Positions 1 to 64,000 of a DNA stretch of 64,000 nucleotides are shown in pieces (positions within the stretch are counted from its first letter, which is position 1; each line of letters opens with the position of its first letter). Under the pieces are notes generated by a model. The model ran no database searches, was not told where the DNA came from, and saw nothing but the letters and a program-made list of their open reading frames with translations. The translations under genes were made by a program, and so were the position numbers. The stretch is from a virus (taxonomy: Duplodnaviria; Caudoviricetes), in IMG/VR virus record IMGVR_UViG_3300035691_000004, positions 877 through 64,876 of that record, one strand, 5' to 3'.

Positions 1-424
1 TGCCAACGTGTTTCGTTTCGCCTTCGTCGATGAAGCGCTGCCGGTCAGCGCGCTCGCTTTTCCTATCGAGGTGATGCATCGGATAGAGAAAATCTATCGC
101 TGTCTCGCGGTGTCGGGGGAGCACGGGCGCGTGTTCGGGTTGGGGTGTTGCGTCGGTCACGGCTTGGGCTTCCTCGGGGTGGAGCGCGGGACGTAGACGC
201 TGGAATTCAGAGGTTTGCGATTGTCCGCTAGCTGCGAGCAGCTGCGCCGAAAGACCGAGCCGGATCATGGCCTCGGTGGCACCGGACCGTAGCTTCTCGT
301 TGGCTGCTTTGAGGCGGGCGATGGTGCGCAGACGACAGTTATCTCCACCGCTCACGATGCAGTGGGGCTCGCCCGGTTTTGCCGAGTCGGGTAACCCGCA
401 CTCGGGGCAGGTTTGCTCGCTCAC
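1..424 (-). CDS. Hypothetical protein, runs off the left edge
   Basis: Read by hand: GTG at 424 overlapping upstream TGA, MSEQTCPECG..., open to position 1. Confidence 0.45.
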   Translation of the reverse strand, partial: MSEQTCPECGLPDSAKPGEPHCIVSGGDNCRLRTIARLKAANEKLRSGATEAMIRLGLSAQLLAASGQSQTSEFQRLRPALHPEEAQAVTDATPQPEHAPVLPRHRETAIDFLYPMHHLDRKSERADRQRFIDEGETKHVG

Positions 425-781
425 GACAGCCTCACGCTTATGTGCTGGACGAGCCAGATCACAATTTCAACGAGCTTCCAGAGTCCGAGCGGGACGGAGA
501 CGCAGCACGTCACCACCAGCACCTCGAGCGCTCTGCCTATCGCTGCTCCGCAGTAGTCGTTCACGTCCCCTCCTTGGGTTGATCGACGCGCTCTCGGGCA
601 ACCAGTGCCCGCTCCGGGTTTGGGTGTCCGCAAAATGGGCACGACACGCACACGACGGCATGAGATGGGCCCGTCACATAGACGATTCGATCCGGGTTTT
701 CGCGAAGCCTGAATCCGTGCCAGTCGCGCACGCCGAGTCCGAGGACATGGCGCATCTCCAGGCAACACTCGCCGAGCTTGC

Positions 782-1030
782 TCACGGCTGCTCCTTCCCT
801 CGCTCGGCCGCAACCGAGCACACGACTGAATGCTCCGCCGCGTTGAACTCCGGCGACACCATCAGCGGGCAGCCTGGGCATCGAACCTTTCCCGCGTTCG
901 CCTCGCGCTCGATTTGCAGACCAAGAATCTTGACCACCAGACACTCCGCTTCAAGTTGCGCCTTGCGCCTCGCCTGCTCGTCCTGGTCGCGACGCAACGT
1001 GCAAGCTGCGCATGAACACTCACCCCTCAC
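782..1030 (-). CDS. Small Cys-rich hypothetical protein
   Basis: 82 aa, start overlaps the stop of the upstream gene. Confidence 0.5.
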   Translation of the reverse strand: MRGECSCAACTLRRDQDEQARRKAQLEAECLVVKILGLQIEREANAGKVRCPGCPLMVSPEFNAAEHSVVCSVAAERGKEQP

Positions 1031-3342
1031 GGCTTCCCTCGCTCGGGAGCGGGTGGGGGCTCTCCGCCAAGCGCTCGCACAATCCCCAACGCTACATCGT
1101 GCACGTAGTACTTTCCGAACGCGCGAGATGGACCTCTCGAGCTGCGCAGCATGCCCTGAGCGAGAGTCAGCGCCCGCTCCACATCCGGAGCTCCTCCTAC
1201 TGGAGGGGTGGCCCCAAGCGAGCGTAGTTCCTCTTCCGTCATGCGTCCGTGGTCTCCTTCGTGGCCCTCATTACGCTCGCAGCGCTCGTCGCACCCTATG
1301 AGCCCCATGCATTGGCGCGGCTGCTCGGGAGCGGCGGCTTCCGGTGCCACCTTCTCCGGCCACCAAGTAACGTTCATGCCGGTTCCGGCTCCGAACTCTT
1401 TCCACCAGTCGGGGTGACAGGTCTTGCACGGTAGGACCCATTTGCTGCCGTAGACGCTGCCTCTGTCGTAGGCCTTGTAGCCGCCGTCACATACCTCGGA
1501 GCAGCAGCCGTCCTGGCACGGAAGTCGGCGCGTATTGGGCCTACGCTCTGCCGGGGTCTGCGTTGTAATGGGCGTTGGCGTGATGGGAGAGGGAGCGGCG
1601 GCTTGCTCCCCTGCTGGCTCGTCTCGTCCGACCATGAAGTTTTCCCAATCTGTCATCGCGTGCCGAAGGGATCGCAGCGGCTCTCTGATTTCGAGCTCCC
1701 GTTGCTTCGTCGGATTTAGGTGGCCGCCGATTGCGTTGTCGAGCTTGTCGGCGGCATCGCGTAACGCTTGTCCGAGCAGAATCGCCTTGGTTCCGATGCG
1801 GCGCTCCCATGCTGGAGCTGGGGCGGACTTGGCTGGGAACGCTTCGTTTTCGCCATCGCCAATGGCGGCGGTCAGCGCATCGTCAGCTCGCTCGATAATG
1901 TCGAACCAACCACCAGGTGGTGTGTCTCCGTTGATGCCGCCGAGAATCTCTCTGGCCAGACGCGCTGCCGCCTCCCACGCCGCCAGCCTCCCCCGTACCT
2001 CCACGAGCTCCGCTTCTAGGTTTGGTAGGCTGGCTAGGAAGGCTTCGGTGCGGGCTACTTTGGATTGGAGGGAGGTGAGCTCGGAGCGGAGGGCCTCTTC
2101 GTCGCGCTCAGCCTCTGCAATGGTCGACTTGGCGTCCGCAATCCACTCGATGATGCACGCGGCGTCACCGACCGGCCCGTGCGATGCGCGTTTGCCGATT
2201 TCGGCGTGAACCTGGGCCAACTGCTTCCGCGCCTCGTCCCGCTCCCCTGCAAATTGGACGGCTTCGGCTTCGCGTTCGGTGAGGGTTTTGCGGAGGGAAT
2301 CCAATTCCACAGACATCGCTGCACCGATTCGGTGGGTTTCGCGGATGAACTCCGCAATACCGCGCTCCGGCTCGCCGCCAACCTCCCGGATCGCGTCGTC
2401 GAGCGCCTGCAGTTCTTCGTCCAGCATTTCGACTTTGCCGTTCAGCTCCGCCACTCGCTCTGATTGATCGGGTGGGAGTGAGCGGAGCAGTGCAATGGCC
2501 TTGCGCGTCTGTTGCATCGGGAAACCGACGTTTCCTTCCGTCATGTCGCAGAGCGCTTCATCCAGCAACTCCAGCGCTCTCTCTAGCCCTCCTGCTGGTG
2601 AGGGCGCATCCAGCTTGCGCAGTACCGCCTGAACTTCCGGTCGCTTTAGTTCCTCGGCGGCAGCCGCTAGGTCTGCGTCGTCGGGCAGGTTCTCGCTCCA
2701 CTTGCGGAACGCCGCTAGCTGGGCCTCTAGCTCGGCGACGCGCCTGGCCTGCTCGCGGATTTTCTGAGAGCTGCGCGCTGCGTGAGAGCTGAAGTTGTCG
2801 GGCAACGCCTCTCGGCCCAGACGGAGCACTTCGGCATCCAGATCGGCGATGCGCGCCCATTCCTTGCACAAGCGAGGCACGAAGTTTTCGAGCTTCTCTC
2901 CGGGCTCCGCGCCGCATTGGTTGGCGATGTCTTGGAGCATGCTCCAGTACTTGCCCATTTCGTCGCGGGTGCGCTTTTCCTCCGCTTCGAGCTCGGAGAT
3001 GCGCTTGCACTTGACTCCCTCGACGCAAAGCTCCTCACCTGGCAGTAGGTCAGATTCATTCTTCGGCTTCTTGCAGTGGGCGCAGACGTAGCGCGGGCGC
3101 TGCCCTCCCCGGGGCTCGGCTGGCTCGGAGGTGGGGGCGGGGCGGCCAGCTTGGTGCTGCTCGTCGAGGTATCTCAGGATCGATTCGATGAAAACGTCGG
3201 CGCTGATATGCAGGTGCGGCCTGTAGCGCTCGTTAAACGCCGGATCGCCTCCGCATCCCGGCCCGACCTTTAGCCAAATTTCCCTGCGAATCTCCAGGAT
3301 GCGTTCGCTCGGCAGGCTCTCCGGTGCTTCGGGCTCGGTCAT
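1027..3342 (-). CDS. Large coiled-coil hypothetical protein with CxxC motifs
   Basis: 771 aa, heptad-rich, ATGA overlap with upstream gene. Confidence 0.75.
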   Translation of the reverse strand: MTEPEAPESLPSERILEIRREIWLKVGPGCGGDPAFNERYRPHLHISADVFIESILRYLDEQHQAGRPAPTSEPAEPRGGQRPRYVCAHCKKPKNESDLLPGEELCVEGVKCKRISELEAEEKRTRDEMGKYWSMLQDIANQCGAEPGEKLENFVPRLCKEWARIADLDAEVLRLGREALPDNFSSHAARSSQKIREQARRVAELEAQLAAFRKWSENLPDDADLAAAAEELKRPEVQAVLRKLDAPSPAGGLERALELLDEALCDMTEGNVGFPMQQTRKAIALLRSLPPDQSERVAELNGKVEMLDEELQALDDAIREVGGEPERGIAEFIRETHRIGAAMSVELDSLRKTLTEREAEAVQFAGERDEARKQLAQVHAEIGKRASHGPVGDAACIIEWIADAKSTIAEAERDEEALRSELTSLQSKVARTEAFLASLPNLEAELVEVRGRLAAWEAAARLAREILGGINGDTPPGGWFDIIERADDALTAAIGDGENEAFPAKSAPAPAWERRIGTKAILLGQALRDAADKLDNAIGGHLNPTKQRELEIREPLRSLRHAMTDWENFMVGRDEPAGEQAAAPSPITPTPITTQTPAERRPNTRRLPCQDGCCSEVCDGGYKAYDRGSVYGSKWVLPCKTCHPDWWKEFGAGTGMNVTWWPEKVAPEAAAPEQPRQCMGLIGCDERCERNEGHEGDHGRMTEEELRSLGATPPVGGAPDVERALTLAQGMLRSSRGPSRAFGKYYVHDVALGIVRALGGEPPPAPERGKP

Positions 3343-3593
3343 GTCTGCTCCTTTGAAAGCGCGGCGTAGTACACAGGCTCGGACTCGGCGCTCACGAGGT
3401 AGCGCTGCAGCTTGCCGGATTCGTCACGCACGAGCAGGGCCACGTCTCTGTTGAAGTAGATTCCGTCAACGTTGCCGTCCGTGTCTTGGTCGGCGTATTC
3501 GATCGCGGCCATCTCGGCGTCGTAAGCCGTGACATCCGCGGCTGACTCTTCGTCGCTGTTAAGTTCATCCCAGACCTTGAAAGCTGGCATCAA
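3339..3593 (-). CDS. Acidic hypothetical protein
   Basis: 84 aa, coupled to both neighbours. Confidence 0.65.
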   Translation of the reverse strand: MMPAFKVWDELNSDEESAADVTAYDAEMAAIEYADQDTDGNVDGIYFNRDVALLVRDESGKLQRYLVSAESEPVYYAALSKEQT

Positions 3594-4171
3594 TCCCCCA
3601 CCAGCGAATCATCGCAATCCCACGGGTGCGACCTGGCGAGCTCCCGCGACTCCGCCGTCACCCTCGGCCGATTCCTCCGCTCAAACGCCGCGACCCTCTC
3701 CCGTGCCGCTACCTGCCCGGGCAGTGCAGCCGTCCTCTCCGCCACCGCCGAGTCGACGTACTTCGGTGAGCTCCGGAGCGAGCAGTACACGCAGAGCGTC
3801 CCGGTGCATGGGGCGCGGCAGTCTGAGCAGGTAGCCTCCGCTACGGGCTGAGCGGGTTTATCGTGTCCAGCACCCGAAGATGCTTGGGCTGCCTGGTTAC
3901 CTTCGGCAGTTCCCGCAGAACCCGTAACGGAGTCTTTGAGGGGCTGCTGAGCTACGGCGTCTTGCTCAACGAGCATCCCAGTAGCAATTCCATAGATTCC
4001 GCACTCTTGCTGCGTGCCGCACGGCAGCAGTTTGATTCCGTTTGGCTCAGTCCACCACAGACCGTTGCGATACTTTGCGGGCGAGGTCAGCTCGTACACC
4101 GAACCATCCGGGAATAGCCGCACGCGCGTTCCGACCGGAAGCGCGGCGTACATGCAATTGCTGTCGTTCAC
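3590..4171 (-). CDS. Hypothetical protein
   Basis: 193 aa, 4-nt overlaps with neighbours. Confidence 0.6.
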   Translation of the reverse strand: MNDSNCMYAALPVGTRVRLFPDGSVYELTSPAKYRNGLWWTEPNGIKLLPCGTQQECGIYGIATGMLVEQDAVAQQPLKDSVTGSAGTAEGNQAAQASSGAGHDKPAQPVAEATCSDCRAPCTGTLCVYCSLRSSPKYVDSAVAERTAALPGQVAARERVAAFERRNRPRVTAESRELARSHPWDCDDSLVGD

Positions 4172-4380
4172 TTGCTCACCGCCCGGCGCATCGCATCCAC
4201 GAACTTCAGCACTTCCGGACTCGCCCCTTCGAGCAGCCCTTTCCTTTTCGCCGCGCGTTCCTGCATGGCGTCCTTTGCTTTCGCGTCTGCCGTGTCCAGT
4301 GCCGCGAGCTCGACACAGAGGCTTGCTGCTGCATGCTCGGGGCTACGGGTGCGGGGTTTGGGGGTGGGTTTGGCGGTCAT
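4168..4380 (-). CDS. Small hypothetical protein (MTAKPTPKPR...)
   Basis: ATG at 4380 overlaps upstream stop. Confidence 0.55.
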   Translation of the reverse strand: MTAKPTPKPRTRSPEHAAASLCVELAALDTADAKAKDAMQERAAKRKGLLEGASPEVLKFVDAMRRAVSK

Positions 4381-4982
4381 GCTGCCCTCATCGGAACGTT
4401 CAGTCGGACCACCGTGCGTTGCGCATCTCGAGCCAGCGGCAGAGACTCGTGCAGCAATGACCCCGTCTCGCCGACCCACGCCACCCCAGGTAGCATCGGG
4501 ACGACTCGCAGCCGGTCGCGCTTCACGTGCCGGCAGTCACCGTGACCGTCCGTCTCGCCGCTCCACTGACCAGTGAGCGCTTGGCAACCTAGCGCATCGG
4601 ACGCGATGACAACCAGCTCGCGAGCTCGGCTCGCGCGCTGACCACCGTGTCCGGGGCCCGGCGCTGGTTGCGGATTGTGTCCGGGACCGGACGGGCCAGG
4701 CGGTCCACCATGGTCCACCGTGCCCGGGTTCCAGTAGTTGTCGACATGCAGCCCGGGCCGACGGTGAAAGTCGCCACGCCGAACATCGGCCTGGTCGATC
4801 ATCAGGAAGCATTTTCCGGCCGGCTCGATGCCGCGGAGCATCGCATCCACCGTGCGCTGCCACCTCGCCAAGTGAGCCGGCAACCCTTCGGACTTCAGGA
4901 ACGGGGCCATGTAGACGCGCTCGCCGGTAAACTCTGCAAACGAAACCCGTGCGCCTTTGCAAACTATACTGGTTTTCATCAA
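4377..4982 (-). CDS. 2OG-Fe(II) oxygenase-like protein
   Basis: LHVD (HxD) ... LLHES (distal His) ... RTVVR; GAGGAG SD. Confidence 0.55.
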   Translation of the reverse strand: MMKTSIVCKGARVSFAEFTGERVYMAPFLKSEGLPAHLARWQRTVDAMLRGIEPAGKCFLMIDQADVRRGDFHRRPGLHVDNYWNPGTVDHGGPPGPSGPGHNPQPAPGPGHGGQRASRARELVVIASDALGCQALTGQWSGETDGHGDCRHVKRDRLRVVPMLPGVAWVGETGSLLHESLPLARDAQRTVVRLNVPMRAA

Positions 4983-5064
4983 TCACTCCTCAGGTAGAAA
5001 TTAGGTGCCCCGTGTTGCTCCGGACGGGGCGGCCGGCGCTGCTTAGGGGAAGCAGGCGAGACTG

Positions 5065-5319
5065 TCAGGAGGCCGCCGCCTTCCTCTGTTCTGCGTGCTG
5101 CTCGCCGAGTGCCACGAGCTCGGACGGCTTCATGCCCAAAGCCTTAGCTATGCAGCGGATGGTCTCGAGCGTCGGGGATTTCTGGCCGAGCTCGATGCTG
5201 GAGATGTGGCCTTGACCGAAACCGGAGCGAAGGGCGAGCTCGAGTTGGGTGATGCCGGCATTGTTGCGCAGAGCAGCGACGGCGCGGCCGAAGTCGTATT
5301 CGGGGCGTTGGCGCGCCAT
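5065..5319 (-). CDS. XRE-family HTH regulator
   Basis: ITQLELALRSGFGQGHISSIELGQKSPTLETI. Confidence 0.9.
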   Translation of the reverse strand: MARQRPEYDFGRAVAALRNNAGITQLELALRSGFGQGHISSIELGQKSPTLETIRCIAKALGMKPSELVALGEQHAEQRKAAAS

Positions 5320-5894
5320 CAGAACATCCGCTCTTCTTGCTCCGGCGACAGCTCGCCCGAGTCGTCGAAGGCATCGTGCTCCGGTTCGGCTGGAGTCGCT
5401 GCGGCCGGCGGTTGAGCTGGCGCGGGCTCCGGTTGCTTGGCCTGCCCATTGCCGTTCGCGCCTTTGCCAGTGGGGACGAGTCGGCGAATCTTCGGCTTCT
5501 TGCGTGGCATCCGGATCTCCACCTCGATCGCTTCCTTGATGTCGGGGCTACCCTGCACCCGGATCGCGTCCACGGTCTCGCGCCCGAACTTGTCTTTCTC
5601 TGGAACGAACGTCACGCTCTTGCCGACCCAGTCCGCTGGCTTCCTGCCGAACATCTCGCGGATGCACTGGCCGTTCGTGCTGTTGAGCACGAGCTGCATC
5701 TTGGTCTGCCGGAAGCACAGGATACCGCGTGTTCGCTCGCCGCCCTTGTCCTGCGGCAAGTCCTCGAGCATCACGTCGGCGATCGTGAGCGTCGCGGGCT
5801 TGCCCTTGAATAGCCCGGCCTTGAGGAACCTTCCGGGGAACATCTCGTCGTAGTCCACCGGCTTGCGCATGGATTCGTTCTGCTGCTGCGACAT
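5319..5894 (-). CDS. Putative ssDNA-binding/annealing protein
   Basis: Follows RecE-like nuclease; beta-rich core, Pro/Ala linker, acidic tail ending in F. Confidence 0.5.
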   Translation of the reverse strand: MSQQQNESMRKPVDYDEMFPGRFLKAGLFKGKPATLTIADVMLEDLPQDKGGERTRGILCFRQTKMQLVLNSTNGQCIREMFGRKPADWVGKSVTFVPEKDKFGRETVDAIRVQGSPDIKEAIEVEIRMPRKKPKIRRLVPTGKGANGNGQAKQPEPAPAQPPAAATPAEPEHDAFDDSGELSPEQEERMF

Positions 5895-6826
5895 CACTTG
5901 CTCCAATCGAGGTTGAGTCCCGAGGCATCTTCGTCTTCCTCGGGAATTGCCCAGTGCGGTAGATAGAGTGTTCGTTCGATGCCGCCGCCCTTGCCGGGCC
6001 ACTCGTCGCGTTCCGTGCAGTCGCGCAGCTTCACGAGTAGCTCGCGGTAAGCGTCGCGTCCGATGTCCAGTACTTCCTCTGGAACGTCGTACACGACCAC
6101 GTCATATGGCTCGAACGATTCAACGGCGATGATCTTGGCGAGCGGCTCCTTGCCGGTGATCGCCTCGAGCCCATCGAAATAGTACGCGAGTTGTAGATGG
6201 TAGTCGAGCTTCGCGGAGTCTCGCGTGAACCAAAAAGGGTCGGCATCGCGCGCGGACTTCAGATCGGGAATGCACGCTGTTCCGGCGATCGTAGTCAGCC
6301 AATCGAGGCGACCGCAGCATTGAATACCGGTCTCCTTGTCGAGCCACGTCATGGCTACTTCTGGGCGACCGACGGCGAGGTACTTCATCGCGCATGGGTC
6401 CGAGCGAATCGCCTGGCTGATCGCGATTGCCTCCTCGTACTCCTCGTCCCGGATGATCGTTTTCCCCGGGTGCGCCGACATGAACGACTCCCAGGCGTTG
6501 CCGCGGCGCTGGCGGGTCTTCCCTTCGTCGCTCCTCGCCTGCCAGATCACGTATTCGCGCAGGAACCGGTCCGGCTCAAGCGTGGCGATATGCGCATAGA
6601 TGCCGAGCGACATGGCGTTCGTTGGCTTCTTCGGCTTGCGCGTGCGGTGCCGGTAATGCTTCGGCGACTTGCGCATCTCCTTGAGAGCGGTGATGTGCAC
6701 ACCGGGCAGTTGGTCGTACTCGTATTCGCCGCGGAAGTAGAGGCGGGCGAAGTCGTTCGCGGGTGGCGGCGCACCGGGGGCGGTCGCGATCAGGGAGGCG
6801 CGGAGTTGCTGTTCGAGGTCAGCCAT
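5894..6826 (-). CDS. RecE/ExoVIII-like PD-(D/E)XK exonuclease (DUF3799-like)
   Basis: KSPKHY, GIYAH..LEP, CGRLDWL, DLKS, YHLQLAYY motifs. Confidence 0.85.
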   Translation of the reverse strand: MADLEQQLRASLIATAPGAPPPANDFARLYFRGEYEYDQLPGVHITALKEMRKSPKHYRHRTRKPKKPTNAMSLGIYAHIATLEPDRFLREYVIWQARSDEGKTRQRRGNAWESFMSAHPGKTIIRDEEYEEAIAISQAIRSDPCAMKYLAVGRPEVAMTWLDKETGIQCCGRLDWLTTIAGTACIPDLKSARDADPFWFTRDSAKLDYHLQLAYYFDGLEAITGKEPLAKIIAVESFEPYDVVVYDVPEEVLDIGRDAYRELLVKLRDCTERDEWPGKGGGIERTLYLPHWAIPEEDEDASGLNLDWSK

Positions 6827-7139
6827 GCTCCACCTCATCGGCTCGCCTCTCGAGCTGCGAGCAGTGAGCGGCAGCGCAAAGCGCCTCCCGCAGGTTCGCT
6901 CCCCTGCACTCGAACTTACGGCAACAGTCCGCATCCTGAACGGCGACAATCACATCTCCCTTATCGCGCAGTGTGAACAGGCTGAACTCGCTCTCGAGCA
7001 GGTCGATCGAGCGCGAGCCGCTGGCCACGAGCTCTAGAGCGATCAAAACGATCTGTTGCTCTGCGTCGGTCCGCGACGCCTGCGACTGAATGAGTGCCGA
7101 GCGGACGACGGCAACGGCTTGTTCTAGGTCGGTAGTCAT
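6819..7139 (-). CDS. Hypothetical protein
   Basis: 106 aa, coupled in operon. Confidence 0.5.
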   Translation of the reverse strand: MTTDLEQAVAVVRSALIQSQASRTDAEQQIVLIALELVASGSRSIDLLESEFSLFTLRDKGDVIVAVQDADCCRKFECRGANLREALCAAAHCSQLERRADEVEHG

Positions 7140-7498
7140 GGCGGCGAGACCTTCCCAAGCGCGCTCACAACGTCATCGATCAAGAGCACGACCCCGCCCT
7201 GCATCTGGCCATAGGAGGCCTCGAGTTCGCGGAGGCCTAGCTCGTCATCCGGGTCCACGCTGCTGAGCGCGGCGGTGATTTGCTCGTGAGCGCGGCGCAG
7301 TTCTGCGAGCGAGGCGGTGCGCTGCTCGCGGGTGCGAACTAACTCCGCTGGCGGGCAAGGATAGTTGTAGTCGCAGGACATCTTCCCTCCGCTCGGAAGC
7401 TCCAGCACGCCGTTGCAGTGGTAGAACTTCGAGCGGTCGTCGTTGGTTCCGGTGCCCCAACGGTCGCGCGTGCCGCACTTTGGACAGGTGAAGCTCAC
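7136..7498 (-). CDS. Zn-ribbon hypothetical protein
   Basis: GTG 7498, FTCPKCG. Confidence 0.55.
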   Translation of the reverse strand: MSFTCPKCGTRDRWGTGTNDDRSKFYHCNGVLELPSGGKMSCDYNYPCPPAELVRTREQRTASLAELRRAHEQITAALSSVDPDDELGLRELEASYGQMQGGVVLLIDDVVSALGKVSPP

Positions 7499-7815
7499 GA
7501 CGCTACCCCCATCCTGACGAACCCGTTCCGCTCGTGGCACTCGGTCGCGGCGTCGATCGCCGCTTGCTCGCACTGACGCTCGGCGAGCCGAGCGGCGTAG
7601 GCCTCGAACGCAGGCCAATCGCGCTCGCTCACCATCGCGCGGAGCAGCGGCATCGGGATCGCGACGCATTCCCAGCGGACGCGCGGGACGTACATGCGGG
7701 CCTCGACGATTTTCCCGTCTTCCACGTCGAGCTCGACGTCGCGAGCGGTGCCCGGACCGTCGGCGCCTTCGGCCTCGAGCCCGATCCAGATTTGAACAGC
7801 GACGGTGTGTTTCAT
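7495..7815 (-). CDS. Hypothetical protein
   Basis: ATG 7815, coupled to downstream gene. Confidence 0.55.
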   Translation of the reverse strand: MKHTVAVQIWIGLEAEGADGPGTARDVELDVEDGKIVEARMYVPRVRWECVAIPMPLLRAMVSERDWPAFEAYAARLAERQCEQAAIDAATECHERNGFVRMGVAS

Positions 7816-7819
7816 CGCC

Positions 7820-8035
7820 CTATTCCTCTCCGCAGCTCGACCCACACAGGTCGGCCATTGCGATGTTTCCCGCGGTAGGCCGGCTCGGCTCCGCGCTGTT
7901 CGTCGGCGACGTCGTGACCGTTCCGCCGTGCTCTCGACACCAGGTCAGTGCGCCGTCGAGCGTTTCGAACTCAGCTCGCCAGGGGCCGCGGAAGACGAAC
8001 CACTTGGGCTCGGGCGCGCAGGCGGGGGCGGTCAC
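7820..8035 (-). CDS. Small hypothetical protein
   Basis: 71 aa, GTGA overlap. Confidence 0.45.
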   Translation of the reverse strand: MTAPACAPEPKWFVFRGPWRAEFETLDGALTWCREHGGTVTTSPTNSAEPSRPTAGNIAMADLCGSSCGEE

Positions 8036-8235
8036 GCCGCACCTCGGTCTTCATCCGCGGCCCAACCGGCCACCGTGATGCAGCGCTCACGACGCTCGGC
8101 CTCATCAGCCAGAGCGCGGAGAGCGGCGGGGACAACGGACCGGCGGAAGCGGACGCCGGTCGGGATGACGGCCTGGACTGGGCCGGGCAGCGGCGCGGGC
8201 GCTGTGAAGATGCTGGCGGGTCGGGTTGTTTGCAT
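8032..8235 (-). CDS. First gene of leftward early operon, hypothetical
   Basis: AAGGGA SD just downstream of the OL operators. Confidence 0.5.
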   Translation of the reverse strand: MQTTRPASIFTAPAPLPGPVQAVIPTGVRFRRSVVPAALRALADEAERRERCITVAGWAADEDRGAA

Positions 8236-8249
8236 CGGCGTTCCCTTCT

Positions 8250-8285
8250 GAGTACCTATATACTCATGAGTACGCTGGTGCGCAA
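8250..8285. promoter_or_regulatory. OL operators (two 16-bp imperfect palindromes) and PL region
   Basis: GAGTACCTATATACTC (8250) and GAGTACGCTGGTGCGC (8268); TTGCGC -35 on minus strand. Confidence 0.7.
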
Positions 8286-8541
8286 CCTACTTTCTTAAAA
8301 AAAAGACAGTCCCCTAGAAAAAAGTCTCCGAGTGAGACGCTCTTGGAGGACAAGGAACAACAATGTCCTATCCGGGACTCGTATTGCGGAGCCCGAGCGT
8401 TATAGTGCCCCGTTCAAACAACGAGGGTCGATGAGGGTTCGAATGCTGACCGTGGGCAGCGTGGCTCTGACGATTGCTTCCGGTGCTGGTTACGAGCGCA
8501 TGACGAGCGCTCCTGTGCAACTGACCGAGGACGCGCTTGCG

Positions 8542-8994
8542 CTATTGCCCGAGCTTCAGCGGCGATGCAGGAGCGGCAGCGGCGAGCTCCGCCTGCTTGA
8601 GTTGCAGCAGTCGAAGCCAATACTCCCAGCCCGGATCAACATCCAGATCATCGCGGGCCAAAACGGCCTCGATTGCGGTCCGCGGAAAACCCATAAGAAA
8701 CGCGGCGAGGGCGACGCGGGAGCGAGTGGGATACTTCCCGTCATCGAAAGTCATCGCATCGGCGACGGGATTCCCCGTCCCAAGGGCTAGCCAATCCAAT
8801 GAGACCTTGGCTGCGCGAGCGAGTTTTGCGAACGTGTCGATGTCGCCCGCGAGCCGCGTTGGGTCGCTCGCCATGCGAGTGATGATTTTGTTGACGTTGC
8901 TCTCTTCCTTGAGTCCAGCACGTCGCGCCCACTCCCGCTCGGACCAGCCGCGCAGGTTCATCACGATTTTCATTCTGTCGATCACCGTCTCCAC
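8542..8994 (-). CDS. CI-like repressor (XRE HTH)
   Basis: WSEREWARRAGL...VSLDWLALG; divergent from cro-like gene; start probably GTG 8994. Confidence 0.8.
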   Translation of the reverse strand: METVIDRMKIVMNLRGWSEREWARRAGLKEESNVNKIITRMASDPTRLAGDIDTFAKLARAAKVSLDWLALGTGNPVADAMTFDDGKYPTRSRVALAAFLMGFPRTAIEAVLARDDLDVDPGWEYWLRLLQLKQAELAAAAPASPLKLGQ

Positions 8995-9013
8995 GGCCCA
9001 GATTCTAGCCCGT

Positions 9014-9084
9014 GAGCACATAGGTGCGCGGCGCCGTTCGATTTCTGTTTGCGCATGCTGGTACTCGTGTGTATGCTGGTGCTC
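9014..9084. promoter_or_regulatory. OR operators (three 16-bp sites) and PR promoter
   Basis: GAGCACATAGGTGCGC (9014), GCGCATGCTGGTACTC (9051), GTGTATGCTGGTGCTC (9069); TTGCGC-17 bp-TATGCT at 9049-9077. Confidence 0.75.
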
Positions 9085-9089
9085 AGCAG

Positions 9090-9410
9090 ATGGCCGCAAA
9101 GCTGAAAACCCTCGCCGACAGGCTGAAATGGGCAAGGAACCAGGCTCGTATCAGCCAAAGGGCCCTAGCTCGAGCGGCGCAACTCAAGTCTGAGCGGCAC
9201 GTCGGCCAGTTCGAAAGCGGGGAGCGAGATAACCCGGAGCTGAAGACGCTCCAGGCGCTATCCGACGCGCTGGGTCTGCCAATCGGGTGGCTTGCCAATG
9301 GCGACGGTGAGACGCCGGAGGCTCGGGATATCCAGGCTGCTGCAATCTCGGCCCTCAAGGAAGTGGGCGAGGAGTGGAGTCCCACTGACGAGCATAAGGG
9401 CGCAGCGTGA
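9090..9410 (+). CDS. Cro-like XRE HTH regulator
   Basis: LADRLKWAR...ISQRALARAA...FESGERDNPELKTL..LSDALG. Confidence 0.85.
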   Translation: MAAKLKTLADRLKWARNQARISQRALARAAQLKSERHVGQFESGERDNPELKTLQALSDALGLPIGWLANGDGETPEARDIQAAAISALKEVGEEWSPTDEHKGAA

Positions 9411-9643
9411 CCGCCATGCTCACTCTGCCCGCCCGCTCCAGCCTGGCCGAATTGGCCCAACTCGCCCGTCGTTGGCGTTGTTACGATACTCGTGCGCGCC
9501 ACGACCAGCCGCGTTTTCGTGACGTGATCGAGGTCAATGCGGCCCGCGCCAGGAGAGAAGCGTCGCTCTCGCTGGGCTGTTCCGAGCTGCACATCCGCGT
9601 CGAACCGGTTGCGACCGCGCTGAACGGTTTGGGGGTTGCGTGA
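9407..9643 (+). CDS. Hypothetical protein
   Basis: GTGA overlap with cro-like gene. Confidence 0.45.
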   Translation: MTAMLTLPARSSLAELAQLARRWRCYDTRARHDQPRFRDVIEVNAARARREASLSLGCSELHIRVEPVATALNGLGVA

Positions 9644-9719
9644 TCTCACCCGTCGACTCCCTATCCCTCTACATCGGCCTCGCGCTCGTCGCCGTGCTGT
9701 TCGGGAGGCTCGTCAGGCA

Positions 9720-10046
9720 ATGAGCTTGGTCTCTCAGCTTGAGCTCGCGCTTGCCGAAGCACGTCGGGCAGAAGGTCCCGGAGTAGCGAAGGCGCGCGCG
9801 GAGGATGCGGAGACGATTCGTTGGCGTGGTCAGGCACATGCGAAACTAGTGCACAGCGTGAGCCAACTGAAACGTTGGGGCCTGTCGCAAGCGGAGATTG
9901 CGCGCCGGATGCATATCTCTGACACGCACCTCTGCAAGCTGCTTTCGGATGGCATGTCGCATACTTGCAAAGTGCAGGGCGAGCACATTGAAGCGCTGAG
10001 CGAGATCATCGCTCGGGCCGCAGCAGAGGCGCTGAACTGTGGCTGA
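9720..10046 (+). CDS. HTH protein (CII-like position)
   Basis: GLSQAEIARRMHISDTHLCKLL. Confidence 0.6.
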   Translation: MSLVSQLELALAEARRAEGPGVAKARAEDAETIRWRGQAHAKLVHSVSQLKRWGLSQAEIARRMHISDTHLCKLLSDGMSHTCKVQGEHIEALSEIIARAAAEALNCG

Positions 10047-10174
10047 TTTCAACGTAGCGCAAGCATTGGGAAACTTGGGGAGCCGCTACTCGGTGCACGT
10101 GATCGCGTTGTCAGGCGGCGCGCGTGTGCATTGCTCAACAAATCTCACGTGAACAATTGACGAGGGCCACGACC

Positions 10175-11077
10175 ATGACCGAACAGACCAGCAACCCAGA
10201 ATACGAGCGACTCCGCACTGTCCTTTCGCGCTTCCCAAAGGCGCGCATCCCGACGCTCGAGCAGTTCGAGTCGCTGCATCTGCGAGGCGGAGCGGGCACC
10301 GGACGAGAGGGTGACCATTGCTCGCTCCAGGTGGTGCGCCTCTGGGAAGGCCACGACGACACGGCGAGCTACACGGTCCCGGACACCGACTCTCAGGTGT
10401 GCGGGCGCCTCCTGATTCGGTTCCAGGACGCCGTCAAAGACGACGCCATTCGGGACCGGCTGTGCAAGCCGCTCGCGGTCAAGCTCATCGGCTCGGCTGG
10501 CTCGCGCGCTCTCGAGGAGCGCCGCGCGTGGATGTCGGTCGACTGGGCGCTCCGCGTCGCGGCGCCGCTCTGGCTCGACCTGGCCGGCCTGACCGAACAT
10601 GCCGAGGCACTCCGCGCGCTGCCAGAGGTGGTCGACCGCGCGACGGCGGAAGCCTGCCGGAAGGTCCGTAACGACGCCCGCGACGCAGCGTGGAAGCTCC
10701 GCCGCGAGAAGCTCGAAGAGCTTCGAGCAAAATATGGATCAGACGCAGTCGCAGTCGCAGCCGCAGACGCAGCCGCAGACGCAGTCGCAGACGCAGTCGC
10801 AGTCGCAGTCGCAGTCGCAGTCGCAGACGCAGCCGCAGACGCAGTCGCAGTCGCAGTCGCAGTCGCAGCCGCAGCCGCAGCCGCAGCCGCAGCCGCAGCC
10901 GCAGCCGCAGCCCGCTACACCGCGGAGTGGCAACGGATCTACGACGATAGCTATAGAAAAGTCCGCGCAATTCTCGACGGACCCGTCAAGGAAAAACTGC
11001 GCGCGACCTCCGAAAAAGTATGGGAGTCGGGCGCCGATTGCCTGTCCCAAATGCTCGAGGCGACCGAAGCGATCTGA
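10175..11077 (+). CDS. Hypothetical protein with Ala-(Val/Asp/Ala) repeat tract
   Basis: Open across the hexamer repeat, with normal coding flanks. Confidence 0.7.
   Translation: MTEQTSNPEYERLRTVLSRFPKARIPTLEQFESLHLRGGAGTGREGDHCSLQVVRLWEGHDDTASYTVPDTDSQVCGRLLIRFQDAVKDDAIRDRLCKPLAVKLIGSAGSRALEERRAWMSVDWALRVAAPLWLDLAGLTEHAEALRALPEVVDRATAEACRKVRNDARDAAWKLRREKLEELRAKYGSDAVAVAAADAAADAVADAVAVAVAVAVADAAADAVAVAVAVAAAAAAAAAAAAAAAARYTAEWQRIYDDSYRKVRAILDGPVKEKLRATSEKVWESGADCLSQMLEATEAI
10745..10912. repeat. Tandem hexamer repeat GCAG(A/T/C)C, about 28 units
   Basis: Seen directly. Confidence 0.95.
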
Positions 11078-11080
11078 CCC

Positions 11081-11521
11081 ATGAAGCGCGTCGCCCTTAC
11101 CCGTCGCACCCCGCTCAAGCGCTCATCAGCGCTCGGCCGCAGTGCGTTCGGCGCGAGCCCGATGCCGCTGCTGCGCGCGACGCCCCTGCGCAGGACCAAG
11201 CTTCGCCGCAAGCCGACCCGGGGGAAGGCGGGGGACGAGCCTGAGCGCTTGGCCTGGCTGCGAAGCTTGGACTGCTGCGCCTGCGGCAGGCGCGGATTGA
11301 GCCACGCCCATCATCGAACGCTGAGCGGTCGCGGCAAAGGGCAGAAGAGTCCGGACTCGGAGGCCATGCCGCTCTGCGCGAGGTGTCACTCGGACCTGCA
11401 TTCGCTCGCGGGCATGTTCCGCGGGCTGAGCAAGCTCGCACTGCGTGAGTGGCAGATTCGGCAGGTCGAAGTGCTGCAAGGCTGGTATGCGCGGCTGTTC
11501 GCGCCACGGGAGGCAGTGTGA
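11081..11521 (+). CDS. DUF968/NinG-like HNH-fold protein
   Basis: Basic TPLKR N-terminus, CCACG..HAHH..PLCARCH. Confidence 0.7.
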   Translation: MKRVALTRRTPLKRSSALGRSAFGASPMPLLRATPLRRTKLRRKPTRGKAGDEPERLAWLRSLDCCACGRRGLSHAHHRTLSGRGKGQKSPDSEAMPLCARCHSDLHSLAGMFRGLSKLALREWQIRQVEVLQGWYARLFAPREAV

Positions 11522-11707
11522 ACTTCTTTCGCGAGAACCCGGGCTGGACGTGCCTGATGCTCTTTATCGTCTGTCTGACCATCGACGGCGTCGTGAAAGC
11601 AATCTGCAAGCGGAGGAAGTCGTGAGCCTCGCAGCCTTCGGCTGGACCATCATCGGCTGGTGCATCTTCGTGGCGCTCACGCTGCCGCTGCTGGGGGGGG
11701 GCAACCC

Positions 11708-12205
11708 ATGAGCCCGTTCGCCCAAGCCGTGCTCGCGGTTCTCCTGTCGCGACCCGTCTACCGCGAAGACGTGGAGCTACCCGACGAAAAGCGCGCCCAG
11801 CTCGAGCTCGTTGCTCCGGCCATCGCCGAAGCCTCGCGCGGTGACAAGTTCGTCGCGGCGCTATTGATTGCGATTGGGGATGCGGAGACGCACTGGAGCC
11901 TCCGCGTGTGGCGAGGGAACTGCTTCAGGTACGAATGCGACGCGGGCCGAGCACGCGGGCTCTGGCAGACACACCAGAACGCGCACGTTACGCCGGCCCA
12001 ATGGGAAACGCTCGACGACCCAACTCCGGAAGGAACGCTCGCGGGAGCTCGGGCTGCGCGGAGCATCCTGCTCTATGGCGTCCACGTTTGCGGGCGTGAC
12101 CCGGCGTGCGTACTGCGCGTTTTCGCGGGCAAGGGAGCACTGAGCAACTGGTCTGGGCTCGGACCGAGGTTGCAAACTTTTGAAGCGGCGCGGAGGCGGC
12201 TGTGA
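11708..12205 (+). CDS. Lysozyme-like/lytic transglycosylase-like protein
   Basis: AIGDAET (candidate catalytic Glu) and ARGLWQ; hydrophobic N-terminus. Confidence 0.5.
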   Translation: MSPFAQAVLAVLLSRPVYREDVELPDEKRAQLELVAPAIAEASRGDKFVAALLIAIGDAETHWSLRVWRGNCFRYECDAGRARGLWQTHQNAHVTPAQWETLDDPTPEGTLAGARAARSILLYGVHVCGRDPACVLRVFAGKGALSNWSGLGPRLQTFEAARRRL

Positions 12206-12609
12206 GCAATCTCCTAGTTGCCGACGTAATGGATCGTCTACGCATCGGGCGCACGCTCGCCACCGAGATCGTGAGCCGCTACGGGTATCGCGTGGGCAGA
12301 CTGCTACGGATCACCGAAGAGCAGCTAGAGATGTACCTGAAAGCGCAAAGGGCGGAGCAAGAGGCGGAATGGCAAAAGCAGACGGACTCTACCGACCAAG
12401 CTATCGAGACCGGGAAACAGGCAAGCTCAAGCGCTCTCGATTTTGGTGGGCTCGTGACCCGCGGGACAACGGCAAGCGCAAGTCAACCGGCTGCGAAGAC
12501 CGAGAAGCGGCGGGCAAAGTCCTTGAGCACTGGCGACTGCTCGCTGAGCACCCGACCCATCGCGCCGCGCACCAAACCACGGTTGGCCACTGGGCAGAGG
12601 TCGTCTTGA
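12202..12609 (+). CDS. Excisionase-like HTH protein overlapping int
   Basis: LLVADVMDRLRIGRT...RVGRLLRITEEQL resembles HTH_17; directly upstream of int. Confidence 0.65.
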   Translation: MSNLLVADVMDRLRIGRTLATEIVSRYGYRVGRLLRITEEQLEMYLKAQRAEQEAEWQKQTDSTDQAIETGKQASSSALDFGGLVTRGTTASASQPAAKTEKRRAKSLSTGDCSLSTRPIAPRTKPRLATGQRSS

Positions 12610-13847
12610 CGCACAAGCGCGAGAAGAAAGCCGAGGGCACGGCTCACATGTACGACGTGAAGCTGCGGCACATCGTAAGACTGTTCGGCAAGGATAGTCC
12701 GGTCGTCACCGTTACGCCGGACGCGGTCGATCGCTACATCAAGACGCGCGAGATTGAGGGCGCGAAGGCGACGACGATTTCGAAGGAACTGACCGCGCTC
12801 GTGCAAATCTGCAAGTACGCACGCCGCGGCGGAGCGTTCCCGGCCCAGGTTGAGGCGCTCAGGCCGGTTGGGTATTCGACCGGGTACGAGCCTCGCGAGC
12901 GCAAAGCGAGCTGGCCAGAGCTCGACCGGCTGCGGGTGGCCCTGCCCGCGGACCGGTTCGCCATGGTCGCCTTCATCGTGGCCACCTCAGCCAGACTCTC
13001 TGAGGCGCTTCGGGCCGAGCCGGACGACTACGACCGAACGGCTGGGACTATCGCGATCCATGGGTCCAAGACGGCCGAGGCATCCGCCACGATCCCGGTA
13101 GTTTCTGTGTTCCGGGCCCTCCTCGACGAGGCGATGCCGCACGCGCCGTTCGGCTGGACCAACATCTCCGCGGAGCTTCCTAGGGCCTGCGAGAAGATCG
13201 GGGTTGAGCGCCTGACGCCGAACGACCTACGACGCACGACCGCGAGCATGCTGCGCGCCGCTGGCGTCGAGACCGGCATGATCGCCCGCATCCTGCGTCA
13301 CAAGGATAGCCGCATGATCGAGCGGGTCTACGGTCGCGTCACCCCTGCAGAAATAGGCGAACAAATCGAACGGCAGCTCGAGAGGGGGCGCGCTCGCGGC
13401 TTTGACGAAATCACGCCGATTGAAACAGAATCAGGCGAACAATCCGCAGCGTTGGCGAACGAAAACGCCAATGAATACGTCGCGCAAACTAAGATGACCG
13501 AGAGCTCTACGGGCTTTAAAATCCCTCGCCCGGAAGGGCATGAGAGTTCGAGTCTCTCAGGGGCCACAGAGCCAAAAACAAGTAAATCGTCTGGGGTAAC
13601 GGCCAACGATTTTGCGGCGTGCGCGCAAGCAGACTTTGACGCTTTCACGCCAAGTCCAACTAGCGCGAGGGATTTCTACGTTGCCGTGGTCGAGGCTGCC
13701 GAACGCGCACAAGCCGTAGCCGTCTCGCGCTTCCCACACCCGATCCCAGCGGTCGTCAAGGTGGCGCTGTTCGCCCGCGCCCGCGCCACCACTCTCGCGG
13801 GCCTCGCTCTCGCAGTCGGCGCCCTCCCACCTGAGGGGGCGCTGTGA
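12369..13847 (+). CDS. int: Tyrosine integrase with long C-terminal tail containing attP
   Basis: SARLSE (R), GSKT (K), NDLRR, LRH, RVY (Tyr). Confidence 0.9.
   Translation: MAKADGLYRPSYRDRETGKLKRSRFWWARDPRDNGKRKSTGCEDREAAGKVLEHWRLLAEHPTHRAAHQTTVGHWAEVVLTHKREKKAEGTAHMYDVKLRHIVRLFGKDSPVVTVTPDAVDRYIKTREIEGAKATTISKELTALVQICKYARRGGAFPAQVEALRPVGYSTGYEPRERKASWPELDRLRVALPADRFAMVAFIVATSARLSEALRAEPDDYDRTAGTIAIHGSKTAEASATIPVVSVFRALLDEAMPHAPFGWTNISAELPRACEKIGVERLTPNDLRRTTASMLRAAGVETGMIARILRHKDSRMIERVYGRVTPAEIGEQIERQLERGRARGFDEITPIETESGEQSAALANENANEYVAQTKMTESSTGFKIPRPEGHESSSLSGATEPKTSKSSGVTANDFAACAQADFDAFTPSPTSARDFYVAVVEAAERAQAVAVSRFPHPIPAVVKVALFARARATTLAGLALAVGALPPEGAL
13515..13568 (+). other. attP core: 3' half of tRNA-Leu(TAA)
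   Basis: TTTAAAA anticodon loop, TCCCT, long variable arm GCCC-GGAA-GGGC, T arm GAGAG-TTCGAGT-CTCTC, acceptor strand AGGGGCCA; no 5' half. Confidence 0.85.
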
Positions 13848-14266
13848 GCCGCTGCGGTTACAGCGACGACCTGGACAACCTCGCGCTGGGTAGGTGGCGG
13901 GGCCAAGTAGAGAGCGCGCTGCGTGGCAAACGCGGCCAGCTTTTCCTGCGCGAGCTGATAGCCGACCTCGACGCCATGCCACAGAAGCGGCTCATCAAGA
14001 ACGAGCTGGAGGAAGGCGGCGAGGTCTGTGCGCTCGGAGCGCTTGGTAGGGCGCGCGGCGTCGCACTGGCTGAGATCGACACGTACGACTACGAGCAGCT
14101 CGGCTCGACTTTCGACATCGCTCATCAGCTCGCCCAGGAGACGATGTACGTGAATGACGAGTACGGCTCCACGCCCGAGCAGCGGTGGCAGACGGTCCGT
14201 GATTGGGCAGAGGAGAATCTAGCGGCCCCCTCCACAGCTGAGGCGATGCGGGGAGGGCGGAGGTGA
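13844..14266 (+). CDS. Phage hypothetical protein
   Basis: 140 aa, GTGA overlap with int. Confidence 0.7.
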   Translation: MSRCGYSDDLDNLALGRWRGQVESALRGKRGQLFLRELIADLDAMPQKRLIKNELEEGGEVCALGALGRARGVALAEIDTYDYEQLGSTFDIAHQLAQETMYVNDEYGSTPEQRWQTVRDWAEENLAAPSTAEAMRGGRR

Positions 14267-14743
14267 CTACTCCCGGTCAAACAGCGCGATCATCTCCTCC
14301 GGCTCGAGCTTCAGCTCGTCGGCTACGGCCAGGGCGAGTTTTCCGCGGGCCCATTCCGACCAGCTCTCAATCGCCCGATCCGCTGCGCGATCCATCAGCT
14401 CCCACGCCTCGGGTGGACACGCGAGTTTGCGTCGTGGATTCACGTGGTGGCCGCGCGGGCCGCCCGTCGCGCGCTTCGCTGGCCCGAGCCACACATGGGT
14501 CACGTCGTCTAGCGGCTCTCCGTCCTGGTCGAGCCAGCGCTTGTCCTCCGGGTCCCACTCCGCAATCGCCTCGGCTCCGTCGCTCAGGCGCACGAGCACC
14601 CGAGCCGCATTCATGCGCGCGTCGACGCTCGCTCGGTAGCTCGGCGTCCAGCCGTCTCGCTCCTCGGCGTACGTGTCGAGCGAGAGCCACGTCCCACGGT
14701 CAGGCCCCGCTCCGATTGAGCGGGGGGTGCGAGGGGTGGACAT
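14267..14743 (-). CDS. Hypothetical protein, possible C-terminal ribbon-helix-helix
   Basis: Counter-oriented; RRKLACPPEAWELMDRAA..SWSEWAR. Confidence 0.55.
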   Translation of the reverse strand: MSTPRTPRSIGAGPDRGTWLSLDTYAEERDGWTPSYRASVDARMNAARVLVRLSDGAEAIAEWDPEDKRWLDQDGEPLDDVTHVWLGPAKRATGGPRGHHVNPRRKLACPPEAWELMDRAADRAIESWSEWARGKLALAVADELKLEPEEMIALFDRE

Positions 14744-15219
14744 CAGCCGCGACCCTCGGCGAAATCCGTCGCCACGGGCGCCGTGGCCGCCTCGATTGCG
14801 TCGAGCACCGTGGTGTAGTCGTCGCTCGCGAGATCACGGATCCGGGTGATCGTACGACCGTCAACCCAGTGATTGGGCTCACCCCACGCGCCGTAGCCGC
14901 GCGAGCCGTCCTCATGCGGGAGGAGAGTAACCTCGCCCTCGTACTCCTCGCCGTTGATTGTGAGCGTGAAATCCACATCGATACCGCGCTCTACGCCTGT
15001 GCTGGTCTCGCGGGCGTTGTCGCCTTCGCAGGTGACCTCCTCGATCTCCGGCTCGAATTCGATCAGCTCGCCGCCCTCACCAGCCTCCCATGCAGCCCAG
15101 GTGCGCAGCTGCTCGTTAGCCGTGCGTTGAGCCGCTTTGCACGCCTGCTCTTTGCTGAGGCCCTCACCCGCCGCAGCGCCATCGCTCAAACCGTAGGACC
15201 AATTCGTGGTATTAGACAT
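14743..15219 (-). CDS. Acidic hypothetical protein
   Basis: AAGGAG SD before ATG 15219 (MSNTTNW). Confidence 0.65.
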   Translation of the reverse strand: MSNTTNWSYGLSDGAAAGEGLSKEQACKAAQRTANEQLRTWAAWEAGEGGELIEFEPEIEEVTCEGDNARETSTGVERGIDVDFTLTINGEEYEGEVTLLPHEDGSRGYGAWGEPNHWVDGRTITRIRDLASDDYTTVLDAIEAATAPVATDFAEGRG

Positions 15220-15290
15220 TGTCGGAATCTCCTTGGGGTTTCGACCGGGCCCGGGTCGTTTGCGCGACGCCGGGCCGCTCTGACAAGAGA

Positions 15291-15320
15291 GAGTATGCAT
15301 CTGCGCGGGGCCCCGCGCAA
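15291..15320 (-). promoter_or_regulatory. Leftward promoter with operator-like site
   Basis: TTGCGC-17 bp-CATACT on minus strand; GAGTATGCATCTGCGC (15291) resembles OL/OR; palindrome TGCGCGGGGCCCCGCGCA. Confidence 0.55.
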
Positions 15321-15452
15321 TGACTTTTTTCAAAAATCGACATGGGCTAGGTCGATTTCTTGGGGCAGCTGGAATCGTGCTGGATTCGTGGCCAGGTGCT
15401 CGGCTGCGGCGTGGTCGCTCGCGGCGGTGGCGAGCATGCGGGGGGTACGGTC

Positions 15453-16214
15453 GTGAGCGCGGCGCAGCTTGTTGCGCTTGGCTGCGGCTTGGCTGGGCTC
15501 GAGTCGCTCGATGCTGAATCGGTTCAGCTCATTTTCGCCGACCTGCCATCCGGCGAGACTCAGGCGGCATTCGACAAGCGCGTGGACTTGCCACGTTTCT
15601 GGGCTGCAGCCTGGGGTGCGCTCCGGCAGGGCGGGACCGTGCTGCTCATGGCCAGCTCGCTTCGGTTCGCCGGGGAGCTAGTGGCCTCACAGCCGACCGA
15701 GTTCCGCTACGACCTGATCTGGGAAAAGTCGCTCGCGGTCGGATTCTTGAACGCGCGGATCCGGCCATTGCGCGCCCACGAATTCATTCTCATTTTCCAG
15801 CGCGCGTCGGCAGTCTTCAATCCGCAGTTCCTCGAGACTGGCGTGCCAATCAGCTCGATCGTGCGCGGCACAGAAAGCAAATCAGAGAATTGGGGCCTCG
15901 GCTACCGCAGTCAGTCCCGAGCCGGCAAAACCGACCGATTCCCGCGCTCAGTGCTGCGGTTCGGCTCACTCCCGACGCGGAGCAAGGAGCGCGTTCACCC
16001 ACAGCAAAAGCCGCTCGACCTGCTGCAGAACCTCGTTCGACAATACTCGAATCCGGGCGATCTCGTGGTCGATCCCTGCGCTGGCAGCGGCTCCATGGGT
16101 CGCGCTGCCCTTGCCGAGGGGCGACGATTCTTCGGTTGGGATTCGGACCCGCGCTTCGGATGTGAGCCGGACCAGTCCCTAGCCTTTGCGGCGATGCGGG
16201 GAGGGATGAGGTAA
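15453..16214 (+). CDS. DNA N4/N6 methyltransferase (beta class)
   Basis: DLPS motif IV variant, HPQQKP, VVDPCAGSGS motif I. Confidence 0.85.
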   Translation: MSAAQLVALGCGLAGLESLDAESVQLIFADLPSGETQAAFDKRVDLPRFWAAAWGALRQGGTVLLMASSLRFAGELVASQPTEFRYDLIWEKSLAVGFLNARIRPLRAHEFILIFQRASAVFNPQFLETGVPISSIVRGTESKSENWGLGYRSQSRAGKTDRFPRSVLRFGSLPTRSKERVHPQQKPLDLLQNLVRQYSNPGDLVVDPCAGSGSMGRAALAEGRRFFGWDSDPRFGCEPDQSLAFAAMRGGMR

Positions 16215-16561
16215 TGGCCACCGCATCCGTGATTGGCTCGTGCCCGCGGGATGGCCGGCACTGGGAGTGCCAGTGCGCTCGCTGCGGCTCGTCCCTTGGC
16301 TTCGAGGATTGCTCGCAGTGTGACGGAGACGGGTTCATCGGCCACGACTGCGGCGAGGATTCGTGCTTCTGCCGGCTGCCACAGGACAACATCCCTTGCA
16401 ACTGGTGCGCGGGGACCGGCGGCTACGGCGTTTGCATCTCGGGAGAGGACTGGTGCCAGGCGCACCCGATGTCTGGACGTGAGGAGACGAAGCGCGGGAC
16501 CGTCGAGTGGTTCACGTTCGATACTGAGCCAACCCGCTCCGCGATTGAGGGGGTGCCCTGA
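16214..16561 (+). CDS. Cys-rich zinc-finger protein
   Basis: CxxCxGxG repeats (CSQCDGDG, CNWCAGTG). Confidence 0.65.
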   Translation: MATASVIGSCPRDGRHWECQCARCGSSLGFEDCSQCDGDGFIGHDCGEDSCFCRLPQDNIPCNWCAGTGGYGVCISGEDWCQAHPMSGREETKRGTVEWFTFDTEPTRSAIEGVP

Positions 16562-16818
16562 TGGCCCGAGCCACTGCTACGCCCAAGCTCCACGCGGCGA
16601 CGCTCCTGTGGGTGGCACGCGACCTGAGCAAGCGCGCTGAGGAGTTGCGCCTCGTTGCCGCCTCGCCTGGGCAGGACTTCGAATATGCAAGGACGCTCTT
16701 CGCTAGAGCGCTCGAGCTATCCATCGCTGCTCGGCGGATGCGGGCCAAGGCGGGCGCGCGCGGCGCTGCCAAGAGGCGGTCAGCCCCCTCCACAGCTCAA
16801 TTAGGAGAGGGCCGGTGA
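16561..16818 (+). CDS. Hypothetical protein
   Basis: 85 aa, coupled to neighbours. Confidence 0.5.
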   Translation: MARATATPKLHAATLLWVARDLSKRAEELRLVAASPGQDFEYARTLFARALELSIAARRMRAKAGARGAAKRRSAPSTAQLGEGR

Positions 16819-17309
16819 GCGGGCTCAGGACGGTGGCGGACCGATTTTGGGCGAAGGTCGACCGGGAAGGTCCTTTGCTGCGCCCCGAGCTTGGCAAGTG
16901 CTGGGTGTGGACCGCGTCAACAAATCAATGGGGCTACGGGCAGTTCAATGCACGCGAACATCAGTGCACGCTGGCACATCGGTTCGCCTGGCGGTTGTCG
17001 TTCGGCGATGCCAAGGAAATGTGCGTTCTGCATAAGTGCGACAATCCGCGCTGCGTAAATCCGGATCATCTATTCCTCGGAACGCGAACAGAGAACGCGG
17101 CTGACAAGGTGCGCAAGCATCGCCAGAGCCGCATTAGCTTGCCAGGCTCGCGCAATCCGATTGCGAAGCTCTCAGAGGAACAGGTGACACAGATGCGGGC
17201 GCTGGCACGCTCTGGTGTGTCCGGCGCAGAGCTTGGCCGCCGTTTTTCGGTCAGCAAATCAACGGCATGTCGCGCAATCCGCGGAGCCCTCTGGAGGCAC
17301 GTCGCATGA
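16815..17309 (+). CDS. HNH homing endonuclease 1 (HNH_3 type with C-terminal HTH)
   Basis: RFWAKVD, CWVW, AHR, VLHKCDNPRCVNPDHL..GT..EN. Confidence 0.92.
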   Translation: MSGLRTVADRFWAKVDREGPLLRPELGKCWVWTASTNQWGYGQFNAREHQCTLAHRFAWRLSFGDAKEMCVLHKCDNPRCVNPDHLFLGTRTENAADKVRKHRQSRISLPGSRNPIAKLSEEQVTQMRALARSGVSGAELGRRFSVSKSTACRAIRGALWRHVA

Positions 17310-17896
17310 GGACCGTGGCCATTCTTTATTGTGACCCGCGTGGACCGTATCCGAAAATGGAGGCGGTCGACTGCTGGGACGAGGAGCGGGACGCGAAGCT
17401 CTACGACGGGCCGCACCCGGTTGTAGCGCATCCGCCGTGTGGGCCGTGGGGAAGCCTGCGCCGCCAGTACCTCGGCAGCGAACACGCTTGCGCGCCTAGA
17501 GCGGTCGAACAGGTTCGCAAGTTCGGAGGAGTCCTAGAGCACCCGGCGCGCTCCGAGCTCTGGACGCACTGCTACCTGCCGAATCCAGGCGCGCGCGATG
17601 AGCACGGCTTCACGGTCCAGATAGACCAATGCGACTGGGGCCACGTCGCGCGCAAGCCGACCTGGCTCTACGTGATTGGCGTGCTCATGCGCGGCGTACT
17701 CGACGCGATCGACGAGCGCGAAGGGTCCGGAGTTCCGACGCATTGGTGTAGCGGCGGAAGGAACAACAAGACAGGCGGCAGCGTGCCGCCCGGAATAAAG
17801 GTCTGCTCCGCCCAGCAACGCCGCCGCACCCCACCCCTGTTCGCCCAGTTCTTAGTCGACCTGGCACGGGCCAGCCAAATCACGAGGCCCGCATGA
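17306..17896 (+). CDS. Short C5-cytosine methyltransferase-like protein
   Basis: VVAHPPC (motif IV), VLEHP, Q.DWGH..RKPTWL. Confidence 0.65.
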   Translation: MRTVAILYCDPRGPYPKMEAVDCWDEERDAKLYDGPHPVVAHPPCGPWGSLRRQYLGSEHACAPRAVEQVRKFGGVLEHPARSELWTHCYLPNPGARDEHGFTVQIDQCDWGHVARKPTWLYVIGVLMRGVLDAIDEREGSGVPTHWCSGGRNNKTGGSVPPGIKVCSAQQRRRTPPLFAQFLVDLARASQITRPA

Positions 17897-17924
17897 CCCA
17901 ACCAAACCGCCCAGGGGTGACCCA

Positions 17925-18179
17925 ATGACAGGCATGCTCGACTCTGGACGCTATCGTGTCTTCCTGGAGGAGCATTGGCGTGAGCAGGAGCGCGAAATGC
18001 GCGCACAGGGTCTTTTTGACCTCGCGAACGCATTCCAACAATTCGCAGACGGCCTAGCGCGCGAGCTCGGCGTCCCATCTGATGTGACGTGGGTCGACCG
18101 TGGCGTGCTGCGTGACTTTTACCGTCAGATGCGTGGCGAGTGGCACAGTCCAGGGGTGACCTGGGGAGAGGGGTGCTGA
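17925..18179 (+). CDS. Hypothetical protein
   Basis: 84 aa in operon. Confidence 0.5.
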   Translation: MTGMLDSGRYRVFLEEHWREQEREMRAQGLFDLANAFQQFADGLARELGVPSDVTWVDRGVLRDFYRQMRGEWHSPGVTWGEGC

Positions 18180-18442
18180 TGGCATTGCCGAGATACTTCG
18201 ATGCGCGACCGATGGTGACGCTCTCGAGTGAAGGGCTGCGCCAGGTGGACGAGATGCGCAAGCTCGGGTGGAAGCAGAACGCTTACGCCGTTCGCGAGGG
18301 CTGCAACTCATGCCCGAGGTGCGAAGCGCTTGCCTGCTACCCGCGGACCGATTGCGCCTACTGCGAATGGAAACCTGACGCGAGCGCCGCTAAGGAATTC
18401 ACGAAGCGGGCAGACGAACACCGCGCGGGGAAGGCTGGGTAG
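18179..18442 (+). CDS. Cys-rich hypothetical protein
   Basis: TGATG overlap; CPRC, CAYC. Confidence 0.5.
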   Translation: MALPRYFDARPMVTLSSEGLRQVDEMRKLGWKQNAYAVREGCNSCPRCEALACYPRTDCAYCEWKPDASAAKEFTKRADEHRAGKAG

Positions 18443-18446
18443 GCGG

Positions 18447-18665
18447 ATGGGTAAGGTGCTCAGCCTCAGAGAAGCAAAGAACGCCGCGGAAGGCTTTATC
18501 GTGGCCAATGGTGCTCGGGTAAAGCCGCTGCACGGCGAGGTCATGATCGAGATTGACGAGCCGGCCTCGCTGCAAATCAAGCTCACCGTCGAGCACGCGC
18601 GAATCTGGGCCCACGCGCTGCTCAAAGTGGCGAACGCCGTCGAACGCAAGGTCGGGAGGAAGTAG
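18447..18665 (+). CDS. Hypothetical protein
   Basis: MGKVLSLREAK. Confidence 0.5.
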   Translation: MGKVLSLREAKNAAEGFIVANGARVKPLHGEVMIEIDEPASLQIKLTVEHARIWAHALLKVANAVERKVGRK

Positions 18666-18668
18666 CTC

Positions 18669-19115
18669 ATGCCAAAGCAGCTACAGCGCAGACGTGTATC
18701 CGGAACCACTAGACATCCGGGCGCCGGAAAACTGCCGCGCAGCAAGAAGCAGCAGGCGGCGCCAGTTCACAAGATGCGGCTCGTCACGCCGGAGATGCGG
18801 GCCGCCAGAACGCGAAAGCTCGCGCGCACTCCGGGTGCTCACTGGCGTTTCCAAACCGGCGGCTCGCTCGAGGTCAAGGCACGCGGCGGAACGCGTTTCG
18901 AGGATCGGTTTGACGAGGTGGTGGTCGACGACTGGCTGCACGCCGAGATGATGGGCGCTCGCAGCGTGTTCGTTAACGTCGGCGGCCTGGCGCTGTGGCT
19001 GCGCCTCACAAAGGACGGCGCGCGCGTGTCCGGTGCCGAGATTCGCGCTGAGGGCGATGAGCGGAAAGAGCTGGTCAAGGCGCTGAGTGAAGAGCTTAGA
19101 CGAGGTGGAACGTGA
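18669..19115 (+). CDS. Hypothetical protein
   Basis: 148 aa, SD present. Confidence 0.55.
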   Translation: MPKQLQRRRVSGTTRHPGAGKLPRSKKQQAAPVHKMRLVTPEMRAARTRKLARTPGAHWRFQTGGSLEVKARGGTRFEDRFDEVVVDDWLHAEMMGARSVFVNVGGLALWLRLTKDGARVSGAEIRAEGDERKELVKALSEELRRGGT

Positions 19116-19552
19116 CGGAACACATCCACGAGTTCCATTGGTACCCGGCAGCCGCGAACGAGCAGGGATGGAAGTGCTGCTTCTGCGACGAGCGACCGGG
19201 GGAGCCGCCGGGATTCTCGCCGCGACTCGACCGCGAGAGGCTCGACGCCAAGGTGTTCGCGCTGATCGATGAGATGCACAACTCGAAGCTGATTCATGTC
19301 TCGAACGGCAGTGAGGGCGACTACCTGATCGGACAACTACGCAAGCGGTGCGCCGCCGAGGACCGGTTCGACCAGCAGTCGATCTTGCTGTTCCTGCTCG
19401 AGCTCGATACGCAGAGCCACGCCGCCTATTGGCAGAAGATCAGCAACGCGATCCTAGCCGGCAAGGACGAACGCAAGCGCTGCGAGTGCGGGAAGCTCGC
19501 CAACGTGTTCAGCGGCGACAAGGCATTTTGCTCGGAGCACTGGAAGCTATGA
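19112..19552 (+). CDS. Hypothetical protein with Cys pairs
   Basis: 146 aa, coupled. Confidence 0.6.
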   Translation: MTEHIHEFHWYPAAANEQGWKCCFCDERPGEPPGFSPRLDRERLDAKVFALIDEMHNSKLIHVSNGSEGDYLIGQLRKRCAAEDRFDQQSILLFLLELDTQSHAAYWQKISNAILAGKDERKRCECGKLANVFSGDKAFCSEHWKL

Positions 19553-19749
19553 GCAAAGTCCTCCACCCGCCCTTCCCGTCGCGACCCAAGTCCGGAGACC
19601 CCAGTGCCGCCAGTGCCCGCGATGGGCGCGTTCGCTTCGAGTGGCCCGAGCCGATCACGGAGTGGAACCTGTCACCCGAAGACGCTCGAAAGTGGGGCGA
19701 CCGGCTACTCACGTTTGCGGAGACGGCGGAGGAGCAGGCGGATGGCTAG
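19549..19749 (+). CDS. Small hypothetical protein
   Basis: ATGA overlap. Confidence 0.5.
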   Translation: MSKVLHPPFPSRPKSGDPSAASARDGRVRFEWPEPITEWNLSPEDARKWGDRLLTFAETAEEQADG

Positions 19750-20371
19750 CGTGATCTACCGCGACGAGATCTCCGAAGTCGTCCACGGCAATTGCCTGGT
19801 GGCGCCTCGCATCTCGCTGCAACGAGTGAGCGCCTGCGATCTTCCGCTGCCGACTACCGACAGTGAATGGTTGGAGCGGGCGCGCATGCAGTCGGCGCGC
19901 TTTTGGTCGAAGATGGATCGCTCGGACAACGGCGCATGTTGGGCGTGGCTTGCTGGCAAGGATTCGGGCGGCTATGGGAAGTTTCAGATCACTGGACGAG
20001 GCCCGCGTTTCCTGGGTGATCACCCGATACAGAAGCACGTCCGCGCGCACCGGCTCGCCTATGAATTGACTCACGGCCTAGTCAACCAAGAGCTTGTCAT
20101 GCGTCACAGGTGCGACAATCCGCCCTGCTGCAACCCTGCTCATCTGGAGCCCGGAACCCAGAAACAGAATCGACAGGATGCCGTGCAGCGCGGCCGCGAG
20201 CCGCGTGGTGTTCAGAAAACGATCGCCAAGATCGATGAGTCCACGGTCGCGGAGATAAGACGTTTGCGCGAATCTGGCCTGGGCCCGATCAAGATCGCTC
20301 AAGAGCTTGGCCTAACATCAGGCATCGTGTGCGGAGTCTACTACGGTCGCACATGGAGGCACGTGTCGTGA
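19742..20371 (+). CDS. HNH homing endonuclease 2, fused to a methylase N-terminal stub
   Basis: RFWSKMD, CWAW, AHRLAY, MRHRCDNPPCCNPAHLEPGT..N. Confidence 0.92.
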   Translation: MASVIYRDEISEVVHGNCLVAPRISLQRVSACDLPLPTTDSEWLERARMQSARFWSKMDRSDNGACWAWLAGKDSGGYGKFQITGRGPRFLGDHPIQKHVRAHRLAYELTHGLVNQELVMRHRCDNPPCCNPAHLEPGTQKQNRQDAVQRGREPRGVQKTIAKIDESTVAEIRRLRESGLGPIKIAQELGLTSGIVCGVYYGRTWRHVS

Positions 20372-21228
20372 GGCCGTCAGTAATATATTCTGACGAGTCG
20401 TCAGAAGTGTGGCACGCGGACAGCCTAGACCCGCAAACGCCCGAGCTGGTTCTCAAGGGGCGTCCGGCGGATGCACTGATCTTCGACGCGCCTTTTTCGG
20501 CCAAGACGCACGACGGCCACAAGAACGGGAAGCTGACGGCGGACAGGGCGGCGGCGTTTGCTGCCGACCCTGAAAATGACGCGCAGGGTGGCGCGCTCAA
20601 GCGGTACGCCGCGCGCAAGTCCGAAGCCGGCGAGAGCGGACGCCGCGACATCAACTACGACGCGTTCGACGCCGAACAAATCTCCGCATTCTGCGATATC
20701 TGGCTGCCCAACACACGCGGCTGGGTCGTGAGCATCACCGATGATCAGCTCGCCCCGCTCTGGGGCGCCGCATTCGAGGCTGCAGAGCTATACGTGTTCG
20801 CCCCGCTCCCTCTCGTCGAGACCGGCTCGCGTGTCCGGATGACCGGTGATGGGCCGAGCAACTGGACGTGCTGGATCGTGGTTGCTCGCCCGAAGACTCG
20901 CGAGTTTGCGTCTTGGGGAACGCTCCCTGGCGCCTACGTGCAGGCTGCCGAGCGCGACATCAACAGTCACGGCGGGAGCGATCGGATCGTGGGCGGGAAG
21001 CCCGAGCGGGCAATGTGTGGAATCGTCCGCGACTACTCGCGGCGCGGCGATCTCGTTGTCGATCCGTGCGCTGGCGGTGGCACTACCTTGATCGCGGCGA
21101 AGCAGCTCGGCCGGCGATCGCTCGGCATGGAGCTGGACGCGGAACGGGCGAAGCTCTGCGCGAAGCGGCTCGGGATTCGGCGCGAGCAGTTCGACTTGTT
21201 CCAAAGCGAGGCCGCCAATGGGTGGTAG
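20368..21228 (+). CDS. DNA N4/N6 methyltransferase (beta class)
   Basis: DAPF motif IV, GGKP, VVDPCAGGGT. Confidence 0.85.
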   Translation: MRPSVIYSDESSEVWHADSLDPQTPELVLKGRPADALIFDAPFSAKTHDGHKNGKLTADRAAAFAADPENDAQGGALKRYAARKSEAGESGRRDINYDAFDAEQISAFCDIWLPNTRGWVVSITDDQLAPLWGAAFEAAELYVFAPLPLVETGSRVRMTGDGPSNWTCWIVVARPKTREFASWGTLPGAYVQAAERDINSHGGSDRIVGGKPERAMCGIVRDYSRRGDLVVDPCAGGGTTLIAAKQLGRRSLGMELDAERAKLCAKRLGIRREQFDLFQSEAANGW

Positions 21229-21703
21229 GCGCACTCCCCCCACTCCCTTCCGAGTCGACGAGGCGCTGGCTCTCGCCGACGACGTCCTCTCCCGCCCGCC
21301 GGCGCGTCCGCACATCGAGAGGCCGGTAAGGCGGGGAGAGCTTGTGGCGAGGTTCGCGCTGCCGCTTGAGCTGTGCCTCACCACCAACTTCACACGCCAC
21401 GGCCAGGCTTGGCGCCTCGCCAAGCTGAAGAACGACACACTGCTGCTCATGTTGAGCCAGTGTGGCCGCGCGCGCGAGCCGCTCGCAGGGCGCCCCCAGG
21501 TGCTCTGCCTGCGCCTCTCAAGCGCCGAGCCCGACAAGTACAGCGACTGGGCCAAGGTCGCCGTCGACCGGCTCACCAACAAGAACAGCGGACTCGGTTT
21601 CTTGCGCGACGACAAGCCGTCTGCCGCGGAGATTCATCAGTACTGGGAGCCGTGCCCGCCGAAGAAGGGGTGTGTCGTGATTGAGGTTAGGAGCGAGCGA
21701 TGA
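21218..21703 (+). CDS. RusA-like Holliday junction resolvase
   Basis: PD....K.AVDRL...GFLRDD pattern. Confidence 0.6.
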   Translation: MGGRRTPPTPFRVDEALALADDVLSRPPARPHIERPVRRGELVARFALPLELCLTTNFTRHGQAWRLAKLKNDTLLLMLSQCGRAREPLAGRPQVLCLRLSSAEPDKYSDWAKVAVDRLTNKNSGLGFLRDDKPSAAEIHQYWEPCPPKKGCVVIEVRSER

Positions 21704-22353
21704 AAGACCGCGGCGTACGAGGTGACTATGTGGATCGCGCATTCAAGGTTCCGCTGGCGGAGGTCGACACGCGGCCCAGCGTCGGCGCGCTGGTCGATCA
21801 GAAGCGCGCGGTCGCGGACCTGAAGCGGCTCCACGCGCAAAGGCCCATGAAGCCGCCGGTGCGCCACGGAATCCCGACGCTATACCGCGGAACGCTTTTC
21901 CGCAGCCGGCTCGAGGCGACGTGGGCCGCCATGTTCACGGAGCTGAAGATCCCATGGGAGTACGAGCCGCTCGACCTTGCTGGCTACATCCCGGATTTCC
22001 TGCTGAAGTACGAAAAGCACCCGCTGCTGATCGAGATCAAGCCCGCGTGCGAGGACGTCGAGGCGGCGAAGCTCAAGATCGAGTGCTCGGGTTGGGAGCA
22101 TGACGTCGCGATCCTGATCGACGGCGGCTCGAACATCGTCGGGCACATGCGGGACGACGACGTGTGGGATCGGTGCGTCCTTGCCGGCTGCTCGTGCGGC
22201 ATGGCGCAGTTCCTGAGTGAGAGCGGGCGCCATGAGTGTCGTAACTGCGGCGGCGATCGGCGCGAGCTCTGGTTCGCGTTCAACCCCGCGGCAGCGTGGG
22301 CGGACGCCAAGAACAAGACGCAGTGGAACCCGGTGGAGGCGACGATCGAATGA
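21700..22353 (+). CDS. PD-(D/E)XK nuclease-like protein
   Basis: FRSRLEA.WA, WEYEP, YIPDF, IEIKP. Confidence 0.8.
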   Translation: MKDRGVRGDYVDRAFKVPLAEVDTRPSVGALVDQKRAVADLKRLHAQRPMKPPVRHGIPTLYRGTLFRSRLEATWAAMFTELKIPWEYEPLDLAGYIPDFLLKYEKHPLLIEIKPACEDVEAAKLKIECSGWEHDVAILIDGGSNIVGHMRDDDVWDRCVLAGCSCGMAQFLSESGRHECRNCGGDRRELWFAFNPAAAWADAKNKTQWNPVEATIE

Positions 22354-23534
22354 GCGGACGGACTCCCGACGAAGGACGCTACTCGAAGGTCTCCCGCCGC
22401 ATGTGGGACGATCAGAGGTTCCGCGCGCTTTCAAAGCCGCCCCCGAACGCTCAGACGCTGTGGCAGCGATTGCTGACGGGGCCTGAGCTGGGATGCATTC
22501 CAGGCCTGTTCTCGGCCCGCGAGGGTGGCTTGGCCGATGCCCTTGGCTGGCCGGTAGAAGCGTTCCGCGAGTGCTGGAAAGAGATCGCTGGTCAGGACAT
22601 GGCGGAAGCAGACTGGAGAGTCGGGATCGTGTGGCTCCCGAATGCCCTTCAGCACAACGGCCCCACGAGCCCAAACCAAGTGGCGGCATGGCGCAAGGCA
22701 GCAAACGAGCTGCCCGAGTGCCCGCTGCGGCGCAAGGCGATGGCGCACATCGCGCGCATGCTTACCGACAAAGGGCCGGCGTGGATCGCTCCTTGGCGAC
22801 TCGCTGCTGACGCAGATTGGGCCCCAGAAAAGATCCGGAAAGGCACCAGAGACATGGTGCGCGAGCGAGACGGATCGTTCTGCCGCTACTGTGCGCTTCC
22901 GGTGAACTGGAGCGATCGCAAAGGTCCATCCGGGGCTACCTACGATCACGTGGACCCGACTAAGAGTGCGACACCAGACAACATTGTTGTGTCGTGCCGT
23001 GCCTGCAATTCCCAGAAGGGATTCAGGACACCTGCAGAAGCTGGGATGGTTTTGATCCAGATCGGATCTAGATCAGAACTGCTTAATAATCTGGGCACGA
23101 GTCGCAATCAGACTCAGACTCATAAACAAGAATCAGGATCAAGATCGGATCCAGCGGCGGGTCCAACGCTCGCGGACCGTGCGCGCGGCGTGCTCGAGAA
23201 TCCGCACGACGGCCAGTGGCAGAACCCTTCGCGCTGGCCGGAGGTCGTCGCGATTGCCAAGGCTTGGAGCGAACCTTTCGGCATCAAAGACCCGAAGCTA
23301 AGGGATTTTCCCGATGGCGATCGCGACCTCAAGGCGATTTTGCTGGCGCTTGCCGACGGATACGCGGCCGAAGAATTGGTCTCACTCGGCGCAAAAGCTG
23401 CGGCGGATCCGTGGTTCAAAGGCCTGAACAAGCCCGGGCCGAGCACCTTCAGCGCGGTTGTGATCCGGCGACTTCTCGCCGATCGTCCACAGCCCGCGAA
23501 AGCAGAAGCCGACGACGCTTCGGGGTGGGCATGA
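22350..23534 (+). CDS. Replication initiator with internal HNH domain
   Basis: Initiator-like N-terminus (MWDDQRFRALS), RDGSFCRYC..DHV..NIVVSCRACN; upstream of primase/helicase. Confidence 0.7.
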   Translation: MSGRTPDEGRYSKVSRRMWDDQRFRALSKPPPNAQTLWQRLLTGPELGCIPGLFSAREGGLADALGWPVEAFRECWKEIAGQDMAEADWRVGIVWLPNALQHNGPTSPNQVAAWRKAANELPECPLRRKAMAHIARMLTDKGPAWIAPWRLAADADWAPEKIRKGTRDMVRERDGSFCRYCALPVNWSDRKGPSGATYDHVDPTKSATPDNIVVSCRACNSQKGFRTPAEAGMVLIQIGSRSELLNNLGTSRNQTQTHKQESGSRSDPAAGPTLADRARGVLENPHDGQWQNPSRWPEVVAIAKAWSEPFGIKDPKLRDFPDGDRDLKAILLALADGYAAEELVSLGAKAAADPWFKGLNKPGPSTFSAVVIRRLLADRPQPAKAEADDASGWA

Positions 23535-24568
23535 CGCGTTCGGACATCGCCCACGAGCTCCGCGCAGCATTCCAAGACCCGCGGCAGCTCTGCGATGCGC
23601 TCGGCATCGGCGAGAAGTCCAAGCGCCAGGCTGGCGGCGGGCTCACGATCCTGTGCCCGGCACATGGCGAGCGTACCCCGAGCTGCAGCGTGACCCGCGG
23701 CCCGGACGGGTCGGTACGCGTGCGCTGCTTCGGGTGCGACTTCACGGGAGACGCGCTGACGCTGATCGCCGTCGCGCGCGGGCTGGAGGTACGTGGGCAG
23801 TTTCGGGAGGTGCTCGAGGTCGCGGCCGAGCTCTCTGGGCGGCATGACCTACTCGACGAGCTGCGCGGTACCCAGGGCGCCGCGCCTCGCCAGCCGCCTG
23901 CGCCGCGCGTGATGGCGCCGCCGCCGCCCGAGCGGAGCTACCCGGAGCGGAACGAGCTGGTGCGCCTCTGGAGCGCCTGCACGCCCGTGGCCGAGGACGA
24001 CGACGCCCGGGCCGAGCTCGCTCGCCGTGGGCTCGACCCGTCGCATGTCGGCCGGCTCGAGCTCGCGCGCGTGCTGCCCCCCGACTACTCGCTGCCCACG
24101 TGGGCGCGCTACCAGGGCAGGACCTGGAACGGCACCGGGCACCGGATGATCGTCCGCGCGTGGGACTCGCATGGGCTGTTCCGGTCGGTGCGGGCTTGGC
24201 GGATCGTTCCGGGCGAGAGCCCGAAGCGCCTGCCGCCCGCGGGACGGAAAGCTGCCGAGCTCGTGCTGGCGAACCGCGCCGGCGTCGATATGCTGCGCGG
24301 CAACCCAGTCGGCTCCCGGGTAGTGATCACCGAGGGGGAGCCCGACTGGTGCGTGTGGTCGGCCAAGAACGCCAACGAGCCGGTGATCGGCATCGGGTCA
24401 GGAAGCTGGACACAAGCCTTCGCCGATCGGGTGCCGTATGGGGCCGAGGTCACGATCCGCACGCACCTCGACGTGGCTGGTGAGAAGTACGCGCAGGCGA
24501 TCGTCAAGACGCTGAGCGCTCGGGCTGGCGAGATACGGCGCTTGGCGCTCGAAACGGAGGCGGCATGA
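23531..24568 (+). CDS. DNA primase (CHC2 zinc finger plus TOPRIM)
   Basis: CPAHGERTPSC..CFGC; ITEGEPD. Confidence 0.85.
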   Translation: MTRSDIAHELRAAFQDPRQLCDALGIGEKSKRQAGGGLTILCPAHGERTPSCSVTRGPDGSVRVRCFGCDFTGDALTLIAVARGLEVRGQFREVLEVAAELSGRHDLLDELRGTQGAAPRQPPAPRVMAPPPPERSYPERNELVRLWSACTPVAEDDDARAELARRGLDPSHVGRLELARVLPPDYSLPTWARYQGRTWNGTGHRMIVRAWDSHGLFRSVRAWRIVPGESPKRLPPAGRKAAELVLANRAGVDMLRGNPVGSRVVITEGEPDWCVWSAKNANEPVIGIGSGSWTQAFADRVPYGAEVTIRTHLDVAGEKYAQAIVKTLSARAGEIRRLALETEAA

Positions 24569-25602
24569 CGGCGGCGAAGGACGATGCGGACCGGAACGCA
24601 GCGGGCAGCCTCGACGCGAACGCGCGAGCCAATACGAAGGTTGTGGCGCTGCCCGTGCCGCGCGTGCTCACTGTCAAGGACCTGCTCACATCCTCGCGCG
24701 AGCGAGCGTTCAACAGCGACCGCCCCGACGTCTGCACGACAGGTCATTACAAGCTCGACCGGATCACGGGTGGGATCCGCAAGGGTTTCTCTTGGCTGTT
24801 CGGCGCCGACACAAGCTTCGGGAAATCGTCCTGGCTGATCTCGGTCACGGACGAGAACATCAAGGCCAAGAAGCGCGTGCTCATCGTGTCGAGCGAGGAC
24901 GACGAGAGCATGTACGGCGACCGGCTGATGGTGCGCCGCTCCGGCGTGAATGCGCTCAGATTCCGCGACGGCAAGATGCAGCGCGAGGAATACCAGGCCG
25001 TGCTCGAAGCCGAGAAGCGCGCCGAACCGCTGCCCGTGTTCGTGGACGCCCGCCGGTGGCCCGTCGAGGACCTGGCGGGGCACCTCAAGATCATCATCGC
25101 CGAGCAGAAGATCGACGTCGTGGCGTTCGACTACATCCAGGAGTTTCGCTCCAAGAAGCGTTGGCAGGACGAGCGTGTGAAGTTCAAGGAGATCGCGTCC
25201 GTCCTACGGCACGTCGCCAAGGATGCGAAGGTCGCGTCACTCCTGTTCTCGCAGCTCACGTTGTCGGAGAACACGAAGATCCCGACGCGAGCGAACATCC
25301 GCGAGTGCCGCGACATCGCGAACGCCTCCGAAGTGATCCTGATCGGGTTCGAGGCGAGCAAGGCAGAAGAGAAAGACGGTCGCGTCATCGTCGAGGCAGG
25401 TCAGAAGTGCCTGCTTATCGACAAGTGTAAGAACGGCCCGCGTGGGTGGAAGGTCGGCATGGATTGGGACGAACACACCGCGAGCTTTCGAGCAGTGTTC
25501 GATCCGGAATCCGAGCGCATCCGGCGAATTGCTGGAGACGCAATGGACTGGAACCCAGACGAGTACGTCGACAACCGCCTCCCACCCGGAGACCGCGAAT
25601 GA
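24565..25602 (+). CDS. dnaB: DnaB-like replicative helicase
   Basis: LDRITGG, Walker A ADTSFGKS, FDYIQ, SQL, KCKNG. Confidence 0.88.
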   Translation: MTAAKDDADRNAAGSLDANARANTKVVALPVPRVLTVKDLLTSSRERAFNSDRPDVCTTGHYKLDRITGGIRKGFSWLFGADTSFGKSSWLISVTDENIKAKKRVLIVSSEDDESMYGDRLMVRRSGVNALRFRDGKMQREEYQAVLEAEKRAEPLPVFVDARRWPVEDLAGHLKIIIAEQKIDVVAFDYIQEFRSKKRWQDERVKFKEIASVLRHVAKDAKVASLLFSQLTLSENTKIPTRANIRECRDIANASEVILIGFEASKAEEKDGRVIVEAGQKCLLIDKCKNGPRGWKVGMDWDEHTASFRAVFDPESERIRRIAGDAMDWNPDEYVDNRLPPGDRE

Positions 25603-25934
25603 ACAAGCTAGGCGCTCCCCGCCACCAGAGCTACCGCTGCACCGCCTGCGGTCACCACAAGGCCCGGGACGAGTTCAAGACCATGCCGAGTGGCGACCGA
25701 GCGCGCCGCTGCATCCCGTGCGACGCGGTGAACGCGAAGCGGGTCAAGCTCCGCCGCGCAATTGGAGCGAGCGACTTCGCGCCGAGCGAGAAAATCTGTA
25801 CGTCCTGCGCGAGCCTGCCCCATCGCGTGGTCGGTCCGAAGTGCCGGACGTGCGGGCTCTTGTATGCGGACGAGCCGAGGGTGGAAGTCGATTGCAATGC
25901 GCGTGGGTTGAGCGCGCTGGCGAGGGCGATGTGA
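25599..25934 (+). CDS. Zinc-finger protein
   Basis: Four CxxC motifs; ATGA overlap. Confidence 0.55.
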   Translation: MNKLGAPRHQSYRCTACGHHKARDEFKTMPSGDRARRCIPCDAVNAKRVKLRRAIGASDFAPSEKICTSCASLPHRVVGPKCRTCGLLYADEPRVEVDCNARGLSALARAM

Positions 25935-26130
25935 GCAATACATCGGACATCGGACTTGGCCTATACCAATTCTTAGCGCGCGAGCTACGAGGGAAAGGCA
26001 TGCGGGTTAGGAGCTCGCACGGAACGATTGTCGTTACCGCGCCGCGCAACTCGACGCCGCTCTACCGAATCACTCGCCGCAAGCCGCGAGTCCCACCCGA
26101 AGCCCGCCCACTCAGCTGGGGGAGGTTGAA

Positions 26131-26364
26131 GTGATCGACCCGAACCGGCTCCTGATCGAATATATGGCCGAGCTTCGCGCGGCCGCTCCAGATGCGGATT
26201 CTGTCACGATCTTCCCGTCGAAGTTCGTCGCGTGGTGCAAAGAGCGCAAGGGCGTCGAAGCGCGCGCCGAGCTGGACCCGCAGCACAAGGGTCGAATCAA
26301 CGTGAGCGTTTCCTGTGAGCTTGCGCGACCCGTGGCGTTTTCGATTCGGGAGACCGCAAAATGA
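26131..26364 (+). CDS. Hypothetical protein
   Basis: GGAGG SD, coupled. Confidence 0.5.
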   Translation: MIDPNRLLIEYMAELRAAAPDADSVTIFPSKFVAWCKERKGVEARAELDPQHKGRINVSVSCELARPVAFSIRETAK

Positions 26365-26825
26365 GCGAATTCGCAACCCACGAAGAATGGCGCGCGCACT
26401 GCGAGAAATTGGCGATGCCGGTTCTAAGTGAGCTGTTCGGGCTCTACCAAAAGATATGTGACGACCCGAAGCCGGGTCAGGTCCTCCCTTCAGATGTGCT
26501 CTCACTGAAGATGGTGATTCACGCGCTGGAGATGCGGACTGGAATCGGCGGGTGGCGCTGCTATCGGGATGGGCCACGCTTGGTTGTCGGTGAGCCGCCG
26601 CGACCTATTCCGCTGGTAAAGCGCTCCGCTACCGATCGTTTCAATGCCGAAGTTTGGATCGCTGGGCGTCGCATTCAAGGCATGCCTGTCGGACACGAGA
26701 CATTCGACAGCGACCTCTGCAGCGAGAAGCTCGCATGCGGCGGAAACTGCCGACTGAACAAGAACCACAGCGGCCCGCACGAGTGCCCCGGAGATACCGA
26801 CGGGCCAGGGAGCTGCCCAGCATGA
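26361..26825 (+). CDS. Hypothetical protein
   Basis: 154 aa, coupled. Confidence 0.5.
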   Translation: MSEFATHEEWRAHCEKLAMPVLSELFGLYQKICDDPKPGQVLPSDVLSLKMVIHALEMRTGIGGWRCYRDGPRLVVGEPPRPIPLVKRSATDRFNAEVWIAGRRIQGMPVGHETFDSDLCSEKLACGGNCRLNKNHSGPHECPGDTDGPGSCPA

Positions 26826-26918
26826 GCTGAAAAGAAAAACCCCGCCCGCCCCGGCAAGGGCTGAGCGGGGTCTCGGCTCCGATGAACCGCACGCCAGTGC
26901 AACCCAAGGAGCCACAAA

Positions 26919-27647
26919 ATGGAGCAGAAAGCAAGCAGCCCCGAGCTGGTCTCGGAGATGCGCGTGCGCGGCGGCAAGTTCGATGCGACGGATCGCGAGC
27001 TTTGGAGCCACGAGCTGGACTGGTGGTTGAACTGTCGCGACGCCGCGTGTGGGTACCGCTCAAGCTTTGCCGCTCAGGTAGCGGCGATCGAGCGGGGCAA
27101 CGCCACCAGCTCAAGCGCGATCGGCGATGACGGCCTCTATGTGCAGCCGTATCACGATGGGCAGGTCGGGATCGGACCGGTACGCGAGGCGGCTTTCGCG
27201 ATCGACCGGAAGATGGTCCGCCGCTGGCGCTGGCTTGCCCAGCAAACGCGCGACGTGCTGTTCGCCCACTACACGGGCGCTTGCCCGGTCGAGGTGAAAG
27301 GTCGTCTCGGAAGGAGCCGCTGGGCGCTAGGCATCGAGGCTCGGCTCGGCAGGCTCGCGGGCGTGGCCGTTCTGCTATCGCGCGGCGAGAAGCTGGCCAA
27401 GGTGCTCGCTGCCTGCGAGCGCGGCGACGACGAGGCGCTGAAGGGCCTGCGCGCACGCGCCGACACCGCGATCCGGACAGCCCACGCGGCATACTACGAA
27501 ATCCAGGCGACCGAAGCAGAGCGATACGCCGAAGGGCTCGAGCCGCTCCCTGCGCCGCCGCTGCCGCGGAACCCGAACGCGCCGATCATGGACGTCCGAA
27601 ACCTGCAACACCAGCACCGCGAGCTGAACTTTGGGGCCGCTGAATGA
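26919..27647 (+). CDS. Hypothetical protein (late-regulator position)
   Basis: AAGGAG SD; near end of early operon. Confidence 0.6.
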   Translation: MEQKASSPELVSEMRVRGGKFDATDRELWSHELDWWLNCRDAACGYRSSFAAQVAAIERGNATSSSAIGDDGLYVQPYHDGQVGIGPVREAAFAIDRKMVRRWRWLAQQTRDVLFAHYTGACPVEVKGRLGRSRWALGIEARLGRLAGVAVLLSRGEKLAKVLAACERGDDEALKGLRARADTAIRTAHAAYYEIQATEAERYAEGLEPLPAPPLPRNPNAPIMDVRNLQHQHRELNFGAAE

Positions 27648-28012
27648 GCCAACAGATCGACCTAAAGCCCGACCAGTGGATGCGTCTCGCGGACGGCGCG
27701 CGGCGTGTAGGTGAACCTGTATGGAAGTTCCGCCGGCGCATGCTCGCGCTCGACGAACACCATGAGGGCAAGCTGCTCCGCTGGGTCGGTCGCGGAAAAA
27801 AACGCAAGCACCGCGAAGTGAGCGCGCAGGCCCTGCTTTTCTATCAGCGCGTGGACATCGAGGCCAAGGACGCCGAGATGGCACAAGTGCGCGCCGAGCT
27901 TGAAGAATTGCGCGTCAGGCAGGAGGCGCAACGCAACTCATTCCTGGCCTTCCGCCGCAAGTCACTCCAGTGGTTCGAGTCGCTCGGAGTCAGGACGCGC
28001 AAGGACGCCTAG
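27644..28012 (+). CDS. Putative DNA-binding coiled-coil protein
   Basis: WMRLADGARRVG HTH-like segment plus coiled coil. Confidence 0.5.
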   Translation: MSQQIDLKPDQWMRLADGARRVGEPVWKFRRRMLALDEHHEGKLLRWVGRGKKRKHREVSAQALLFYQRVDIEAKDAEMAQVRAELEELRVRQEAQRNSFLAFRRKSLQWFESLGVRTRKDA

Positions 28013-28532
28013 GGACTGCCCTCGCGTGATCCAAGTATCGGCCCCCGCGGGTCATGCCCAGAGCCCAGAGGGCGCCCCACCCAAGCGGGCGAACCCGGGC
28101 TCGCACCGGAATGACTTCACCGAACGCGACGCCGCTCCCACCAGAGCCACGGCGCAAACCGAAACGACCTCGCCTCCCCCGCAACTACTCCCTGGTCCTG
28201 CTCAAGCGCTCCCGCGACATCCGGGACGACTTCGCGGAGTGCCAGAGGATGGCGGCGTGGGGGCGGTAGCAGCAAGCAGCTCGTCCGCTCGGATCTTGAA
28301 CGCCGCATGGCTCGCTGGGGATGGCAGCTGCTCGACGATTATGCGCTCGCAAGCTTTGCAGATGCGCTTGCCGGCGTGCTCTCCGTACCAGACGGTGATC
28401 ATGTTTGCGTAGTGCGGATTCGTGCATAGCGAGCAGCGGTTCATCCGGCGAATCTAGCACGACAACAAGCGCGAAAGCGCTCCCAACGCCGGACGCGGCG
28501 GTAAAAACACGGTCAACGGGAGCACGAAAGCG

Positions 28533-29000
28533 ATGACGATGGGCGTCCCTACGCCTGATGAAACGGTGGCCGAGTTCCGAGCTCGGTACCTGTACTCAGG
28601 CAACGCAGCGGCCGTGGGCCGAGAGCTGGAGATTCCCGAGCGGACAGCACGAAAGATTGCTGAGCGGCTCGAGGATGATCCGACTTTTGCCGAAGAGGGC
28701 CGAAAACTACGCGAACGCGCGCTGAGTCGACACGTGGCCATGCGGCTGCGAGTTGCGGAGGTCGCCGCCGAGCGGTTCGAGGACGCGAACGGCGGCATCG
28801 AGGTCAAGCGATTCGGCGGTGAAGATGCGCCGGTCACGATCATCGACAAGCGCGCCGACTACGGCAAGCTCGTGCTCGAGGCCGAGAAGAACGCGCACAA
28901 TCTGGCGCGGTTCGACGCGGAGAAGAGCGGCCAGGTTCAGCCGGAGCGCCACGTAACGATCGAGTTCGTGCCGGCGAAAAAGCCTGATGAGGGCAGCTGA
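28533..29000 (+). CDS. Terminase small subunit
   Basis: N-terminal HTH (AAAVGRELEIPERTARK), directly upstream of terL. Confidence 0.7.
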   Translation: MTMGVPTPDETVAEFRARYLYSGNAAAVGRELEIPERTARKIAERLEDDPTFAEEGRKLRERALSRHVAMRLRVAEVAAERFEDANGGIEVKRFGGEDAPVTIIDKRADYGKLVLEAEKNAHNLARFDAEKSGQVQPERHVTIEFVPAKKPDEGS

Positions 29001-30375
29001 GAAGCTCAAGCTCAGCATCCCGCTCAATGGCCCGCAGCAGACGGCGATTCGCTCGCTCGCTGACGGTCACACGCTTTTCCTCGGTTGGGGCCGCGGCGTC
29101 GGCAAGTCGAAGTTCATTCGGCTGCTGCTCTGGACGCTGGTCGCCAAGCATGAGTGGCAGCTCCGCAAGAATGCGCTGAAGCCGTTCCGCGGCGTCCGCA
29201 TCACGGTGCTGATGCCGACCTTGAAGCAATTCAAGGACGTGCACTGGGGCGGCATCGCCGACGAGCTCGCCAACGAATGGGCCTGGCTCGGCGCGAAGCT
29301 CGACAACCAGACCGGGCAAATCAGTTTCCAGGGCGGCTCTTGGATCAAGCCGTTCCCTGCGAGTGAGTACAACTCGCGAACAGCGCTCGGTCTCCGCACC
29401 GACGTGCTCGTAATCGACGAGTGCGACAGCGTCCCGGCAGGTGTTTACGACGCGGTCGCCGTGCCCTGGCTCTCGGAGCCGTGGTCGCTCGGCATTCAGA
29501 TCCTCGCGGGTACGCCCAACATGGGCCGCCACGGGCTCTGGTGGCGCACGTACCAGCAGGGGCTACTCGGCGAACGGCTTCGCGGTGGAGCGCCGACGCC
29601 TGACGAGCTCGATGCCGATCAGGTCGAGGCGCTCAAAACAGTTTTTGCGTTTCGGGCCACCTACAAGGACGCGCCCGAGACCGTAGGCAGAAAAGCAGTC
29701 GCCAAGGCCAAGGCAACGACGCCGGCCGCGACGTTCAAGCGCGAGTGGGAGGCGGATCCGGATGCCGGTGAGGGGCTGGTCTATCCGTTCGATGATGCAT
29801 TCCACGTTCGGCCAGCGCCGCTCGACAATACCTTCCGAGAGTTCCTCGTTGGTTCCGACTGGGGTTGGGTCGACGCGGGCGTCATGCTCAAGCTCGGCAT
29901 CCAGGGGCACGGGGAAGACGCGATCGTTTGGGTGCTGAAAGAGTTCTACGAATCTGGATGCCCAAATCACGTTTGGGATGAGCGGGCGCGCGATTGGAAC
30001 GCTTGGAAGTTCTGGCCAGACCCTTCGCGCCCAGACCGCATCAACGATCTGCAGCGCGTCGGTGTTCGCTGTGGCGAGCTCGATGCTGACCAGAAAAAGA
30101 TCAGCGGCGGGATCGCTCGAGTGGCTGACCTGTTGTTCATTCGCACGAGCGAGAGCGGCGAGCGCTGGGCGAGGCTGTTCATCACTCCGGAGTGCGTGAA
30201 CACCATCCGCGAGTTTGGCCTTTACCGTCGCAAGAAACTGCCGGACGGAACTTTCGACGAAGAACCCGAAGACAAGAACAACCACACCATGGACGCGCTC
30301 CGTTACGCAGTCGTCGGGCGCTTCGGTGTTCCGCCGCGCACTCGTACCGAGTGGGCAGGCCAGGGCTTCGGATGA
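28987..30375 (+). CDS. terL: Terminase large subunit
   Basis: GRGVGKS Walker A, VLVIDE Walker B, GTP, DWG, NHTMDALRY. Confidence 0.95.
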   Translation: MRAAEKLKLSIPLNGPQQTAIRSLADGHTLFLGWGRGVGKSKFIRLLLWTLVAKHEWQLRKNALKPFRGVRITVLMPTLKQFKDVHWGGIADELANEWAWLGAKLDNQTGQISFQGGSWIKPFPASEYNSRTALGLRTDVLVIDECDSVPAGVYDAVAVPWLSEPWSLGIQILAGTPNMGRHGLWWRTYQQGLLGERLRGGAPTPDELDADQVEALKTVFAFRATYKDAPETVGRKAVAKAKATTPAATFKREWEADPDAGEGLVYPFDDAFHVRPAPLDNTFREFLVGSDWGWVDAGVMLKLGIQGHGEDAIVWVLKEFYESGCPNHVWDERARDWNAWKFWPDPSRPDRINDLQRVGVRCGELDADQKKISGGIARVADLLFIRTSESGERWARLFITPECVNTIREFGLYRRKKLPDGTFDEEPEDKNNHTMDALRYAVVGRFGVPPRTRTEWAGQGFG

Positions 30376-32171
30376 AAACGATCGAGCTCTACGGCGCCGA
30401 GAAGGCGGCCAAGACACTTCAGAACAACCTGACTCCGCGCTACATCGAGCTAGACCAGCTTCAGGCATACGTCGAGGGCCGCCAGTACGCAGGTAAGCCA
30501 CACTGGCTCACGGAAAACGACACGCCGCTGCTCGAGCGCGCGCCGTGCATCGTTGAGCCGGTGGCAGAGAGCGCGATCGAGAGCTACGTCGACCTCGTCT
30601 TTGGGGAAGGCCGCTTTCCGGAGATCACCAGTCACGTCGATGAAGACGGCACGCCTTTCGACGCGCGATTCGGACTGAGCGAAGACGATAGCGCCAAGCT
30701 CGACAAGCTGATCCAGCAGATCAAGCGGCAGGCCGAGGTCGAGGAAGTTTCGAGGGAGGCGCTCGGGCGGGCGATGGGCGAGCGTTCGACGCTCGGAATC
30801 GTCTGTGTCCGCGACGGCAAGCTCGCCGTAGACCTCGAGCGCGCCAAGTGTGCCGCTCCGACGTTCGACGCGAGCCGGCCAAGCGTTGTGCTCAGCGTTG
30901 AAATTCGCTACCCGTATCTCGAGACTTATTTCGACGGGGAGAACAAGCGGTGGGCGCTCCGCTGCATGCTATTTCGGCGCGTCATCGATCAGAAGACCGA
31001 TACGGTATTCAAGCCCATCATTGCCGACGAAAACGGTGAGGACCCCGGGGTCGGCGCCTGGAAGCCGCAGACTGTCGTTGAGCACCGTTTCGGGTTCTGT
31101 CCTGTGGTCTGGTACGCCTACCGCAAGATCGAATCGTCTGAGCGGGGGTTCGATGGCATCGCGATTCACGAGCGGCTGCTCGATGAGATCGACGCGCTGA
31201 ATCGGTCCCTATCCCAGAAGCACCGAGCGGGGCTCGTCTGTGGGGACCCGCAGATCGTAGAGATCGGCGTCGACCCTGACCACAATCCAGCTCCGAGTGG
31301 CAGGCCAGCCGAGCCAATGCGCTCGTTTCCGAACGAGTCGCCGCAAACGAAGGCGCTGAATTCACAATGGCGCACAGCCGGCACAGGCGCCGCCGGCATG
31401 GGACGCCGCAAGGGAGCTGGCGTTGTCTGGCGCTACACGAGCAAGGACTCCAAGGTCGAGTATCTGACGCTGGAGGGTGACGCGCTCGAGGTTCTAGACA
31501 ACGAGTCCAAGTCGCTCCGGAACACGATCGCTGAGGCCATGTCGTGGGTGCGCTCAGATCCGATGAGCATCAACGGTGATGGCAAACGCGGCGTTAGCCT
31601 GAGCGGGATCAGCGGCAAGGCGCTCGCTTGGATGTACAAGCGACAGACCACGCAGTGCGATACGGTTCGCCCCGACGTCTTCAACGGGTGGATTCTGCCG
31701 CTGGTTGATACGCTGCTGCGGGTGGCCCTGGCATACGCTCGGGAGCCAAGTCGCGGCGCTCTCTATCTTCCCGGTATGCAGGAACTGGCGTCGCTGCTCG
31801 ATCGCTTCGAGCAGGACGTGGCTACTTCCGATGGCGTCACCGCAAAGCAGTGGTTTCGCCCGGCGCTATCTCCTCAGTGGCCCCCGTATTTCCAGCCAAC
31901 CGAGGAAGACCAGGCGCGCGTAAGCACCCAGGTCATTGGTGACAAGGAAGCCGGGCTCATCACGTTGCACACTGCGGTCTCCCGCATCAAAGACTTCTAT
32001 CCCGACATCGATAACGTCGAGGACTACATTAAGAGCCTGCAGGACGAGGCGCAGAAACGCGCCGACGACGCACACAAGAAGGCGCTCGAGCTCAAGGCGG
32101 CAACGCCCGCGCAATTCGGCCAGCCTGGTGGCGCGGAGCAGGGCGCAAACGAAAACGAGGGAGCCACATGA
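30372..32171 (+). CDS. Portal protein
   Basis: About 600 aa after terL; HRFGFCPVV motif. Confidence 0.8.
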   Translation: MKTIELYGAEKAAKTLQNNLTPRYIELDQLQAYVEGRQYAGKPHWLTENDTPLLERAPCIVEPVAESAIESYVDLVFGEGRFPEITSHVDEDGTPFDARFGLSEDDSAKLDKLIQQIKRQAEVEEVSREALGRAMGERSTLGIVCVRDGKLAVDLERAKCAAPTFDASRPSVVLSVEIRYPYLETYFDGENKRWALRCMLFRRVIDQKTDTVFKPIIADENGEDPGVGAWKPQTVVEHRFGFCPVVWYAYRKIESSERGFDGIAIHERLLDEIDALNRSLSQKHRAGLVCGDPQIVEIGVDPDHNPAPSGRPAEPMRSFPNESPQTKALNSQWRTAGTGAAGMGRRKGAGVVWRYTSKDSKVEYLTLEGDALEVLDNESKSLRNTIAEAMSWVRSDPMSINGDGKRGVSLSGISGKALAWMYKRQTTQCDTVRPDVFNGWILPLVDTLLRVALAYAREPSRGALYLPGMQELASLLDRFEQDVATSDGVTAKQWFRPALSPQWPPYFQPTEEDQARVSTQVIGDKEAGLITLHTAVSRIKDFYPDIDNVEDYIKSLQDEAQKRADDAHKKALELKAATPAQFGQPGGAEQGANENEGAT

Positions 32172-32548
32172 TCTGTGCAGCTTGTCAGGAAAACGTGCAC
32201 CCGGTGCAGGAACTGCAGGTCAACGGGCGTGGGTTCAGCAACCGTTGCCCGCGAGTCGAGTGCGGTGCGCCGATGCCGGTTGTCGAGCCGCGTGACGTTC
32301 AGGCTGATGGCTCGGTGAATGCCGCTGTTCGCGAGCCAGGACCCAGCCCGCGCGCGTTGGCGGTCGCTGCTGCTCCCGTGAGCGTGATCGTGGAGCAGCC
32401 GGCCGTGGCTTCTCTGGATATCCTGGGTTCCGCTCGTGCGCGCCTATCCACGATCGAGCAACAGTTGGCGAGCGTCGACAAGCTGCAAGCGGAAGCGCGC
32501 CGCCTTCGCGCGATGATCGCCGCCGCCGAAGCTGCTGAGTCAAACTGA
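32168..32548 (+). CDS. Hypothetical protein (Zn ribbon plus coiled coil)
   Basis: Coupled to portal. Confidence 0.55.
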   Translation: MICAACQENVHPVQELQVNGRGFSNRCPRVECGAPMPVVEPRDVQADGSVNAAVREPGPSPRALAVAAAPVSVIVEQPAVASLDILGSARARLSTIEQQLASVDKLQAEARRLRAMIAAAEAAESN

Positions 32549-33117
32549 TGGCCGAAACTGGTCAGGTTCTTAGCCGGGTCACGAACCCGAATTTGCAGAG
32601 CGCCGAATCGGGAGTAACGCGGTGGCGCTTGGTCAGCCTCACGGCGACCAACTACCTCGCACAGATCGCGGCTGGCTCTGCGATCAACTCAACCGGTCCG
32701 TTCACGGCGTTCTCACCCACGCGCCTGCCGCAGATCGTTCTCGGCGGCGGCGGCGCTAACCCAGTCGTATATACGATCACCGGCACGTCGATCGACACTG
32801 GCGCCGTAATCACCGACACGGTCACCGCGACCGGTCCTGGCACGTACGCCGCAAGCAAGCCGTTCGCTACGATCACACGCCTGCAGAGCGACGTGAACCC
32901 AGCGGGGACAACTGACCTTCAGGCCGGAGACACCTGGGTCAATCCGTCCGCGCGCTGCCTGCATGTTGGGACAACCGCCGGGGCAGTCGCGATGCAGTGC
33001 GAAGAGGACGCCGCAGTGCAGACCATTCCAGGCGTGCAGCTTGGCGATAGCCCTTACCGGGTGAAGCGCATCAACATCACGAACACCGCAGCCGCGGGCT
33101 TGGTCCTCGGCTGGTAA
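32548..33117 (+). CDS. Probable virion structural protein
   Basis: Thr/Gly/Ala-rich, head operon. Confidence 0.6.
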   Translation: MAETGQVLSRVTNPNLQSAESGVTRWRLVSLTATNYLAQIAAGSAINSTGPFTAFSPTRLPQIVLGGGGANPVVYTITGTSIDTGAVITDTVTATGPGTYAASKPFATITRLQSDVNPAGTTDLQAGDTWVNPSARCLHVGTTAGAVAMQCEEDAAVQTIPGVQLGDSPYRVKRINITNTAAAGLVLGW

Positions 33118-33132
33118 TCGGAGAATCACATC

Positions 33133-33543
33133 ATGGCCGTAGTCGTTGGCTCTGTTCAGGAAGCTTTTGGTTTCACCGAGGCCGTTGGCCCCTCGCTGCA
33201 GGTCGTCAGTTCTGCAAAAAAGGTTCAGCACTGCTTCGTCACCGTGATTTGGCCAACCGGCACCTATGCCCAGGCCGATGACGCGAACTTCGCGCCCGCC
33301 ACCGTCATTCAAAACGAGCGGCGCAACAACAAGACCATCACAATCCTGCAGGCGGCGTTCGTGTCGCCCGGGGACGAGAACGGGGCAACGGTGGGCGCCG
33401 GGGCCTGCTCGAACAGCGCCGGCACGATTACGTGCCCGTTGATTCAGGCCGACATGTCGACCGAGCGAGCGAACGGCGCGGTCAGCGCCACGTGGAACCG
33501 CCCGATCACGTTCTGCGTGTCGTACTACGAATCGATCGCCTGA
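33133..33543 (+). CDS. Probable virion/decoration protein
   Basis: GGAG SD, head operon. Confidence 0.6.
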   Translation: MAVVVGSVQEAFGFTEAVGPSLQVVSSAKKVQHCFVTVIWPTGTYAQADDANFAPATVIQNERRNNKTITILQAAFVSPGDENGATVGAGACSNSAGTITCPLIQADMSTERANGAVSATWNRPITFCVSYYESIA

Positions 33544-33555
33544 GGGTAGCCGCCG

Positions 33556-33834
33556 ATGGCCCTCGACATTGCGCCCGTCGAGGGCTTCGTCGCGCTCCAG
33601 ATCGTTGATGACGAGACGGAGGAAGAGCGCGAGCTACGCAAGAATCGAGACTATCCGTCCGATTCTTACAACGAGGCAATCTACGCAATTGTCGTCGGTG
33701 TCGGGCCCAAAGCCCCAGCCGGCGTGAAGAAGGGCGCAACCGTGCTCGTGCGCAAGTACGCGCGGGATGGATTGAGGATCGATGACGATACGGTGCTGGT
33801 CGAGACCTATTGCATCGCTGCCGTTGTGAAATAG
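33556..33834 (+). CDS. GroES/Cpn10-like co-chaperonin
   Basis: 92 aa; IAP....VAL, AIVVGVGP, VKKGATVLVRKY, IAAVVK match the Cpn10 pattern. Confidence 0.75.
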   Translation: MALDIAPVEGFVALQIVDDETEEERELRKNRDYPSDSYNEAIYAIVVGVGPKAPAGVKKGATVLVRKYARDGLRIDDDTVLVETYCIAAVVK

Positions 33835-33895
33835 CGGGCAATACCCGCACTCCAATACGCGACGCCGGCGGTTAATCGGGCGAACTGGAGAGCAC

Positions 33896-34600
33896 ATGTT
33901 TAGACCTCGAATGCACTTCGCTGCAGAAGCCGAAGGTGCGCTTGGCGGCGCAGCGGTCGCCCCCGCGCCGGCCCCTGTTGTTGTGCCGGCCGCCCCCGTC
34001 ACCGCTGCTCCGGCAGCGCCGGTGGTCGCCGAACCGAACGCTGATCCGAATTGGCTGCGTCCTAGGCTCGAGCGCGAGCGCTCATCGGCGCAAACCGCGC
34101 TGCTCAAGGAGCTTGGCGTAACCGACGCTGCGCAGGCCAAGCAGATCATCGCTGAGGCCAACAAGCGCGCCGAGGCCGAGCGATCGGCGAGCGAAAGGCT
34201 GACTGCGGCGGAGGCAGCTCGCGTCCAAGCAGAGCAGCAGGCCAACGAATACCGCGCGAGCCTCGCTGTCTATGCCGGCCAACAAATGGCGGCGCTCACG
34301 CCAGAGCGGCGAGCCGTGATCGAGAAGCGCGCGGGAGCCGATCCCGCTGCGCAGATCTCACTCATCGCCGACTTTGGGCCGACGTGGGGAATCCCCGTCG
34401 CACCGGTCGTGCCAGCGCCAATACCGGCACCTGGCTCGAGCGCGCCAGTTGGCGGCGCACCTCCTCCGCCGAACCCGAACCCGCAACCCAATCACCTCGC
34501 CACGTACGAGGGACTGCTGAAGACCAACCCGGTCGCGGCGGCCAACTACCAACTCTCCCACTGGGCGGAAATCCAGCAGGCCAGAACTCCGCGCGCGTGA
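33896..34600 (+). CDS. Capsid scaffolding protein
   Basis: Pro/Ala-rich ends, coiled coil, upstream of capsid gene. Confidence 0.7.
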   Translation: MFRPRMHFAAEAEGALGGAAVAPAPAPVVVPAAPVTAAPAAPVVAEPNADPNWLRPRLERERSSAQTALLKELGVTDAAQAKQIIAEANKRAEAERSASERLTAAEAARVQAEQQANEYRASLAVYAGQQMAALTPERRAVIEKRAGADPAAQISLIADFGPTWGIPVAPVVPAPIPAPGSSAPVGGAPPPPNPNPQPNHLATYEGLLKTNPVAAANYQLSHWAEIQQARTPRA

Positions 34601-34641
34601 TCGCTCTGCGAGCTAGCGCGCCCGACAAATAGGAAGAAACC

Positions 34642-35745
34642 ATGACTCAAGTACAGCGCGCGACGCTCCCTCAGGAGTTTTTCGACATCACTTCTGCGGC
34701 TCTGCTCGTGCAGCCCGAGCCGATGTATCTGCACTCTCGGCTGATCAAGATGGCGCTTTCCGCGTCGTTCGACGTCGGCAACATGCTCGGACTGCCCATG
34801 CCGGAGCGCCAGTTTGGTGGGCTCGGCGCGAACTACCAGACGAACCCGGAAGATGGCCGCCTGATGCTGAGTGATGGGCTCTACGACCAATCCGTGGTGG
34901 TGGTACCTGAGCTCGGCAAGAGCCCCGGCCACACGGTGCGAATCAACCGCCCGAGCTTCGCGAATACCACCTACACGCAGGCCTCACGCGAAGTGCCGAG
35001 CGGCACCACGATTTCGACGGTGCCGATCGCGGTCGGAAGCGAGCAGACCTCATGCACGCTCCGCCGCTTCGCTGGTCCGTACGACCAGACCAACTCGCGC
35101 GTTGCGCCGTTTGGCATTGATCGCTTCGACGGCAGCGTCATGCTGCACCGCCCCGCTCAGATCACTGGCCTGAACCTCAAGCGCGATTTCGATCGCACGC
35201 TCGACACGTTCGGCGTCAAGCTGTTCGACAACGCGAACTTGATCGTTCGCCCGAACGGCATGTCGAGCGACAATACGCCGGCAACCGCGGGGGACTATCC
35301 GTTCTCGTGGAGCTTGATGCAGAGCGCGGAGCGACAGCTCGACGACGCCAGCATTCCGTATTTCCCGAACGGGAAGCGCTTGATGGTGCTGCATCCAACA
35401 CAGGCCGAGCAGCTGTCAAACGACCCGGTGTTCCAGCGCATGGCTCGCTACGACAACAGCATGAACCCGCTGTTTCGCGGCACGTACTACAACAGCATCG
35501 GCACCTGGGACATCTTCAAGAGTTCGACGCTCACCACGACCACGTCGTCCAGCGGGTCTCAGCCCACCGTGTACTACGGCCAGGCATTCGGCCCGGGCGC
35601 GGTCGGCGCCGGCGCCGGCGACATGCCGCGCACGGCCTACAACACGCAGGACAACTACGGCGAAACCGCTCTCGTGATCTGGCTCTGGTACGCGGGTTTC
35701 GAGGTCCTCGACAACCGCTTCATTGCCCGTCTCACCACGTCCTGA
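34642..35745 (+). CDS. Major capsid protein
   Basis: 367 aa after scaffold; VLHPTQ and DNYG...W...GF C-terminus. Confidence 0.8.
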   Translation: MTQVQRATLPQEFFDITSAALLVQPEPMYLHSRLIKMALSASFDVGNMLGLPMPERQFGGLGANYQTNPEDGRLMLSDGLYDQSVVVVPELGKSPGHTVRINRPSFANTTYTQASREVPSGTTISTVPIAVGSEQTSCTLRRFAGPYDQTNSRVAPFGIDRFDGSVMLHRPAQITGLNLKRDFDRTLDTFGVKLFDNANLIVRPNGMSSDNTPATAGDYPFSWSLMQSAERQLDDASIPYFPNGKRLMVLHPTQAEQLSNDPVFQRMARYDNSMNPLFRGTYYNSIGTWDIFKSSTLTTTTSSSGSQPTVYYGQAFGPGAVGAGAGDMPRTAYNTQDNYGETALVIWLWYAGFEVLDNRFIARLTTS

Positions 35746-35754
35746 GGAGGACCC

Positions 35755-36177
35755 ATGGCCAGCAACGCCAGACTCAGAAACGCACAGCAGGCGACCGACC
35801 TGACGCTGAACGGCGTAACCGCCACCAGCGTCGCAGCGGGACCCACCCTGCTGATGTCGAACGTCGAAAAGGGCACACTCAGCGCCAAGACGGTTACTAC
35901 CGCCGAGACCAATACGATCACGCTCACCGTGATCTGGGAGGTTTCGGACGACGCCACGACCTGGGTGCGTGTGAAGAACTTCACCAACACCGCGCCGACC
36001 GTGGTCGGTACCGGCACCGCAGGTGCCGACTCTGCGGTCACCCAACAGAACGACGCGCCCTCGGCCGTATACGGCAAGCGCTATGCACGGTGCTCGATCC
36101 TCGTCGGTGTTACCACCGGCGCATCGAGCGATCTCGCAAACGTCTCATACGACTACGTGCAAGATCAGGGCTTCTAA
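35755..36177 (+). CDS. Probable head decoration protein
   Basis: GAGGAGG SD, Thr-rich. Confidence 0.6.
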   Translation: MASNARLRNAQQATDLTLNGVTATSVAAGPTLLMSNVEKGTLSAKTVTTAETNTITLTVIWEVSDDATTWVRVKNFTNTAPTVVGTGTAGADSAVTQQNDAPSAVYGKRYARCSILVGVTTGASSDLANVSYDYVQDQGF

Positions 36178-36183
36178 ACGCGC

Positions 36184-36789
36184 ATGGCGCTTCTCGATTC
36201 GGAGCTCCAGCGGATCCGCTTCGAGACCGGCTACAATGTTCTGAGCGCTGGCGCTGAGCCGTACGTAAGCTACGTCGCGATCTTCGACGTAGTTGTGCGC
36301 ACGTATCTCAACGCTGGCGCAAAGACTACGAGCTCGACCGCCATCTCAGCGTCGACAACGCCAGCGCTGGTATCTCTAACTCTGGCTAGCGCGGCGGGCT
36401 TCTCGGCTGGTGATCGTGTCTACCTCGATGTCGACGCTCGCCAGGAGTCAGCCATCGTAGAGACGGTTTCGGGCTCCGCGATCACACTGGCGCTCTCGCT
36501 TGCCCACTCCGGGACATATCCGGTTACCGTCGAGGGCGGTGAGGCAATCGTGCGCGAGTGCCTCCGAGACATCCTCGACGCCAAGCAGCGGGCGCGATCC
36601 TGGGGCGGAACAGGCGCGCTCAAGAAGGTAGACGAGGTCGAATTTTATCCTGGCACCGACGGGAAAACCGCCTTTGCCATGGCCGAGTCTGACCTGATGC
36701 TATTGCGCGACCGACTCTGTAGCGCGCTCGGGGTCACAAATCTGTGGCGTGTCCGGGCTGGCGCGGGGCTGTCCATTTCCTCTTACTAG
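36184..36789 (+). CDS. Head-tail adaptor
   Basis: Synteny; KKVDEVEFY. Confidence 0.6.
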   Translation: MALLDSELQRIRFETGYNVLSAGAEPYVSYVAIFDVVVRTYLNAGAKTTSSTAISASTTPALVSLTLASAAGFSAGDRVYLDVDARQESAIVETVSGSAITLALSLAHSGTYPVTVEGGEAIVRECLRDILDAKQRARSWGGTGALKKVDEVEFYPGTDGKTAFAMAESDLMLLRDRLCSALGVTNLWRVRAGAGLSISSY

Positions 36790-36791
36790 CC

Positions 36792-36869
36792 ATGCCCACC
36801 CTAGCCGAATCCCTCCGCCCGCTCGTCTCGAGCATCAGGGCGATCCCGGGGCAGATGGGGACTAGTTGA
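36792..36869 (+). pseudogene. Orphaned 5' stub of the 37609 gene (MPTLAESLRPLVSSIRAIPGQMGTS*)
   Basis: 14 of 23 aa identical to the N-terminus of 37609..38046. Confidence 0.8.
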
Positions 36870-36887
36870 AGGTATGCTTATCGCGTT

Positions 36888-37682
36888 ATGGCGATAGCAA
36901 AGGACAGAGATAGACCGTGCACTAGCTGCGGCATGAGCAGCCCGGACGCCTCTTTCTCCAGCAAGCCGGACGGGCATAGGTGCTCGAGATGCAGGGCGTG
37001 CAAAGCCAGAGACGCGAGCGCTAGGCGCGCTGCAAATCCGGAGAAATCCCGAGCAGCTAAGAAGCGCTGGCGAGAACGCCACCCGGATCGGGTACGCGCG
37101 GAGGAACGGAATCGCAAGAGGCGCACTCGACAAGTTTTACCAGGATTTCGAAGGGGCTCATCAGTCGATACCCCAGGAATTCTGCTTTGCGCCGGATGCA
37201 AGCGAGCCCTCCAGAGCAACGACTTTGCGCGCAACTCGAAGAAGAAGAGGGGGCGGCAAAGTCGTTGCAGATCCTGCCAAGCGGCAGACCGCGCACTACG
37301 ATTGGACCGCGAGCGAGAGACCAAAAGGGCTTGGCGCGCCAAGAATAAAGCGCTCACCAACGCGGCTGCTGCACGTAGGCGTGCAGCCTTGCGCGTTGGG
37401 CCCTGCGTGGCGATTGACGCAAAAGCCATAAGAGAGCGCTTCTTAGTTTTTGGCAATCTCTGCGCATATTGCGGTTCCGCAGAGAAGCTCAGCATCGATC
37501 ATGTAAAGCCGCTCGCGCGTGGCGGACTCCATATCCTCGCAAACATTCGACCAGCGTGTCGCTCCTGCAACTGCAGGAAGCGCGACATGGCACCAAAGGA
37601 ATGGTTAGATGCCATCGTTCGCGGAAAGCCTGCGGCCAATGATCAGCTCCGTGAGGTCATTGCCGGGAATTCTCGGACTTAG
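36888..37682 (+). CDS. HNH endonuclease 3 (Zn-ribbon repeats plus McrA-like HNH)
   Basis: CAYCG..SIDHVKPLARGG..NIRPACRSCN. Confidence 0.92.
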   Translation: MAIAKDRDRPCTSCGMSSPDASFSSKPDGHRCSRCRACKARDASARRAANPEKSRAAKKRWRERHPDRVRAEERNRKRRTRQVLPGFRRGSSVDTPGILLCAGCKRALQSNDFARNSKKKRGRQSRCRSCQAADRALRLDRERETKRAWRAKNKALTNAAAARRRAALRVGPCVAIDAKAIRERFLVFGNLCAYCGSAEKLSIDHVKPLARGGLHILANIRPACRSCNCRKRDMAPKEWLDAIVRGKPAANDQLREVIAGNSRT

Positions 37683-38046
37683 GCCTTACAGCGCCTCGAT
37701 CATCACCGGTGCATGGTCGGGCTCAGCCACCGGCAGCGGCGCCGAGACCACGACGACGATCGCGCTCACCGAAGGCAACGGCCAGCCCTGCAAGGTTCGC
37801 TGGCTCAACTCCGAAGAGCTGGCGGTCGGAGACCTCCAGAAGGGCACGATCGAGATCGGCCCCATCACGCCAGGCCCAGGCGGCAACAACCTGCTCTCGC
37901 AGATTCACCCGGCGCTCAGCGCTGGCCAGACGATTCACGTGCTCGTGAACGGTCCCGACCTCGGGACCGCGAAGTTCGAGATCACTTCGTTCAACGCGGA
38001 CCACGCGCTGCACTACACGATTCAGGCGAAGCCAGTAGGAACGTGA
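37609..38046 (+). CDS. Head-closure/neck protein
   Basis: Synteny; AAGGA SD lies inside the HNH3 gene. Confidence 0.65.
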   Translation: MPSFAESLRPMISSVRSLPGILGLRPYSASIITGAWSGSATGSGAETTTTIALTEGNGQPCKVRWLNSEELAVGDLQKGTIEIGPITPGPGGNNLLSQIHPALSAGQTIHVLVNGPDLGTAKFEITSFNADHALHYTIQAKPVGT

Positions 38047-38840
38047 CCGACTCCGCTAACACGATCAACCAGCGCGTTGGCGTGTTCGAGTTCCCGTACT
38101 CAGATACGGACGTCGACAACACCGACAAGACCGTCACGGATCTTGCCCAGTCAACGCTACTCTCGCTGTTCCAGGCGGCCATCAACGACGAGCTGACCGG
38201 TGTTTTCGCGAAGGTGGCCGCCGGCACCGCACTCGATCACGATTCGCTCCCGCTGATTCCAGTGCGCGACGTCTGGCCCGGCCGCTGGTCGCCGCAAGTC
38301 GCCAAGCAGCGCAAAACAACTTTTCCCGTCCTCGCTCTCTATCGCACAGGCGCTCGCGAGTGGAACGAGCTGACGCTGGGCGTCGACCAGGCCACGCAAA
38401 AGTGGGGCATCGACCTCATTCTCGGCCCGGTAGACGTCGGGGACCAGCAGCGCATCGAGCGCATCCTTCCTCGCATCGGCGTGCTCGTTCAGCGCGTGCT
38501 CCGTAACCGCGGGCACAAGTCCTTTCAGTCTGGTGCCTGCCTATGGGGTGTCCAAGAGACCGGCTCGCTCTCCTCAGTCTGGATGGACAAGGACGAGTTT
38601 GGCCCTGCGCAGTTCGTCGGCGACGACGGTGGCGTGACATATCTCGGCTGGTCGGCGCAGCTCACTACTACCGAGGTGGATTCGAACGTCGGCGATGGTG
38701 ACGCTGTCGACCTGCTCGGAACGACTTTCACGTTCGGTGTTGGTGGCAGCGATGGCGTCATCCCAGGCGCAATCACCGCGATCAGCATCGGCGAATTCAG
38801 CTCTGAGTTCAGCAGCGAATTTCGGGTGTTAGGTACATGA
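38043..38840 (+). CDS. Tail terminator-like protein
   Basis: GTG 38043; FPVLALYR; synteny. Confidence 0.6.
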   Translation: MTDSANTINQRVGVFEFPYSDTDVDNTDKTVTDLAQSTLLSLFQAAINDELTGVFAKVAAGTALDHDSLPLIPVRDVWPGRWSPQVAKQRKTTFPVLALYRTGAREWNELTLGVDQATQKWGIDLILGPVDVGDQQRIERILPRIGVLVQRVLRNRGHKSFQSGACLWGVQETGSLSSVWMDKDEFGPAQFVGDDGGVTYLGWSAQLTTTEVDSNVGDGDAVDLLGTTFTFGVGGSDGVIPGAITAISIGEFSSEFSSEFRVLGT

Positions 38841-39343
38841 GCGACACCCAAAAAGACCTGACCGCACTGCTTGCGACGCTGGTCGTGAACAATGCGAGCG
38901 GCGCGATCACGGCGCAAATGATCCGGGACGCGCTTGTGAGCGTACTCGGCGGATACGGCTCGATCTTCATCGACTCTGGCTCAGGATCTCAGGCTGCTAG
39001 CTCCGGCGGCGCGGCCGTCACGCAGCTCACGTCGAGCGGACCGGTCAGCGGGGTCACATTCAACACCGCAGCGGGCACGCTGACCGTAGGCGTTGCCGGA
39101 GACTATCTGGTCGACGCGCGTTGCGAATTCGTCGGCGTTGCGAGCCAGAGCTACACGTTAACCGCTGGCACTGGCCTGGTTGGCGTCGCGCAGGTAAACG
39201 CCGCCGCCGATCGCGCGGTCGCCGCGTTCCAAAACATCGTCACGCTCACCGCCAACCAAACGCTGACGCTGAATGTGTCAAACCCGAGCAACAACGCTTT
39301 CGCGCTGAAGTCCGGACACTGGATGTGCAAGCGAGTTAGCTGA
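38837..39343 (+). CDS. Structural protein (beta-rich)
   Basis: Ser/Gly/Thr-rich, coupled. Confidence 0.6.
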   Translation: MSDTQKDLTALLATLVVNNASGAITAQMIRDALVSVLGGYGSIFIDSGSGSQAASSGGAAVTQLTSSGPVSGVTFNTAAGTLTVGVAGDYLVDARCEFVGVASQSYTLTAGTGLVGVAQVNAAADRAVAAFQNIVTLTANQTLTLNVSNPSNNAFALKSGHWMCKRVS

Positions 39344-39344
39344 T

Positions 39345-39818
39345 GTGTTCGACCTCGCGAAGATCAAGCAGAAACACCAGCATTTCATGGCTGGCTTCAC
39401 GCTCGACGTTGACCGCGCACTTGGCCCCGAGCGGCTGACCGAATTCGAGCAGCGATACGTCGCGCTAAACAGCAAGTTTCATTCGCGGTCCGGCAATCTC
39501 GTCAAGCAGACGAAGGTGAAGGTGGTGCGCACCGGACGTGGCGCGCGCCGTATCCGCAGCACGAACGCAGCGAAGTACGCGGCCGCTCAGGACAGCGGCT
39601 CCGGTCTCTATGGTCCGAAGCGCGCTCAATACCTGATCAGGCCACGCAAGAAGAAGGCCCTCAGGTTCAGCGCCGGCGGCAAGATGGTTTTTGCGAACTA
39701 CGTCGTGCACCCCGGCGTGCGCCCGACTCGCTTTCTCTACAACGCGAACGATGCGGCTTTCCGCGCGGTGCGCGGATGGTTGCTCGAGGCGATGAAACGC
39801 GCAGCGGCTCGATTCTGA
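39345..39818 (+). CDS. Tail completion protein (HK97 gp10-like)
   Basis: SGNL, KYA..D.G, HPG.RP.RFL. Confidence 0.7.
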   Translation: MFDLAKIKQKHQHFMAGFTLDVDRALGPERLTEFEQRYVALNSKFHSRSGNLVKQTKVKVVRTGRGARRIRSTNAAKYAAAQDSGSGLYGPKRAQYLIRPRKKKALRFSAGGKMVFANYVVHPGVRPTRFLYNANDAAFRAVRGWLLEAMKRAAARF

Positions 39819-39830
39819 GAGGGAAAACAC

Positions 39831-40184
39831 ATGATTTTGAAGTTCTACGCCAAGGCCGACGCCTTGCAGCGAGTGCCGAGCTTTCACCCGGCGGTCGGTC
39901 AGCACGATCGCTACGTCGGCCGCGAGCACGATCCGAAGCGCCCCGGCGCATTCCCGGCGACGCGCGAACCGTTCACCTGTGACTCGGAGTCCGAGGACGG
40001 GCGACGGCTGAAGCATCTGCTCTTCCGCGATCACGACCTCTGGGCCGCCGATCAAGCGACCGCCGATTATTGCCAGGTGCCGTTCGTACCCGTCGAGTTC
40101 GACGACGGCGAATGGGTGCCGTCCAAGCCCGCGGCGCGCGCTGAGCCCGCGGCCACCAAGCCCAACAAACCCAAGGACGACTGA
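39831..40184 (+). CDS. Hypothetical protein upstream of sheath
   Basis: SD, coupled to sheath gene. Confidence 0.6.
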   Translation: MILKFYAKADALQRVPSFHPAVGQHDRYVGREHDPKRPGAFPATREPFTCDSESEDGRRLKHLLFRDHDLWAADQATADYCQVPFVPVEFDDGEWVPSKPAARAEPAATKPNKPKDD

Positions 40185-41731
40185 TGAGTCTCATCCCCGT
40201 TACCGGCATTCCGAGCTCGTACCGCACACCTGGCGCCTATGCCGAGATCCTGTTCGCGCAGGGCCCGGGCACGAGCTCCGCGGGTGTCCGCAGCGTCATC
40301 CTCGTCATGCCGATGAGCTCGGCCGGCACCTGGACGGCGAACACCGTCTACGAGGTGAAGAACGAGGGCACGGCGAACGTGGGTGCCGGTGTCGGCTCGC
40401 CGCTTCATCGCGCGTGTCGCGCATTCCTGAAGCGGAACAAGCGCGCGAAGCTCTTTGCTCTGCCCTATTCCGCGAGCTCTGGCGGCTCGCCAGTGGCGGC
40501 CACGGGCACCATCACCTACGCGACGACTGCAACCGCAATCCTGACCACTGAGGTCGACATCTGCGGCGAGACCACGTCGACCAAGATCGCGAGCGGTGAC
40601 ACGGTCACTACGATCGCGACCAATATGGCCGCAGCCATCAATGCCAAGGATTGGTTGCCTGTCACGGCGGCTAACGTGGCCGGCGTGCTCACGCTAACTG
40701 CCAAGATTGCCGGAGCTTCGCAGGGAACCGCAACGATTGGCGTTATTCGCTACCGCGCACGCATCATCGGCTCGGGCGGCACGACCGTCACGACCTCCGG
40801 CGCATTCCTCGGCACTGGCGTGGCAGGCGCGGATGGCACGACCACCGAAGCCGCGAACCTAGCAACCGCGCTCGCTGTGATCGCTGGCGCTCGTTACTAC
40901 TACATCGGCACGTCGCTCTCGGACGCAACGTCGCTCGGCAACCTCAAGACGCACATCGCCGCCAAGTCGAACCCGAGCCCTGGGCTTCGTTCGGTGGGCT
41001 GCTCTGCCTGGACGGGCACGAGCGCGACCGGCATCACGATCGCGCAGGGGCTCAACTACGAGCGCCACCAGATCGTATGGCAGAAGAACAGCGAACATGA
41101 TTATGCCGAGCTCGTCGGCGCGATGCTGGCGACACGGCAGGCCAAAGAAGAGCTCGACGCGACCTTCAACTTCGACAATTACCGTGGCGTCGAGTGGCAG
41201 ATCCTGCCGGCCTATGCGCAGGCGGATTGGCCGACGGACGACGACGCGAACGACGCCATCAACGGTGGCCTGACGCCGATCCAATCGGATGCGGCGGGCT
41301 CGGCGATCACGATGACGATCACCACGCGTTCTAAGAACGCTGCGGGCACCGTCGCCGACTTCCGTGCGGCCGAGACGCATCGCATCTCTGGCGCTGACTT
41401 GTACGTGGACGACACGCTAACCAAGTACGCGCTGGACTATGGCGCCAAGAAGCTCGCGAGTGACCAATTGCTGGCAAACGGCAAGGTCAACACCAACCAA
41501 AAGCAGCGGCCAGGCGTCGTTACTCCGTTCAACTTCCGGCCCTTCATGGTGAAGCAGATTCACGATTTCGTCGAACGGGAGCAACTCCAGGACGAAGACG
41601 CGATGGTCGCTTCGCTACAGATCCAGCGCGACCCCAACAACACGGGGCGGCTCGAGGTCGGCCAAGAGATCCGCGTGATCGACCAGCTGCACCAGGCGAC
41701 GTTCCGATTCGCCGAGACCTCGCCCGGCTGA
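40184..41731 (+). CDS. Tail sheath protein (Mu gpL-like)
   Basis: IPSSYRTPGAYAEI, GVGS.LH, GGLTP, RDPNNTGRL. Confidence 0.9.
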   Translation: MSLIPVTGIPSSYRTPGAYAEILFAQGPGTSSAGVRSVILVMPMSSAGTWTANTVYEVKNEGTANVGAGVGSPLHRACRAFLKRNKRAKLFALPYSASSGGSPVAATGTITYATTATAILTTEVDICGETTSTKIASGDTVTTIATNMAAAINAKDWLPVTAANVAGVLTLTAKIAGASQGTATIGVIRYRARIIGSGGTTVTTSGAFLGTGVAGADGTTTEAANLATALAVIAGARYYYIGTSLSDATSLGNLKTHIAAKSNPSPGLRSVGCSAWTGTSATGITIAQGLNYERHQIVWQKNSEHDYAELVGAMLATRQAKEELDATFNFDNYRGVEWQILPAYAQADWPTDDDANDAINGGLTPIQSDAAGSAITMTITTRSKNAAGTVADFRAAETHRISGADLYVDDTLTKYALDYGAKKLASDQLLANGKVNTNQKQRPGVVTPFNFRPFMVKQIHDFVEREQLQDEDAMVASLQIQRDPNNTGRLEVGQEIRVIDQLHQATFRFAETSPG

Positions 41732-41734
41732 TCC

Positions 41735-42415
41735 GTGCAGGTCTGTACCAAGTGCCGCGAGAGCAAGGCGCTTGACGATTTCTACCTTCTGGCAACCGGT
41801 TGCAGGCGGCGCGAATGCAAGGCCTGTTGTTCCGCTTACGCCAAGGGTCGCCCGGCGTACCAGTACGAACCGAATGCGGACAAGCGGTGCTCGCGCTGCT
41901 TAGCAGTGAAGAAGAACACCGAGTTTGCGCGGAACAAGAACAGCAAACTCGGCACACGCTCTTGGTGCAAAGCCTGCTTCAGCGAGTACTCGAAGGCCGA
42001 CAACAAGGCTCGATATGCGGCGGACCCGGACGCAGCACTAAGGCGCTCAGGTGAATGGGCGGCGCGCAATGGAGCGCTCATCCTTGCAAATCACAGGGCC
42101 AATCGCGCGCGAGATCCGAAGCTATATAACTCGAGCCGCTCTGCTCGATACCAGCGCGAACGCTCAGCTGTCGGCCCCGGGATATCCGCCGAGCAATGGG
42201 CGGAGATACTCGAGATTCACGATCACCGCTGCGCGTACTGCCTGCGAAAGATCGCGCCGCTCCAACTCGACCACGTGATCGCGCTCGCCCGTGGCGGCGA
42301 GCATCACGCTGACAACGCAGTTCCAGCCTGTGTCTCCTGCAACAGCAGCAAGCGCGACAAGGCGATGTTCGAAATCCTAAACCCGCGGCTGCTTGTCGCA
42401 CAACGATCGGTTTAA
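41735..42415 (+). CDS. HNH endonuclease 4 (Zn-ribbon repeats plus McrA-like HNH)
   Basis: CAYC..LDHVIALARGG.H..N.VPACVSCN. Confidence 0.92.
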   Translation: MQVCTKCRESKALDDFYLLATGCRRRECKACCSAYAKGRPAYQYEPNADKRCSRCLAVKKNTEFARNKNSKLGTRSWCKACFSEYSKADNKARYAADPDAALRRSGEWAARNGALILANHRANRARDPKLYNSSRSARYQRERSAVGPGISAEQWAEILEIHDHRCAYCLRKIAPLQLDHVIALARGGEHHADNAVPACVSCNSSKRDKAMFEILNPRLLVAQRSV

Positions 42416-42418
42416 CCC

Positions 42419-42793
42419 ATTTCGGTCCAACAAGACTATGCGCGCCTCCCAGTTTTCTACAATGGGAGCTACCTCAACCAGCTGACCAGCGTCTCACACG
42501 AGACGGACCCCGGCCAGATGCCAGTCAACCTTCTAAACGAGGGGCTCGGTGGCTTCACACCCGGGACCGGCAGCTGCAAGATCACCCTCGGCTTCGCCAT
42601 TCCGATCGGCGGCACCGAGCAGCCATACCAGCAGGACGCGGCGAACGGCGCCTATATCAGGATGCAGCTTGGCGTCGGCGACGTCTCATATATCGGGACC
42701 GGCAAGATTCACAACGTGAAGATCAGCCAGTCCGTGAACGCCGCCGCCGAAGGCACCCTGGACTGGGAAGGCGAGCTCAAGCCGATGAGCTGA
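42419..42793 (+). CDS. Tail tube protein (5' part lacks a canonical start)
   Basis: Frame open from 42416 (PISVQQDYARLPVFYNG...), ATT at 42419, first ATG 42518; lies between sheath and chaperone. Confidence 0.7.
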   Translation: MSVQQDYARLPVFYNGSYLNQLTSVSHETDPGQMPVNLLNEGLGGFTPGTGSCKITLGFAIPIGGTEQPYQQDAANGAYIRMQLGVGDVSYIGTGKIHNVKISQSVNAAAEGTLDWEGELKPMS

Positions 42794-42859
42794 CGCGCGA
42801 AAGCGCGCCCCGCCGGAGAAGTCGAACGAGGGAGCGACGGATCGGAACCTGAGACGACC

Positions 42860-42900
42860 GACGCCCCCGTGCCACGTGCACGCGGGGCGTTTTCCTTTTT
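42860..42900 (+). terminator. Intrinsic terminator after tube gene
   Basis: ACGCCCCCGTGC-CACGT-GCACGCGGGGCGT hairpin then TTTCCTTTTT. Confidence 0.7.
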
Positions 42901-43698
42901 GTGCCACGAGAGAGGGATGCAGTGCGACCACCGACAGACATCGAACCGAGCGAGCTTTTCCAGAAGCTACTGAATGCCACCCCGCCGAGCGAGGTCATCG
43001 ACTTCCCGCGCCGAGACCCGGTAACGGGCAAGGCCGTCGACCAGATCCGTATTCAGGTGATCGGTCAGGAGGAGATGGATCGTGCGCGCATCGACGCAAC
43101 GGAGAAGCTCCGCGCGCGCGGCATCACCGACGCGCAGATGACGAGTCCTGCGATCAAGGAGGTGCTCGCGGACGCGGTCGGCAAAGAGCTGATCGCGATG
43201 TGCTGCCTGACCGTGAAGGGCGGCGGCGACCCCGAGAGGCCGCTCTACGCGCGCATCTTCCGCGACGCGAACGACGTCAGCAAGTTGCGGCCGAACGAGA
43301 TCCTGGTGCTGTTCAATGCGCACCTACTCGTCCAAGAAAAGTACGGTCCGTTCGAAAGCAACCTCAGCAAAGAAGACGTCGATGCCTGGGTGACGCGCCT
43401 CGGAGCGGGCGCCTCGGAGTTCCCTTTACTGGAGCTTGCCTTGCCTCAATTGGTGCTGTTAGCGCACTCGTTGGCGGAAAGGCTATTCACTTTATCCCAC
43501 ATCCTGGGATCCCAGCGCGAGAGCTTGCCGAATACATTGGCATCAGCCCTCGAAAACTACGTTACGGACACTACCTCTGCTGGATTGCCTGCCGACGCAT
43601 CCACAGCCATTACTTCGGAGCCCAAGGGTAGCCGCGCCGAGCCGATGACGCTCGAGCAGGCGACCGAGCTGGCTGGAAAGCTGCGCGAACGTGGGTGA
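42901..43698 (+). CDS. Tail assembly chaperone, probable -1 frameshift isoform ending at 43631
   Basis: Between tube and tape measure; in-phase C CCT TTA at 43422. Confidence 0.75.
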   Translation: MPRERDAVRPPTDIEPSELFQKLLNATPPSEVIDFPRRDPVTGKAVDQIRIQVIGQEEMDRARIDATEKLRARGITDAQMTSPAIKEVLADAVGKELIAMCCLTVKGGGDPERPLYARIFRDANDVSKLRPNEILVLFNAHLLVQEKYGPFESNLSKEDVDAWVTRLGAGASEFPLLELALPQLVLLAHSLAERLFTLSHILGSQRESLPNTLASALENYVTDTTSAGLPADASTAITSEPKGSRAEPMTLEQATELAGKLRERG

Positions 43699-45877
43699 GC
43701 TACTCGAATATAACTTTGCCGTCGTAGGCATGGCGAACATCGATCGCGCGCTCGCGTCGATGGAGCGCCGCTTCGCTCAGCACAACACGCGTATGCAGGC
43801 GATGTTCGGCGGCGCGACGCGCAGCGGGCGCGCCGGCGCCGGCGCAAGCGTTGGCGCGGTCGCAAAGCAGGTCGTTGGCGCGCAGGAAAAAGAGCAACTG
43901 GCATCGCAGCGCAGGCTGGCGAGCGCGGCGGCGCGCCTCGATGCGCAACGCTCGCGAGCACTATATTCGCAGTACCAGCAGAGTGAGCGCGCGCAGGCTA
44001 AGCAGCACCGGCAGGCGCTATCTGACTTGAAGCGAGAGAACGCGGAGCGCGCGCGGTTCGTACAGGGAACCGTGGGGCGTGGCGCCGGCCGCGTGCTCGG
44101 GGCTGCTCGGGCGACCGCGGGGCTCGGCCTAGCGATGACGGGTATCGGCGGCGCAGCACTCGCCGCTTCCGCTGTCTCGCAAGCGATGGATGTGGATGAG
44201 CGCGCGCGGCGCCTGTCCGTGGCGGCCACTGGAGCCGGAGAGAAGCCGCTCTACACGCCGGAGGAACTCAAGCGCCGGTTCGCAACGGTCTCCACCGAGA
44301 CAGGTATCAGCCAAGAGGGGCTAGCGGGCGCCGCTCAGACGTTCGTCGCCAAAACGGGCGACATCAAGACGCCGATCGAGAATCTGAAGACGTTCGCTAC
44401 CGTCGCTCAGGCCACCGGCGCCAGCATTGAGGACGTGGCCAGCACGGCCGCCGACCTGATGCAGAAGTTCGACATCAAGAAGACCGAGGACATGGCGGAC
44501 GCGCTCGCGGTCCTTACCATGCAGGGCAAAAAGGGAGCCTTCGAGCTCCGCGATATGGCCAACACGTTCCCCGAGATGTCTGCGGCTGCCCAGCGCGCTG
44601 GGCTTCATGGCGTGAAGGGCATGCGCACACTTGGCGGGCTGGCACAGCTCTCGCGACAGTCAACCGGATCCGGCGAAGAAGCCTCAACCGCGCTCCAGAT
44701 GATGCTCACTCAGCTCATCGCAAAGAGCGGCGAGCTCAAGAGCGGCAAAGCGCTCGGCGGCAAGTCGGTAAACGTCTTCGAAGGCGGAGATCCGACCAAG
44801 GCCGCGCGCGATATCCCAACCGTGCTTGCGGAGGTGATCTCGAAGTCACACGGCAATCTCCAGGAACTTGGCCAGCTGTTCGACGTGCGCGGCGTGCGCG
44901 CCGCATCGCCAATGATCTCGGCCTACCGAACCGCAGCCGAGAACACGAAGGGCACGGCTCAACAGAAAGAGGCAGCTGGAAAAAAAGCCGTGCTCGACCT
45001 CATCAACGACGCATCTAATGCCGCTGGCACCTTCGCCGACGTCCAAAAGGACGCCACGGACGTGATGAAGTCGTTCAACGTGCAATGGGAGCAGATCACG
45101 ACGCAGCTCAAGATCGGCATGGCAGACGAGTTGTTCCCCGCGATCCAAAAGCTTCTTCCAGAAATGGTGAAACTCATCGGTCCCACGCGCACGGTTGCGA
45201 CGGTGATGGTCAAGCTCGCCGAGGCGCTGCTCGACAACCCGCTGAAGAGCCTTGGCGCTGTGCTTGCGGCGTCTGTTGCTTATGAAGTCGTCAAGGCGAA
45301 GCTCGGCGACGTGCTGTCCAATGCGGTCAAGAACATGGTGGGTGCGGCCGGCGGAGCCGCGGGCGGAAATCCCGAAGGGGCAGCTTTCAATAGCAAGGCT
45401 GGCCTGCTAGGCGCGGTTGGCACTGGGGCTTCGATCGGCACGGCGATGGCACTGACCATCTACGCGACCGGCGTGACCAATATCGAGACCAGCGAAGCGA
45501 ACATGAAGCAGAGCGGGCGAGACCTACAACAGGTCCGCAGCGCGGGGGTGGATGACCTCGAAATGGTCCGCCAGAAGGTGCGCGAGCATCGCGATCGATT
45601 ATTCACGCTCAAGGATCCGAGCCTCACGCAACAGGCGAGCAACCTGATTTCCTTCGGTACCAAGACCGATCAGACGCAGATCAATACCGAAGAGAACATG
45701 CTCAAGGAAATGGAGCAGAAGATGGCGGCGCTCGACGTGATGAAGGACGCAGCGGATGAGCATCTGAAGGCAGCGAAGGCGCAGCAAGACGCCGCTGCGG
45801 CGCTGACGGCTGCCGCGGGAAAGCAGGGCGGGAACGGACCCAATCGGGGTAACGCTCCGAGCCCGGTCAAGGGCTAG
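43691..45877 (+). CDS. Tape measure protein
   Basis: 728 aa, Ala-rich helical, QGKKGAFELRDMA. Confidence 0.9.
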   Translation: MGELLEYNFAVVGMANIDRALASMERRFAQHNTRMQAMFGGATRSGRAGAGASVGAVAKQVVGAQEKEQLASQRRLASAAARLDAQRSRALYSQYQQSERAQAKQHRQALSDLKRENAERARFVQGTVGRGAGRVLGAARATAGLGLAMTGIGGAALAASAVSQAMDVDERARRLSVAATGAGEKPLYTPEELKRRFATVSTETGISQEGLAGAAQTFVAKTGDIKTPIENLKTFATVAQATGASIEDVASTAADLMQKFDIKKTEDMADALAVLTMQGKKGAFELRDMANTFPEMSAAAQRAGLHGVKGMRTLGGLAQLSRQSTGSGEEASTALQMMLTQLIAKSGELKSGKALGGKSVNVFEGGDPTKAARDIPTVLAEVISKSHGNLQELGQLFDVRGVRAASPMISAYRTAAENTKGTAQQKEAAGKKAVLDLINDASNAAGTFADVQKDATDVMKSFNVQWEQITTQLKIGMADELFPAIQKLLPEMVKLIGPTRTVATVMVKLAEALLDNPLKSLGAVLAASVAYEVVKAKLGDVLSNAVKNMVGAAGGAAGGNPEGAAFNSKAGLLGAVGTGASIGTAMALTIYATGVTNIETSEANMKQSGRDLQQVRSAGVDDLEMVRQKVREHRDRLFTLKDPSLTQQASNLISFGTKTDQTQINTEENMLKEMEQKMAALDVMKDAADEHLKAAKAQQDAAAALTAAAGKQGGNGPNRGNAPSPVKG

Positions 45878-46038
45878 TCGCGCTGCATCTTGTATCGCAC
45901 GAATACGAGGATTGCGGTCGTAGCGACCCCGGCGAGCGGAGAAAAGATTCCGATCTCGAAGAAGCCGATCACGGCGACGAGCAGCCCAGCGATTGCTGGC
46001 CCGGTCACGTCGATCTCGGATAGTTTTTTCTTGGTCAT
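45874..46038 (-). CDS. Small membrane protein
   Basis: 54 aa, two hydrophobic segments, coupled to lipoprotein gene. Confidence 0.55.
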   Translation of the reverse strand: MTKKKLSEIDVTGPAIAGLLVAVIGFFEIGIFSPLAGVATTAILVFVRYKMQRD

Positions 46039-46868
46039 GGCATGACCGCGCCAGCCGAAACGCACGGACAGAACGTCATGCCATCGCTCTCCAGCATATT
46101 GCACGCAATCCCAGCGTCATAGCCGCAGGTTCCTGTCGGACAGCTCTTGACGCGCCCGTCCGAGCAGACCGAGTAGTCGTTACCGGTCCACAGCGCGCAC
46201 AAATGAACGTTGTCGGGACAGATCGCGCTCTGTCCCGTATTTGAGCAGAGCGTCGCGTTGCCAGGGAAGCCGCACTGGGTTGGCTTCGGCGGAACGCACT
46301 TCATTGGCAACGGATGCGTGTTCGACGGCGCGCAGTCAGGGTCTCCGCCAACCCCGCCGCTGCCGCTGAGCCCTGCGGACCCTCCGGTGCCAGCGCTTCC
46401 AGCTGAGCCGCCTGCGCCAGACTTTCCAGCCGAACCGGCCGTGCCGGAGCTACCACCCAAGCCAGCTGATCCACTAGCGCCAGAGCTACCAGCGGCACCC
46501 GCCTCGCCGCCGGCGCCACCGCTCGCGCATTCGCAAACCCCGGTCCATTGCAGGTCGATTCCGCACTGCTCGTCGCACGAGGTCGAGCCCATGCAGTGCC
46601 GGTAGTCGCCGAGCGCGCACGCCGGGGCCTGACCGCCAGAGCCGGCAGATCCTGAGCTACCGGAGGAACCGCCAGGCGCGCCGCCTGTGCCGCCTCCAGA
46701 CGCGCCCGCGGCTCCAGCGCCACCAAGTCCAGCTGACGAACCGGAGGCCCCTGCTGAGCCCGCCTGGCCCGCCCTGCCTGCCTGCGCGTGGCTCACCGGA
46801 TCCGAGCCGCCTCCGCCACTGCAGCCGACCGCGAACAATCCGAGCGCGAGCACAAGAAAAACCCTCAT
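46035..46868 (-). CDS. Lipoprotein with Gly/Ser/Ala linkers and Cys-rich domains (moron)
   Basis: Signal peptide with AVGC lipobox; counter-oriented in tail operon. Confidence 0.8.
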   Translation of the reverse strand: MRVFLVLALGLFAVGCSGGGGSDPVSHAQAGRAGQAGSAGASGSSAGLGGAGAAGASGGGTGGAPGGSSGSSGSAGSGGQAPACALGDYRHCMGSTSCDEQCGIDLQWTGVCECASGGAGGEAGAAGSSGASGSAGLGGSSGTAGSAGKSGAGGSAGSAGTGGSAGLSGSGGVGGDPDCAPSNTHPLPMKCVPPKPTQCGFPGNATLCSNTGQSAICPDNVHLCALWTGNDYSVCSDGRVKSCPTGTCGYDAGIACNMLESDGMTFCPCVSAGAVMP

Positions 46869-47312
46869 TCAGCCGATGATGAATCTTGCAATCCCGGCGT
46901 CAAGGGGCGCGCATGAGCAGCCGTGAAACTACCCAGTCCCGAGAAATCGAGCGAGTGCTGGCGGTAATTGGACGTCGTTTTGAGGCTCACCGGTCCCAAC
47001 TTGGGATTCACCGCGAAGGCGGTGCCGGATTGCGACTTGTAGAGCCCCCATCGGCTGGCACGGAAGCATCGTCAGCAGTAGTTCCACTGTCGCCTGCAAG
47101 ATCAGCCTGGCTGTCTCGGGCTCTGTCTCGGCTAGCGCGAGCGCTTCATCCGCGATGAGCGCCGCCTCGAGTTGCGCGTGGTCGAAGCCGCAGAGCTCGA
47201 GCGCGTTCATCTGCCGCCCGTAGGCCTGCGCCCATAGCGCGCGGTCGAGACGCAGGATTTCAGCAAGCGACGTCAACGCCCAAAAGCGTAGCGCCAAACA
47301 CCGCCCCAGCCA

Positions 47313-48212
47313 ATGACCGACGTTCTGAGTAAGCTCCCCCGGCTTTCTTGGCGGGGAGGGGAGTATCCGCTCGTCACGCGGTCGGTGAATTTCGCCCACG
47401 AGCAGGCCGAGCACCAATTCCAGTTCCACGACGGCCAGATCATCGAGCGCACGGGCGCGAAGAACTGGACCTTCAGCTACACGATCCCGTTCCGTCAGGA
47501 CATCGCAAAAGGCCCATACAAGAATCTGTTCAGCGAAGGATACCTGGCGTTCGTGCTGGCATGCCGTGACCGCACGCCGGATGAGCTGATCGATCCGGTG
47601 CTCGGCACCTTCCGCGCCGTCTGCACCTCGTTCACCGAGGACATGGACGTCAACAAGCGCGATGGTACTGACGTTCGCGTAGAGTTCCTACATTCGCCGG
47701 AGATCGACGATCCGGCGATTGGTCAGCTGCAAGGCGGCCTGCTTGGCGTGAGCGGCATCGCTGGCGACGCGGCTGAGCTAGATCAGCAGCTCAAGGTGAC
47801 GCCGTGGACCGCGCAAGTCCCATCGCCCGAGCCGACGACGGACCCACTTTCGGCGATCTCCGGTTTCGGTCAGCAGATCGTCAATCAGGGCAACAAAGCA
47901 AGCGCCGCGCTCGACAACATTGCCTATAAGGCCGAGCTCGTCGAGCAGTCCGCCGACCGTCTCGAAGACCCGAACAGCTTCCAGCTCAAGCGCTCTAGCC
48001 GCCGAGTGCAAGCATCCGCGCTGCGCTTGAAAGACCGAATCGAAAACCCCGAGCGCCGGATCCTGCGCGTGACACTTGCCTACGGCAAGAGCCTCTCTCA
48101 GGTCGCATCCGATGCCGGCATGACCGTGGAGCAGCTGATCACGCTGAACCCGAGCATCGCGGGGCGGCCGATCATTCCCGGAGGCACGACTCTCGGCGTG
48201 TTCCAGAAGTGA
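47313..48212 (+). CDS. Mu-like DNA circularization/tail protein with C-terminal LysM
   Basis: SWRG.EYP...F.HE..EH.F; SLSQVA...LITLNP. Confidence 0.8.
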   Translation: MTDVLSKLPRLSWRGGEYPLVTRSVNFAHEQAEHQFQFHDGQIIERTGAKNWTFSYTIPFRQDIAKGPYKNLFSEGYLAFVLACRDRTPDELIDPVLGTFRAVCTSFTEDMDVNKRDGTDVRVEFLHSPEIDDPAIGQLQGGLLGVSGIAGDAAELDQQLKVTPWTAQVPSPEPTTDPLSAISGFGQQIVNQGNKASAALDNIAYKAELVEQSADRLEDPNSFQLKRSSRRVQASALRLKDRIENPERRILRVTLAYGKSLSQVASDAGMTVEQLITLNPSIAGRPIIPGGTTLGVFQK

Positions 48213-49423
48213 GCACTGCGCCCACCGATCCAAGTCTCACGGTGCGCTTCCCGTTGCTCCCTGAGCGCAACACGAGCCGCGTCACGAGCTACACCCTCAA
48301 GGCCGCTTACACGACCAGCACGGACGGATTCGAGTTCGAGCTCTACGATACTGACCATTCGAAGCTTTTCGGGCTCGAAATGCAGCCGGTGGAGCTGCTC
48401 ATCAACGGCAAGTCGCAGCTGATTGGCCGTATCGACTCGACAGAGATCGGTGGGAACGGATCGGCCGTCACGTGCCGTGGTCGCGACTACCTGGCCGATC
48501 TCGTCGAGTGCAACGTAGACCCGACCGCGATCGTCACGGCGAGCATGGATCTCGGGCAAGCGATCTTGCTAGTCGCTGCTCCGGTTGGCATTCAGACTGT
48601 TTTCGCCGATGACGGCCAGCTGATCCGCAACGTGCGCTCTGGCGCCTTCCCCGCCCGCAGGAAGCCGAGCAAGAAGCGCCACAAGCAAAAAGTCACCGAC
48701 TACGCACCGAAGCCAGGTGAAGGCATCTTCGAATACCTGAATCGCTTGGTGGCGAGACAGGGCGCGACGCTGCAACCCGCCGGAGACCGCAAGAGCCTAG
48801 TTGTAGATGAGCCCTGTTTCGATCAGGATTCGCTCTATCAGCTGAGTCGCAGCGATGACCCCGGCACTTCCGTCGGCAACAACATCATTGAGGCCACGGC
48901 CTCACGCGACTGGTCGAGCTTCCCGACGTACACGCTCTTCAGCAACAAGGCTGGCGATGCGGGTACTGACAAGAGCGGCATCTCATCGACCAAGGATATT
49001 TTCCAGGTAGCGGCCGGCTCCCAGGAGCTGCTCGACATCATCGGGCGCTCGACGCTGAGCGGACGCTGGAAACCGACCGACAAGTCACCGATCACCGACG
49101 GCCAGCTCTATCGGCTGCTCTATCACCGAGACGCCGATAGTCGCTCACAAGAGCAGATCGACAACGCCGTAGCTCGCGCGATCGCCGAGCGGTTCAAAGA
49201 AACGCTGCGCTACTCAGTCACGCTGCGCGGCCACGCCGACCCGAAGACGGGCGCCATCTGGGCGATCGATACGCTCGTCGACGTGGCGGACGCGATCTGC
49301 GGCGTGAATGAGACGCTCTGGATTCACTCGCGTGAGTTCTCGTACTCGCCTCAGCAAGGCGCGACCACCAAGCTCGAATGCTGGCGCCCGCACTCCTTCA
49401 CTATCGGTTCCGATAATGGCTAA
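48209..49423 (+). CDS. Baseplate hub (Mu gp44-like)
   Basis: GRID, CRGRDYLADLVEC, PGE.IFEYL.R. Confidence 0.85.
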   Translation: MSTAPTDPSLTVRFPLLPERNTSRVTSYTLKAAYTTSTDGFEFELYDTDHSKLFGLEMQPVELLINGKSQLIGRIDSTEIGGNGSAVTCRGRDYLADLVECNVDPTAIVTASMDLGQAILLVAAPVGIQTVFADDGQLIRNVRSGAFPARRKPSKKRHKQKVTDYAPKPGEGIFEYLNRLVARQGATLQPAGDRKSLVVDEPCFDQDSLYQLSRSDDPGTSVGNNIIEATASRDWSSFPTYTLFSNKAGDAGTDKSGISSTKDIFQVAAGSQELLDIIGRSTLSGRWKPTDKSPITDGQLYRLLYHRDADSRSQEQIDNAVARAIAERFKETLRYSVTLRGHADPKTGAIWAIDTLVDVADAICGVNETLWIHSREFSYSPQQGATTKLECWRPHSFTIGSDNG

Positions 49424-50075
49424 CCTAGAAGCGCTAACGTTGAGCGGGGCGAAGCTCGAGAACGGCGTTCCGACGGTCACGCCGGTAGACCCGATCACGA
49501 ACTCAGCAGAGGACGTCGCCACATTCGGCAAGGTCGAGATACAGTGCGCGCTCGGCGTCTCTGCGGTGCCAGCCGCCGCCGACGAAAAAGGCCAGGCGCA
49601 AGGCATTGCCGCCATGGGCGTGGGTGGCGCGAACGCGACCTGCATTAGTGGCATCGATCGGCGCAATGCCGACATCTACGGCAACCTGAAGCCGGGTGAT
49701 ACGGCACTGCATCCGACGGGGCCGAACGCCAGCGGCCTCGTGCTTTGCAAGGCCGACAAGAGGCAGATCGTGCTCGCCCAGAAGGGGAGCGACGACAAGC
49801 AGATCCTCGTCGCGCTCGACGGGAAGAACGACAAGCTGACACTCACTGCATTCGGCTACGTCGTCGAGATTTCGCGCGAGGACGGCATCAACCTCACTTC
49901 CAATAGCGGGAAGGCGGGGATTCAGCTCAAGGACGACATCGGTTGTCTCTATGGATCTTGGCAGTACGGGCGCGAGCCGAATCCGACGCTCGCGATCATG
50001 CTGGGGCCGCTCACTGGATCTCCAGGCGGACCGGCATCCGCTCCGCTCGTGCCGCTCAAGGGCTTTGGCGTGTGA
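49416..50075 (+). CDS. Baseplate spike (Mu gp45-like)
   Basis: LG..A.P, D.R...LKPGDTALH. Confidence 0.7.
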   Translation: MANLEALTLSGAKLENGVPTVTPVDPITNSAEDVATFGKVEIQCALGVSAVPAAADEKGQAQGIAAMGVGGANATCISGIDRRNADIYGNLKPGDTALHPTGPNASGLVLCKADKRQIVLAQKGSDDKQILVALDGKNDKLTLTAFGYVVEISREDGINLTSNSGKAGIQLKDDIGCLYGSWQYGREPNPTLAIMLGPLTGSPGGPASAPLVPLKGFGV

Positions 50076-50380
50076 CGCTCTGCAACTTCGCGCTCCCTAC
50101 GATCGCTATTCCGTTTCCCTCGCTCACGCTGCCAAGCCTGCCAAGGATCCCAGTATTCACGCTCGACATCGACCTTCCGGGCTTGCCCGCACTTCCCTCG
50201 ATCGAAATTCCTTTTCCTTCGCTGACCCTGCCGGCGATTCCGAGGCTGCCCGTGTTCACGCTCGACGTTGACCTACCCGGGCTACCTGGCTTGCCGTCGA
50301 TCCAGATTCCGTTCCCCTCGCTCACGCTCCCTTCACTGCCGAAAATACCGGCATTCTCTCTCGTCTGCCCTCTCGACTGA
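50072..50380 (+). CDS. Pro/Leu-rich protein with about three 33-aa repeats
   Basis: LP.I.IPFPSLTLP..P..PVFTLD.DLPGLP units; GTGA overlap. Confidence 0.7.
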   Translation: MTLCNFALPTIAIPFPSLTLPSLPRIPVFTLDIDLPGLPALPSIEIPFPSLTLPAIPRLPVFTLDVDLPGLPGLPSIQIPFPSLTLPSLPKIPAFSLVCPLD

Positions 50381-50387
50381 CACTACC

Positions 50388-50834
50388 ATGGCCGGCGCAG
50401 GACTAGCACCCGCAGGACTTTTCCCTGCAGGCTTTGGAACGGGCGACGACGCGCCTGTCCCGCCTTCTGGCGCCTGGGGCTCGCGGTATATCAACCCCAG
50501 CACCGGTGATTACGAGCAGGACGATAGCACGCGCCAACTCAAGCAGATGCCGGCGGTGCGCCAGCGTTTCTTGCTGCGCCTGAAGACGCGCCGCGGATCG
50601 AGCTCGGTGCGCCCAAATGACGGCGTGATGCTGCCAGACAAGATTGATGCGAGCTTCCCCAAGCGCGTGGACGATGCCGTGCGTACCGCCATGCGTCAGG
50701 AGACTGACGTCGAAAAGGTGGCGCGCATCGACGCCGTCACGGTTGCGCGTGTAGCCGGCAACAGCGGGCGCGTGATCGTGACCGTCGAATTCACGGACCT
50801 CACTACCGGCCAGGCCGACAAGGTATCGTTCTAG
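50388..50834 (+). CDS. Baseplate wedge (gp25/Mu gp46-like)
   Basis: QRFLLRLKTRRGS; upstream of baseplate J. Confidence 0.7.
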   Translation: MAGAGLAPAGLFPAGFGTGDDAPVPPSGAWGSRYINPSTGDYEQDDSTRQLKQMPAVRQRFLLRLKTRRGSSSVRPNDGVMLPDKIDASFPKRVDDAVRTAMRQETDVEKVARIDAVTVARVAGNSGRVIVTVEFTDLTTGQADKVSF

Positions 50835-52375
50835 TGGCTACACCCCAAGTCGGAAAAATGTGGCAGCCGAGCGGCGCCCAGGAGATCAAGAACGATTTCC
50901 TGGATGACCTGTTCCTCTGCGCGCGCGCGAACGGCGTCGCCGATCCGCCCGTGCAGCCCGGTACGGACTGGGACGCATTGGCGACCGCGGTGGCGAACTG
51001 TCAGCTGCTCCAATACGCGAACAGCCGAATCGCCGAGGACAATACCGACGTCAACACTGCGCAGGGCGAGAAGCTTGAGCAGAAGCGGAAGGAGTTCGGG
51101 GTTCCGCCTCAGAACCCGCTGCCGAGCTCGGGGAAGATTCAGGTGCGCGTCAATGGCTCGGGTACTATCCCGGCCGGACGGCAGCTAACGCTACCCAATG
51201 GGCTTCGGCTTCAAACGGTCAGCTTGGCGACGGTGCTCGATAAGGACGAGATCGACGTAATTGCGATCGATGTCGGCACCGGCACGAATGCAAAGGCCGG
51301 AACCAAGGTCCAATTCATCTCGGCGCCGCTGAATGTCCAGCAAGAGGCGACAGTCAGCACCAAGTTTCCGCTGACGGGTGGACTAGACGTCGAAAGCGAC
51401 CCGGCCAAACGCAAGCGTATTCTCGACCGGCTCAAGTACCAGCCGGACGGCGCAAACTGGGGTGCGCTGCGCGAGAAGGCCAAAGGGGCACTCGGCTCAA
51501 TCCGCGACGCGTTCGTGCACCCGGCTCTCGGCGGCCCAGCGTCGGTCAAGGTCGTGATCGTAAAGAAGACGGATCCGGCCGCGCTCGACTTTTCACAGGT
51601 GCCAACCGATGGACAGGTCAACATCGTCCGCGCCGCGGTGCAGGCCAGCAACTCAAGCGCCGACCAAATTATCGTGCAAGCGGTGGCCGAGCAGGCGCTC
51701 GACATGGTGCTGATCATGTCGTTGCCTGACTCGTCGCTCGCTGGCGGCAACGGGCTCGGGTGGCTCGACCAGAATCCGTGGCCGCAACTCGAGAATCTTG
51801 ATGAGAACCGCGTTACCGTGTCCGCGGTCGACGGCGCATCGAACGGTACAAAGATCACGGTGACGGCGCAGACCGCGGTATCGCCAGTGGTTGGCCAAAC
51901 GCGAATCGCCTGGTGGAGTCCGCAAGATCTCCAGTTCAGAATCTTCACCGTTACCGCTGTCACGGGCTCCGCCGGGGCATGGGTGATCACGCTCGACAAG
52001 CCGCTCATCGATTCGACGGGCGCGCTCGTACAAGTCGGCAACTACATCTCGCCGCCGAGTGAGCGCCTCAAGGATTACGGCACGGAGTGGCTCGCGCAAA
52101 TGTCCACGCTCGGGCCCGGCGAGAACACGGCCGACGCCGCGCGTTTGCCCCGCTCGCTGCGCCACCCCTACGTGACCGTCGAGAGCGCGAGCTATCCAGC
52201 GTTTGCTCAACTCGATGGGATCAAAGCGAAGTTTCCAGAGATCGTGACGATCGGATACGGCCAGTTCCTGCTCGTGCCGACGGTAGCTTTCCTCGATCCG
52301 CCTGACGTTCCTGCCTCTGTCGACACCGCTCCTAGCATCTTCGCGATCCGAAACTTCGGTATCTACAAGTTCTGA
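50834..52375 (+). CDS. Baseplate J-like protein
   Basis: TAQGEKLE, GG.D.ESD...R.RIL, G.ASVKVVI. Confidence 0.88.
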   Translation: MATPQVGKMWQPSGAQEIKNDFLDDLFLCARANGVADPPVQPGTDWDALATAVANCQLLQYANSRIAEDNTDVNTAQGEKLEQKRKEFGVPPQNPLPSSGKIQVRVNGSGTIPAGRQLTLPNGLRLQTVSLATVLDKDEIDVIAIDVGTGTNAKAGTKVQFISAPLNVQQEATVSTKFPLTGGLDVESDPAKRKRILDRLKYQPDGANWGALREKAKGALGSIRDAFVHPALGGPASVKVVIVKKTDPAALDFSQVPTDGQVNIVRAAVQASNSSADQIIVQAVAEQALDMVLIMSLPDSSLAGGNGLGWLDQNPWPQLENLDENRVTVSAVDGASNGTKITVTAQTAVSPVVGQTRIAWWSPQDLQFRIFTVTAVTGSAGAWVITLDKPLIDSTGALVQVGNYISPPSERLKDYGTEWLAQMSTLGPGENTADAARLPRSLRHPYVTVESASYPAFAQLDGIKAKFPEIVTIGYGQFLLVPTVAFLDPPDVPASVDTAPSIFAIRNFGIYKF

Positions 52376-52378
52376 ACC

Positions 52379-52930
52379 ATGGCGATCACACCTACCGGCG
52401 TCCCGCCCTGGCTGCGGCAAAACAACTTCTCGAGCTACGGCGGCAACGTCAACAAGCGTAACTTCGCTAGCCGCGGGCTTATAAACGCGAAGACTGACGT
52501 TGGGGCAGAGGCGTTTTCTCGCCTTGCCGCCGACATGGCCGCGTGTGCGCTTACCGCCGAATTCGGGCAGTTCACGATCCTCTGCAACGACTCAGCGCCT
52601 GCTGCGCCTACAGTCGAGTACGCCTCGATGATGACCGGGCTACGAGCCACGAGCTATGCGGGGGACGCGCCGCCTACCGGCTTCCCCTCCGTGGCGCGCA
52701 ACGGCAACGGCGACTTCACGATCACCTTCGTGTCGAGCTACGCGGATCCTTACGGGGTCACGGGTGCGTTTGCCATCAAGCACCCGAACGCGACCCTTCA
52801 CGGCTCGACGGCGGGAGAGCCCACGGTCGAGATCGTCACCGCGACCACATTGCGTGTCCGCGCATTCACGGCCGCCGGAGCGGCGATCTCCAACGCCCGC
52901 GTGACCGTATCCGTGGGGAGCGGGCAGTAA
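52379..52930 (+). CDS. Baseplate/tail protein
   Basis: Synteny. Confidence 0.6.
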   Translation: MAITPTGVPPWLRQNNFSSYGGNVNKRNFASRGLINAKTDVGAEAFSRLAADMAACALTAEFGQFTILCNDSAPAAPTVEYASMMTGLRATSYAGDAPPTGFPSVARNGNGDFTITFVSSYADPYGVTGAFAIKHPNATLHGSTAGEPTVEIVTATTLRVRAFTAAGAAISNARVTVSVGSGQ

Positions 52931-52931
52931 G

Positions 52932-54068
52932 GTGGTCTGGGGCGCGTGGGGCCCGCTGCCGCTCAGGCTTGGACCAGACCCCGAGCAGGGATGGGACGCG
53001 GCCGAGCAGTCGCGCATGGCTGCCGACCTGGCCGCCATCAAGCGCACGATGCCGCTCGCGCGGGTGACGATCGTCGGTGGCGTGATCACGGCTTATGTCG
53101 GGCAGCATGGCACAGGCCTCGGCAGTGCCCCCACCATCGTCACTTCGGGTACGCCTACCTATCAGCTCAAGTGGGAAGATTCCTATGCGGATTGGTCCGA
53201 GACCGTCTACCCGTGGCGCATCCGGCACGCGCGTCTCACGACTCTCGGAGCGACGAAGCAGGACTTCTCGGTGACGCTCTACCCGTCCGCCGGCATCGAC
53301 GTGGAGATCACGATCGTGGGCGGGAACGACGTCGAGCTCACGATCTACGGCGAGTGGCTGCCGGAGCGCCAGATTGGCGACTACGACGGCGCAACCGACA
53401 AGGAAAACAGCCAGACCGAGGGAAACTCCAGCTACTTCTATGACTGGTTTCTCGAGATGCAGGCCATGCGCGGGTCGGCTTACTCGAAGGGTTTGGGATT
53501 CGTGGACGCCGAAAACTTCGCGATCGCTCGCCAGCTAGGCGCAGTCTCTAGAAACTTCGAAAAGCTCGAAGCGAATGCGATGCCAGGAACGAGCGATGAA
53601 AAGCTCGAATCTTGGCTCGACATACTCGGCATTCCGATTCGGAGAGCGAGCGAGCGCTGGCGCTCACGACAGGCCGCAGAGGCGAAGATGCGCGCGGCTG
53701 CGAGCCGAAACAACCCGGCTAACATCGACGATGCCGTGCGCGACTTGCTGGGCGACGCATTCATTGCTGCGCACCGTAACTGGGACAACGCGCTGAGCTC
53801 GCCGCCCGCGATCACCTTCTGGCCAACGATCAACCCGGGTCCCGCAGCCTACAACATTGGCGGCGGATGCTGGACTAGCGAACGAGCTCACTATTGGGTG
53901 GAAGTCAAGCAGCCCACGCACATGAGTGATGCCGACTTCAAAAGACTCATCAACGTGGACTTGTTCGCGCTGCTCGATCTGCGTCTGCCGGCGACTTGTA
54001 CGTTCGGCGTGGCGACATCTGACGGGTTCCTGCTCGACATCTCACAATTGGATTTCACCGGACTATGA
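52932..54068 (+). CDS. Baseplate I/gp48-like protein with N-terminal extension
   Basis: P.TS.EKLESW..ILG, LPA.CTF. Confidence 0.7.
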   Translation: MVWGAWGPLPLRLGPDPEQGWDAAEQSRMAADLAAIKRTMPLARVTIVGGVITAYVGQHGTGLGSAPTIVTSGTPTYQLKWEDSYADWSETVYPWRIRHARLTTLGATKQDFSVTLYPSAGIDVEITIVGGNDVELTIYGEWLPERQIGDYDGATDKENSQTEGNSSYFYDWFLEMQAMRGSAYSKGLGFVDAENFAIARQLGAVSRNFEKLEANAMPGTSDEKLESWLDILGIPIRRASERWRSRQAAEAKMRAAASRNNPANIDDAVRDLLGDAFIAAHRNWDNALSSPPAITFWPTINPGPAAYNIGGGCWTSERAHYWVEVKQPTHMSDADFKRLINVDLFALLDLRLPATCTFGVATSDGFLLDISQLDFTGL

Positions 54069-55165
54069 CCAGCTCCGTCAACCTCTTCACCGATCCGAAG
54101 CCAGGTAACTACCTGTCCGGCGAGCGTCTGCCAAAGGATGCCGCCAACGACATCCTGGCCGGACTCCGGCAGTTCAAGCGCGCCAGCCAAGGGCACGCTG
54201 CCTGCAACTGGCTGCCCACCGTCACGATTGCCGCTGGCGGCGCCACAGTGACCGGCATGGCCTACGACGACAAGCTCGGCATGTGGGCGGCATGCTGGTC
54301 CGCGGCAGGAGTCCCGGCCGTAAAGACCAGCAACGGCGGACAACTCTGGACGAGTCGCACTCTATCGATCGGCTCGAACTTCACTAGCCCGATCCTGTGC
54401 AGCAACAACAACGGCCTGTTCGTGATGGGATGTAGATCGCTCGGCGGCGCGACCGCGTCCAAATACATGACCAGCGCCGATGGCATCACCTGGACGACAC
54501 GCACAAGTTCGGATAGCACGACCGATGCCGCGCGCACCATCATCTGGGTTCCGTTCCTCTCGCTCTTCATTGCGACGCTTGGCACGAGCAAGATCGAAAC
54601 GTCGCCCGATGGCGTCACGTGGACGGCGCGCACGTGCCCAATCACCACCTTTCTAGGGACCGGAGGAGCCGATAACGGCTCGAATCTGGTGGTGCTCGCC
54701 GGCGGTTCGGACGGTGCAAACATCAAGTGCACGACCTCACCGGATGGCATCAACTGGACCGCGCGCACGTTCAATGCCGGCACGGGAAACCCGATGCGCG
54801 GCATCGTCTATAGCGCGAGCGACGGCTACTTCTATGCGGTGTCAGATGGTGTATCGGGTGGCATTCCCTGGAAGTCGCTCGACGCTTCTAGTACCTGGAC
54901 TTCTCTCGGTGGTGCAGGCTCGCCGCCATTACTGTTCCCGTCATCCGTGAACCCGTCCTCTGATTCCCTGATCGAGGTGGGCGGCGCGCTGATCGCGACC
55001 TACACAACTGGCGCGGTTGCCTTCTACGCTGTGTCATATGACTCGGGCGTCACGTGGATCCGAGCGCTCAACGTGTCATGCGCGGGCGCGGGCTTCGTGT
55101 TCGGCAATGGGCGCCGCGCAATAGCGGCTTCTGTTGACGTTGTGTCGGTAGGCGCATCGCTCTGA
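54065..55165 (+). CDS. Tail fibre/receptor-binding protein with BNR (Asp-box) repeats
   Basis: Repeated S.DG.TWT.R. Confidence 0.75.
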   Translation: MTSSVNLFTDPKPGNYLSGERLPKDAANDILAGLRQFKRASQGHAACNWLPTVTIAAGGATVTGMAYDDKLGMWAACWSAAGVPAVKTSNGGQLWTSRTLSIGSNFTSPILCSNNNGLFVMGCRSLGGATASKYMTSADGITWTTRTSSDSTTDAARTIIWVPFLSLFIATLGTSKIETSPDGVTWTARTCPITTFLGTGGADNGSNLVVLAGGSDGANIKCTTSPDGINWTARTFNAGTGNPMRGIVYSASDGYFYAVSDGVSGGIPWKSLDASSTWTSLGGAGSPPLLFPSSVNPSSDSLIEVGGALIATYTTGAVAFYAVSYDSGVTWIRALNVSCAGAGFVFGNGRRAIAASVDVVSVGASL

Positions 55166-55166
55166 C

Positions 55167-56273
55167 ATGTCCACCACGATCACCGCGACCCCCGCCTACC
55201 CGGTCGCCAATACCCCGGTCATCATCGGCTTCTCGACGGCCAGCGGCAACTTCGTCAAGGCGTATTACACGGACGCGCCGATCGGCAGCAAGGTCAAGAC
55301 CGAGCTTCTGAAGACGAAGGCGAGCCGAATCGCTGCGTTCACGAGCGACGCCGGCAAGACCGTGACGCTTACGCCCGAGCTACCGGGCGTCTACACGTTC
55401 ACGATCGAGGAGTTCACCAAGGGCGCGAGCTCGCATGGCGGCGCCTACCAGGACGACCCTGCGGGCTTTCAGACCGAGACGCTGCTGTCCACGACGACGG
55501 GCATCACGCTCAGCGTCGGGCAGAAGGTCACGCAGCGGGTCGGGACGGGGCCGGACACGGCAACGCTCACGCTGTTCATCGTCGAGGCGACGGTTCGCCG
55601 CTCGACCGAGGAACTACACGGCTTCACGTCACCGCTCATCAGCGACGCGAAGACGGGCAAGGCCGAGACCGCCATGCTGAATACGGCGATCGTGGCGGCG
55701 GTGGACGCGCTGGCGGACGTGACGGTAGCCACGATGCTTGGTAGCCCATCAACCGTCCTCGACGATCTAATAACCAAGTTCGACGCGCATCTCACGCAGG
55801 CAACGGTCCACGACTCGAACGACACCGACAACGCAGTGAGCAGCGCATTCTCGTCGCCCACGACGCCCGTCGGCATGCAGAACACGGCGACAGAGCTGCT
55901 ACGGCGACTCCGCTGGCACATGCGCAACGACGACGGCGCGGGCGGCGGCGTGGGTAGCAAGGTCTACCACAAGACAGGCGGGGTGAATCATGCCGACTGG
56001 GTTAACGTGCTCCTCGTCAGCGCCGCAGGAGACATCCGGGACACGATCGTCGCCATCGCAGATCTCTGGCGCGCGTACGAGGCGCACCGCGTGAGCACGG
56101 CTGTGCATACGAACGCCGACAATACGAACTCGCTTACAGCCCTTCCGGCGCTACTCAATATTCACCGGCTCTTCCTGGCCGAGCTCCAAAAGTACGGACC
56201 GACGGCGCCGGCATCCGTGAACGCAGGCGTTACCACGCTGATCCATGGCGCTGGATTCGAAGAGGCAAACTGA
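55167..56273 (+). CDS. Structural/tail protein
   Basis: 368 aa, Thr-rich. Confidence 0.6.
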   Translation: MSTTITATPAYPVANTPVIIGFSTASGNFVKAYYTDAPIGSKVKTELLKTKASRIAAFTSDAGKTVTLTPELPGVYTFTIEEFTKGASSHGGAYQDDPAGFQTETLLSTTTGITLSVGQKVTQRVGTGPDTATLTLFIVEATVRRSTEELHGFTSPLISDAKTGKAETAMLNTAIVAAVDALADVTVATMLGSPSTVLDDLITKFDAHLTQATVHDSNDTDNAVSSAFSSPTTPVGMQNTATELLRRLRWHMRNDDGAGGGVGSKVYHKTGGVNHADWVNVLLVSAAGDIRDTIVAIADLWRAYEAHRVSTAVHTNADNTNSLTALPALLNIHRLFLAELQKYGPTAPASVNAGVTTLIHGAGFEEAN

Positions 56274-57037
56274 TGGCGATCGACGCAACCTTCACGGTCA
56301 ATGGGAACGCGGTGAGCGGAGCGATGGCCGTTGCCGCTGGCTCCGCCGTCACGCTGGCCGTCTCGAATACGAGTGGGATCAATCTCGTGTCCTGGTCGGT
56401 GGTCGGCACCGATCGTGCTTCGCACGCTAGCCCGACGATCACCGCCTCCGGCTCGCCGCCGGGTGCGAGCGCTTCGTTTACGATGCCCGCGGACGCCGGC
56501 GATGGCCTCGGGCAGGGCTACATCATTCAGGCGATAGCTACCGACGGCGGAAGCCCTGCTCAGACTTCGACGTTCAGCGCCGTGATCGGTGTGGCAAGCG
56601 CGAACGGGATCGTTCCTATCGCGGCCGACGAAGAAAGCGAGCGCGGCACCCATGGTTGGATTGAGGCCATAAATAGCCTGATGAGCGGCGCCGAGCCGCG
56701 CGTCAGCGGCATCGCAACAACGACGGACGCTACTACCACTACCGTGCATAGCGTCTCGTTCACGTTGGGCAAGATCTATCGGATGAACATCCGCTGGGTC
56801 GGCCGTCGCACGGATGGTTTGCAAGTGGCGGCGCGCGAGTCCCAGGTATGGGTGGACAATCTCTCTGGCACGCCGGCTCAGCTCGGCGCGACCGTCGACC
56901 TGCTAGCTAGCGCAAAGACGGACGCGACCTGGGGAGCCATGGATTTCGTGATAGGTCCGACAATGGCGATTCGCATCGCCGGCAAAGCCTCGACGAACAT
57001 CAACTGGTACGTGTCCTATAGCCTGCAGACGTATTGA
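56273..57037 (+). CDS. Structural/tail protein
   Basis: 254 aa, TGATG coupling. Confidence 0.6.
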   Translation: MAIDATFTVNGNAVSGAMAVAAGSAVTLAVSNTSGINLVSWSVVGTDRASHASPTITASGSPPGASASFTMPADAGDGLGQGYIIQAIATDGGSPAQTSTFSAVIGVASANGIVPIAADEESERGTHGWIEAINSLMSGAEPRVSGIATTTDATTTTVHSVSFTLGKIYRMNIRWVGRRTDGLQVAARESQVWVDNLSGTPAQLGATVDLLASAKTDATWGAMDFVIGPTMAIRIAGKASTNINWYVSYSLQTY

Positions 57038-57151
57038 GCGCGCCACGCGTGCTCAACCGCTCGTTCTTGGTGCCCGTCAAACGACTCTAGCCCCGCTCGG
57101 CCCACGCTCGGGCCATCTCCCCGCGCTCCCTGAGCGCCAAGGCACACCTCC

Positions 57152-57352
57152 ATGCGCTGGATCCCCGTCACCGAGTCTCTGCCCGACACGCGCCGCGAGG
57201 TGTTCGTTCTCGACGACTCCAACGGTGAGATCGACGTCGCCCAATACCTCGGCCCCGACCTCGGCTGGACCCGCACAACCTCATGCTCGCACTGCGAGTC
57301 CGCTCTCTACCCGGTGACGCACTGGTGTGCTCCTCCCGAAAGACCTGAGTGA
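57152..57352 (+). CDS. DUF551-like small protein
   Basis: WIPVTESLP ... VTHW. Confidence 0.65.
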   Translation: MRWIPVTESLPDTRREVFVLDDSNGEIDVAQYLGPDLGWTRTTSCSHCESALYPVTHWCAPPERPE

Positions 57353-58479
57353 AGATGTATTCTCGTCGTGACGTCCTGCGTGCTCCGGTGGGGCTTGGCT
57401 TGGGGTTGGGGCTTGGCATCGGCTCGGGCGGTGGACCAAGCGGCCCGGCGGCATTCGTCTCCGGCTTTGGCGCGATCGGTGAATTCGCGATCGGACAATC
57501 CCCTATCGGCACCGCTGGTTCTCCAGTCGCCGCGCTCCGCCAGGCTGGAAACAACTGGTTCAACGACAACGTCACATTCTCGGCGCAGGGCACCAACCCC
57601 AACGACTTCGTAAGGCATGACGGCTTTTCCCGCGTCTCGTTCATAACCAGCGACACGAGCATCATCGTCGAGGCAGTTCCGAGTCACCCGAGCGACCAGG
57701 ACAGCAACTCGATCGCGCTCTACGTCAACGGCGTCTTCAATCAGACGATCGCCTTCGACGGTACGGTGAACGTGCGCCAGCAGAAGACGATCACACTGCC
57801 TGCCGGCGCGAGCAAGACCATCGAGCTTTGGGAGGGGCCATCGGCGTTCGGAGCTTCGTTAACTGCGCTATCGTTCCTGGGGTCGGTCACGCCAAAGATC
57901 ACGCCGACGCGGCGCCTCTCGATTTACGGCGACTCGATTTCGCAGGGCTACTACGGCATCCCCAGAAGCAACGGATGGGCGCCGCAGATGCGATTTGGCA
58001 CACGCTTCGACGGTGTGCGCTGCGGCGGCGCGAGTGGGCAAAGCCTCAAGGCGGTGGGCACGACCGGTGGACAGCAAGATACTCTGGTCGCCGAGATCGT
58101 GTCGACGCTGGACGGCTCGGTCGAAAACGTCGTCGTCATCGCGCTAGGCACCAACGACTACCACTCGTCGCTCTGGTCGGCGGCATCGTTTGGCACGGCC
58201 TACGCCTCGACGCTAGACAAGCTGATCGCGGCATGCTCCGCGCAGATATTCTGTCTCGGACAGTTCGTCTCGACCGAGACCGGCAACAACACATTCGGCG
58301 CGGGCAACGACCAGGCGGCGTACGACTCGCAGATCTCCACGGCTGCGGGCGCACGATCGTCTCGCTGCACCTACATCAACGGCCAGCCAATGATGCTCGT
58401 CGGCGACCTGTTCGACAGCTTGCACCCAGCGAACGCTGGGCACGCGAAAGCTAAGACGGCAATCGCGGCGATTGTTTGA
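57349..58479 (+). CDS. SGNH/GDSL hydrolase with Tat-like N-terminus
   Basis: GDSI, GTND, DSLHP; SRRDVL followed by a hydrophobic Gly/Leu run. Confidence 0.85.
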   Translation: MKMYSRRDVLRAPVGLGLGLGLGIGSGGGPSGPAAFVSGFGAIGEFAIGQSPIGTAGSPVAALRQAGNNWFNDNVTFSAQGTNPNDFVRHDGFSRVSFITSDTSIIVEAVPSHPSDQDSNSIALYVNGVFNQTIAFDGTVNVRQQKTITLPAGASKTIELWEGPSAFGASLTALSFLGSVTPKITPTRRLSIYGDSISQGYYGIPRSNGWAPQMRFGTRFDGVRCGGASGQSLKAVGTTGGQQDTLVAEIVSTLDGSVENVVVIALGTNDYHSSLWSAASFGTAYASTLDKLIAACSAQIFCLGQFVSTETGNNTFGAGNDQAAYDSQISTAAGARSSRCTYINGQPMMLVGDLFDSLHPANAGHAKAKTAIAAIV

Positions 58480-58486
58480 GGAAAAT

Positions 58487-59821
58487 ATGACGTTCAAATT
58501 CGCAGACCGCACCAAAGAGACCACCACCACTACCGGCACCGGCGCGGTTTCGCTGCTTGGCGCGGCGTCGGGCTTTCAGACGTTCCAGGCGTCGCTCGCG
58601 GACCAGGACCGCTGCTACTACATGATCCAGGGGCAGAGCAGCGCCGAGTGGGAGATGGGAGTTGGTCAGCTCAATACGGCTGGGCCCACACTGACTCGCG
58701 AGTTCGTCATTGCGTCGAGCAATGCGAATGCGCTGGTGAACTTCAGCGCGGGCACTAAGGACGTCGTGCTCACGCCCGATGCTCTCCACTACGGCACGCA
58801 TTCCGCGTTCTTCGGTGACGGCTCAGATGGCAACCTGACCGCGTCTTCCGGCACCACCACGCTCACCGCGGATGCTTTCTACCGCAACGTGACGCTCACT
58901 GGCACGGCGTCGATCGACTGCAACGGCTTCATGCTGTTCGTGTCGGAGTGTCTCGACCTATCGAACGCGCCGGCCGGAGCCATCATCTGCGGCACCGGCG
59001 GCGCGGGTGGCAATGGTGTCAACAACGGCACCGCCGGGACTTCCGGTGCCAACAAGGTCGGGACCACGGTCGGTACGGCGGGCGTCGCGGGTGGCGCCGG
59101 CGGCACGAGTTCGACGACCGCCGGCGGGCAGGGCGGCGTTTCCGTGGCCGGCAATGTCGGGGGACTGGCGGGTAGCTCGGGGGCTGGTGGCTCCGGCGCC
59201 GGTGGAGCCGGAGGAGCGCTTCGCGCGACTGTAGCGCTGCAAGCGCGAAGCGTGCCAAAGGTATTCCTGATTCCGCTCGCGCAGGCGGCGACCATGATCT
59301 CGGGCGGCTGCTCGGGCGGCGGCGGCGGCGCGGGCGGCGGCACTGGCGCTGCAAACGGCGCGGGCGGCGGCGGCGGCGGCGCAGGCGGCAATGTCGGATT
59401 CATATCGGCCAGGTTCATTAAGCGCGGCGCGTCCACGGCCGCGAGCTGCATTCAGAATCGCGGCGGGGCTGGCGGCGGCGCGGCTACTACCGCGCAAAAC
59501 AACTCGGGTGGTGGCGGCGGAGGAGCAGGCGGTGGTGGTGGCTGGATCTTCCTTGCTTACCAGGCGCTGCTCGGCACCACGGCCGCGAACGCGATCGATG
59601 CATCGGGCGGAGCAGGCGGCGCTGGTGGCAACGGCCAGGGCACGGGCATCGGCGGCAACGGTGGCGATGGCGGAGCTGGAGGGCGGATCTACAAGTGCGA
59701 CCTCGGAAGGCCAGAAAATTCGAGCATGACGACGGGTTCAGCTGGCACGGCCGGCGGCGCGGCGTCTGGTGTCACCGGCGGCACGAGCGGCGCCGGGAAT
59801 TCACTGCGCGTGAATCTCTAG
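58487..59821 (+). CDS. Glycine-rich tail fibre protein
   Basis: ADR.KETTTTTGTG..WE.G.G N-domain, FFGDGSDG, poly-Gly. Confidence 0.8.
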   Translation: MTFKFADRTKETTTTTGTGAVSLLGAASGFQTFQASLADQDRCYYMIQGQSSAEWEMGVGQLNTAGPTLTREFVIASSNANALVNFSAGTKDVVLTPDALHYGTHSAFFGDGSDGNLTASSGTTTLTADAFYRNVTLTGTASIDCNGFMLFVSECLDLSNAPAGAIICGTGGAGGNGVNNGTAGTSGANKVGTTVGTAGVAGGAGGTSSTTAGGQGGVSVAGNVGGLAGSSGAGGSGAGGAGGALRATVALQARSVPKVFLIPLAQAATMISGGCSGGGGGAGGGTGAANGAGGGGGGAGGNVGFISARFIKRGASTAASCIQNRGGAGGGAATTAQNNSGGGGGGAGGGGGWIFLAYQALLGTTAANAIDASGGAGGAGGNGQGTGIGGNGGDGGAGGRIYKCDLGRPENSSMTTGSAGTAGGAASGVTGGTSGAGNSLRVNL

Positions 59822-59958
59822 CACTAGCCAGAACCCGCTCAGACCCTCGCAGCAGCGCATCACCAGCGCCAACGCCGTGCTCCCCTCCGCGGTTTGGGTC
59901 TTCGCTGGTGGTGCGCCGCTTTGAGCGCCTGAGCTTTTTCACTGAAGGAAAAACGACC

Positions 59959-60162
59959 ATGCAAAACCCCGTCATTCGCTTCCTCGAGACCGCTGCCGCC
60001 GCAGGGGCAGCGCTTGCGATTCAAGTTTTCGTTGCGCCAAAGCACCCGGTGGAAGCGGCTGGCCTTCTCACGGCCCTCGCTGGGCTGTGCACGCAATACG
60101 GCGTGAGCTTCATGCGCCCGGTGCAACCCGAGAAGCCAGCTGCAACCGAGGACGCCAAGTGA
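59959..60162 (+). CDS. Holin candidate
   Basis: 67 aa, two TM segments, charged C-terminus, AAGGA SD. Confidence 0.55.
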   Translation: MQNPVIRFLETAAAAGAALAIQVFVAPKHPVEAAGLLTALAGLCTQYGVSFMRPVQPEKPAATEDAK

Positions 60163-60419
60163 CCGCCCGCGCGCTACTCGCCCTCGTGGCGCTGGCCATC
60201 TTCGTGGCGACGCTGAGCTGCTCCCCCGCTGCAAATCAAAAGCTCGTCTCCGAAGGCAAGGAGGTCGCCGAGTGCCTGACCTCGCCCGCGGTGCAATCCT
60301 GTCTCAAGGGCTTCGGCTGCTCCGGTCCCGAGAAGCAGTGCGCCGTTGCGAAAGCGGCCTACGAACTGAGCTGTCTCGAGTTGTGTAAGGCGCAACCGGT
60401 GGACGCGGGGACGGACTGA
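60159..60419 (+). CDS. Cys-rich lipoprotein
   Basis: TLSC lipobox. Confidence 0.6.
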   Translation: MTARALLALVALAIFVATLSCSPAANQKLVSEGKEVAECLTSPAVQSCLKGFGCSGPEKQCAVAKAAYELSCLELCKAQPVDAGTD

Positions 60420-60421
60420 CG

Positions 60422-60553
60422 ATGCTCGCCCGCGCCCTTAGCCTCGCAGTTGGCGGGGTTGCTCTTGGGATTGCCGCTGCTGTCGTTGCTGGGGCTTACG
60501 TGTGCGGTGGAGCGGTGGCTCTGGTCGGGAGGGCGAGGGAGTGGACGGTGTGA
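60422..60553 (+). CDS. Small hydrophobic peptide
   Basis: 43 aa read by hand (MLARALSLAVGG...), GTGA overlap downstream. Confidence 0.45.
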   Translation: MLARALSLAVGGVALGIAAAVVAGAYVCGGAVALVGRAREWTV

Positions 60554-60795
60554 TCGGCCAGCTCGTCGCCACCTTCCTAGCCGGCGCCGCCAATGAGGGC
60601 GTTGCGGTGTTTTGGGTCCACTTTTCGGAGCGAGGGCGCCCTTTCGCTACGGGCTTTTGCGCGATGATTCAGGCTGCCGCTGTAGTCGTCGGCGTTGGCG
60701 AATCGGTGCATGACTGGCGGCTCGCTCCTGCGTTCGTGCTCGGATATGGCGTCGGCGCAGCGAGCGGTGTCCTGGCTAAGCGAGGCAGACGATGA
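60550..60795 (+). CDS. Small membrane protein
   Basis: Hydrophobic; FVLGYGVG...G. Confidence 0.55.
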   Translation: MIGQLVATFLAGAANEGVAVFWVHFSERGRPFATGFCAMIQAAAVVVGVGESVHDWRLAPAFVLGYGVGAASGVLAKRGRR

Positions 60796-61031
60796 CCATG
60801 ACATCCACCCTCCGTCGCCTCGTCCTCTGGCTCGACCGCTCTCCTCTCGCTGTACCAGCGGGGATAACGATCATGCTCGTTGGGGTGGTGGTGCCGGCGA
60901 TTGTCGAGACGTTGCGGGGGAAAGAGGCCAGCGGCACCTCCGATGCTTCGGGTGAGGGTCGGCTCCCCACGCGAAGGGGCTGGGCGCCGCGGCCGAGCGT
61001 CTATCGGGATGTAGCGCCAAGGAGTTGCTAG
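60792..61031 (+). CDS. Small membrane protein
   Basis: One TM segment, ATGA overlap. Confidence 0.45.
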   Translation: MTMTSTLRRLVLWLDRSPLAVPAGITIMLVGVVVPAIVETLRGKEASGTSDASGEGRLPTRRGWAPRPSVYRDVAPRSC

Positions 61032-61036
61032 GAAAA

Positions 61037-61816
61037 ATGCTCGCCACCTACACCTCCGACGCTCTGACCGTCCTCTCATTCGAGGAAGCGCGCGACGCTG
61101 TCCGCTGGGCGCTCAAGGCGCAGACGGGCACGCTGCCCATGACCGACGTGCTCGCCTTGGCGTTGGCCAAGACAGCGCTCGAGACGGGCCGCTGGACGAA
61201 GATCCATCGCTACAACTTCGGCAACGTGAAGGCCGGCGAGACCTACTCCGGGCAGTACACGTGTTTCGCCTGCGGTGAGAACCTCGCTGACGGCGAGCAC
61301 TGGTTTGAGCCGGACGGCATGGACCGCAATAAGCGGACCGGCGTTGTCACCGGCCAAGGAACGCTCGCGGTCCCACCCGGGCATCCGCAGACGCGCTTCC
61401 GCGCCTACGCGAACGAGTTCGACGGCGCCGGCGCCTACGTGTCTTTCGTCGCCGGCGGCCGCTACGCCCAGGCCTGGCTGCGCTTGCTCGCTGGTGATGC
61501 CGCGGGCTACGTCCACGCGCTCAAGCTCGCCGGCTACTTCACGGCACCCGAGGAGCCCTACCGCGCAGGCGTCGTTTCGCTGCAGCGTGAGTTCCTCGGC
61601 AAGCTCCGCGGCGAAACCCCGGAGCCGGCGGACGTCGACCACACTTCGGCCATGGCCTGCACGGCCGACGGATTGCGCCTATTCACGCTGGACCAGTGGC
61701 TCGCCACGCTCGAGCCCGATCTCGAATCCCCCGCCGAGAACCTGAACGAGCTCTCCCGAGAGGAAGCAGACACCGACCCGGCGCCACCGCCGAGTGAAGA
61801 GGAGCCCAACACGTGA
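61037..61816 (+). CDS. Endolysin, GH73/FlgJ-like glucosaminidase
   Basis: LETG.W, YNFGNVKA, FRAY, AGYFT. Confidence 0.85.
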   Translation: MLATYTSDALTVLSFEEARDAVRWALKAQTGTLPMTDVLALALAKTALETGRWTKIHRYNFGNVKAGETYSGQYTCFACGENLADGEHWFEPDGMDRNKRTGVVTGQGTLAVPPGHPQTRFRAYANEFDGAGAYVSFVAGGRYAQAWLRLLAGDAAGYVHALKLAGYFTAPEEPYRAGVVSLQREFLGKLRGETPEPADVDHTSAMACTADGLRLFTLDQWLATLEPDLESPAENLNELSREEADTDPAPPPSEEEPNT

Positions 61817-62421
61817 CGGACTTTGCCGCTATCGAGCATGTAGCCCAAGCCACTGCAGACCGCGTGCGCACTGTTGCGCGCGAGGAATTCAAAGAGCTGC
61901 TCTCGGAAGTGGAGAGCCGGCTCGGTGGGAAAATCGACGAGCTCAAGTCGGCCGTCGGGGACCTTCGCAGCCAGGTCACGACCCTGCAGCTCCGGCACGG
62001 CCCGCGCGTGATCGCCGTCGGCCCGAACGACAAGCAAGCCCGAGTCCTGGTGGTCGACGACAACGTCCCGCTCCTGCACGCGTTCCGCGCGCAGCTCGAG
62101 AACTCAGGGCTCGAGGTCCTGAGCACCGACACCGTCTCGGAAGCCGCCCGCTACCTTCAAGACGATCCGGCCGTCGAAGTTGCGATCGTGGACATCGCGA
62201 TGCCCAAGAACGGCCACACGCTGCTCGAGCACGTGAGGCAAAACCACCCGGGCGTCGAAGTGATCATGACCAGTGGCATCGATCTCGACCCCGACCGCGC
62301 GCGCAGAGCCGGCGCCTTCGGGTTCCTACCGAAGCCGTTCGAGCTCACCCAGGCGGTCCTGATGATCGAGAAGGCAGCCGAGCACCGCCGCTTGAAGCTC
62401 GCCGCCGGCCTCCGAGGGTAG
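61813..62421 (+). CDS. CheY-like receiver-domain protein with N-terminal coiled coil
   Basis: VLVVDD, IVDIAMP, IMTSG, FLPKPF. Confidence 0.92.
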   Translation: MTDFAAIEHVAQATADRVRTVAREEFKELLSEVESRLGGKIDELKSAVGDLRSQVTTLQLRHGPRVIAVGPNDKQARVLVVDDNVPLLHAFRAQLENSGLEVLSTDTVSEAARYLQDDPAVEVAIVDIAMPKNGHTLLEHVRQNHPGVEVIMTSGIDLDPDRARRAGAFGFLPKPFELTQAVLMIEKAAEHRRLKLAAGLRG

Positions 62422-62423
62422 CC

Positions 62424-63248
62424 GTGGCCGAGGGGAAACCGCCCAGGCCGGACGGAGCCGGGCGCTTTGACCAGCCCTTCCGGAAACGCCCCGCCGCGCC
62501 CGTCAGGCTGCCCAGCGCTGAGGCTTTGCCGGAGCCGCCGCCAGTGCCGATGCGGGACCGGAAAGACACCGTAAAGGTCACGGTAGCGCCGCCCAGCGCT
62601 CTACCTGCGCCAACCTGGCGCGAAGAGGTGACGGGGCGCGGCATCCCCCACCCCCTGAGCGACCACCCACCCCGGAGCGTGAGCCCGCTGCCGTTCGAGC
62701 TCGACGAGAGCCCGAGCAAGGTCCACTCGTCGCGTGAAGTCGCCAGGCTGAAAGCGGAAGTCCAAGACCAGAAGGACCGAGCCGACGCCGCCGAGCGGGC
62801 TCAGCTCGAGCTCCAGAAGCGCCGCGCACCCGTCGACAGCGAGCCGCCGCGCAAGCGTTCGCACGCGGTCCTCAAGGCGCTGGGGGTCATCTTGGGCGCC
62901 GTCCTGGTGACCGTCTCGGGTTATTTTGGGATCGACCTGAAGACTCGGCTAGAGCCGAAGGTGGAGGCCACGAAGGCCGTTCAAGCAGCCGCGCAGGCAG
63001 ACCTCGACAAAGCCGTGACGCGCGTCTCGCAGGTCGAGCAATACCTTCGGCTCAAGGCCGCGCGCGATGCCTGCCTCCGCCGCCAGGAGCGCGACGCCAT
63101 CGCCCGCGGCACCGGATACGACCTCGTAGAGCTCGAGCGCGGCGGAACCGAATGGGCCGAGCAGAGCAGCCCGAGCCGGCACAAGCCAACGGGAGCGCCC
63201 ACCTACTACACGAAAGAGCGGTGTCCGGACGAGCCGGCGACGCCGTAG
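62424..63248 (+). CDS. Membrane-anchored coiled-coil protein (possible spanin-like)
   Basis: GTG 62424; Pro-rich N-terminus, TM ALGVILGAVLVTVSGYFG, coiled coil, two Cys. Confidence 0.55.
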   Translation: MAEGKPPRPDGAGRFDQPFRKRPAAPVRLPSAEALPEPPPVPMRDRKDTVKVTVAPPSALPAPTWREEVTGRGIPHPLSDHPPRSVSPLPFELDESPSKVHSSREVARLKAEVQDQKDRADAAERAQLELQKRRAPVDSEPPRKRSHAVLKALGVILGAVLVTVSGYFGIDLKTRLEPKVEATKAVQAAAQADLDKAVTRVSQVEQYLRLKAARDACLRRQERDAIARGTGYDLVELERGGTEWAEQSSPSRHKPTGAPTYYTKERCPDEPATP

Positions 63249-63250
63249 TG

Positions 63251-63300
63251 GACACTTTCGACCTCAGGTAGACACTTCCGGAAACTGGCGGACACTTTCG
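63251..63300. repeat. Three GACACTT(T/C)CG direct repeats with exact 20-bp period
   Basis: Copies at 63251, 63271, 63291. Confidence 0.85.
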
Positions 63301-63316
63301 CCAGATTAGCCGCTTC

Positions 63317-63356
63317 GCCCCGTCTGACCGGAAGGTCGGCGGGGCTTTTTGTTTTT
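63317..63356 (+). terminator. Intrinsic terminator ending the late operon
   Basis: GCCCCG..GACC-GGAA-GGTC..CGGGGC then TTTTTGTTTTT. Confidence 0.85.
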
Positions 63357-63562
63357 GTGGTCGTCGAATCTAACAACGCGCCACCTGTAGGAGGCCGTGA
63401 GCGGAGCCGCGTAATACTCGGCCTCTTCCTTGGTCGGGAAACCAGTTGGGAAGCGGAGCCAGCGTGGCCCGTTATGATTGGACTGGTACTCGATGAACCA
63501 GACCTCATCGTGCATACGGCTCTCGCGGCTTGCGGTGGGGGTTCGCGAGCGCATCGAATTTG

Positions 63563-64000
63563 TCAGCCACCGATGCCCCCGAGCTTCGCTAGCGCGGCGC
63601 GGCGCGCGATGCTCACCTTTTCCCTGGCTTGCGGTTGTTTCGCGCCATTGCGCTCACCGCGTGCCGTTTTTCCGTGGCGATTTCGATCCTCCGCGTTCTG
63701 CTTGGCGGTTCCCCAGGCGAGATTTGCGTGGCTATTGTCCAGCCGATTGCCATTGAGGTGGCGCACCTGTTGTCCGGGAAGTGGTCTCCCAAGGAAAGTC
63801 AGGGCTACCAACTTGTGGACCGCCTGGCTTTTTCTCCGACCGTTGGCCAGCAGTCTCACCCGAAGATACCCTTTGCCGTTCATCGTCTGCTGCATCTTGC
63901 GCGTTCCGTATCCGCGCCAATTAGTGCCCAGAGAAAGCACTTCGCCGTTGCGAGTTATCGCGTAATCAGGGAATCCGGGTATCGGCGTCGCTTCCTTCGC
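63563..64000 (-). CDS. NUMOD4-like HNH endonuclease 5, 5' end outside the window
   Basis: IPGFPDYAITRNGEV, VHKLVA..F, VRHLNGNRLDN...NL.WGT..N. Confidence 0.9.
   Translation of the reverse strand, partial: AKEATPIPGFPDYAITRNGEVLSLGTNWRGYGTRKMQQTMNGKGYLRVRLLANGRRKSQAVHKLVALTFLGRPLPGQQVRHLNGNRLDNSHANLAWGTAKQNAEDRNRHGKTARGERNGAKQPQAREKVSIARRAALAKLGGIGG

What the first reader, a model, noticed from the sequence alone, without database searches (positions are those of the whole stretch)
16815..42430. Recurrent 'gene-start replacement' by free-standing HNH endonucleases: candidate intron-less homing system
Seen: all four free-standing HNH genes with visible flanks (16815, 19742, 36888, 41735) have a copy of the downstream gene's N-terminus at or before their own 5' end, and a diverged second copy at their 3' end that starts the target gene. 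The pairs are RTVA/RTVA; SVIYRDEISEVVHGNCL/SVIYSDESSEVWHADSL; MPTLAESLRPLVSSIRAIPGQMG/MPSFAESLRPMISSVRSLPGILG; and SVQ/SVQ. Two different HNH subfamilies show it, and the copies differ at many synonymous positions. Known: free-standing phage HEGs (T4 seg/mob) home without introns, usually from intergenic sites. Inference: these elements insert inside the first codons of a gene, use its RBS or N-terminus, and supply a recoded, possibly cleavage-resistant new start, so no splicing is needed. The RTVA and SVQ cases are short and could be chance on their own.
Basis: partly seen in the sequence, partly recalled or inferred. Interest (0 to 1): 0.88.

Follow-up and report, generated by a model that had tools for sequence, protein, structure and literature searches.

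The report
Homing endonucleases that replace gene starts
In this soil phage, selfish HNH nuclease genes sit just inside the start of ordinary genes, leaving each gene's own first codons as a dead stub and supplying a foreign replacement start, a mirror image of something known from fungal mitochondria.

Summary
The window is a complete 64.9-kb phage record with five free-standing HNH genes. All four quoted peptide pairs are in the sequence, but they differ in weight.

- **Site 3** (stub 36792-36869, HNH 36888-37682, gene 37609-38046): certain. 0 of 275 controls reach its score.
- **Site 2** (stub 19742-19798 fused to the HNH, methylase from 20368): real. 8 of 275 controls reach its score, and homologue evidence supports it.
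- **Site 1** (RTVA): plausible, not proven.
- **Site 4** (SVQ): a 6-of-9-base match, so chance is not excluded.
- **The fifth HNH**: no duplication.

The nearest homologues of the two clear target genes begin like the stubs, not like the working starts. The stub is therefore native, and the working start came in with the nuclease gene. Stubs have host-like codon usage; the working starts have HNH-like usage.

A blind scan of 146 related HNH loci found three more distinct cases, against 0 of 275 controls at that score.

Closest precedents are fungal mitochondrial mobile endonuclease ORFs, which replace gene ends, and the T4 MobA/gene 60 cassette. This is a new variant of a known kind. The same scan has noted this layout on other phage DNA before. 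No cleavage, homing or splicing test was possible here.

The parts
16815..16838 (+). Site 1 candidate stub: GTG start overlapping the stop of the upstream gene (GTGA), then S-G-L-R-T-V-A, fused in frame to HNH1
   Evidence: It matches N-termini found in the target family: M-S-x-L-R-T-V-A in P0184 and P0216 (7 of 8), and 5 of 8 in P0129, the closest homologue. It is not significant on its own.
16815..17309 (+). HNH1, a free-standing HNH_3 endonuclease with a C-terminal HTH. Its last codons W-R-H-V (TGGAGGCACGT) contain GGAGG, 8 bases before the next gene's ATG
   Evidence: Pfam PF13392, E 8.3e-12. PHROG HNH families match from residue 5-6. Junction read.
17306..17896 (+). Site 1 target gene (phrog_12600, function unknown, conserved HPPCGPWG). 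Its ATG overlaps the HNH1 stop (ATGA)
   Evidence: Against P0129 the first 34 residues are 22 of 34 identical and the rest 132 of 161, p 0.036.
19742..19798 (+). Site 2 stub: native methylase start MASVIYRDEISEVVHGNCL. Its ATG overlaps the stop of the upstream gene. It continues in frame into HNH2
   Evidence: 13 of 19 identical to the N-termini of P0009, P0010 and P0011. GC3 0.84.
19799..20371 (+). HNH2 (HNH_3). The conserved core starts near the internal ATG at 19886. It ends W-R-H-V-S with the same GGAGG, 8 bases before the methylase GTG
   Evidence: Pfam PF13392, E 5.3e-9. 33% identical to HNH1. GC3 0.69.
20368..21228 (+). N6/N4 DNA methylase. Its GTG start overlaps the HNH2 stop (GTGA). 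Roughly the first 35 codons are a foreign tract
   Evidence: PF01555. Against P0009 the N-terminus is 12 of 34 identical and the rest 217 of 251, p 5.9e-10. Controls: P0009-P0010 31 of 34, P0009-P0011 23 of 34. GC3 is 0.66 for the first 35 codons and 0.80 for the rest.
36184..36789 (+). Upstream structural gene ('up201'). In relatives it is followed directly by the site 3 target gene
   Evidence: tblastn synteny in L005, L007, L008.
36792..36869 (+). Site 3 stub: a 25-codon ORF (MPTLAESLRPLVSSIRAIPGQMGTS*) beginning 2 bases after the upstream stop
   Evidence: 20 of 23 identical to the N-terminus of P0003. GC3 0.84. A contig from independent run X4 covers 36737-37074 with no differences.
36888..37682 (+). 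HNH3 (HNH/HNH_5 with two Cys-rich modules). Family similarity ends at residue 240, which is base 37608. The last 24 codons overlap the new gene start in another frame
   Evidence: Pfam. L005 carries a 40%-identical HNH at the same junction, ending at the target's ATG. GC3 0.61.
37609..38046 (+). Site 3 target gene (145 aa, tail/neck module). AAGGA lies 8 bases before the ATG. About the first 23 codons are the foreign tract
   Evidence: Against P0003 the N-terminus is 13 of 24 identical and the rest 111 of 120, p 1.9e-5. A contig from run X3 covers 37459-37692 with no differences.
41735..42415 (+). HNH4. Its GTG lies 3 bases after the sheath stop. No demonstrable duplication
   Evidence: Pfam. 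HSP 40, reached by 39 of 275 controls. The sheath-tube junction is empty in L005, L006 and L013.
42419..42793 (+). Tail tube gene. Its conserved N-terminus begins at ATT 42419, 3 bases after the HNH4 TAA and in the same frame. There is no ATG, GTG or TTG until 42518
   Evidence: In the alignment with the tube proteins of L005, L013 and L006, the ATT codon aligns with their start, and D6, R9, L10 and G16 are invariant.
63563..64000 (-). HNH5 (HNH_3). It runs over the record's 127-base terminal repeat. It is translationally coupled on its upstream side and shows no duplication

Best explanation
These are free-standing homing endonuclease genes that entered tightly packed, translationally coupled operons together with the first codons of the donor phage's copy of the target gene.

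Proposed sequence of events (inferred):
1. The nuclease cuts the recipient's gene some 8-25 codons in.
2. The right-hand end of the break finds homology in the donor's gene.
3. Repair synthesis copies leftwards through the donor's gene start and the nuclease gene.
4. The left-hand end has no usable homology and is joined illegitimately.

The result is: upstream gene, native stub, HNH, foreign gene start, native gene body.

The native initiation site now serves the nuclease. At sites 1 and 2 this is an in-frame fusion. At site 3 the 25-codon stub would act as a leader ORF ending 19 bases before the HNH ATG. The 3' end of the HNH carries the Shine-Dalgarno sequence and the start for the target gene, so no splicing is needed.

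Shown: the layout, the native-versus-foreign polarity of the two copies, presence/absence of the HNH at the same junctions in relatives, and recurrence elsewhere.

Inferred: the cut position, the one-sided repair, the translation routes, and resistance of the new start to cleavage.
For: Layout and overlaps.

Significance: site 3 scores 84, reached by 0 of 275 controls; site 2 scores 49, reached by 8 of 275.

Polarity, site 3:
- Stub 3 matches P0003 at 20 of 23. The working start matches it at 12 of 23, while the gene body is 93% identical.

Polarity, site 2:
- Stub 2 matches P0009, P0010 and P0011 at 13 of 19 each.
- The working start is 12 of 34 identical to P0009, against 217 of 251 for the rest, p 5.9e-10.
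- Those three relatives keep 22-31 of 34 N-terminal residues among themselves.

Composition: GC3 of the stubs is 0.84. GC3 of the working starts is 0.66-0.67, close to the HNH genes at 0.61-0.69. GC3 of the gene bodies is 0.80-0.84.

Age of the two copies: third-position identity between them is 8 of 25 and 5 of 17. They are old homologues, not a recent in-place duplication.

Presence/absence in relatives:
- L005 has a related HNH at the same junction without a stub. L007 and L008 are empty.
- L004 has the methylase without an HNH.

Not an assembly error: contigs from two other runs are identical across both site 3 junctions.

Recurrence: 5 of 146 evaluable related HNH loci score 70 or more, against 0 of 275 controls. 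These are 3 distinct cases. L143 has the same layout as site 3.

No intron model: 0 Rfam hits.
Against: - No DNA of a near-identical phage lacking an HNH could be fetched. The polarity argument therefore rests on protein N-termini of homologues whose context is unknown.
- P0002 is 89% identical in the body and has a start closer to the working copy (17 of 23) than P0003 has. Both start types therefore circulate among close relatives, and the direction of transfer is inferred, not seen.
- N-termini of the methylase family are generally more variable than the rest of the protein (rows P0013 and P0014).
- Site 1 fails the unbiased score test. PHROG HNH profiles already align from HNH1 residue 5-6, so RTVA could belong to the nuclease itself.
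- Sites 4 and 5 show no duplication, so the pattern is not universal in this genome.
- The GC3 contrasts rest on 24-35 codons each.
- Nothing here shows that any of these nucleases is active.
Confidence: 0.7

Rival explanations
1. A tandem duplication of the gene start arose in place. An HNH gene later landed between the copies, and the copies then diverged within this lineage.
For: It gives the same gene order. Direct repeats flanking insertions are common. The two copies are in the same orientation and register.
Against: The non-functional stub should then be the more decayed copy. It is instead the one closest to the nearest relatives (20 of 23 and 13 of 19) and has host-like GC3. The selected, working copy is the outlier (12 of 34 against 217 of 251). 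Third positions between the copies are near random while the stub ORF is still intact.
Confidence: 0.08
2. The similarities are chance or compositional, and the HNH genes are ordinary intergenic insertions.
For: This holds for SVQ (6 of 9 bases; 39 of 275 controls reach the best local score) and possibly for RTVA (53 of 275). Site 2 alone is only at the 3% level.
Against: No control reaches the site 3 score (0 of 275). Stubs 2 and 3 match the N-termini of independent database homologues. Both stubs begin exactly where the operon's next start codon should be.
Confidence: 0.1
3. The HNH genes lie in introns, or are skipped by the ribosome, so that the stub is joined to the gene body and the downstream copy is not used.
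For: HNH genes are common in phage group I introns. At site 3 the stub ends where similarity to the working copy ends.
Against: 0 Rfam matches at gathering thresholds across the window. Each downstream copy is a complete N-terminus with a start codon and a well-spaced Shine-Dalgarno sequence. A duplicated exon end is not expected of an intron. The folds around the junctions are not unusual (z from -1.7 to 0).
Confidence: 0.04
4. Assembly chimera: reads of two related phages were joined, which produced the duplicated gene starts.
For: The record is a metagenome assembly, and related strains exist in the same habitat.
Against: Contigs from other runs, assembled separately, match 36737-37074 (X4) and 37459-37692 (X3) without a difference. 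The same layout occurs in unrelated records L143/L146 and L179. For site 2 no listed contig spans a junction.
Confidence: 0.03

Closest known systems
Mobile endonuclease ORFs (mORFs) that form gene hybrids in fungal mitochondria: Allomyces macrogynus atp6; Glomus atp6, atp9, cox2, nad3 (PMC3630166, passages read)
   Same: An endonuclease ORF travels with a foreign copy of a gene terminus. The native terminus is left beside it as a duplicated remnant. The remnant is the copy closest to relatives (91% against 63.5% nucleotide identity in Glomus atp6). [quoted passage not shown] No intron is involved.
   Different: There the 3' end of the gene is replaced and the native remnant lies downstream. 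Here the 5' end is replaced and the remnant lies upstream, so translation initiation has to be solved as well. The nucleases there are LAGLIDADG or GIY-YIG, here HNH. The setting is mitochondria there and a phage here. L046 in IMG/VR is a phage HNH_3 case of the 3'-end kind.
Phage T4 MobA / gene 60 cassette (preprint 10.1101/2022.08.31.505936, passages read; it cites Bonocora et al. 2011, which I did not read)
   Same: An HNH homing endonuclease sits inside a coding sequence without intron or intein. The element brings a homologous replacement ('HomR') for the target segment that holds the nick site, and a new start for the downstream part. The replacement is reported to protect against re-cutting.
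   Different: MobA splits the gene mid-ORF into two polypeptides with added tails. It deletes 55-75 bases of the native sequence rather than leaving a stub. It also carries the 50-base bypass. Here the gene stays whole and the native start is kept as a fossil.
Intronless homing by free-standing phage endonucleases (SegF, SegB, MobE). Sources: PMC12724721 introduction passages; search-listing abstracts of PMC2790892 and PMC2330249
   Same: Free-standing nuclease genes occur sporadically at fixed junctions in related phages. Flanking markers are co-converted. Presence/absence is seen here at the up201/target, sheath/tube and methylase junctions.
   Different: The described cases sit between genes and recombine by homology on both sides, so no duplicated gene end is left.
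Integrating elements that carry a replacement end for the gene they interrupt, such as tRNA 3' halves in attP or lambdoid prophages in icd (recalled, no call)
   Same: The inserted DNA restores the interrupted gene with its own diverged copy of the displaced end.
   Different: That is site-specific recombination by an integrase at a short identical core, at gene 3' ends, and it is reversible. No nuclease-driven gene conversion is involved.

Membership tests
Free-standing homing endonuclease gene (intronless homing) | Encodes a nuclease of a homing-endonuclease family with a DNA-binding part | tested here: met
   PF13392 (HNH1, HNH2, HNH5) and PF01844/PF14279 (HNH3, HNH4), all above the curated cut-offs. 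HNH1 has a C-terminal HTH. HNH3 and HNH4 have Cys-rich modules.
Free-standing homing endonuclease gene (intronless homing) | Sporadic presence or absence at the same junction in related genomes | tested here: met
   up201/target junction: HNH in L005, none in L007 and L008. Sheath/tube junction: none in L005, L006, L013. Methylase without an HNH in L004. All of these relatives are distant (39-60% protein identity).
Free-standing homing endonuclease gene (intronless homing) | Not inside an intron or intein | tested here: met
   0 Rfam hits. The HNH ORFs end with stops and are not in frame with the target body. Unknown intron types cannot be excluded.
Free-standing homing endonuclease gene (intronless homing) | Cuts the allele that lacks it and is copied into the break in mixed infection | not testable with these tools
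   Needs enzyme assays and co-infection. No cultured host or phage is available.
Free-standing homing endonuclease gene (intronless homing) | Co-conversion of flanking target sequence | tested here: met
   The working N-termini are mosaic: 12 of 34 against 217 of 251 (P0009), and 13 of 24 against 111 of 120 (P0003). Their GC3 is HNH-like. Protein-level evidence only.
mORF-type gene hybrid (endonuclease ORF plus foreign gene terminus plus displaced native terminus) | Two copies of one gene terminus bracket the endonuclease ORF | tested here: met
   Sites 2 and 3. Not shown for sites 1, 4 and 5.
mORF-type gene hybrid (endonuclease ORF plus foreign gene terminus plus displaced native terminus) | The displaced copy groups with close relatives and the copy in use does not | tested here: met
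   Based on short peptides. No tree was possible.
mORF-type gene hybrid (endonuclease ORF plus foreign gene terminus plus displaced native terminus) | It is the gene's 3' end that is replaced | tested here: not met
   Here the 5' end is replaced. This is a mirror-image variant, not a member.
mORF-type gene hybrid (endonuclease ORF plus foreign gene terminus plus displaced native terminus) | The hybrid gene is expressed and the displaced end is not part of the product | not testable with these tools
   All runs laid were DNA contigs.

The most novel reading that the evidence does not exclude
Start-replacing HNH cassettes are a general, so far undescribed way for homing endonucleases to invade coding sequence in phages with gap-free operons. 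The cassette parasitises the victim gene's own initiation site, either by fusion or through the stub acting as a leader ORF. It carries a portable ribosome-binding site and a foreign N-terminus for the victim. The stub is a fossil that marks the cut site and the direction of transfer. Target sites and donor-recipient histories could then be read from sequence alone.
Probability: 0.45. Interest if true: 0.7.

Novelty: new variant of a known kind. Interest (0 to 1): 0.6.

Why it matters
It shows how a selfish nuclease gene can enter the coding part of an essential phage gene without an intron, an intein or a split protein. It also shows that one 65-kb genome can hold two or three such events from two nuclease subfamilies.

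The stubs give a free, sequence-only read-out of where the break or junction was and of which copy is native. That makes target sites of uncharacterised HNH enzymes predictable and testable.

It matters for annotation as well. Short 'orphan' ORFs and odd N-terminal extensions on HNH genes can be displaced gene starts. The source's own gene call for the methylase (P0008) starts 13 codons downstream of the GTG at 20368. Mosaic N-termini can also mislead phylogenies.

Tried and rejected
1. INPHARED phages, blastn 'distant', with both clear sites: no match.

2. IMG/VR, JGI metagenomes and GTDB genomes, searched with the target proteins. Only distant relatives were found (39-60% identity). No DNA-level empty allele was found.

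3. Public runs. Four runs were laid on 19200-39199. Their contigs are short (about 170-500 bases) and either identical or unrelated. None of the 7 listed joints skips an HNH; they skip 778-11585 bases, with sides of 20-22 letters. This says nothing about whether empty alleles exist.

4. DNA-level local alignment of stub against working start: no better than shuffles. The duplication is visible only as protein.

5. Hairpins at the junctions: z from -1.7 to 0, nothing notable. Promoter and terminator scan of 36000-43000: no more than in shuffles.

6. 'Portable RBS' idea. The W-x-H-V C-terminus is a family motif: 29 of 69 distinct relatives have W[RKQ]H[VIL]. Only 2 of 69 encode it as TGGAGGCA. 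The GGAGG is therefore a local feature of HNH1 and HNH2, not a family trait. It is suggestive only.

7. L076 and L093 (scores 55 and 51) were not counted as cases. 5 and 7 of 275 controls reach those scores, and the L076 region looks non-coding.

8. 14 of the 160 fetched HNH loci were dropped before the count because a flank was too short or the ORF ran off the locus.

9. Literature. Searches, and passages of PMC10448857, PMC12724721 and PMC2248197, gave no description of a native N-terminal stub plus replacement start around a phage HEG. The library is partial and supplements were closed, so this is not proof of absence.

10. The search of protein representatives, structure prediction, complex prediction and the protein-atlas search were not used. 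None would bear on the question.


Full report
**What the window is.** The window is bases 877-64876 of a 64,876-base IMG/VR virus record with a 127-base direct terminal repeat. CheckV rates it complete. It is 64% G+C. It has a contractile-tail module, with the sheath at 40184-41731 and the tube ending at 42793. It has no match in the INPHARED phage collection. Genes on the plus strand are packed with overlapping stops and starts.

**The nuclease genes.** Pfam finds five free-standing HNH genes.
- HNH1 (16815-17309), HNH2 (19742-20371) and a minus-strand HNH5 (63563 to the record end) belong to PF13392 HNH_3.
- HNH3 (36888-37682) and HNH4 (41735-42415) belong to PF01844/PF14279.
- HNH1 and HNH2 are 33% identical, and HNH3 and HNH4 are 35% identical.
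- A sixth HNH domain sits inside a 412-aa DnaD-like protein (22296-23534). It is not a free-standing element.

**Checking the observation.** All four quoted pairs are in the sequence. I scored them with one unbiased measure. This was the best ungapped BLOSUM62 segment between all three frames of the region around the HNH start and all three frames of the 300 bases around the HNH stop. I compared it with 275 control region pairs taken from 146 related HNH loci.

| Site | Best score | Controls reaching it |
|---|---|---|
| 3 | 84 | 0 of 275 |
| 2 | 49 | 8 of 275 |
| 1 | 38 (an off-frame hit, not RTVA) | 53 of 275 |
| 4 | 40 (not SVQ) | 39 of 275 |
| HNH5, read across the circular join | 37 | 75 of 275 |

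In a whole-window scan of all frame pairs 120-2100 bases apart, the site 3 pair is the best hit that is neither a tandem repeat nor low-complexity sequence.

At the DNA level the copies are barely alike.
- Site 3: 40 of 75 bases identical, third positions 8 of 25. 10 of the 14 shared residues use different codons.
- Site 2: 28 of 51 bases identical, third positions 5 of 17. 7 of the 11 shared residues use different codons.
- Local DNA alignment is no better than shuffles.

RTVA is rare: 8 occurrences in the six-frame translation, with LRTVA only at 16824. It is still only four residues. SVQ is a 6-of-9-base match whose upstream S codon is non-coding.

**Which copy is native.** This is the central result.
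- Site 3. The 145-aa gene has seven database relatives. P0003 is 93% identical over residues 25-145. Its first 23 residues match the stub at 20 of 23 and the working start at 12 of 23 (Fisher p 1.9e-5 for N-terminus against rest).
- Site 2. The three nearest methylase relatives, P0009, P0010 and P0011 (80, 76 and 70% identical), all begin M-A-E-L-V-Y-R-D-D-L-S-E-V-V-H-G-D-C-L or similar. They match stub 2 at 13 of 19. The working start is 12 of 34 identical to P0009 while the rest is 217 of 251 (p 5.9e-10).
- Control. Those three relatives keep 22-31 of 34 N-terminal residues among themselves at 75-83% identity elsewhere.
- Codon usage agrees. GC3 is 0.84 in both stubs and 0.80-0.84 in the gene bodies. 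It is 0.66-0.67 in the working starts and 0.61-0.69 in the HNH genes.

So the stubs are the phage's own gene starts, and the working starts came in with the nuclease genes.

A caveat applies. P0002 (89% identical in the body) has a start nearer the working copy (17 of 23). Both start types therefore circulate among close relatives.

**Site 1.** HNH1 begins with the GTG that overlaps the upstream stop, preceded by AGGAGAGG, and reads V-S-G-L-R-T-V-A before the conserved D-R-F-W.
- The target family (phrog_12600; 119 homologues read) often begins M-R-T-V-A. In several members it begins M-S-x-L-R-T-V-A: P0184 and P0216 match the stub at 7 of 8, and the closest homologue P0129 reads M-T-A-E-L-R-T-V-A.
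- The working start M-R-T-V-A-I-L-Y-C-D-P is shared with P0230, which is only 60% identical elsewhere. P0129 drops from 82% to 65% over the first 34 residues (p 0.036).
- This fits the pattern but does not prove it. PHROG HNH profiles already align from HNH1 residue 5-6.

**Site 4.** HNH4 starts 3 bases after the sheath stop. Relatives L005, L013 and L006 have no HNH there. Their tube proteins align with the window's tube frame from the ATT at 42419, which is 3 bases after the HNH4 TAA and in the same frame. D6, R9, L10 and G16 are invariant. HNH4 therefore sits exactly at the tube gene's start, and the tube gene has no canonical start codon before 42518. A two-codon stub (GTG CAG) cannot be told from chance.

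**Junction anatomy**.
- Every HNH begins where the next cistron's start should be: GTGA overlap at site 1; ATG overlapping the upstream TAG at site 2; the stub 2 bases after the upstream stop and the HNH ATG 19 bases after the stub's stop at site 3; 3 bases after the upstream stop at site 4.
- Every target restarts at the HNH stop: ATGA, GTGA, a 74-base overlap, and TAA-CCC-ATT.
- HNH1 and HNH2 both end W-R-H-V, encoded TGGAGGCACGT. That places GGAGG 8 bases before the target's start.
- The protein motif is common in the family (29 of 69 distinct relatives). This particular encoding is rare (2 of 69).
- Family similarity of HNH3 ends at residue 240, exactly at the target's ATG. Its last 24 codons are read-through into the new start. 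In L005 the related HNH stops at the target's ATG.

**Mechanism.** The best fit is ordinary nuclease-driven gene conversion from a diverged donor in which only the right side had homology.
- The upstream genes of available relatives are about 50% identical or less, too little for recombination.
- At site 3 the foreign tract ends where the stub ends. That is what a break at about codon 23-25, copied from the donor and joined illegitimately on the left, would give.
- At site 2 the foreign tract runs about 15 codons beyond the stub's end. That fits either co-conversion to the right or resection of the left end.
- These steps are inferred, as is translation of HNH3 by re-initiation after the stub ORF.

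**Rivals.**
- In-place duplication and divergence predicts that the stub is the decayed copy. The opposite is seen.
- Chance is excluded for site 3 and unlikely for site 2.
- An intron or ribosomal bypass is unsupported (0 Rfam hits; complete downstream starts).
- An assembly chimera is unlikely. Contigs from runs X4 (36737-37074) and X3 (37459-37692) are identical across both site 3 junctions.

**Recurrence elsewhere.** I fetched 160 IMG/VR loci carrying relatives of the two HNH families. Of these, 146 could be evaluated. Five score 70 or more, against 0 of 275 controls. They amount to three distinct cases.
- L143/L146: a 36-codon stub ORF, an HNH, then a GT2 glycosyltransferase restarting inside the HNH 3' end. 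This is the same layout as site 3. 26 of 41 residues and 75 of 123 bases are identical.
- L179: 16 of 17 residues identical, with 10 of them on different codons.
- L046/L047: a 3'-end version.

**Comparison with what is known.**
- Fungal mitochondrial mORFs carry a foreign gene C-terminus and leave the native one as a duplicated remnant that is closest to relatives (PMC3630166, passages). This is the mirror image of the present case.
- The T4 MobA element brings a homologous replacement for the nicked target segment and a new start for gene 60 (preprint 10.1101/2022.08.31.505936, passages).
- Intronless homing of Seg and Mob enzymes is intergenic (PMC12724721 passages; PMC2790892 and PMC2330249 listing abstracts).
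- My searches and the passages read in PMC10448857, PMC12724721 and PMC2248197 gave no phage description of a retained native start stub plus replacement start. The library is partial and supplements were closed.
- This scan's own notes record the same layout on other phage DNA, with the same mitochondrial comparison. I had reached that comparison independently.

**Verdict.** This is a new variant of a known kind. It is of real interest to people who study homing endonucleases and phage mosaicism, but it is not a new kind of system.

Noticed in passing
window 42413-42520: The tail tube gene has no ATG, GTG or TTG at its conserved N-terminus. The codon aligned with the relatives' start is ATT (42419), 3 bases after the HNH4 TAA and in the same frame. 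The next ATG (42518) would remove 33 conserved residues. The tube may be started by re-initiation at AUU or made by read-through.
   Followed up: partly
L143 640-2214 (also L146): Independent example in an IMG/VR contig: a 36-codon stub ORF of a GT2 glycosyltransferase start, an HNH (873-1481), then the full gene restarting at 1441 inside the HNH 3' end. 26 of 41 residues are identical, 14 of them on different codons.
   Followed up: partly
L046 2159-3051 (also L047): An HNH_3 gene is bracketed by two copies of a gene's last 30 codons. One copy ends the upstream 97-aa ORF. The other is a 33-codon ORF whose ATG overlaps the HNH stop. This is the 3'-end layout known from fungal mitochondria, here in a phage.
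   Followed up: partly
L179 1944-2745: An HNH is flanked by PAPSVLPGRAFQNTARK and PAPTVLPGRAFQNTARK: 16 of 17 residues identical but only 39 of 51 bases, with 10 shared residues on different codons. The downstream copy follows an ATG that overlaps the HNH stop.
   Followed up: no
window 20368-20410: The gene call held in the protein collection for the methylase (P0008, 273 aa) starts at V-W-H-A-D-S-L. That is 13 codons inside the N-terminus that homologues conserve. The GTG at 20368, with GGAGG 8 bases upstream, fits better.
   Followed up: partly
window 22296-23534: A 412-aa protein with a DnaD-like N-terminal part and an internal HNH domain. It is probably a replication protein and not a mobile nuclease gene.
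   Followed up: no
window 17306-17896: The site 1 target belongs to a very large phage family of unknown function (phrog_12600; 7955 hits at E 0.001 or better among 8000 scored candidates) with an invariant-looking V-A-H-P-P-C-G-P-W-G motif.
   Followed up: no
window 50094-50363, 54455-54770, 59000-59700, 46340-46780, 10740-10912: Internal tandem or dispersed peptide repeats (for example IPFPSLTLPSLP twice, and TSPDG-x-TW-T-ART three times), Gly- and Pro-rich tracts, and an Arg-Ser/Leu-Arg repeat. They look like tail-fibre-type repeats and low-complexity sequence.
   Followed up: no
window 63563-64000 and record start: The fifth HNH_3 gene runs across the record's 127-base terminal repeat. Its ATG overlaps the stop of the upstream gene by 8 bases. 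It has no duplicated gene end.
   Followed up: yes

What the first reader, a model, noticed from the sequence alone, without database searches (positions are those of the whole stretch)
36792..37682. HNH3: orphan 25-codon start stub and a replacement N-terminus overprinted on the HNH C-terminus
The stub at 36792 sits 2 nt after the adaptor gene stop, in the natural operon position, and ends after QMG-TS. The replacement start at 37609 and its AAGGA SD lie inside the HNH ORF. The HNH stop (37680-37682) falls almost exactly where similarity to the stub ends. The two junctions resemble each other (GGACTAG at about 36859, GGACTTAG at about 37675). About 74 nt are dual-coded. This is the clearest instance, and it affects a probably essential neck gene.
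Basis: seen in the sequence. Interest (0 to 1): 0.8.

Follow-up and report, generated by a model that had tools for sequence, protein, structure and literature searches.

The report
Endonuclease cassette that replaces a gene start
A selfish DNA-cutting-enzyme gene sits 24 codons inside a phage neck-protein gene and carries its own substitute beginning for that gene, so the original beginning survives only as a dead 25-codon stub; this lets such elements invade coding sequence without an intron.

Summary
A 25-codon ORF (36792-36869) follows the upstream gene's stop by 2 nt. Its first 23 residues match the start of the 145-aa gene X (37609-38046) at 14 of 23 (tblastn E 6e-8; next best hit 0.07). 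A 264-aa HNH endonuclease ORF (36888-37682) lies between them and overlaps X by 74 nt.

Every X homolog carries this N-terminus. One close relative (P0003) has the stub-type N-terminus (20 of 23) joined to its body, while the working copy matches it at only 12 of 23 against 113 of 122 for the body. In 61 of 80 related phage loci the upstream gene abuts X. Homologous HNH genes occupy the same junction in three relatives, and one of these (L047) shows the mirror image, a duplicated upstream-gene C-terminus.

No intron was detected. Independent contigs bridge both junctions.

Best reading: a homing-endonuclease cassette (HNH plus a foreign X 5' end with its own SD and ATG) was copied into X, and the stub is the resident relic. 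The HNH tail is overprinted on X, not the reverse.

This mirrors fungal mitochondrial mORFs and yeast WHO elements. My searches found no phage description. This scan has noted the same design in at least 17 other genomes.

The parts
36184..36789 (+). It is the conserved left neighbour of X.
   Evidence: ORF. 672 homologs at E<=1e-10. It directly precedes X in 61 of 80 IMG/VR loci and in L007, L008, L011 and L015. No Pfam family and only a weak PHROG hit, so its function is not established.
36792..36869 (+). Stub: 25 codons plus TGA. It is the relic of the resident 5' end of X, codons 1-23 (to about 25).
   Evidence: 14 of 23 aa identical to the X N-terminus, E 6e-8. 20 of 23 identical to the N-terminus of relative P0003, where that segment is joined to the body. 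GC3 0.91, like the structural genes.
36866..37682 (+). Intercalated segment of 817 nt, in register. Removing it would join the stub in frame to the X body (..ACT AG|G CCT TAC..).
   Evidence: The distance between the two ATGs is 817 nt and the last in-register match is TAG. The boundary is uncertain by about 5 nt.
36888..37682 (+). HNH endonuclease ORF, 264 aa: zinc-ribbon and Arg-rich N-terminal part plus a C-terminal HNH domain.
   Evidence: Pfam HNH and HNH_5 above cut-off at residues 192-238. PHROG 1035, E 8.7e-32. 31-44% identical to the HNH genes at the same junction in L005, L047 and L058. GC3 0.61.
37461..37583 (+). HNH catalytic core (PF01844 match).
   Evidence: G000 38337-38459, which is window 37461-37583; E 1.1e-11, 41.7 bits.
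37596..37600 (+). Shine-Dalgarno-like AAGGA for X, lying inside the HNH codons P-K-E-W.
   Evidence: Sequence, 8 nt before ATG 37609. Function is inferred.
37609..38046 (+). Gene X, 145 aa: a probable head-closure or stopper-type neck protein. Codons 1 to about 24 are the replacement 5' end.
   Evidence: ORF. Six non-self homologs at 42-87% identity, all with the N-terminal segment. AF2 mean pLDDT 73. Fold matches: 2kz4 Z 8.2, SPP1 connector chain 7z4w_1 Z 7.2, and several phage neck chains at about Z 6.
37609..37682 (+). 74-nt overlap: X codons 1-25 in one frame and HNH residues 241-264 plus the stop in another.
   Evidence: HNH profile matches end at residues 238-245. The median tail after CxxCNxxK is 14 aa in the 29 of 30 homologs that carry the motif, against 33 aa here.

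Best explanation
This is a splicing-free homing-endonuclease cassette that invaded the 5' coding region of gene X. The mobile unit is the HNH gene together with a foreign copy of X's first ~24 codons, which carries its own ribosome-binding site and ATG inside the HNH 3' tail.

The likely sequence of events is as follows. The HNH enzyme, or an ancestor at this locus, cut an HNH-less allele near the upstream-gene/X junction. Repair from an HNH-bearing relative copied the HNH gene and the donor's X 5' end into the break. The resident X 5' end, up to about codon 24, was left upstream as a stub.

X is now made from ATG 37609. The stub is a relic, still translated by coupling to the upstream gene. 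It ends 18 nt before the HNH ATG in the same frame, so it may hand ribosomes on to the HNH gene.

Shown: the anatomy, the homology, the HNH-less state in relatives, the site-specific HNH lineage, and the association of duplications with HNH.

Inferred: cleavage, direction of transfer, the start codon actually used, and reinitiation.
For: 1. X's N-terminal segment is integral to the family. All 6 non-self homologs (7 proteins at E<=1e-3 among 43 candidates, one of them self) carry it, followed by G-[LI]-R-P.

2. P0003 (86% identical) has a stub-type N-terminus joined to its body. Stub against P0003 is 20 of 23, in line with the body at 113 of 122 (Fisher p 0.41). The working copy against P0003 is 12 of 23 (p 1e-5 against the body).

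3. The two copies have saturated synonymous sites. Nucleotide identity is 37 of 69, and by codon position 11, 19 and 7 of 23. All 3 shared serines have switched between TCN and AGY. The longest identical runs are 5 nt. Yet the stub keeps its ATG and an open frame. That does not fit slow divergence of a dead copy in place.

4. HNH-less state in relatives. The upstream gene abuts X in L007 (L009 is the same contig), L008, L011 and L015, and in 61 of 80 adaptor-anchored IMG/VR loci.

5. Homologous HNH genes lie at the same junction in L005, L047 and L058 (E 1e-20 to 1e-27 to this HNH). These score better than the paralog at 41735 (5e-15) and better than the best of 30 database hits (1.5e-17).

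6. Duplications track the HNH. 2 of 4 HNH-bearing loci have one: the window, and L047 with a 31-aa upstream-gene C-terminus at 27 of 31 aa and third positions 7 of 32. Of the 79 loci that have both the adaptor and the X N-terminus, none has a second copy scoring above the null maximum of 38-39; 78 of these are HNH-less and one is L005, which is HNH-bearing.

7. The HNH tail is extended: 24 residues after EW, against 5, 8 and 12 in the locus-mates.

8. GC3 is 0.61 for the HNH and 0.70 for the working copy, against 0.91 for the stub, 0.83 for the X body and 0.71-0.84 for the structural genes. This is weak, with n=23 for the short pieces.

9. A second case occurs in this genome, at the HNH_3-type gene at 19742 (score 49 against a background of <=36).
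Against: The direction of transfer rests on one close relative. P0002 (87% identical) is about equally near the working copy (17 of 23) and the stub (16 of 23), and N-termini are generally more variable than bodies (P0002 against P0003: 15 of 23 against 105 of 122).

So no close HNH-less allele was examined at nucleotide level.

Same-codon use between the two copies (3 of 13, expected 4.9, p 0.21) is no lower than chance, so deliberate recoding is not shown here.

Working-copy-like residues (VRS.PG) occur naturally in L075.

No HNH-less joint was seen in the four runs laid.

Cleavage activity, the cut site, the start codon used and expression are all untested.

The coincidence of the HNH stop with the end of the duplicated segment is only partly explained. 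The TAG arises from the conserved L-R codons and is also present in register in the stub.
Confidence: 0.75

Rival explanations
1. Reverse direction. The working copy plus the body is the native X, and the stub arrived with the HNH: a cassette of stub plus HNH inserted between the upstream gene and X.
For: P0002's N-terminus is slightly nearer the working copy (17 of 23) than the stub (16 of 23). The stub and the HNH share a reading frame. In the HNH_3-type case at 19742 the old N-terminus is fused to the HNH.
Against: Stub plus body is the coherent pair against P0003 (20 of 23 and 113 of 122), while the working copy is the outlier (12 of 23, p 1e-5). P0003 carries the stub-type N-terminus on an uninterrupted gene. 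The working copy is physically fused with the HNH tail and SD. Stub GC3 of 0.91 is like the resident genes.
Confidence: 0.1
2. A purely local event. A tandem duplication of X's 5' end arose around an intergenic HNH in this lineage and the two copies then diverged in place, with no imported 5' end.
For: L005 and L058 show the HNH as a clean intergenic insert, a possible precursor.
Against: Third codon positions are saturated (7 of 23 identical), yet the unselected stub keeps its ATG, an open frame and 20 of 23 identity to P0003. The time needed to saturate the working copy should have degraded the stub.
Confidence: 0.08
3. The stub is exon 1 or a take-off site. X is made from ATG 36792 by RNA splicing (group I or II intron carrying the HNH ORF) or by ribosomal bypass of 817 nt.
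For: Removing 817 nt in register restores an in-frame X. HNH ORFs are common in phage group I introns, and a GGA-stop motif recalls T4 gene 60 (both from established knowledge, recalled).
Against: Rfam gave 0 matches at gathering score over the window. At E<=10 over 36600-37900 there were only three chance-level hits, none an intron. The ORF fills all but 22 nt of the insert, leaving no room for a ribozyme core. A complete second start with SD would be superfluous. Known bypasses skip about 50 nt (abstract of bioRxiv 2022.08.31.505936).
Confidence: 0.02
4. Assembly chimera of two strains.
For: The record is a metagenome-derived virus genome.
Against: Contigs with 0 differences bridge both junctions in three further runs.
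Confidence: 0.01

Closest known systems
Mobile endonuclease ORFs (mORFs) of fungal mitochondria: Allomyces macrogynus atp6, and Glomus sp. atp6, atp9, cox2 and nad3. Source: Beaudet et al. 2013, PMC3630166, passages read. It cites Paquin et al. 1994, which I did not read.
   Same: An endonuclease gene travels with a foreign copy of one end of its target gene. The target stays whole as a hybrid, and the native end remains as a duplicated relic beyond the endonuclease gene. The imported end is much more diverged at nucleotide level than at protein level. No intron or intein is needed.
   Different: In fungi the 3' end (C-terminus) is replaced and the endonucleases are LAGLIDADG or GIY-YIG types. 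Here the 5' end is replaced, so the cassette must also supply an SD and ATG, and the enzyme is an HNH in a phage. The true mirror of the fungal form occurs in relative L047, where the upstream-gene C-terminus is duplicated.
WHO elements of Torulaspora and Lachancea yeasts homing into FBA1 (Coughlan et al. 2020, PMC7282813, passages read).
   Same: The unit is an endonuclease gene plus the resistance-conferring end of the target gene. The old end is pushed aside as a fragment whose boundary marks the cleavage site. The replaced end evolves discordantly with the rest of the gene.
   Different: WHO elements are eukaryotic, act in meiosis, use an intein-derived endonuclease, replace the 3' end and form tandem clusters of relics. 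Cleavage and allele resistance were shown experimentally there and not here.
T4-type MobA element with the gene 60 bypass cassette (Manning and Atkins, bioRxiv 2022.08.31.505936, abstract and outline only; Bonocora et al. 2011 recalled, not read), and mobE splitting nrdA in phage Aeh1 (Friedrich et al. 2007, recalled, not read).
   Same: A free-standing phage HNH-type homing endonuclease gene lies inside a coding sequence, and the downstream part of the gene gets a new start.
   Different: Those insertions split the gene into two polypeptides, with or without a 50-nt bypass. They do not duplicate a gene end. Here the whole protein is re-made from a duplicated start.
Classical free-standing homing endonucleases and intronless homing in T4-like phages (review PMC2988022, seen in the search listing only).
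   Same: An intergenic HEG next to a conserved gene, presence/absence polymorphism among relatives, and spread by break repair with co-conversion of flanks. L005 and L058 look like this form.
   Different: The classical form leaves no duplicated gene end and does not sit within the reading frame of its target.

Membership tests
HNH endonuclease (Pfam PF01844 / PF14279) | A beta-beta-alpha-metal core with the D-H, N and CxxC...CxxC-N motifs, scoring above the curated cut-off. | tested here: met
   PF01844 scores 37.1 bits against 21.4, and PF14279 scores 37.9 against 27.5, at residues 192-238. The CAYC..DH..N..CRSCN motifs are visible in the translation.
Free-standing homing endonuclease gene | Presence/absence polymorphism at one fixed locus among related genomes. 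| tested here: met
   tblastn with five HNH queries found an HNH of this lineage at the upstream-gene/X junction in 3 of 85 related loci (L005, L047, L058), and the window has one too. The two genes are adjacent in 61 of 80 loci.
Free-standing homing endonuclease gene | The enzyme cleaves the HEG-less allele near the insertion site, and the HEG-bearing allele is resistant. | not testable with these tools
   This needs a cleavage assay.
End-replacement homing element (mORF / WHO type) | [quoted passage not shown] | tested here: met
   The order is stub, then HNH, then full-length X.
End-replacement homing element (mORF / WHO type) | The relic matches close relatives as well as the rest of the gene does, and the working end is the outlier (imported). 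| tested here: inconclusive
   Met against P0003 (20 of 23 and 113 of 122, against 12 of 23). Not discriminated by P0002 (16 against 17 of 23). The comparison is at protein level only, and only two close relatives exist.
Group I or group II intron with an HNH ORF | A ribozyme core flanking or enclosing the ORF. | tested here: not met
   Rfam gave 0 hits at gathering score and no intron family at E<=10 over 36600-37900. Only 22 nt of the insert lie outside the ORF.
Programmed translational bypass (T4 gene 60 type) | A short coding gap of about 50 nt between matched take-off and landing codons. | tested here: not met
   The gap would be 817 nt. The 50-nt figure comes from the abstract read.
Phage head-closure / stopper neck protein (SPP1 gp16-like) for gene X | A small beta-barrel fold matching solved neck or stopper chains, and a position between the head and tail genes. 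| tested here: inconclusive
   2kz4 gives Z 8.2 (rmsd 3.3, 101 aligned) and 7z4w_1 gives Z 7.2. Several neck chains give about Z 6, but flavin reductases reach about Z 5.5 as well. Foldseek E-values are all above 1e-3. The gene order is MCP ... X ... sheath.

The most novel reading that the evidence does not exclude
The stub is not dead DNA but a working part of the element. The HNH gene has taken over X's original, translationally coupled initiation site. The stub ORF ends 18 nt before the HNH ATG, in the same frame, and the HNH has no SD of its own. In exchange the HNH donates a new SD and ATG to X.

This would be a reciprocal swap of translation signals. It would tie endonuclease expression to late virion-gene translation and let HEGs colonise coding sequence without introns.

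The same logic recurs in this genome. At 19742 the old N-terminus is fused in frame to an HNH_3-type enzyme. At 41735 the HNH is in frame with a start-less tail-tube gene. With the same HNH lineage in mirrored form in L047, this would be a general phage strategy.
Probability: 0.25. Interest if true: 0.7.

Novelty: new variant of a known kind. Interest (0 to 1): 0.55.

Why it matters
It shows how a homing endonuclease can enter the reading frame of a probably essential virion gene without an intron, an intein or gene splitting. It does so by carrying a spare gene start.

- **Annotation:** orphan mini-ORFs and odd gene starts next to HNH genes are scars of this process and should not be read as new genes.
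- **Phylogeny:** the first ~24 codons of X have a different history from the rest of the gene.
- **Mechanism:** the end of the stub is a candidate marker of the enzyme's cleavage site, which makes specificity testable for an uncultured phage.
- **Evolution:** one HNH lineage at one junction produces clean intergenic, 5'-duplicated and 3'-duplicated forms. This links classical intronless homing in phages with the mORF and WHO mode described in fungi.

Tried and rejected
**Intron.** Rfam at gathering score over the window gave 0 hits. The permissive search of 36600-37900 gave only two miRNA hits and one sRNA hit at chance level.

**tRNA or tmRNA.** None in the window.

**Promoter or terminator for the HNH.** No sigma-70-like site and no plus-strand terminator in 36000-38200. 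The host's promoter type is unknown.

**Close relatives with DNA.** I could not examine any close relative at nucleotide level.
- The search for related loci with X alone in viral contigs found none.
- The phage collection gave one 37% hit.
- Alignment-based scans gave only relatives of <=49% identity.
- The contexts of P0002 and P0003 could not be fetched.
- The adaptor search returned no protein from contigs of their sizes, so it says nothing about them.

**HNH-less variant in reads.** No joint was seen in four runs. Contigs drop rare variants, so this is not evidence of absence.

**Deliberate synonymous recoding in the window.** Not supported: 3 of 13 same codons against 4.9 expected, p 0.21. 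It is significant only in L047 (3 of 25 against 8.7, p 0.008). The codon-usage set for L047 came from raw ORFs and may include spurious ones.

**GC3 as a boundary marker.** The pieces are too short (n=23) to be decisive.

The RTVA repeat at 16827 and 17309 was judged by eye only, as a four-residue match too short to assess; the six-frame scan of the 17297 query gave a best non-self score of 38, with no tile near 16827 among the top hits. The SVQ repeat for the tube was not tested as such; the scan of the tube N-terminus gave best non-self scores of 34-39. Only 36792/37609 and 19748/20377 score above that background.

**Literature.** Searches found no phage paper describing a duplicated N-terminus around a homing endonuclease. 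Passages of PMC10055350 and PMC12724721 did not describe one either. Two searches are not an exhaustive check. Supplements were not consulted.
Full report
**Setting.** The window is bases 877-64876 of a 64,876-bp IMG/VR virus record with direct terminal repeats. The finding lies in the late virion module. The gene order is:
- major head protein (34642-35745, PHROG 1357);
- a 140-aa gene;
- the finding;
- a 264-aa gene and a 168-aa gene;
- a Neck1/tail-completion-like gene;
- the tail sheath (40184-41731, PHROG 165, E 3.9e-64).

**The observation.**
- The stub runs from ATG 36792, 2 nt after the upstream TAG, to TGA 36867-36869, 25 codons.
- An HNH ORF spans 36888-37682 (264 aa). Pfam HNH and HNH_5 score above cut-off at residues 192-238.
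- Gene X runs from ATG 37609 to 38046 (145 aa). AAGGA lies 8 nt upstream, and a TAG in the X frame lies directly before the ATG.
- The overlap is 74 nt.

The stub matches X residues 1-23 at 14 of 23. tblastn E is 6e-8 within the window, with the next hit at 0.07. The Smith-Waterman score is 84, against a six-frame background maximum of 38-40.

The two ATGs are 817 nt apart. In that register the last shared bases are TAG (36863-36865 and 37680-37682), which in the second copy is the HNH stop codon. Stub and HNH share a frame, separated by TGA and six codons.

Contigs identical to the window bridge the left junction in two further runs and the right junction in a third. The arrangement is therefore real DNA, although the runs may belong to one sampling campaign.

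**X and its N-terminus.** X has six non-self homologs in the 5.8-billion-protein set, at 42-87% identity. All begin with the same ~23-residue segment followed by G-[LI]-R-P.

An AlphaFold model built on a 7-sequence alignment (mean pLDDT 73) gives a beta-barrel core at residues 23-145 and a poorly defined N-terminal helix. The second-look alignment puts a prophage protein (2kz4, Z 8.2), an SPP1 connector-complex chain (Z 7.2) and several phage neck chains (about Z 6) on top. Unrelated flavin reductases lie not far below, and Foldseek E-values are all weak. 'Neck/stopper protein' is therefore a reasonable but unproven label.

**Which copy is native.** Relative P0003 (86% identical overall) carries an N-terminus that matches the stub at 20 of 23, joined to a body that matches X's body at 113 of 122. 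The working copy matches P0003 at only 12 of 23 (Fisher p 1e-5 against the body). P0002 (87%) does not discriminate: 17 of 23 to the working copy and 16 of 23 to the stub.

At nucleotide level the two copies share 37 of 69 bases. Third positions are at chance (7 of 23), and all three shared serines have switched codon family. Same-codon use (3 of 13, expected 4.9) is compatible with simple saturation.

A dead stub that still has its ATG, an open frame and 87% identity to a relative cannot have sat there for the time needed to saturate the other copy. So the working copy most likely came from a diverged lineage together with the HNH.

Composition points the same way but weakly. GC3 is 0.61 for the HNH and 0.70 for the working copy, against 0.91 for the stub and 0.83 for the body.

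**Relatives without and with the HNH.** In X-anchored loci the 201-aa gene abuts X in L007 (L009 is the same contig), L008, L011 and L015. L005 has an HNH between them.

I then anchored on the much larger 201-aa family and took the best 80 of 123 IMG/VR relatives. The results were:
- X starts within about 80 nt of the upstream gene's end in 61 loci.
- Another 16 loci have 160-1270 nt inserted: small ORFs, a kinase-like ORF, a methyltransferase-like ORF, larger unknown ORFs, or no ORF.
- Three loci gave no X hit. Two are truncated. The third is L058, whose X is visible by eye.

tblastn with five HNH queries found this HNH lineage in 3 of 85 loci: L005, L047 and L058. These three HNH genes match the window's at E 1e-20 to 1e-27 (31-44% identity). 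That is better than the window's own paralog at 41735 (5e-15) and better than any of the 30 database hits (best 1.5e-17). The host genes in these loci are only about 40-55% identical to the window's. This is the signature of a site-specific homing lineage.

**Three architectures of one lineage.** L005 and L058 are clean intergenic inserts. In L005 the HNH stop overlaps X's ATG (TGATG), and its N-terminus overlaps the upstream gene's end.

L047 is the mirror of the window. The HNH is flanked by two copies of the upstream gene's last 31 codons, with 27 of 31 aa identical, 61 of 96 nt identical and third positions at 7 of 32. Same-codon use is 3 of 25 against 8.7 expected (p 0.008). The upstream copy is contiguous with the gene body, and the downstream copy is a relic next to X.

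None of the 79 loci with both the adaptor and the X N-terminus has a second copy of either gene end above the null maximum of 38-39; 78 of them lack the HNH and one is L005. So the duplications go with the HNH: 2 of 4 HNH-bearing loci against 0 of 78 HNH-less ones.

**Direction of overprinting.** Homology among the four HNH proteins ends at the E-W(-L) motif, residue 240 here, and X's ATG is codon 241. After E-W the locus-mates run on for 5, 8 and 12 residues, and this one for 24. Of 30 database homologs, 29 carry the CxxCNxxK motif, and their median tail after it is 14 aa against 33 here. The X frame is the conserved one. So the HNH ORF has simply lost an earlier stop and reads through X's 5' end to the first stop. 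That stop is the TAG formed by the conserved Leu-Arg codons. The '74 nt dual coding' is thus an incidental HNH tail laid over X.

**Mechanism.** The enzyme, or an ancestor at this junction, cuts HNH-less genomes near the junction. Repair from an HNH-bearing co-infecting relative copies the HNH with the adjoining donor sequence. Depending on where the break and the joints fall, the result is a clean insert (L005, L058), a replaced 3' end of the upstream gene with the old end as a relic (L047), or a replaced 5' end of X with the old start as a stub (the window).

The lack of any identical run longer than 5 nt between the two copies would also protect the cassette from deletion by recombination.

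Expression is inferred. The stub is translated by coupling to the upstream gene, as X is in HNH-less relatives (TGATG overlaps). The HNH, which has no well-placed SD, may reinitiate 18 nt after the stub's stop. X uses AAGGA and ATG 37609.

No sigma-70-like promoter or plus-strand terminator lies in the region.

**Alternatives.** An intron or an 817-nt bypass is very unlikely. Rfam found nothing, the ORF fills all but 22 nt of the insert, and a full second start would be redundant. An in-place duplication and the reverse direction of transfer are each possible but less parsimonious, for the reasons given above.

**Comparison with what is known.** The design matches fungal mitochondrial mORFs and yeast WHO elements.
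- mORFs consist of an endonuclease plus a foreign C-terminus, with the native C-terminus left as a relic. The imported end shows 64-81% nucleotide identity against 94-100% protein identity (PMC3630166, passages).
- In WHO elements the unit is the endonuclease plus the resistance-conferring gene end, and the relic's boundary marks the cleavage site (PMC7282813, passages).

The differences here are replacement of the 5' end, which requires a portable SD and ATG, an HNH enzyme, and a phage host.

The T4 MobA/gene 60 and Aeh1 mobE cases put an HEG inside a gene but split it rather than duplicating an end (abstract; the rest recalled).

My two targeted searches and the passages of two phage HEG papers gave no phage description of this form. 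That check is limited.

This scan has already recorded the same design in at least 17 other genomes. Its notes supplied the WHO and MobA leads, which I checked in the papers.

**Verdict.** It is a new variant (5'-end replacement in a phage) of a known kind of homing element. The finding of all three architectures of one HNH lineage at one junction adds to its value. Interest is moderate at 0.55.

Noticed in passing
window 19742-20427: A second case in the same genome, with an unrelated enzyme (HNH_3 / I-HmuI-like, Pfam E 7.6e-9). The old N-terminus of the downstream DNA methylase (17 aa at 19748-19798) is fused in frame to the HNH's own N-terminus. A second copy (11 of 17 identical) starts the methylase at 20377. 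Score 49, against a six-frame background of <=36.
   Followed up: partly
window 41735-42793: A third HNH (PF01844 type, 226 aa) sits between the sheath and the tail tube. The tube's first ~33 codons align with a relative's tube N-terminus (L004). They have no ATG, GTG or TTG start and follow the HNH in the same frame across a single TAA. Only ATT at 42419 or ATG at 42518 (a 91-aa truncated product) is available.
   Followed up: partly
L047 3541-4348 (IMGVR_UViG_3300020577_005463): Mirror-image case with a homologous HNH. The last 31 codons of the upstream 201-aa gene are duplicated on both sides of the HNH, with 27 of 31 aa identical. Only 3 of 25 synonymous codons are shared, against 8.7 expected (p 0.008). 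This suggests selection for nucleotide dissimilarity, or a donor with a different codon usage.
   Followed up: yes
L017-L096, junction after the 201-aa gene: The junction between the 201-aa gene and X is an insertion hot spot. 16 of 80 loci carry 160-1270 nt of unrelated cargo there: a recurrent ~55-aa lysine-rich ORF in L020, L021, L042, L045 and L046; a P-loop kinase-like ORF in L022; a methyltransferase-like ORF in L068 and L069; larger unknown ORFs in L019 and L025; and ORF-less gaps in L056, L074 and L075.
   Followed up: partly
window 16815-17309 and 22296-23534: Two more HNH genes bring the total to five in a 65-kb phage: an HNH_3 type with a C-terminal HTH (164 aa), and a PF01844 domain inside a 412-aa ORF. 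All five have lower GC3 (0.61-0.70) than the structural genes (0.71-0.84).
   Followed up: no
L014 910-1953: In this metagenome locus only residues 67-143 of X are matched. They lie at the end of a 347-codon open frame, which could be a fusion or another insertion in X.
   Followed up: no
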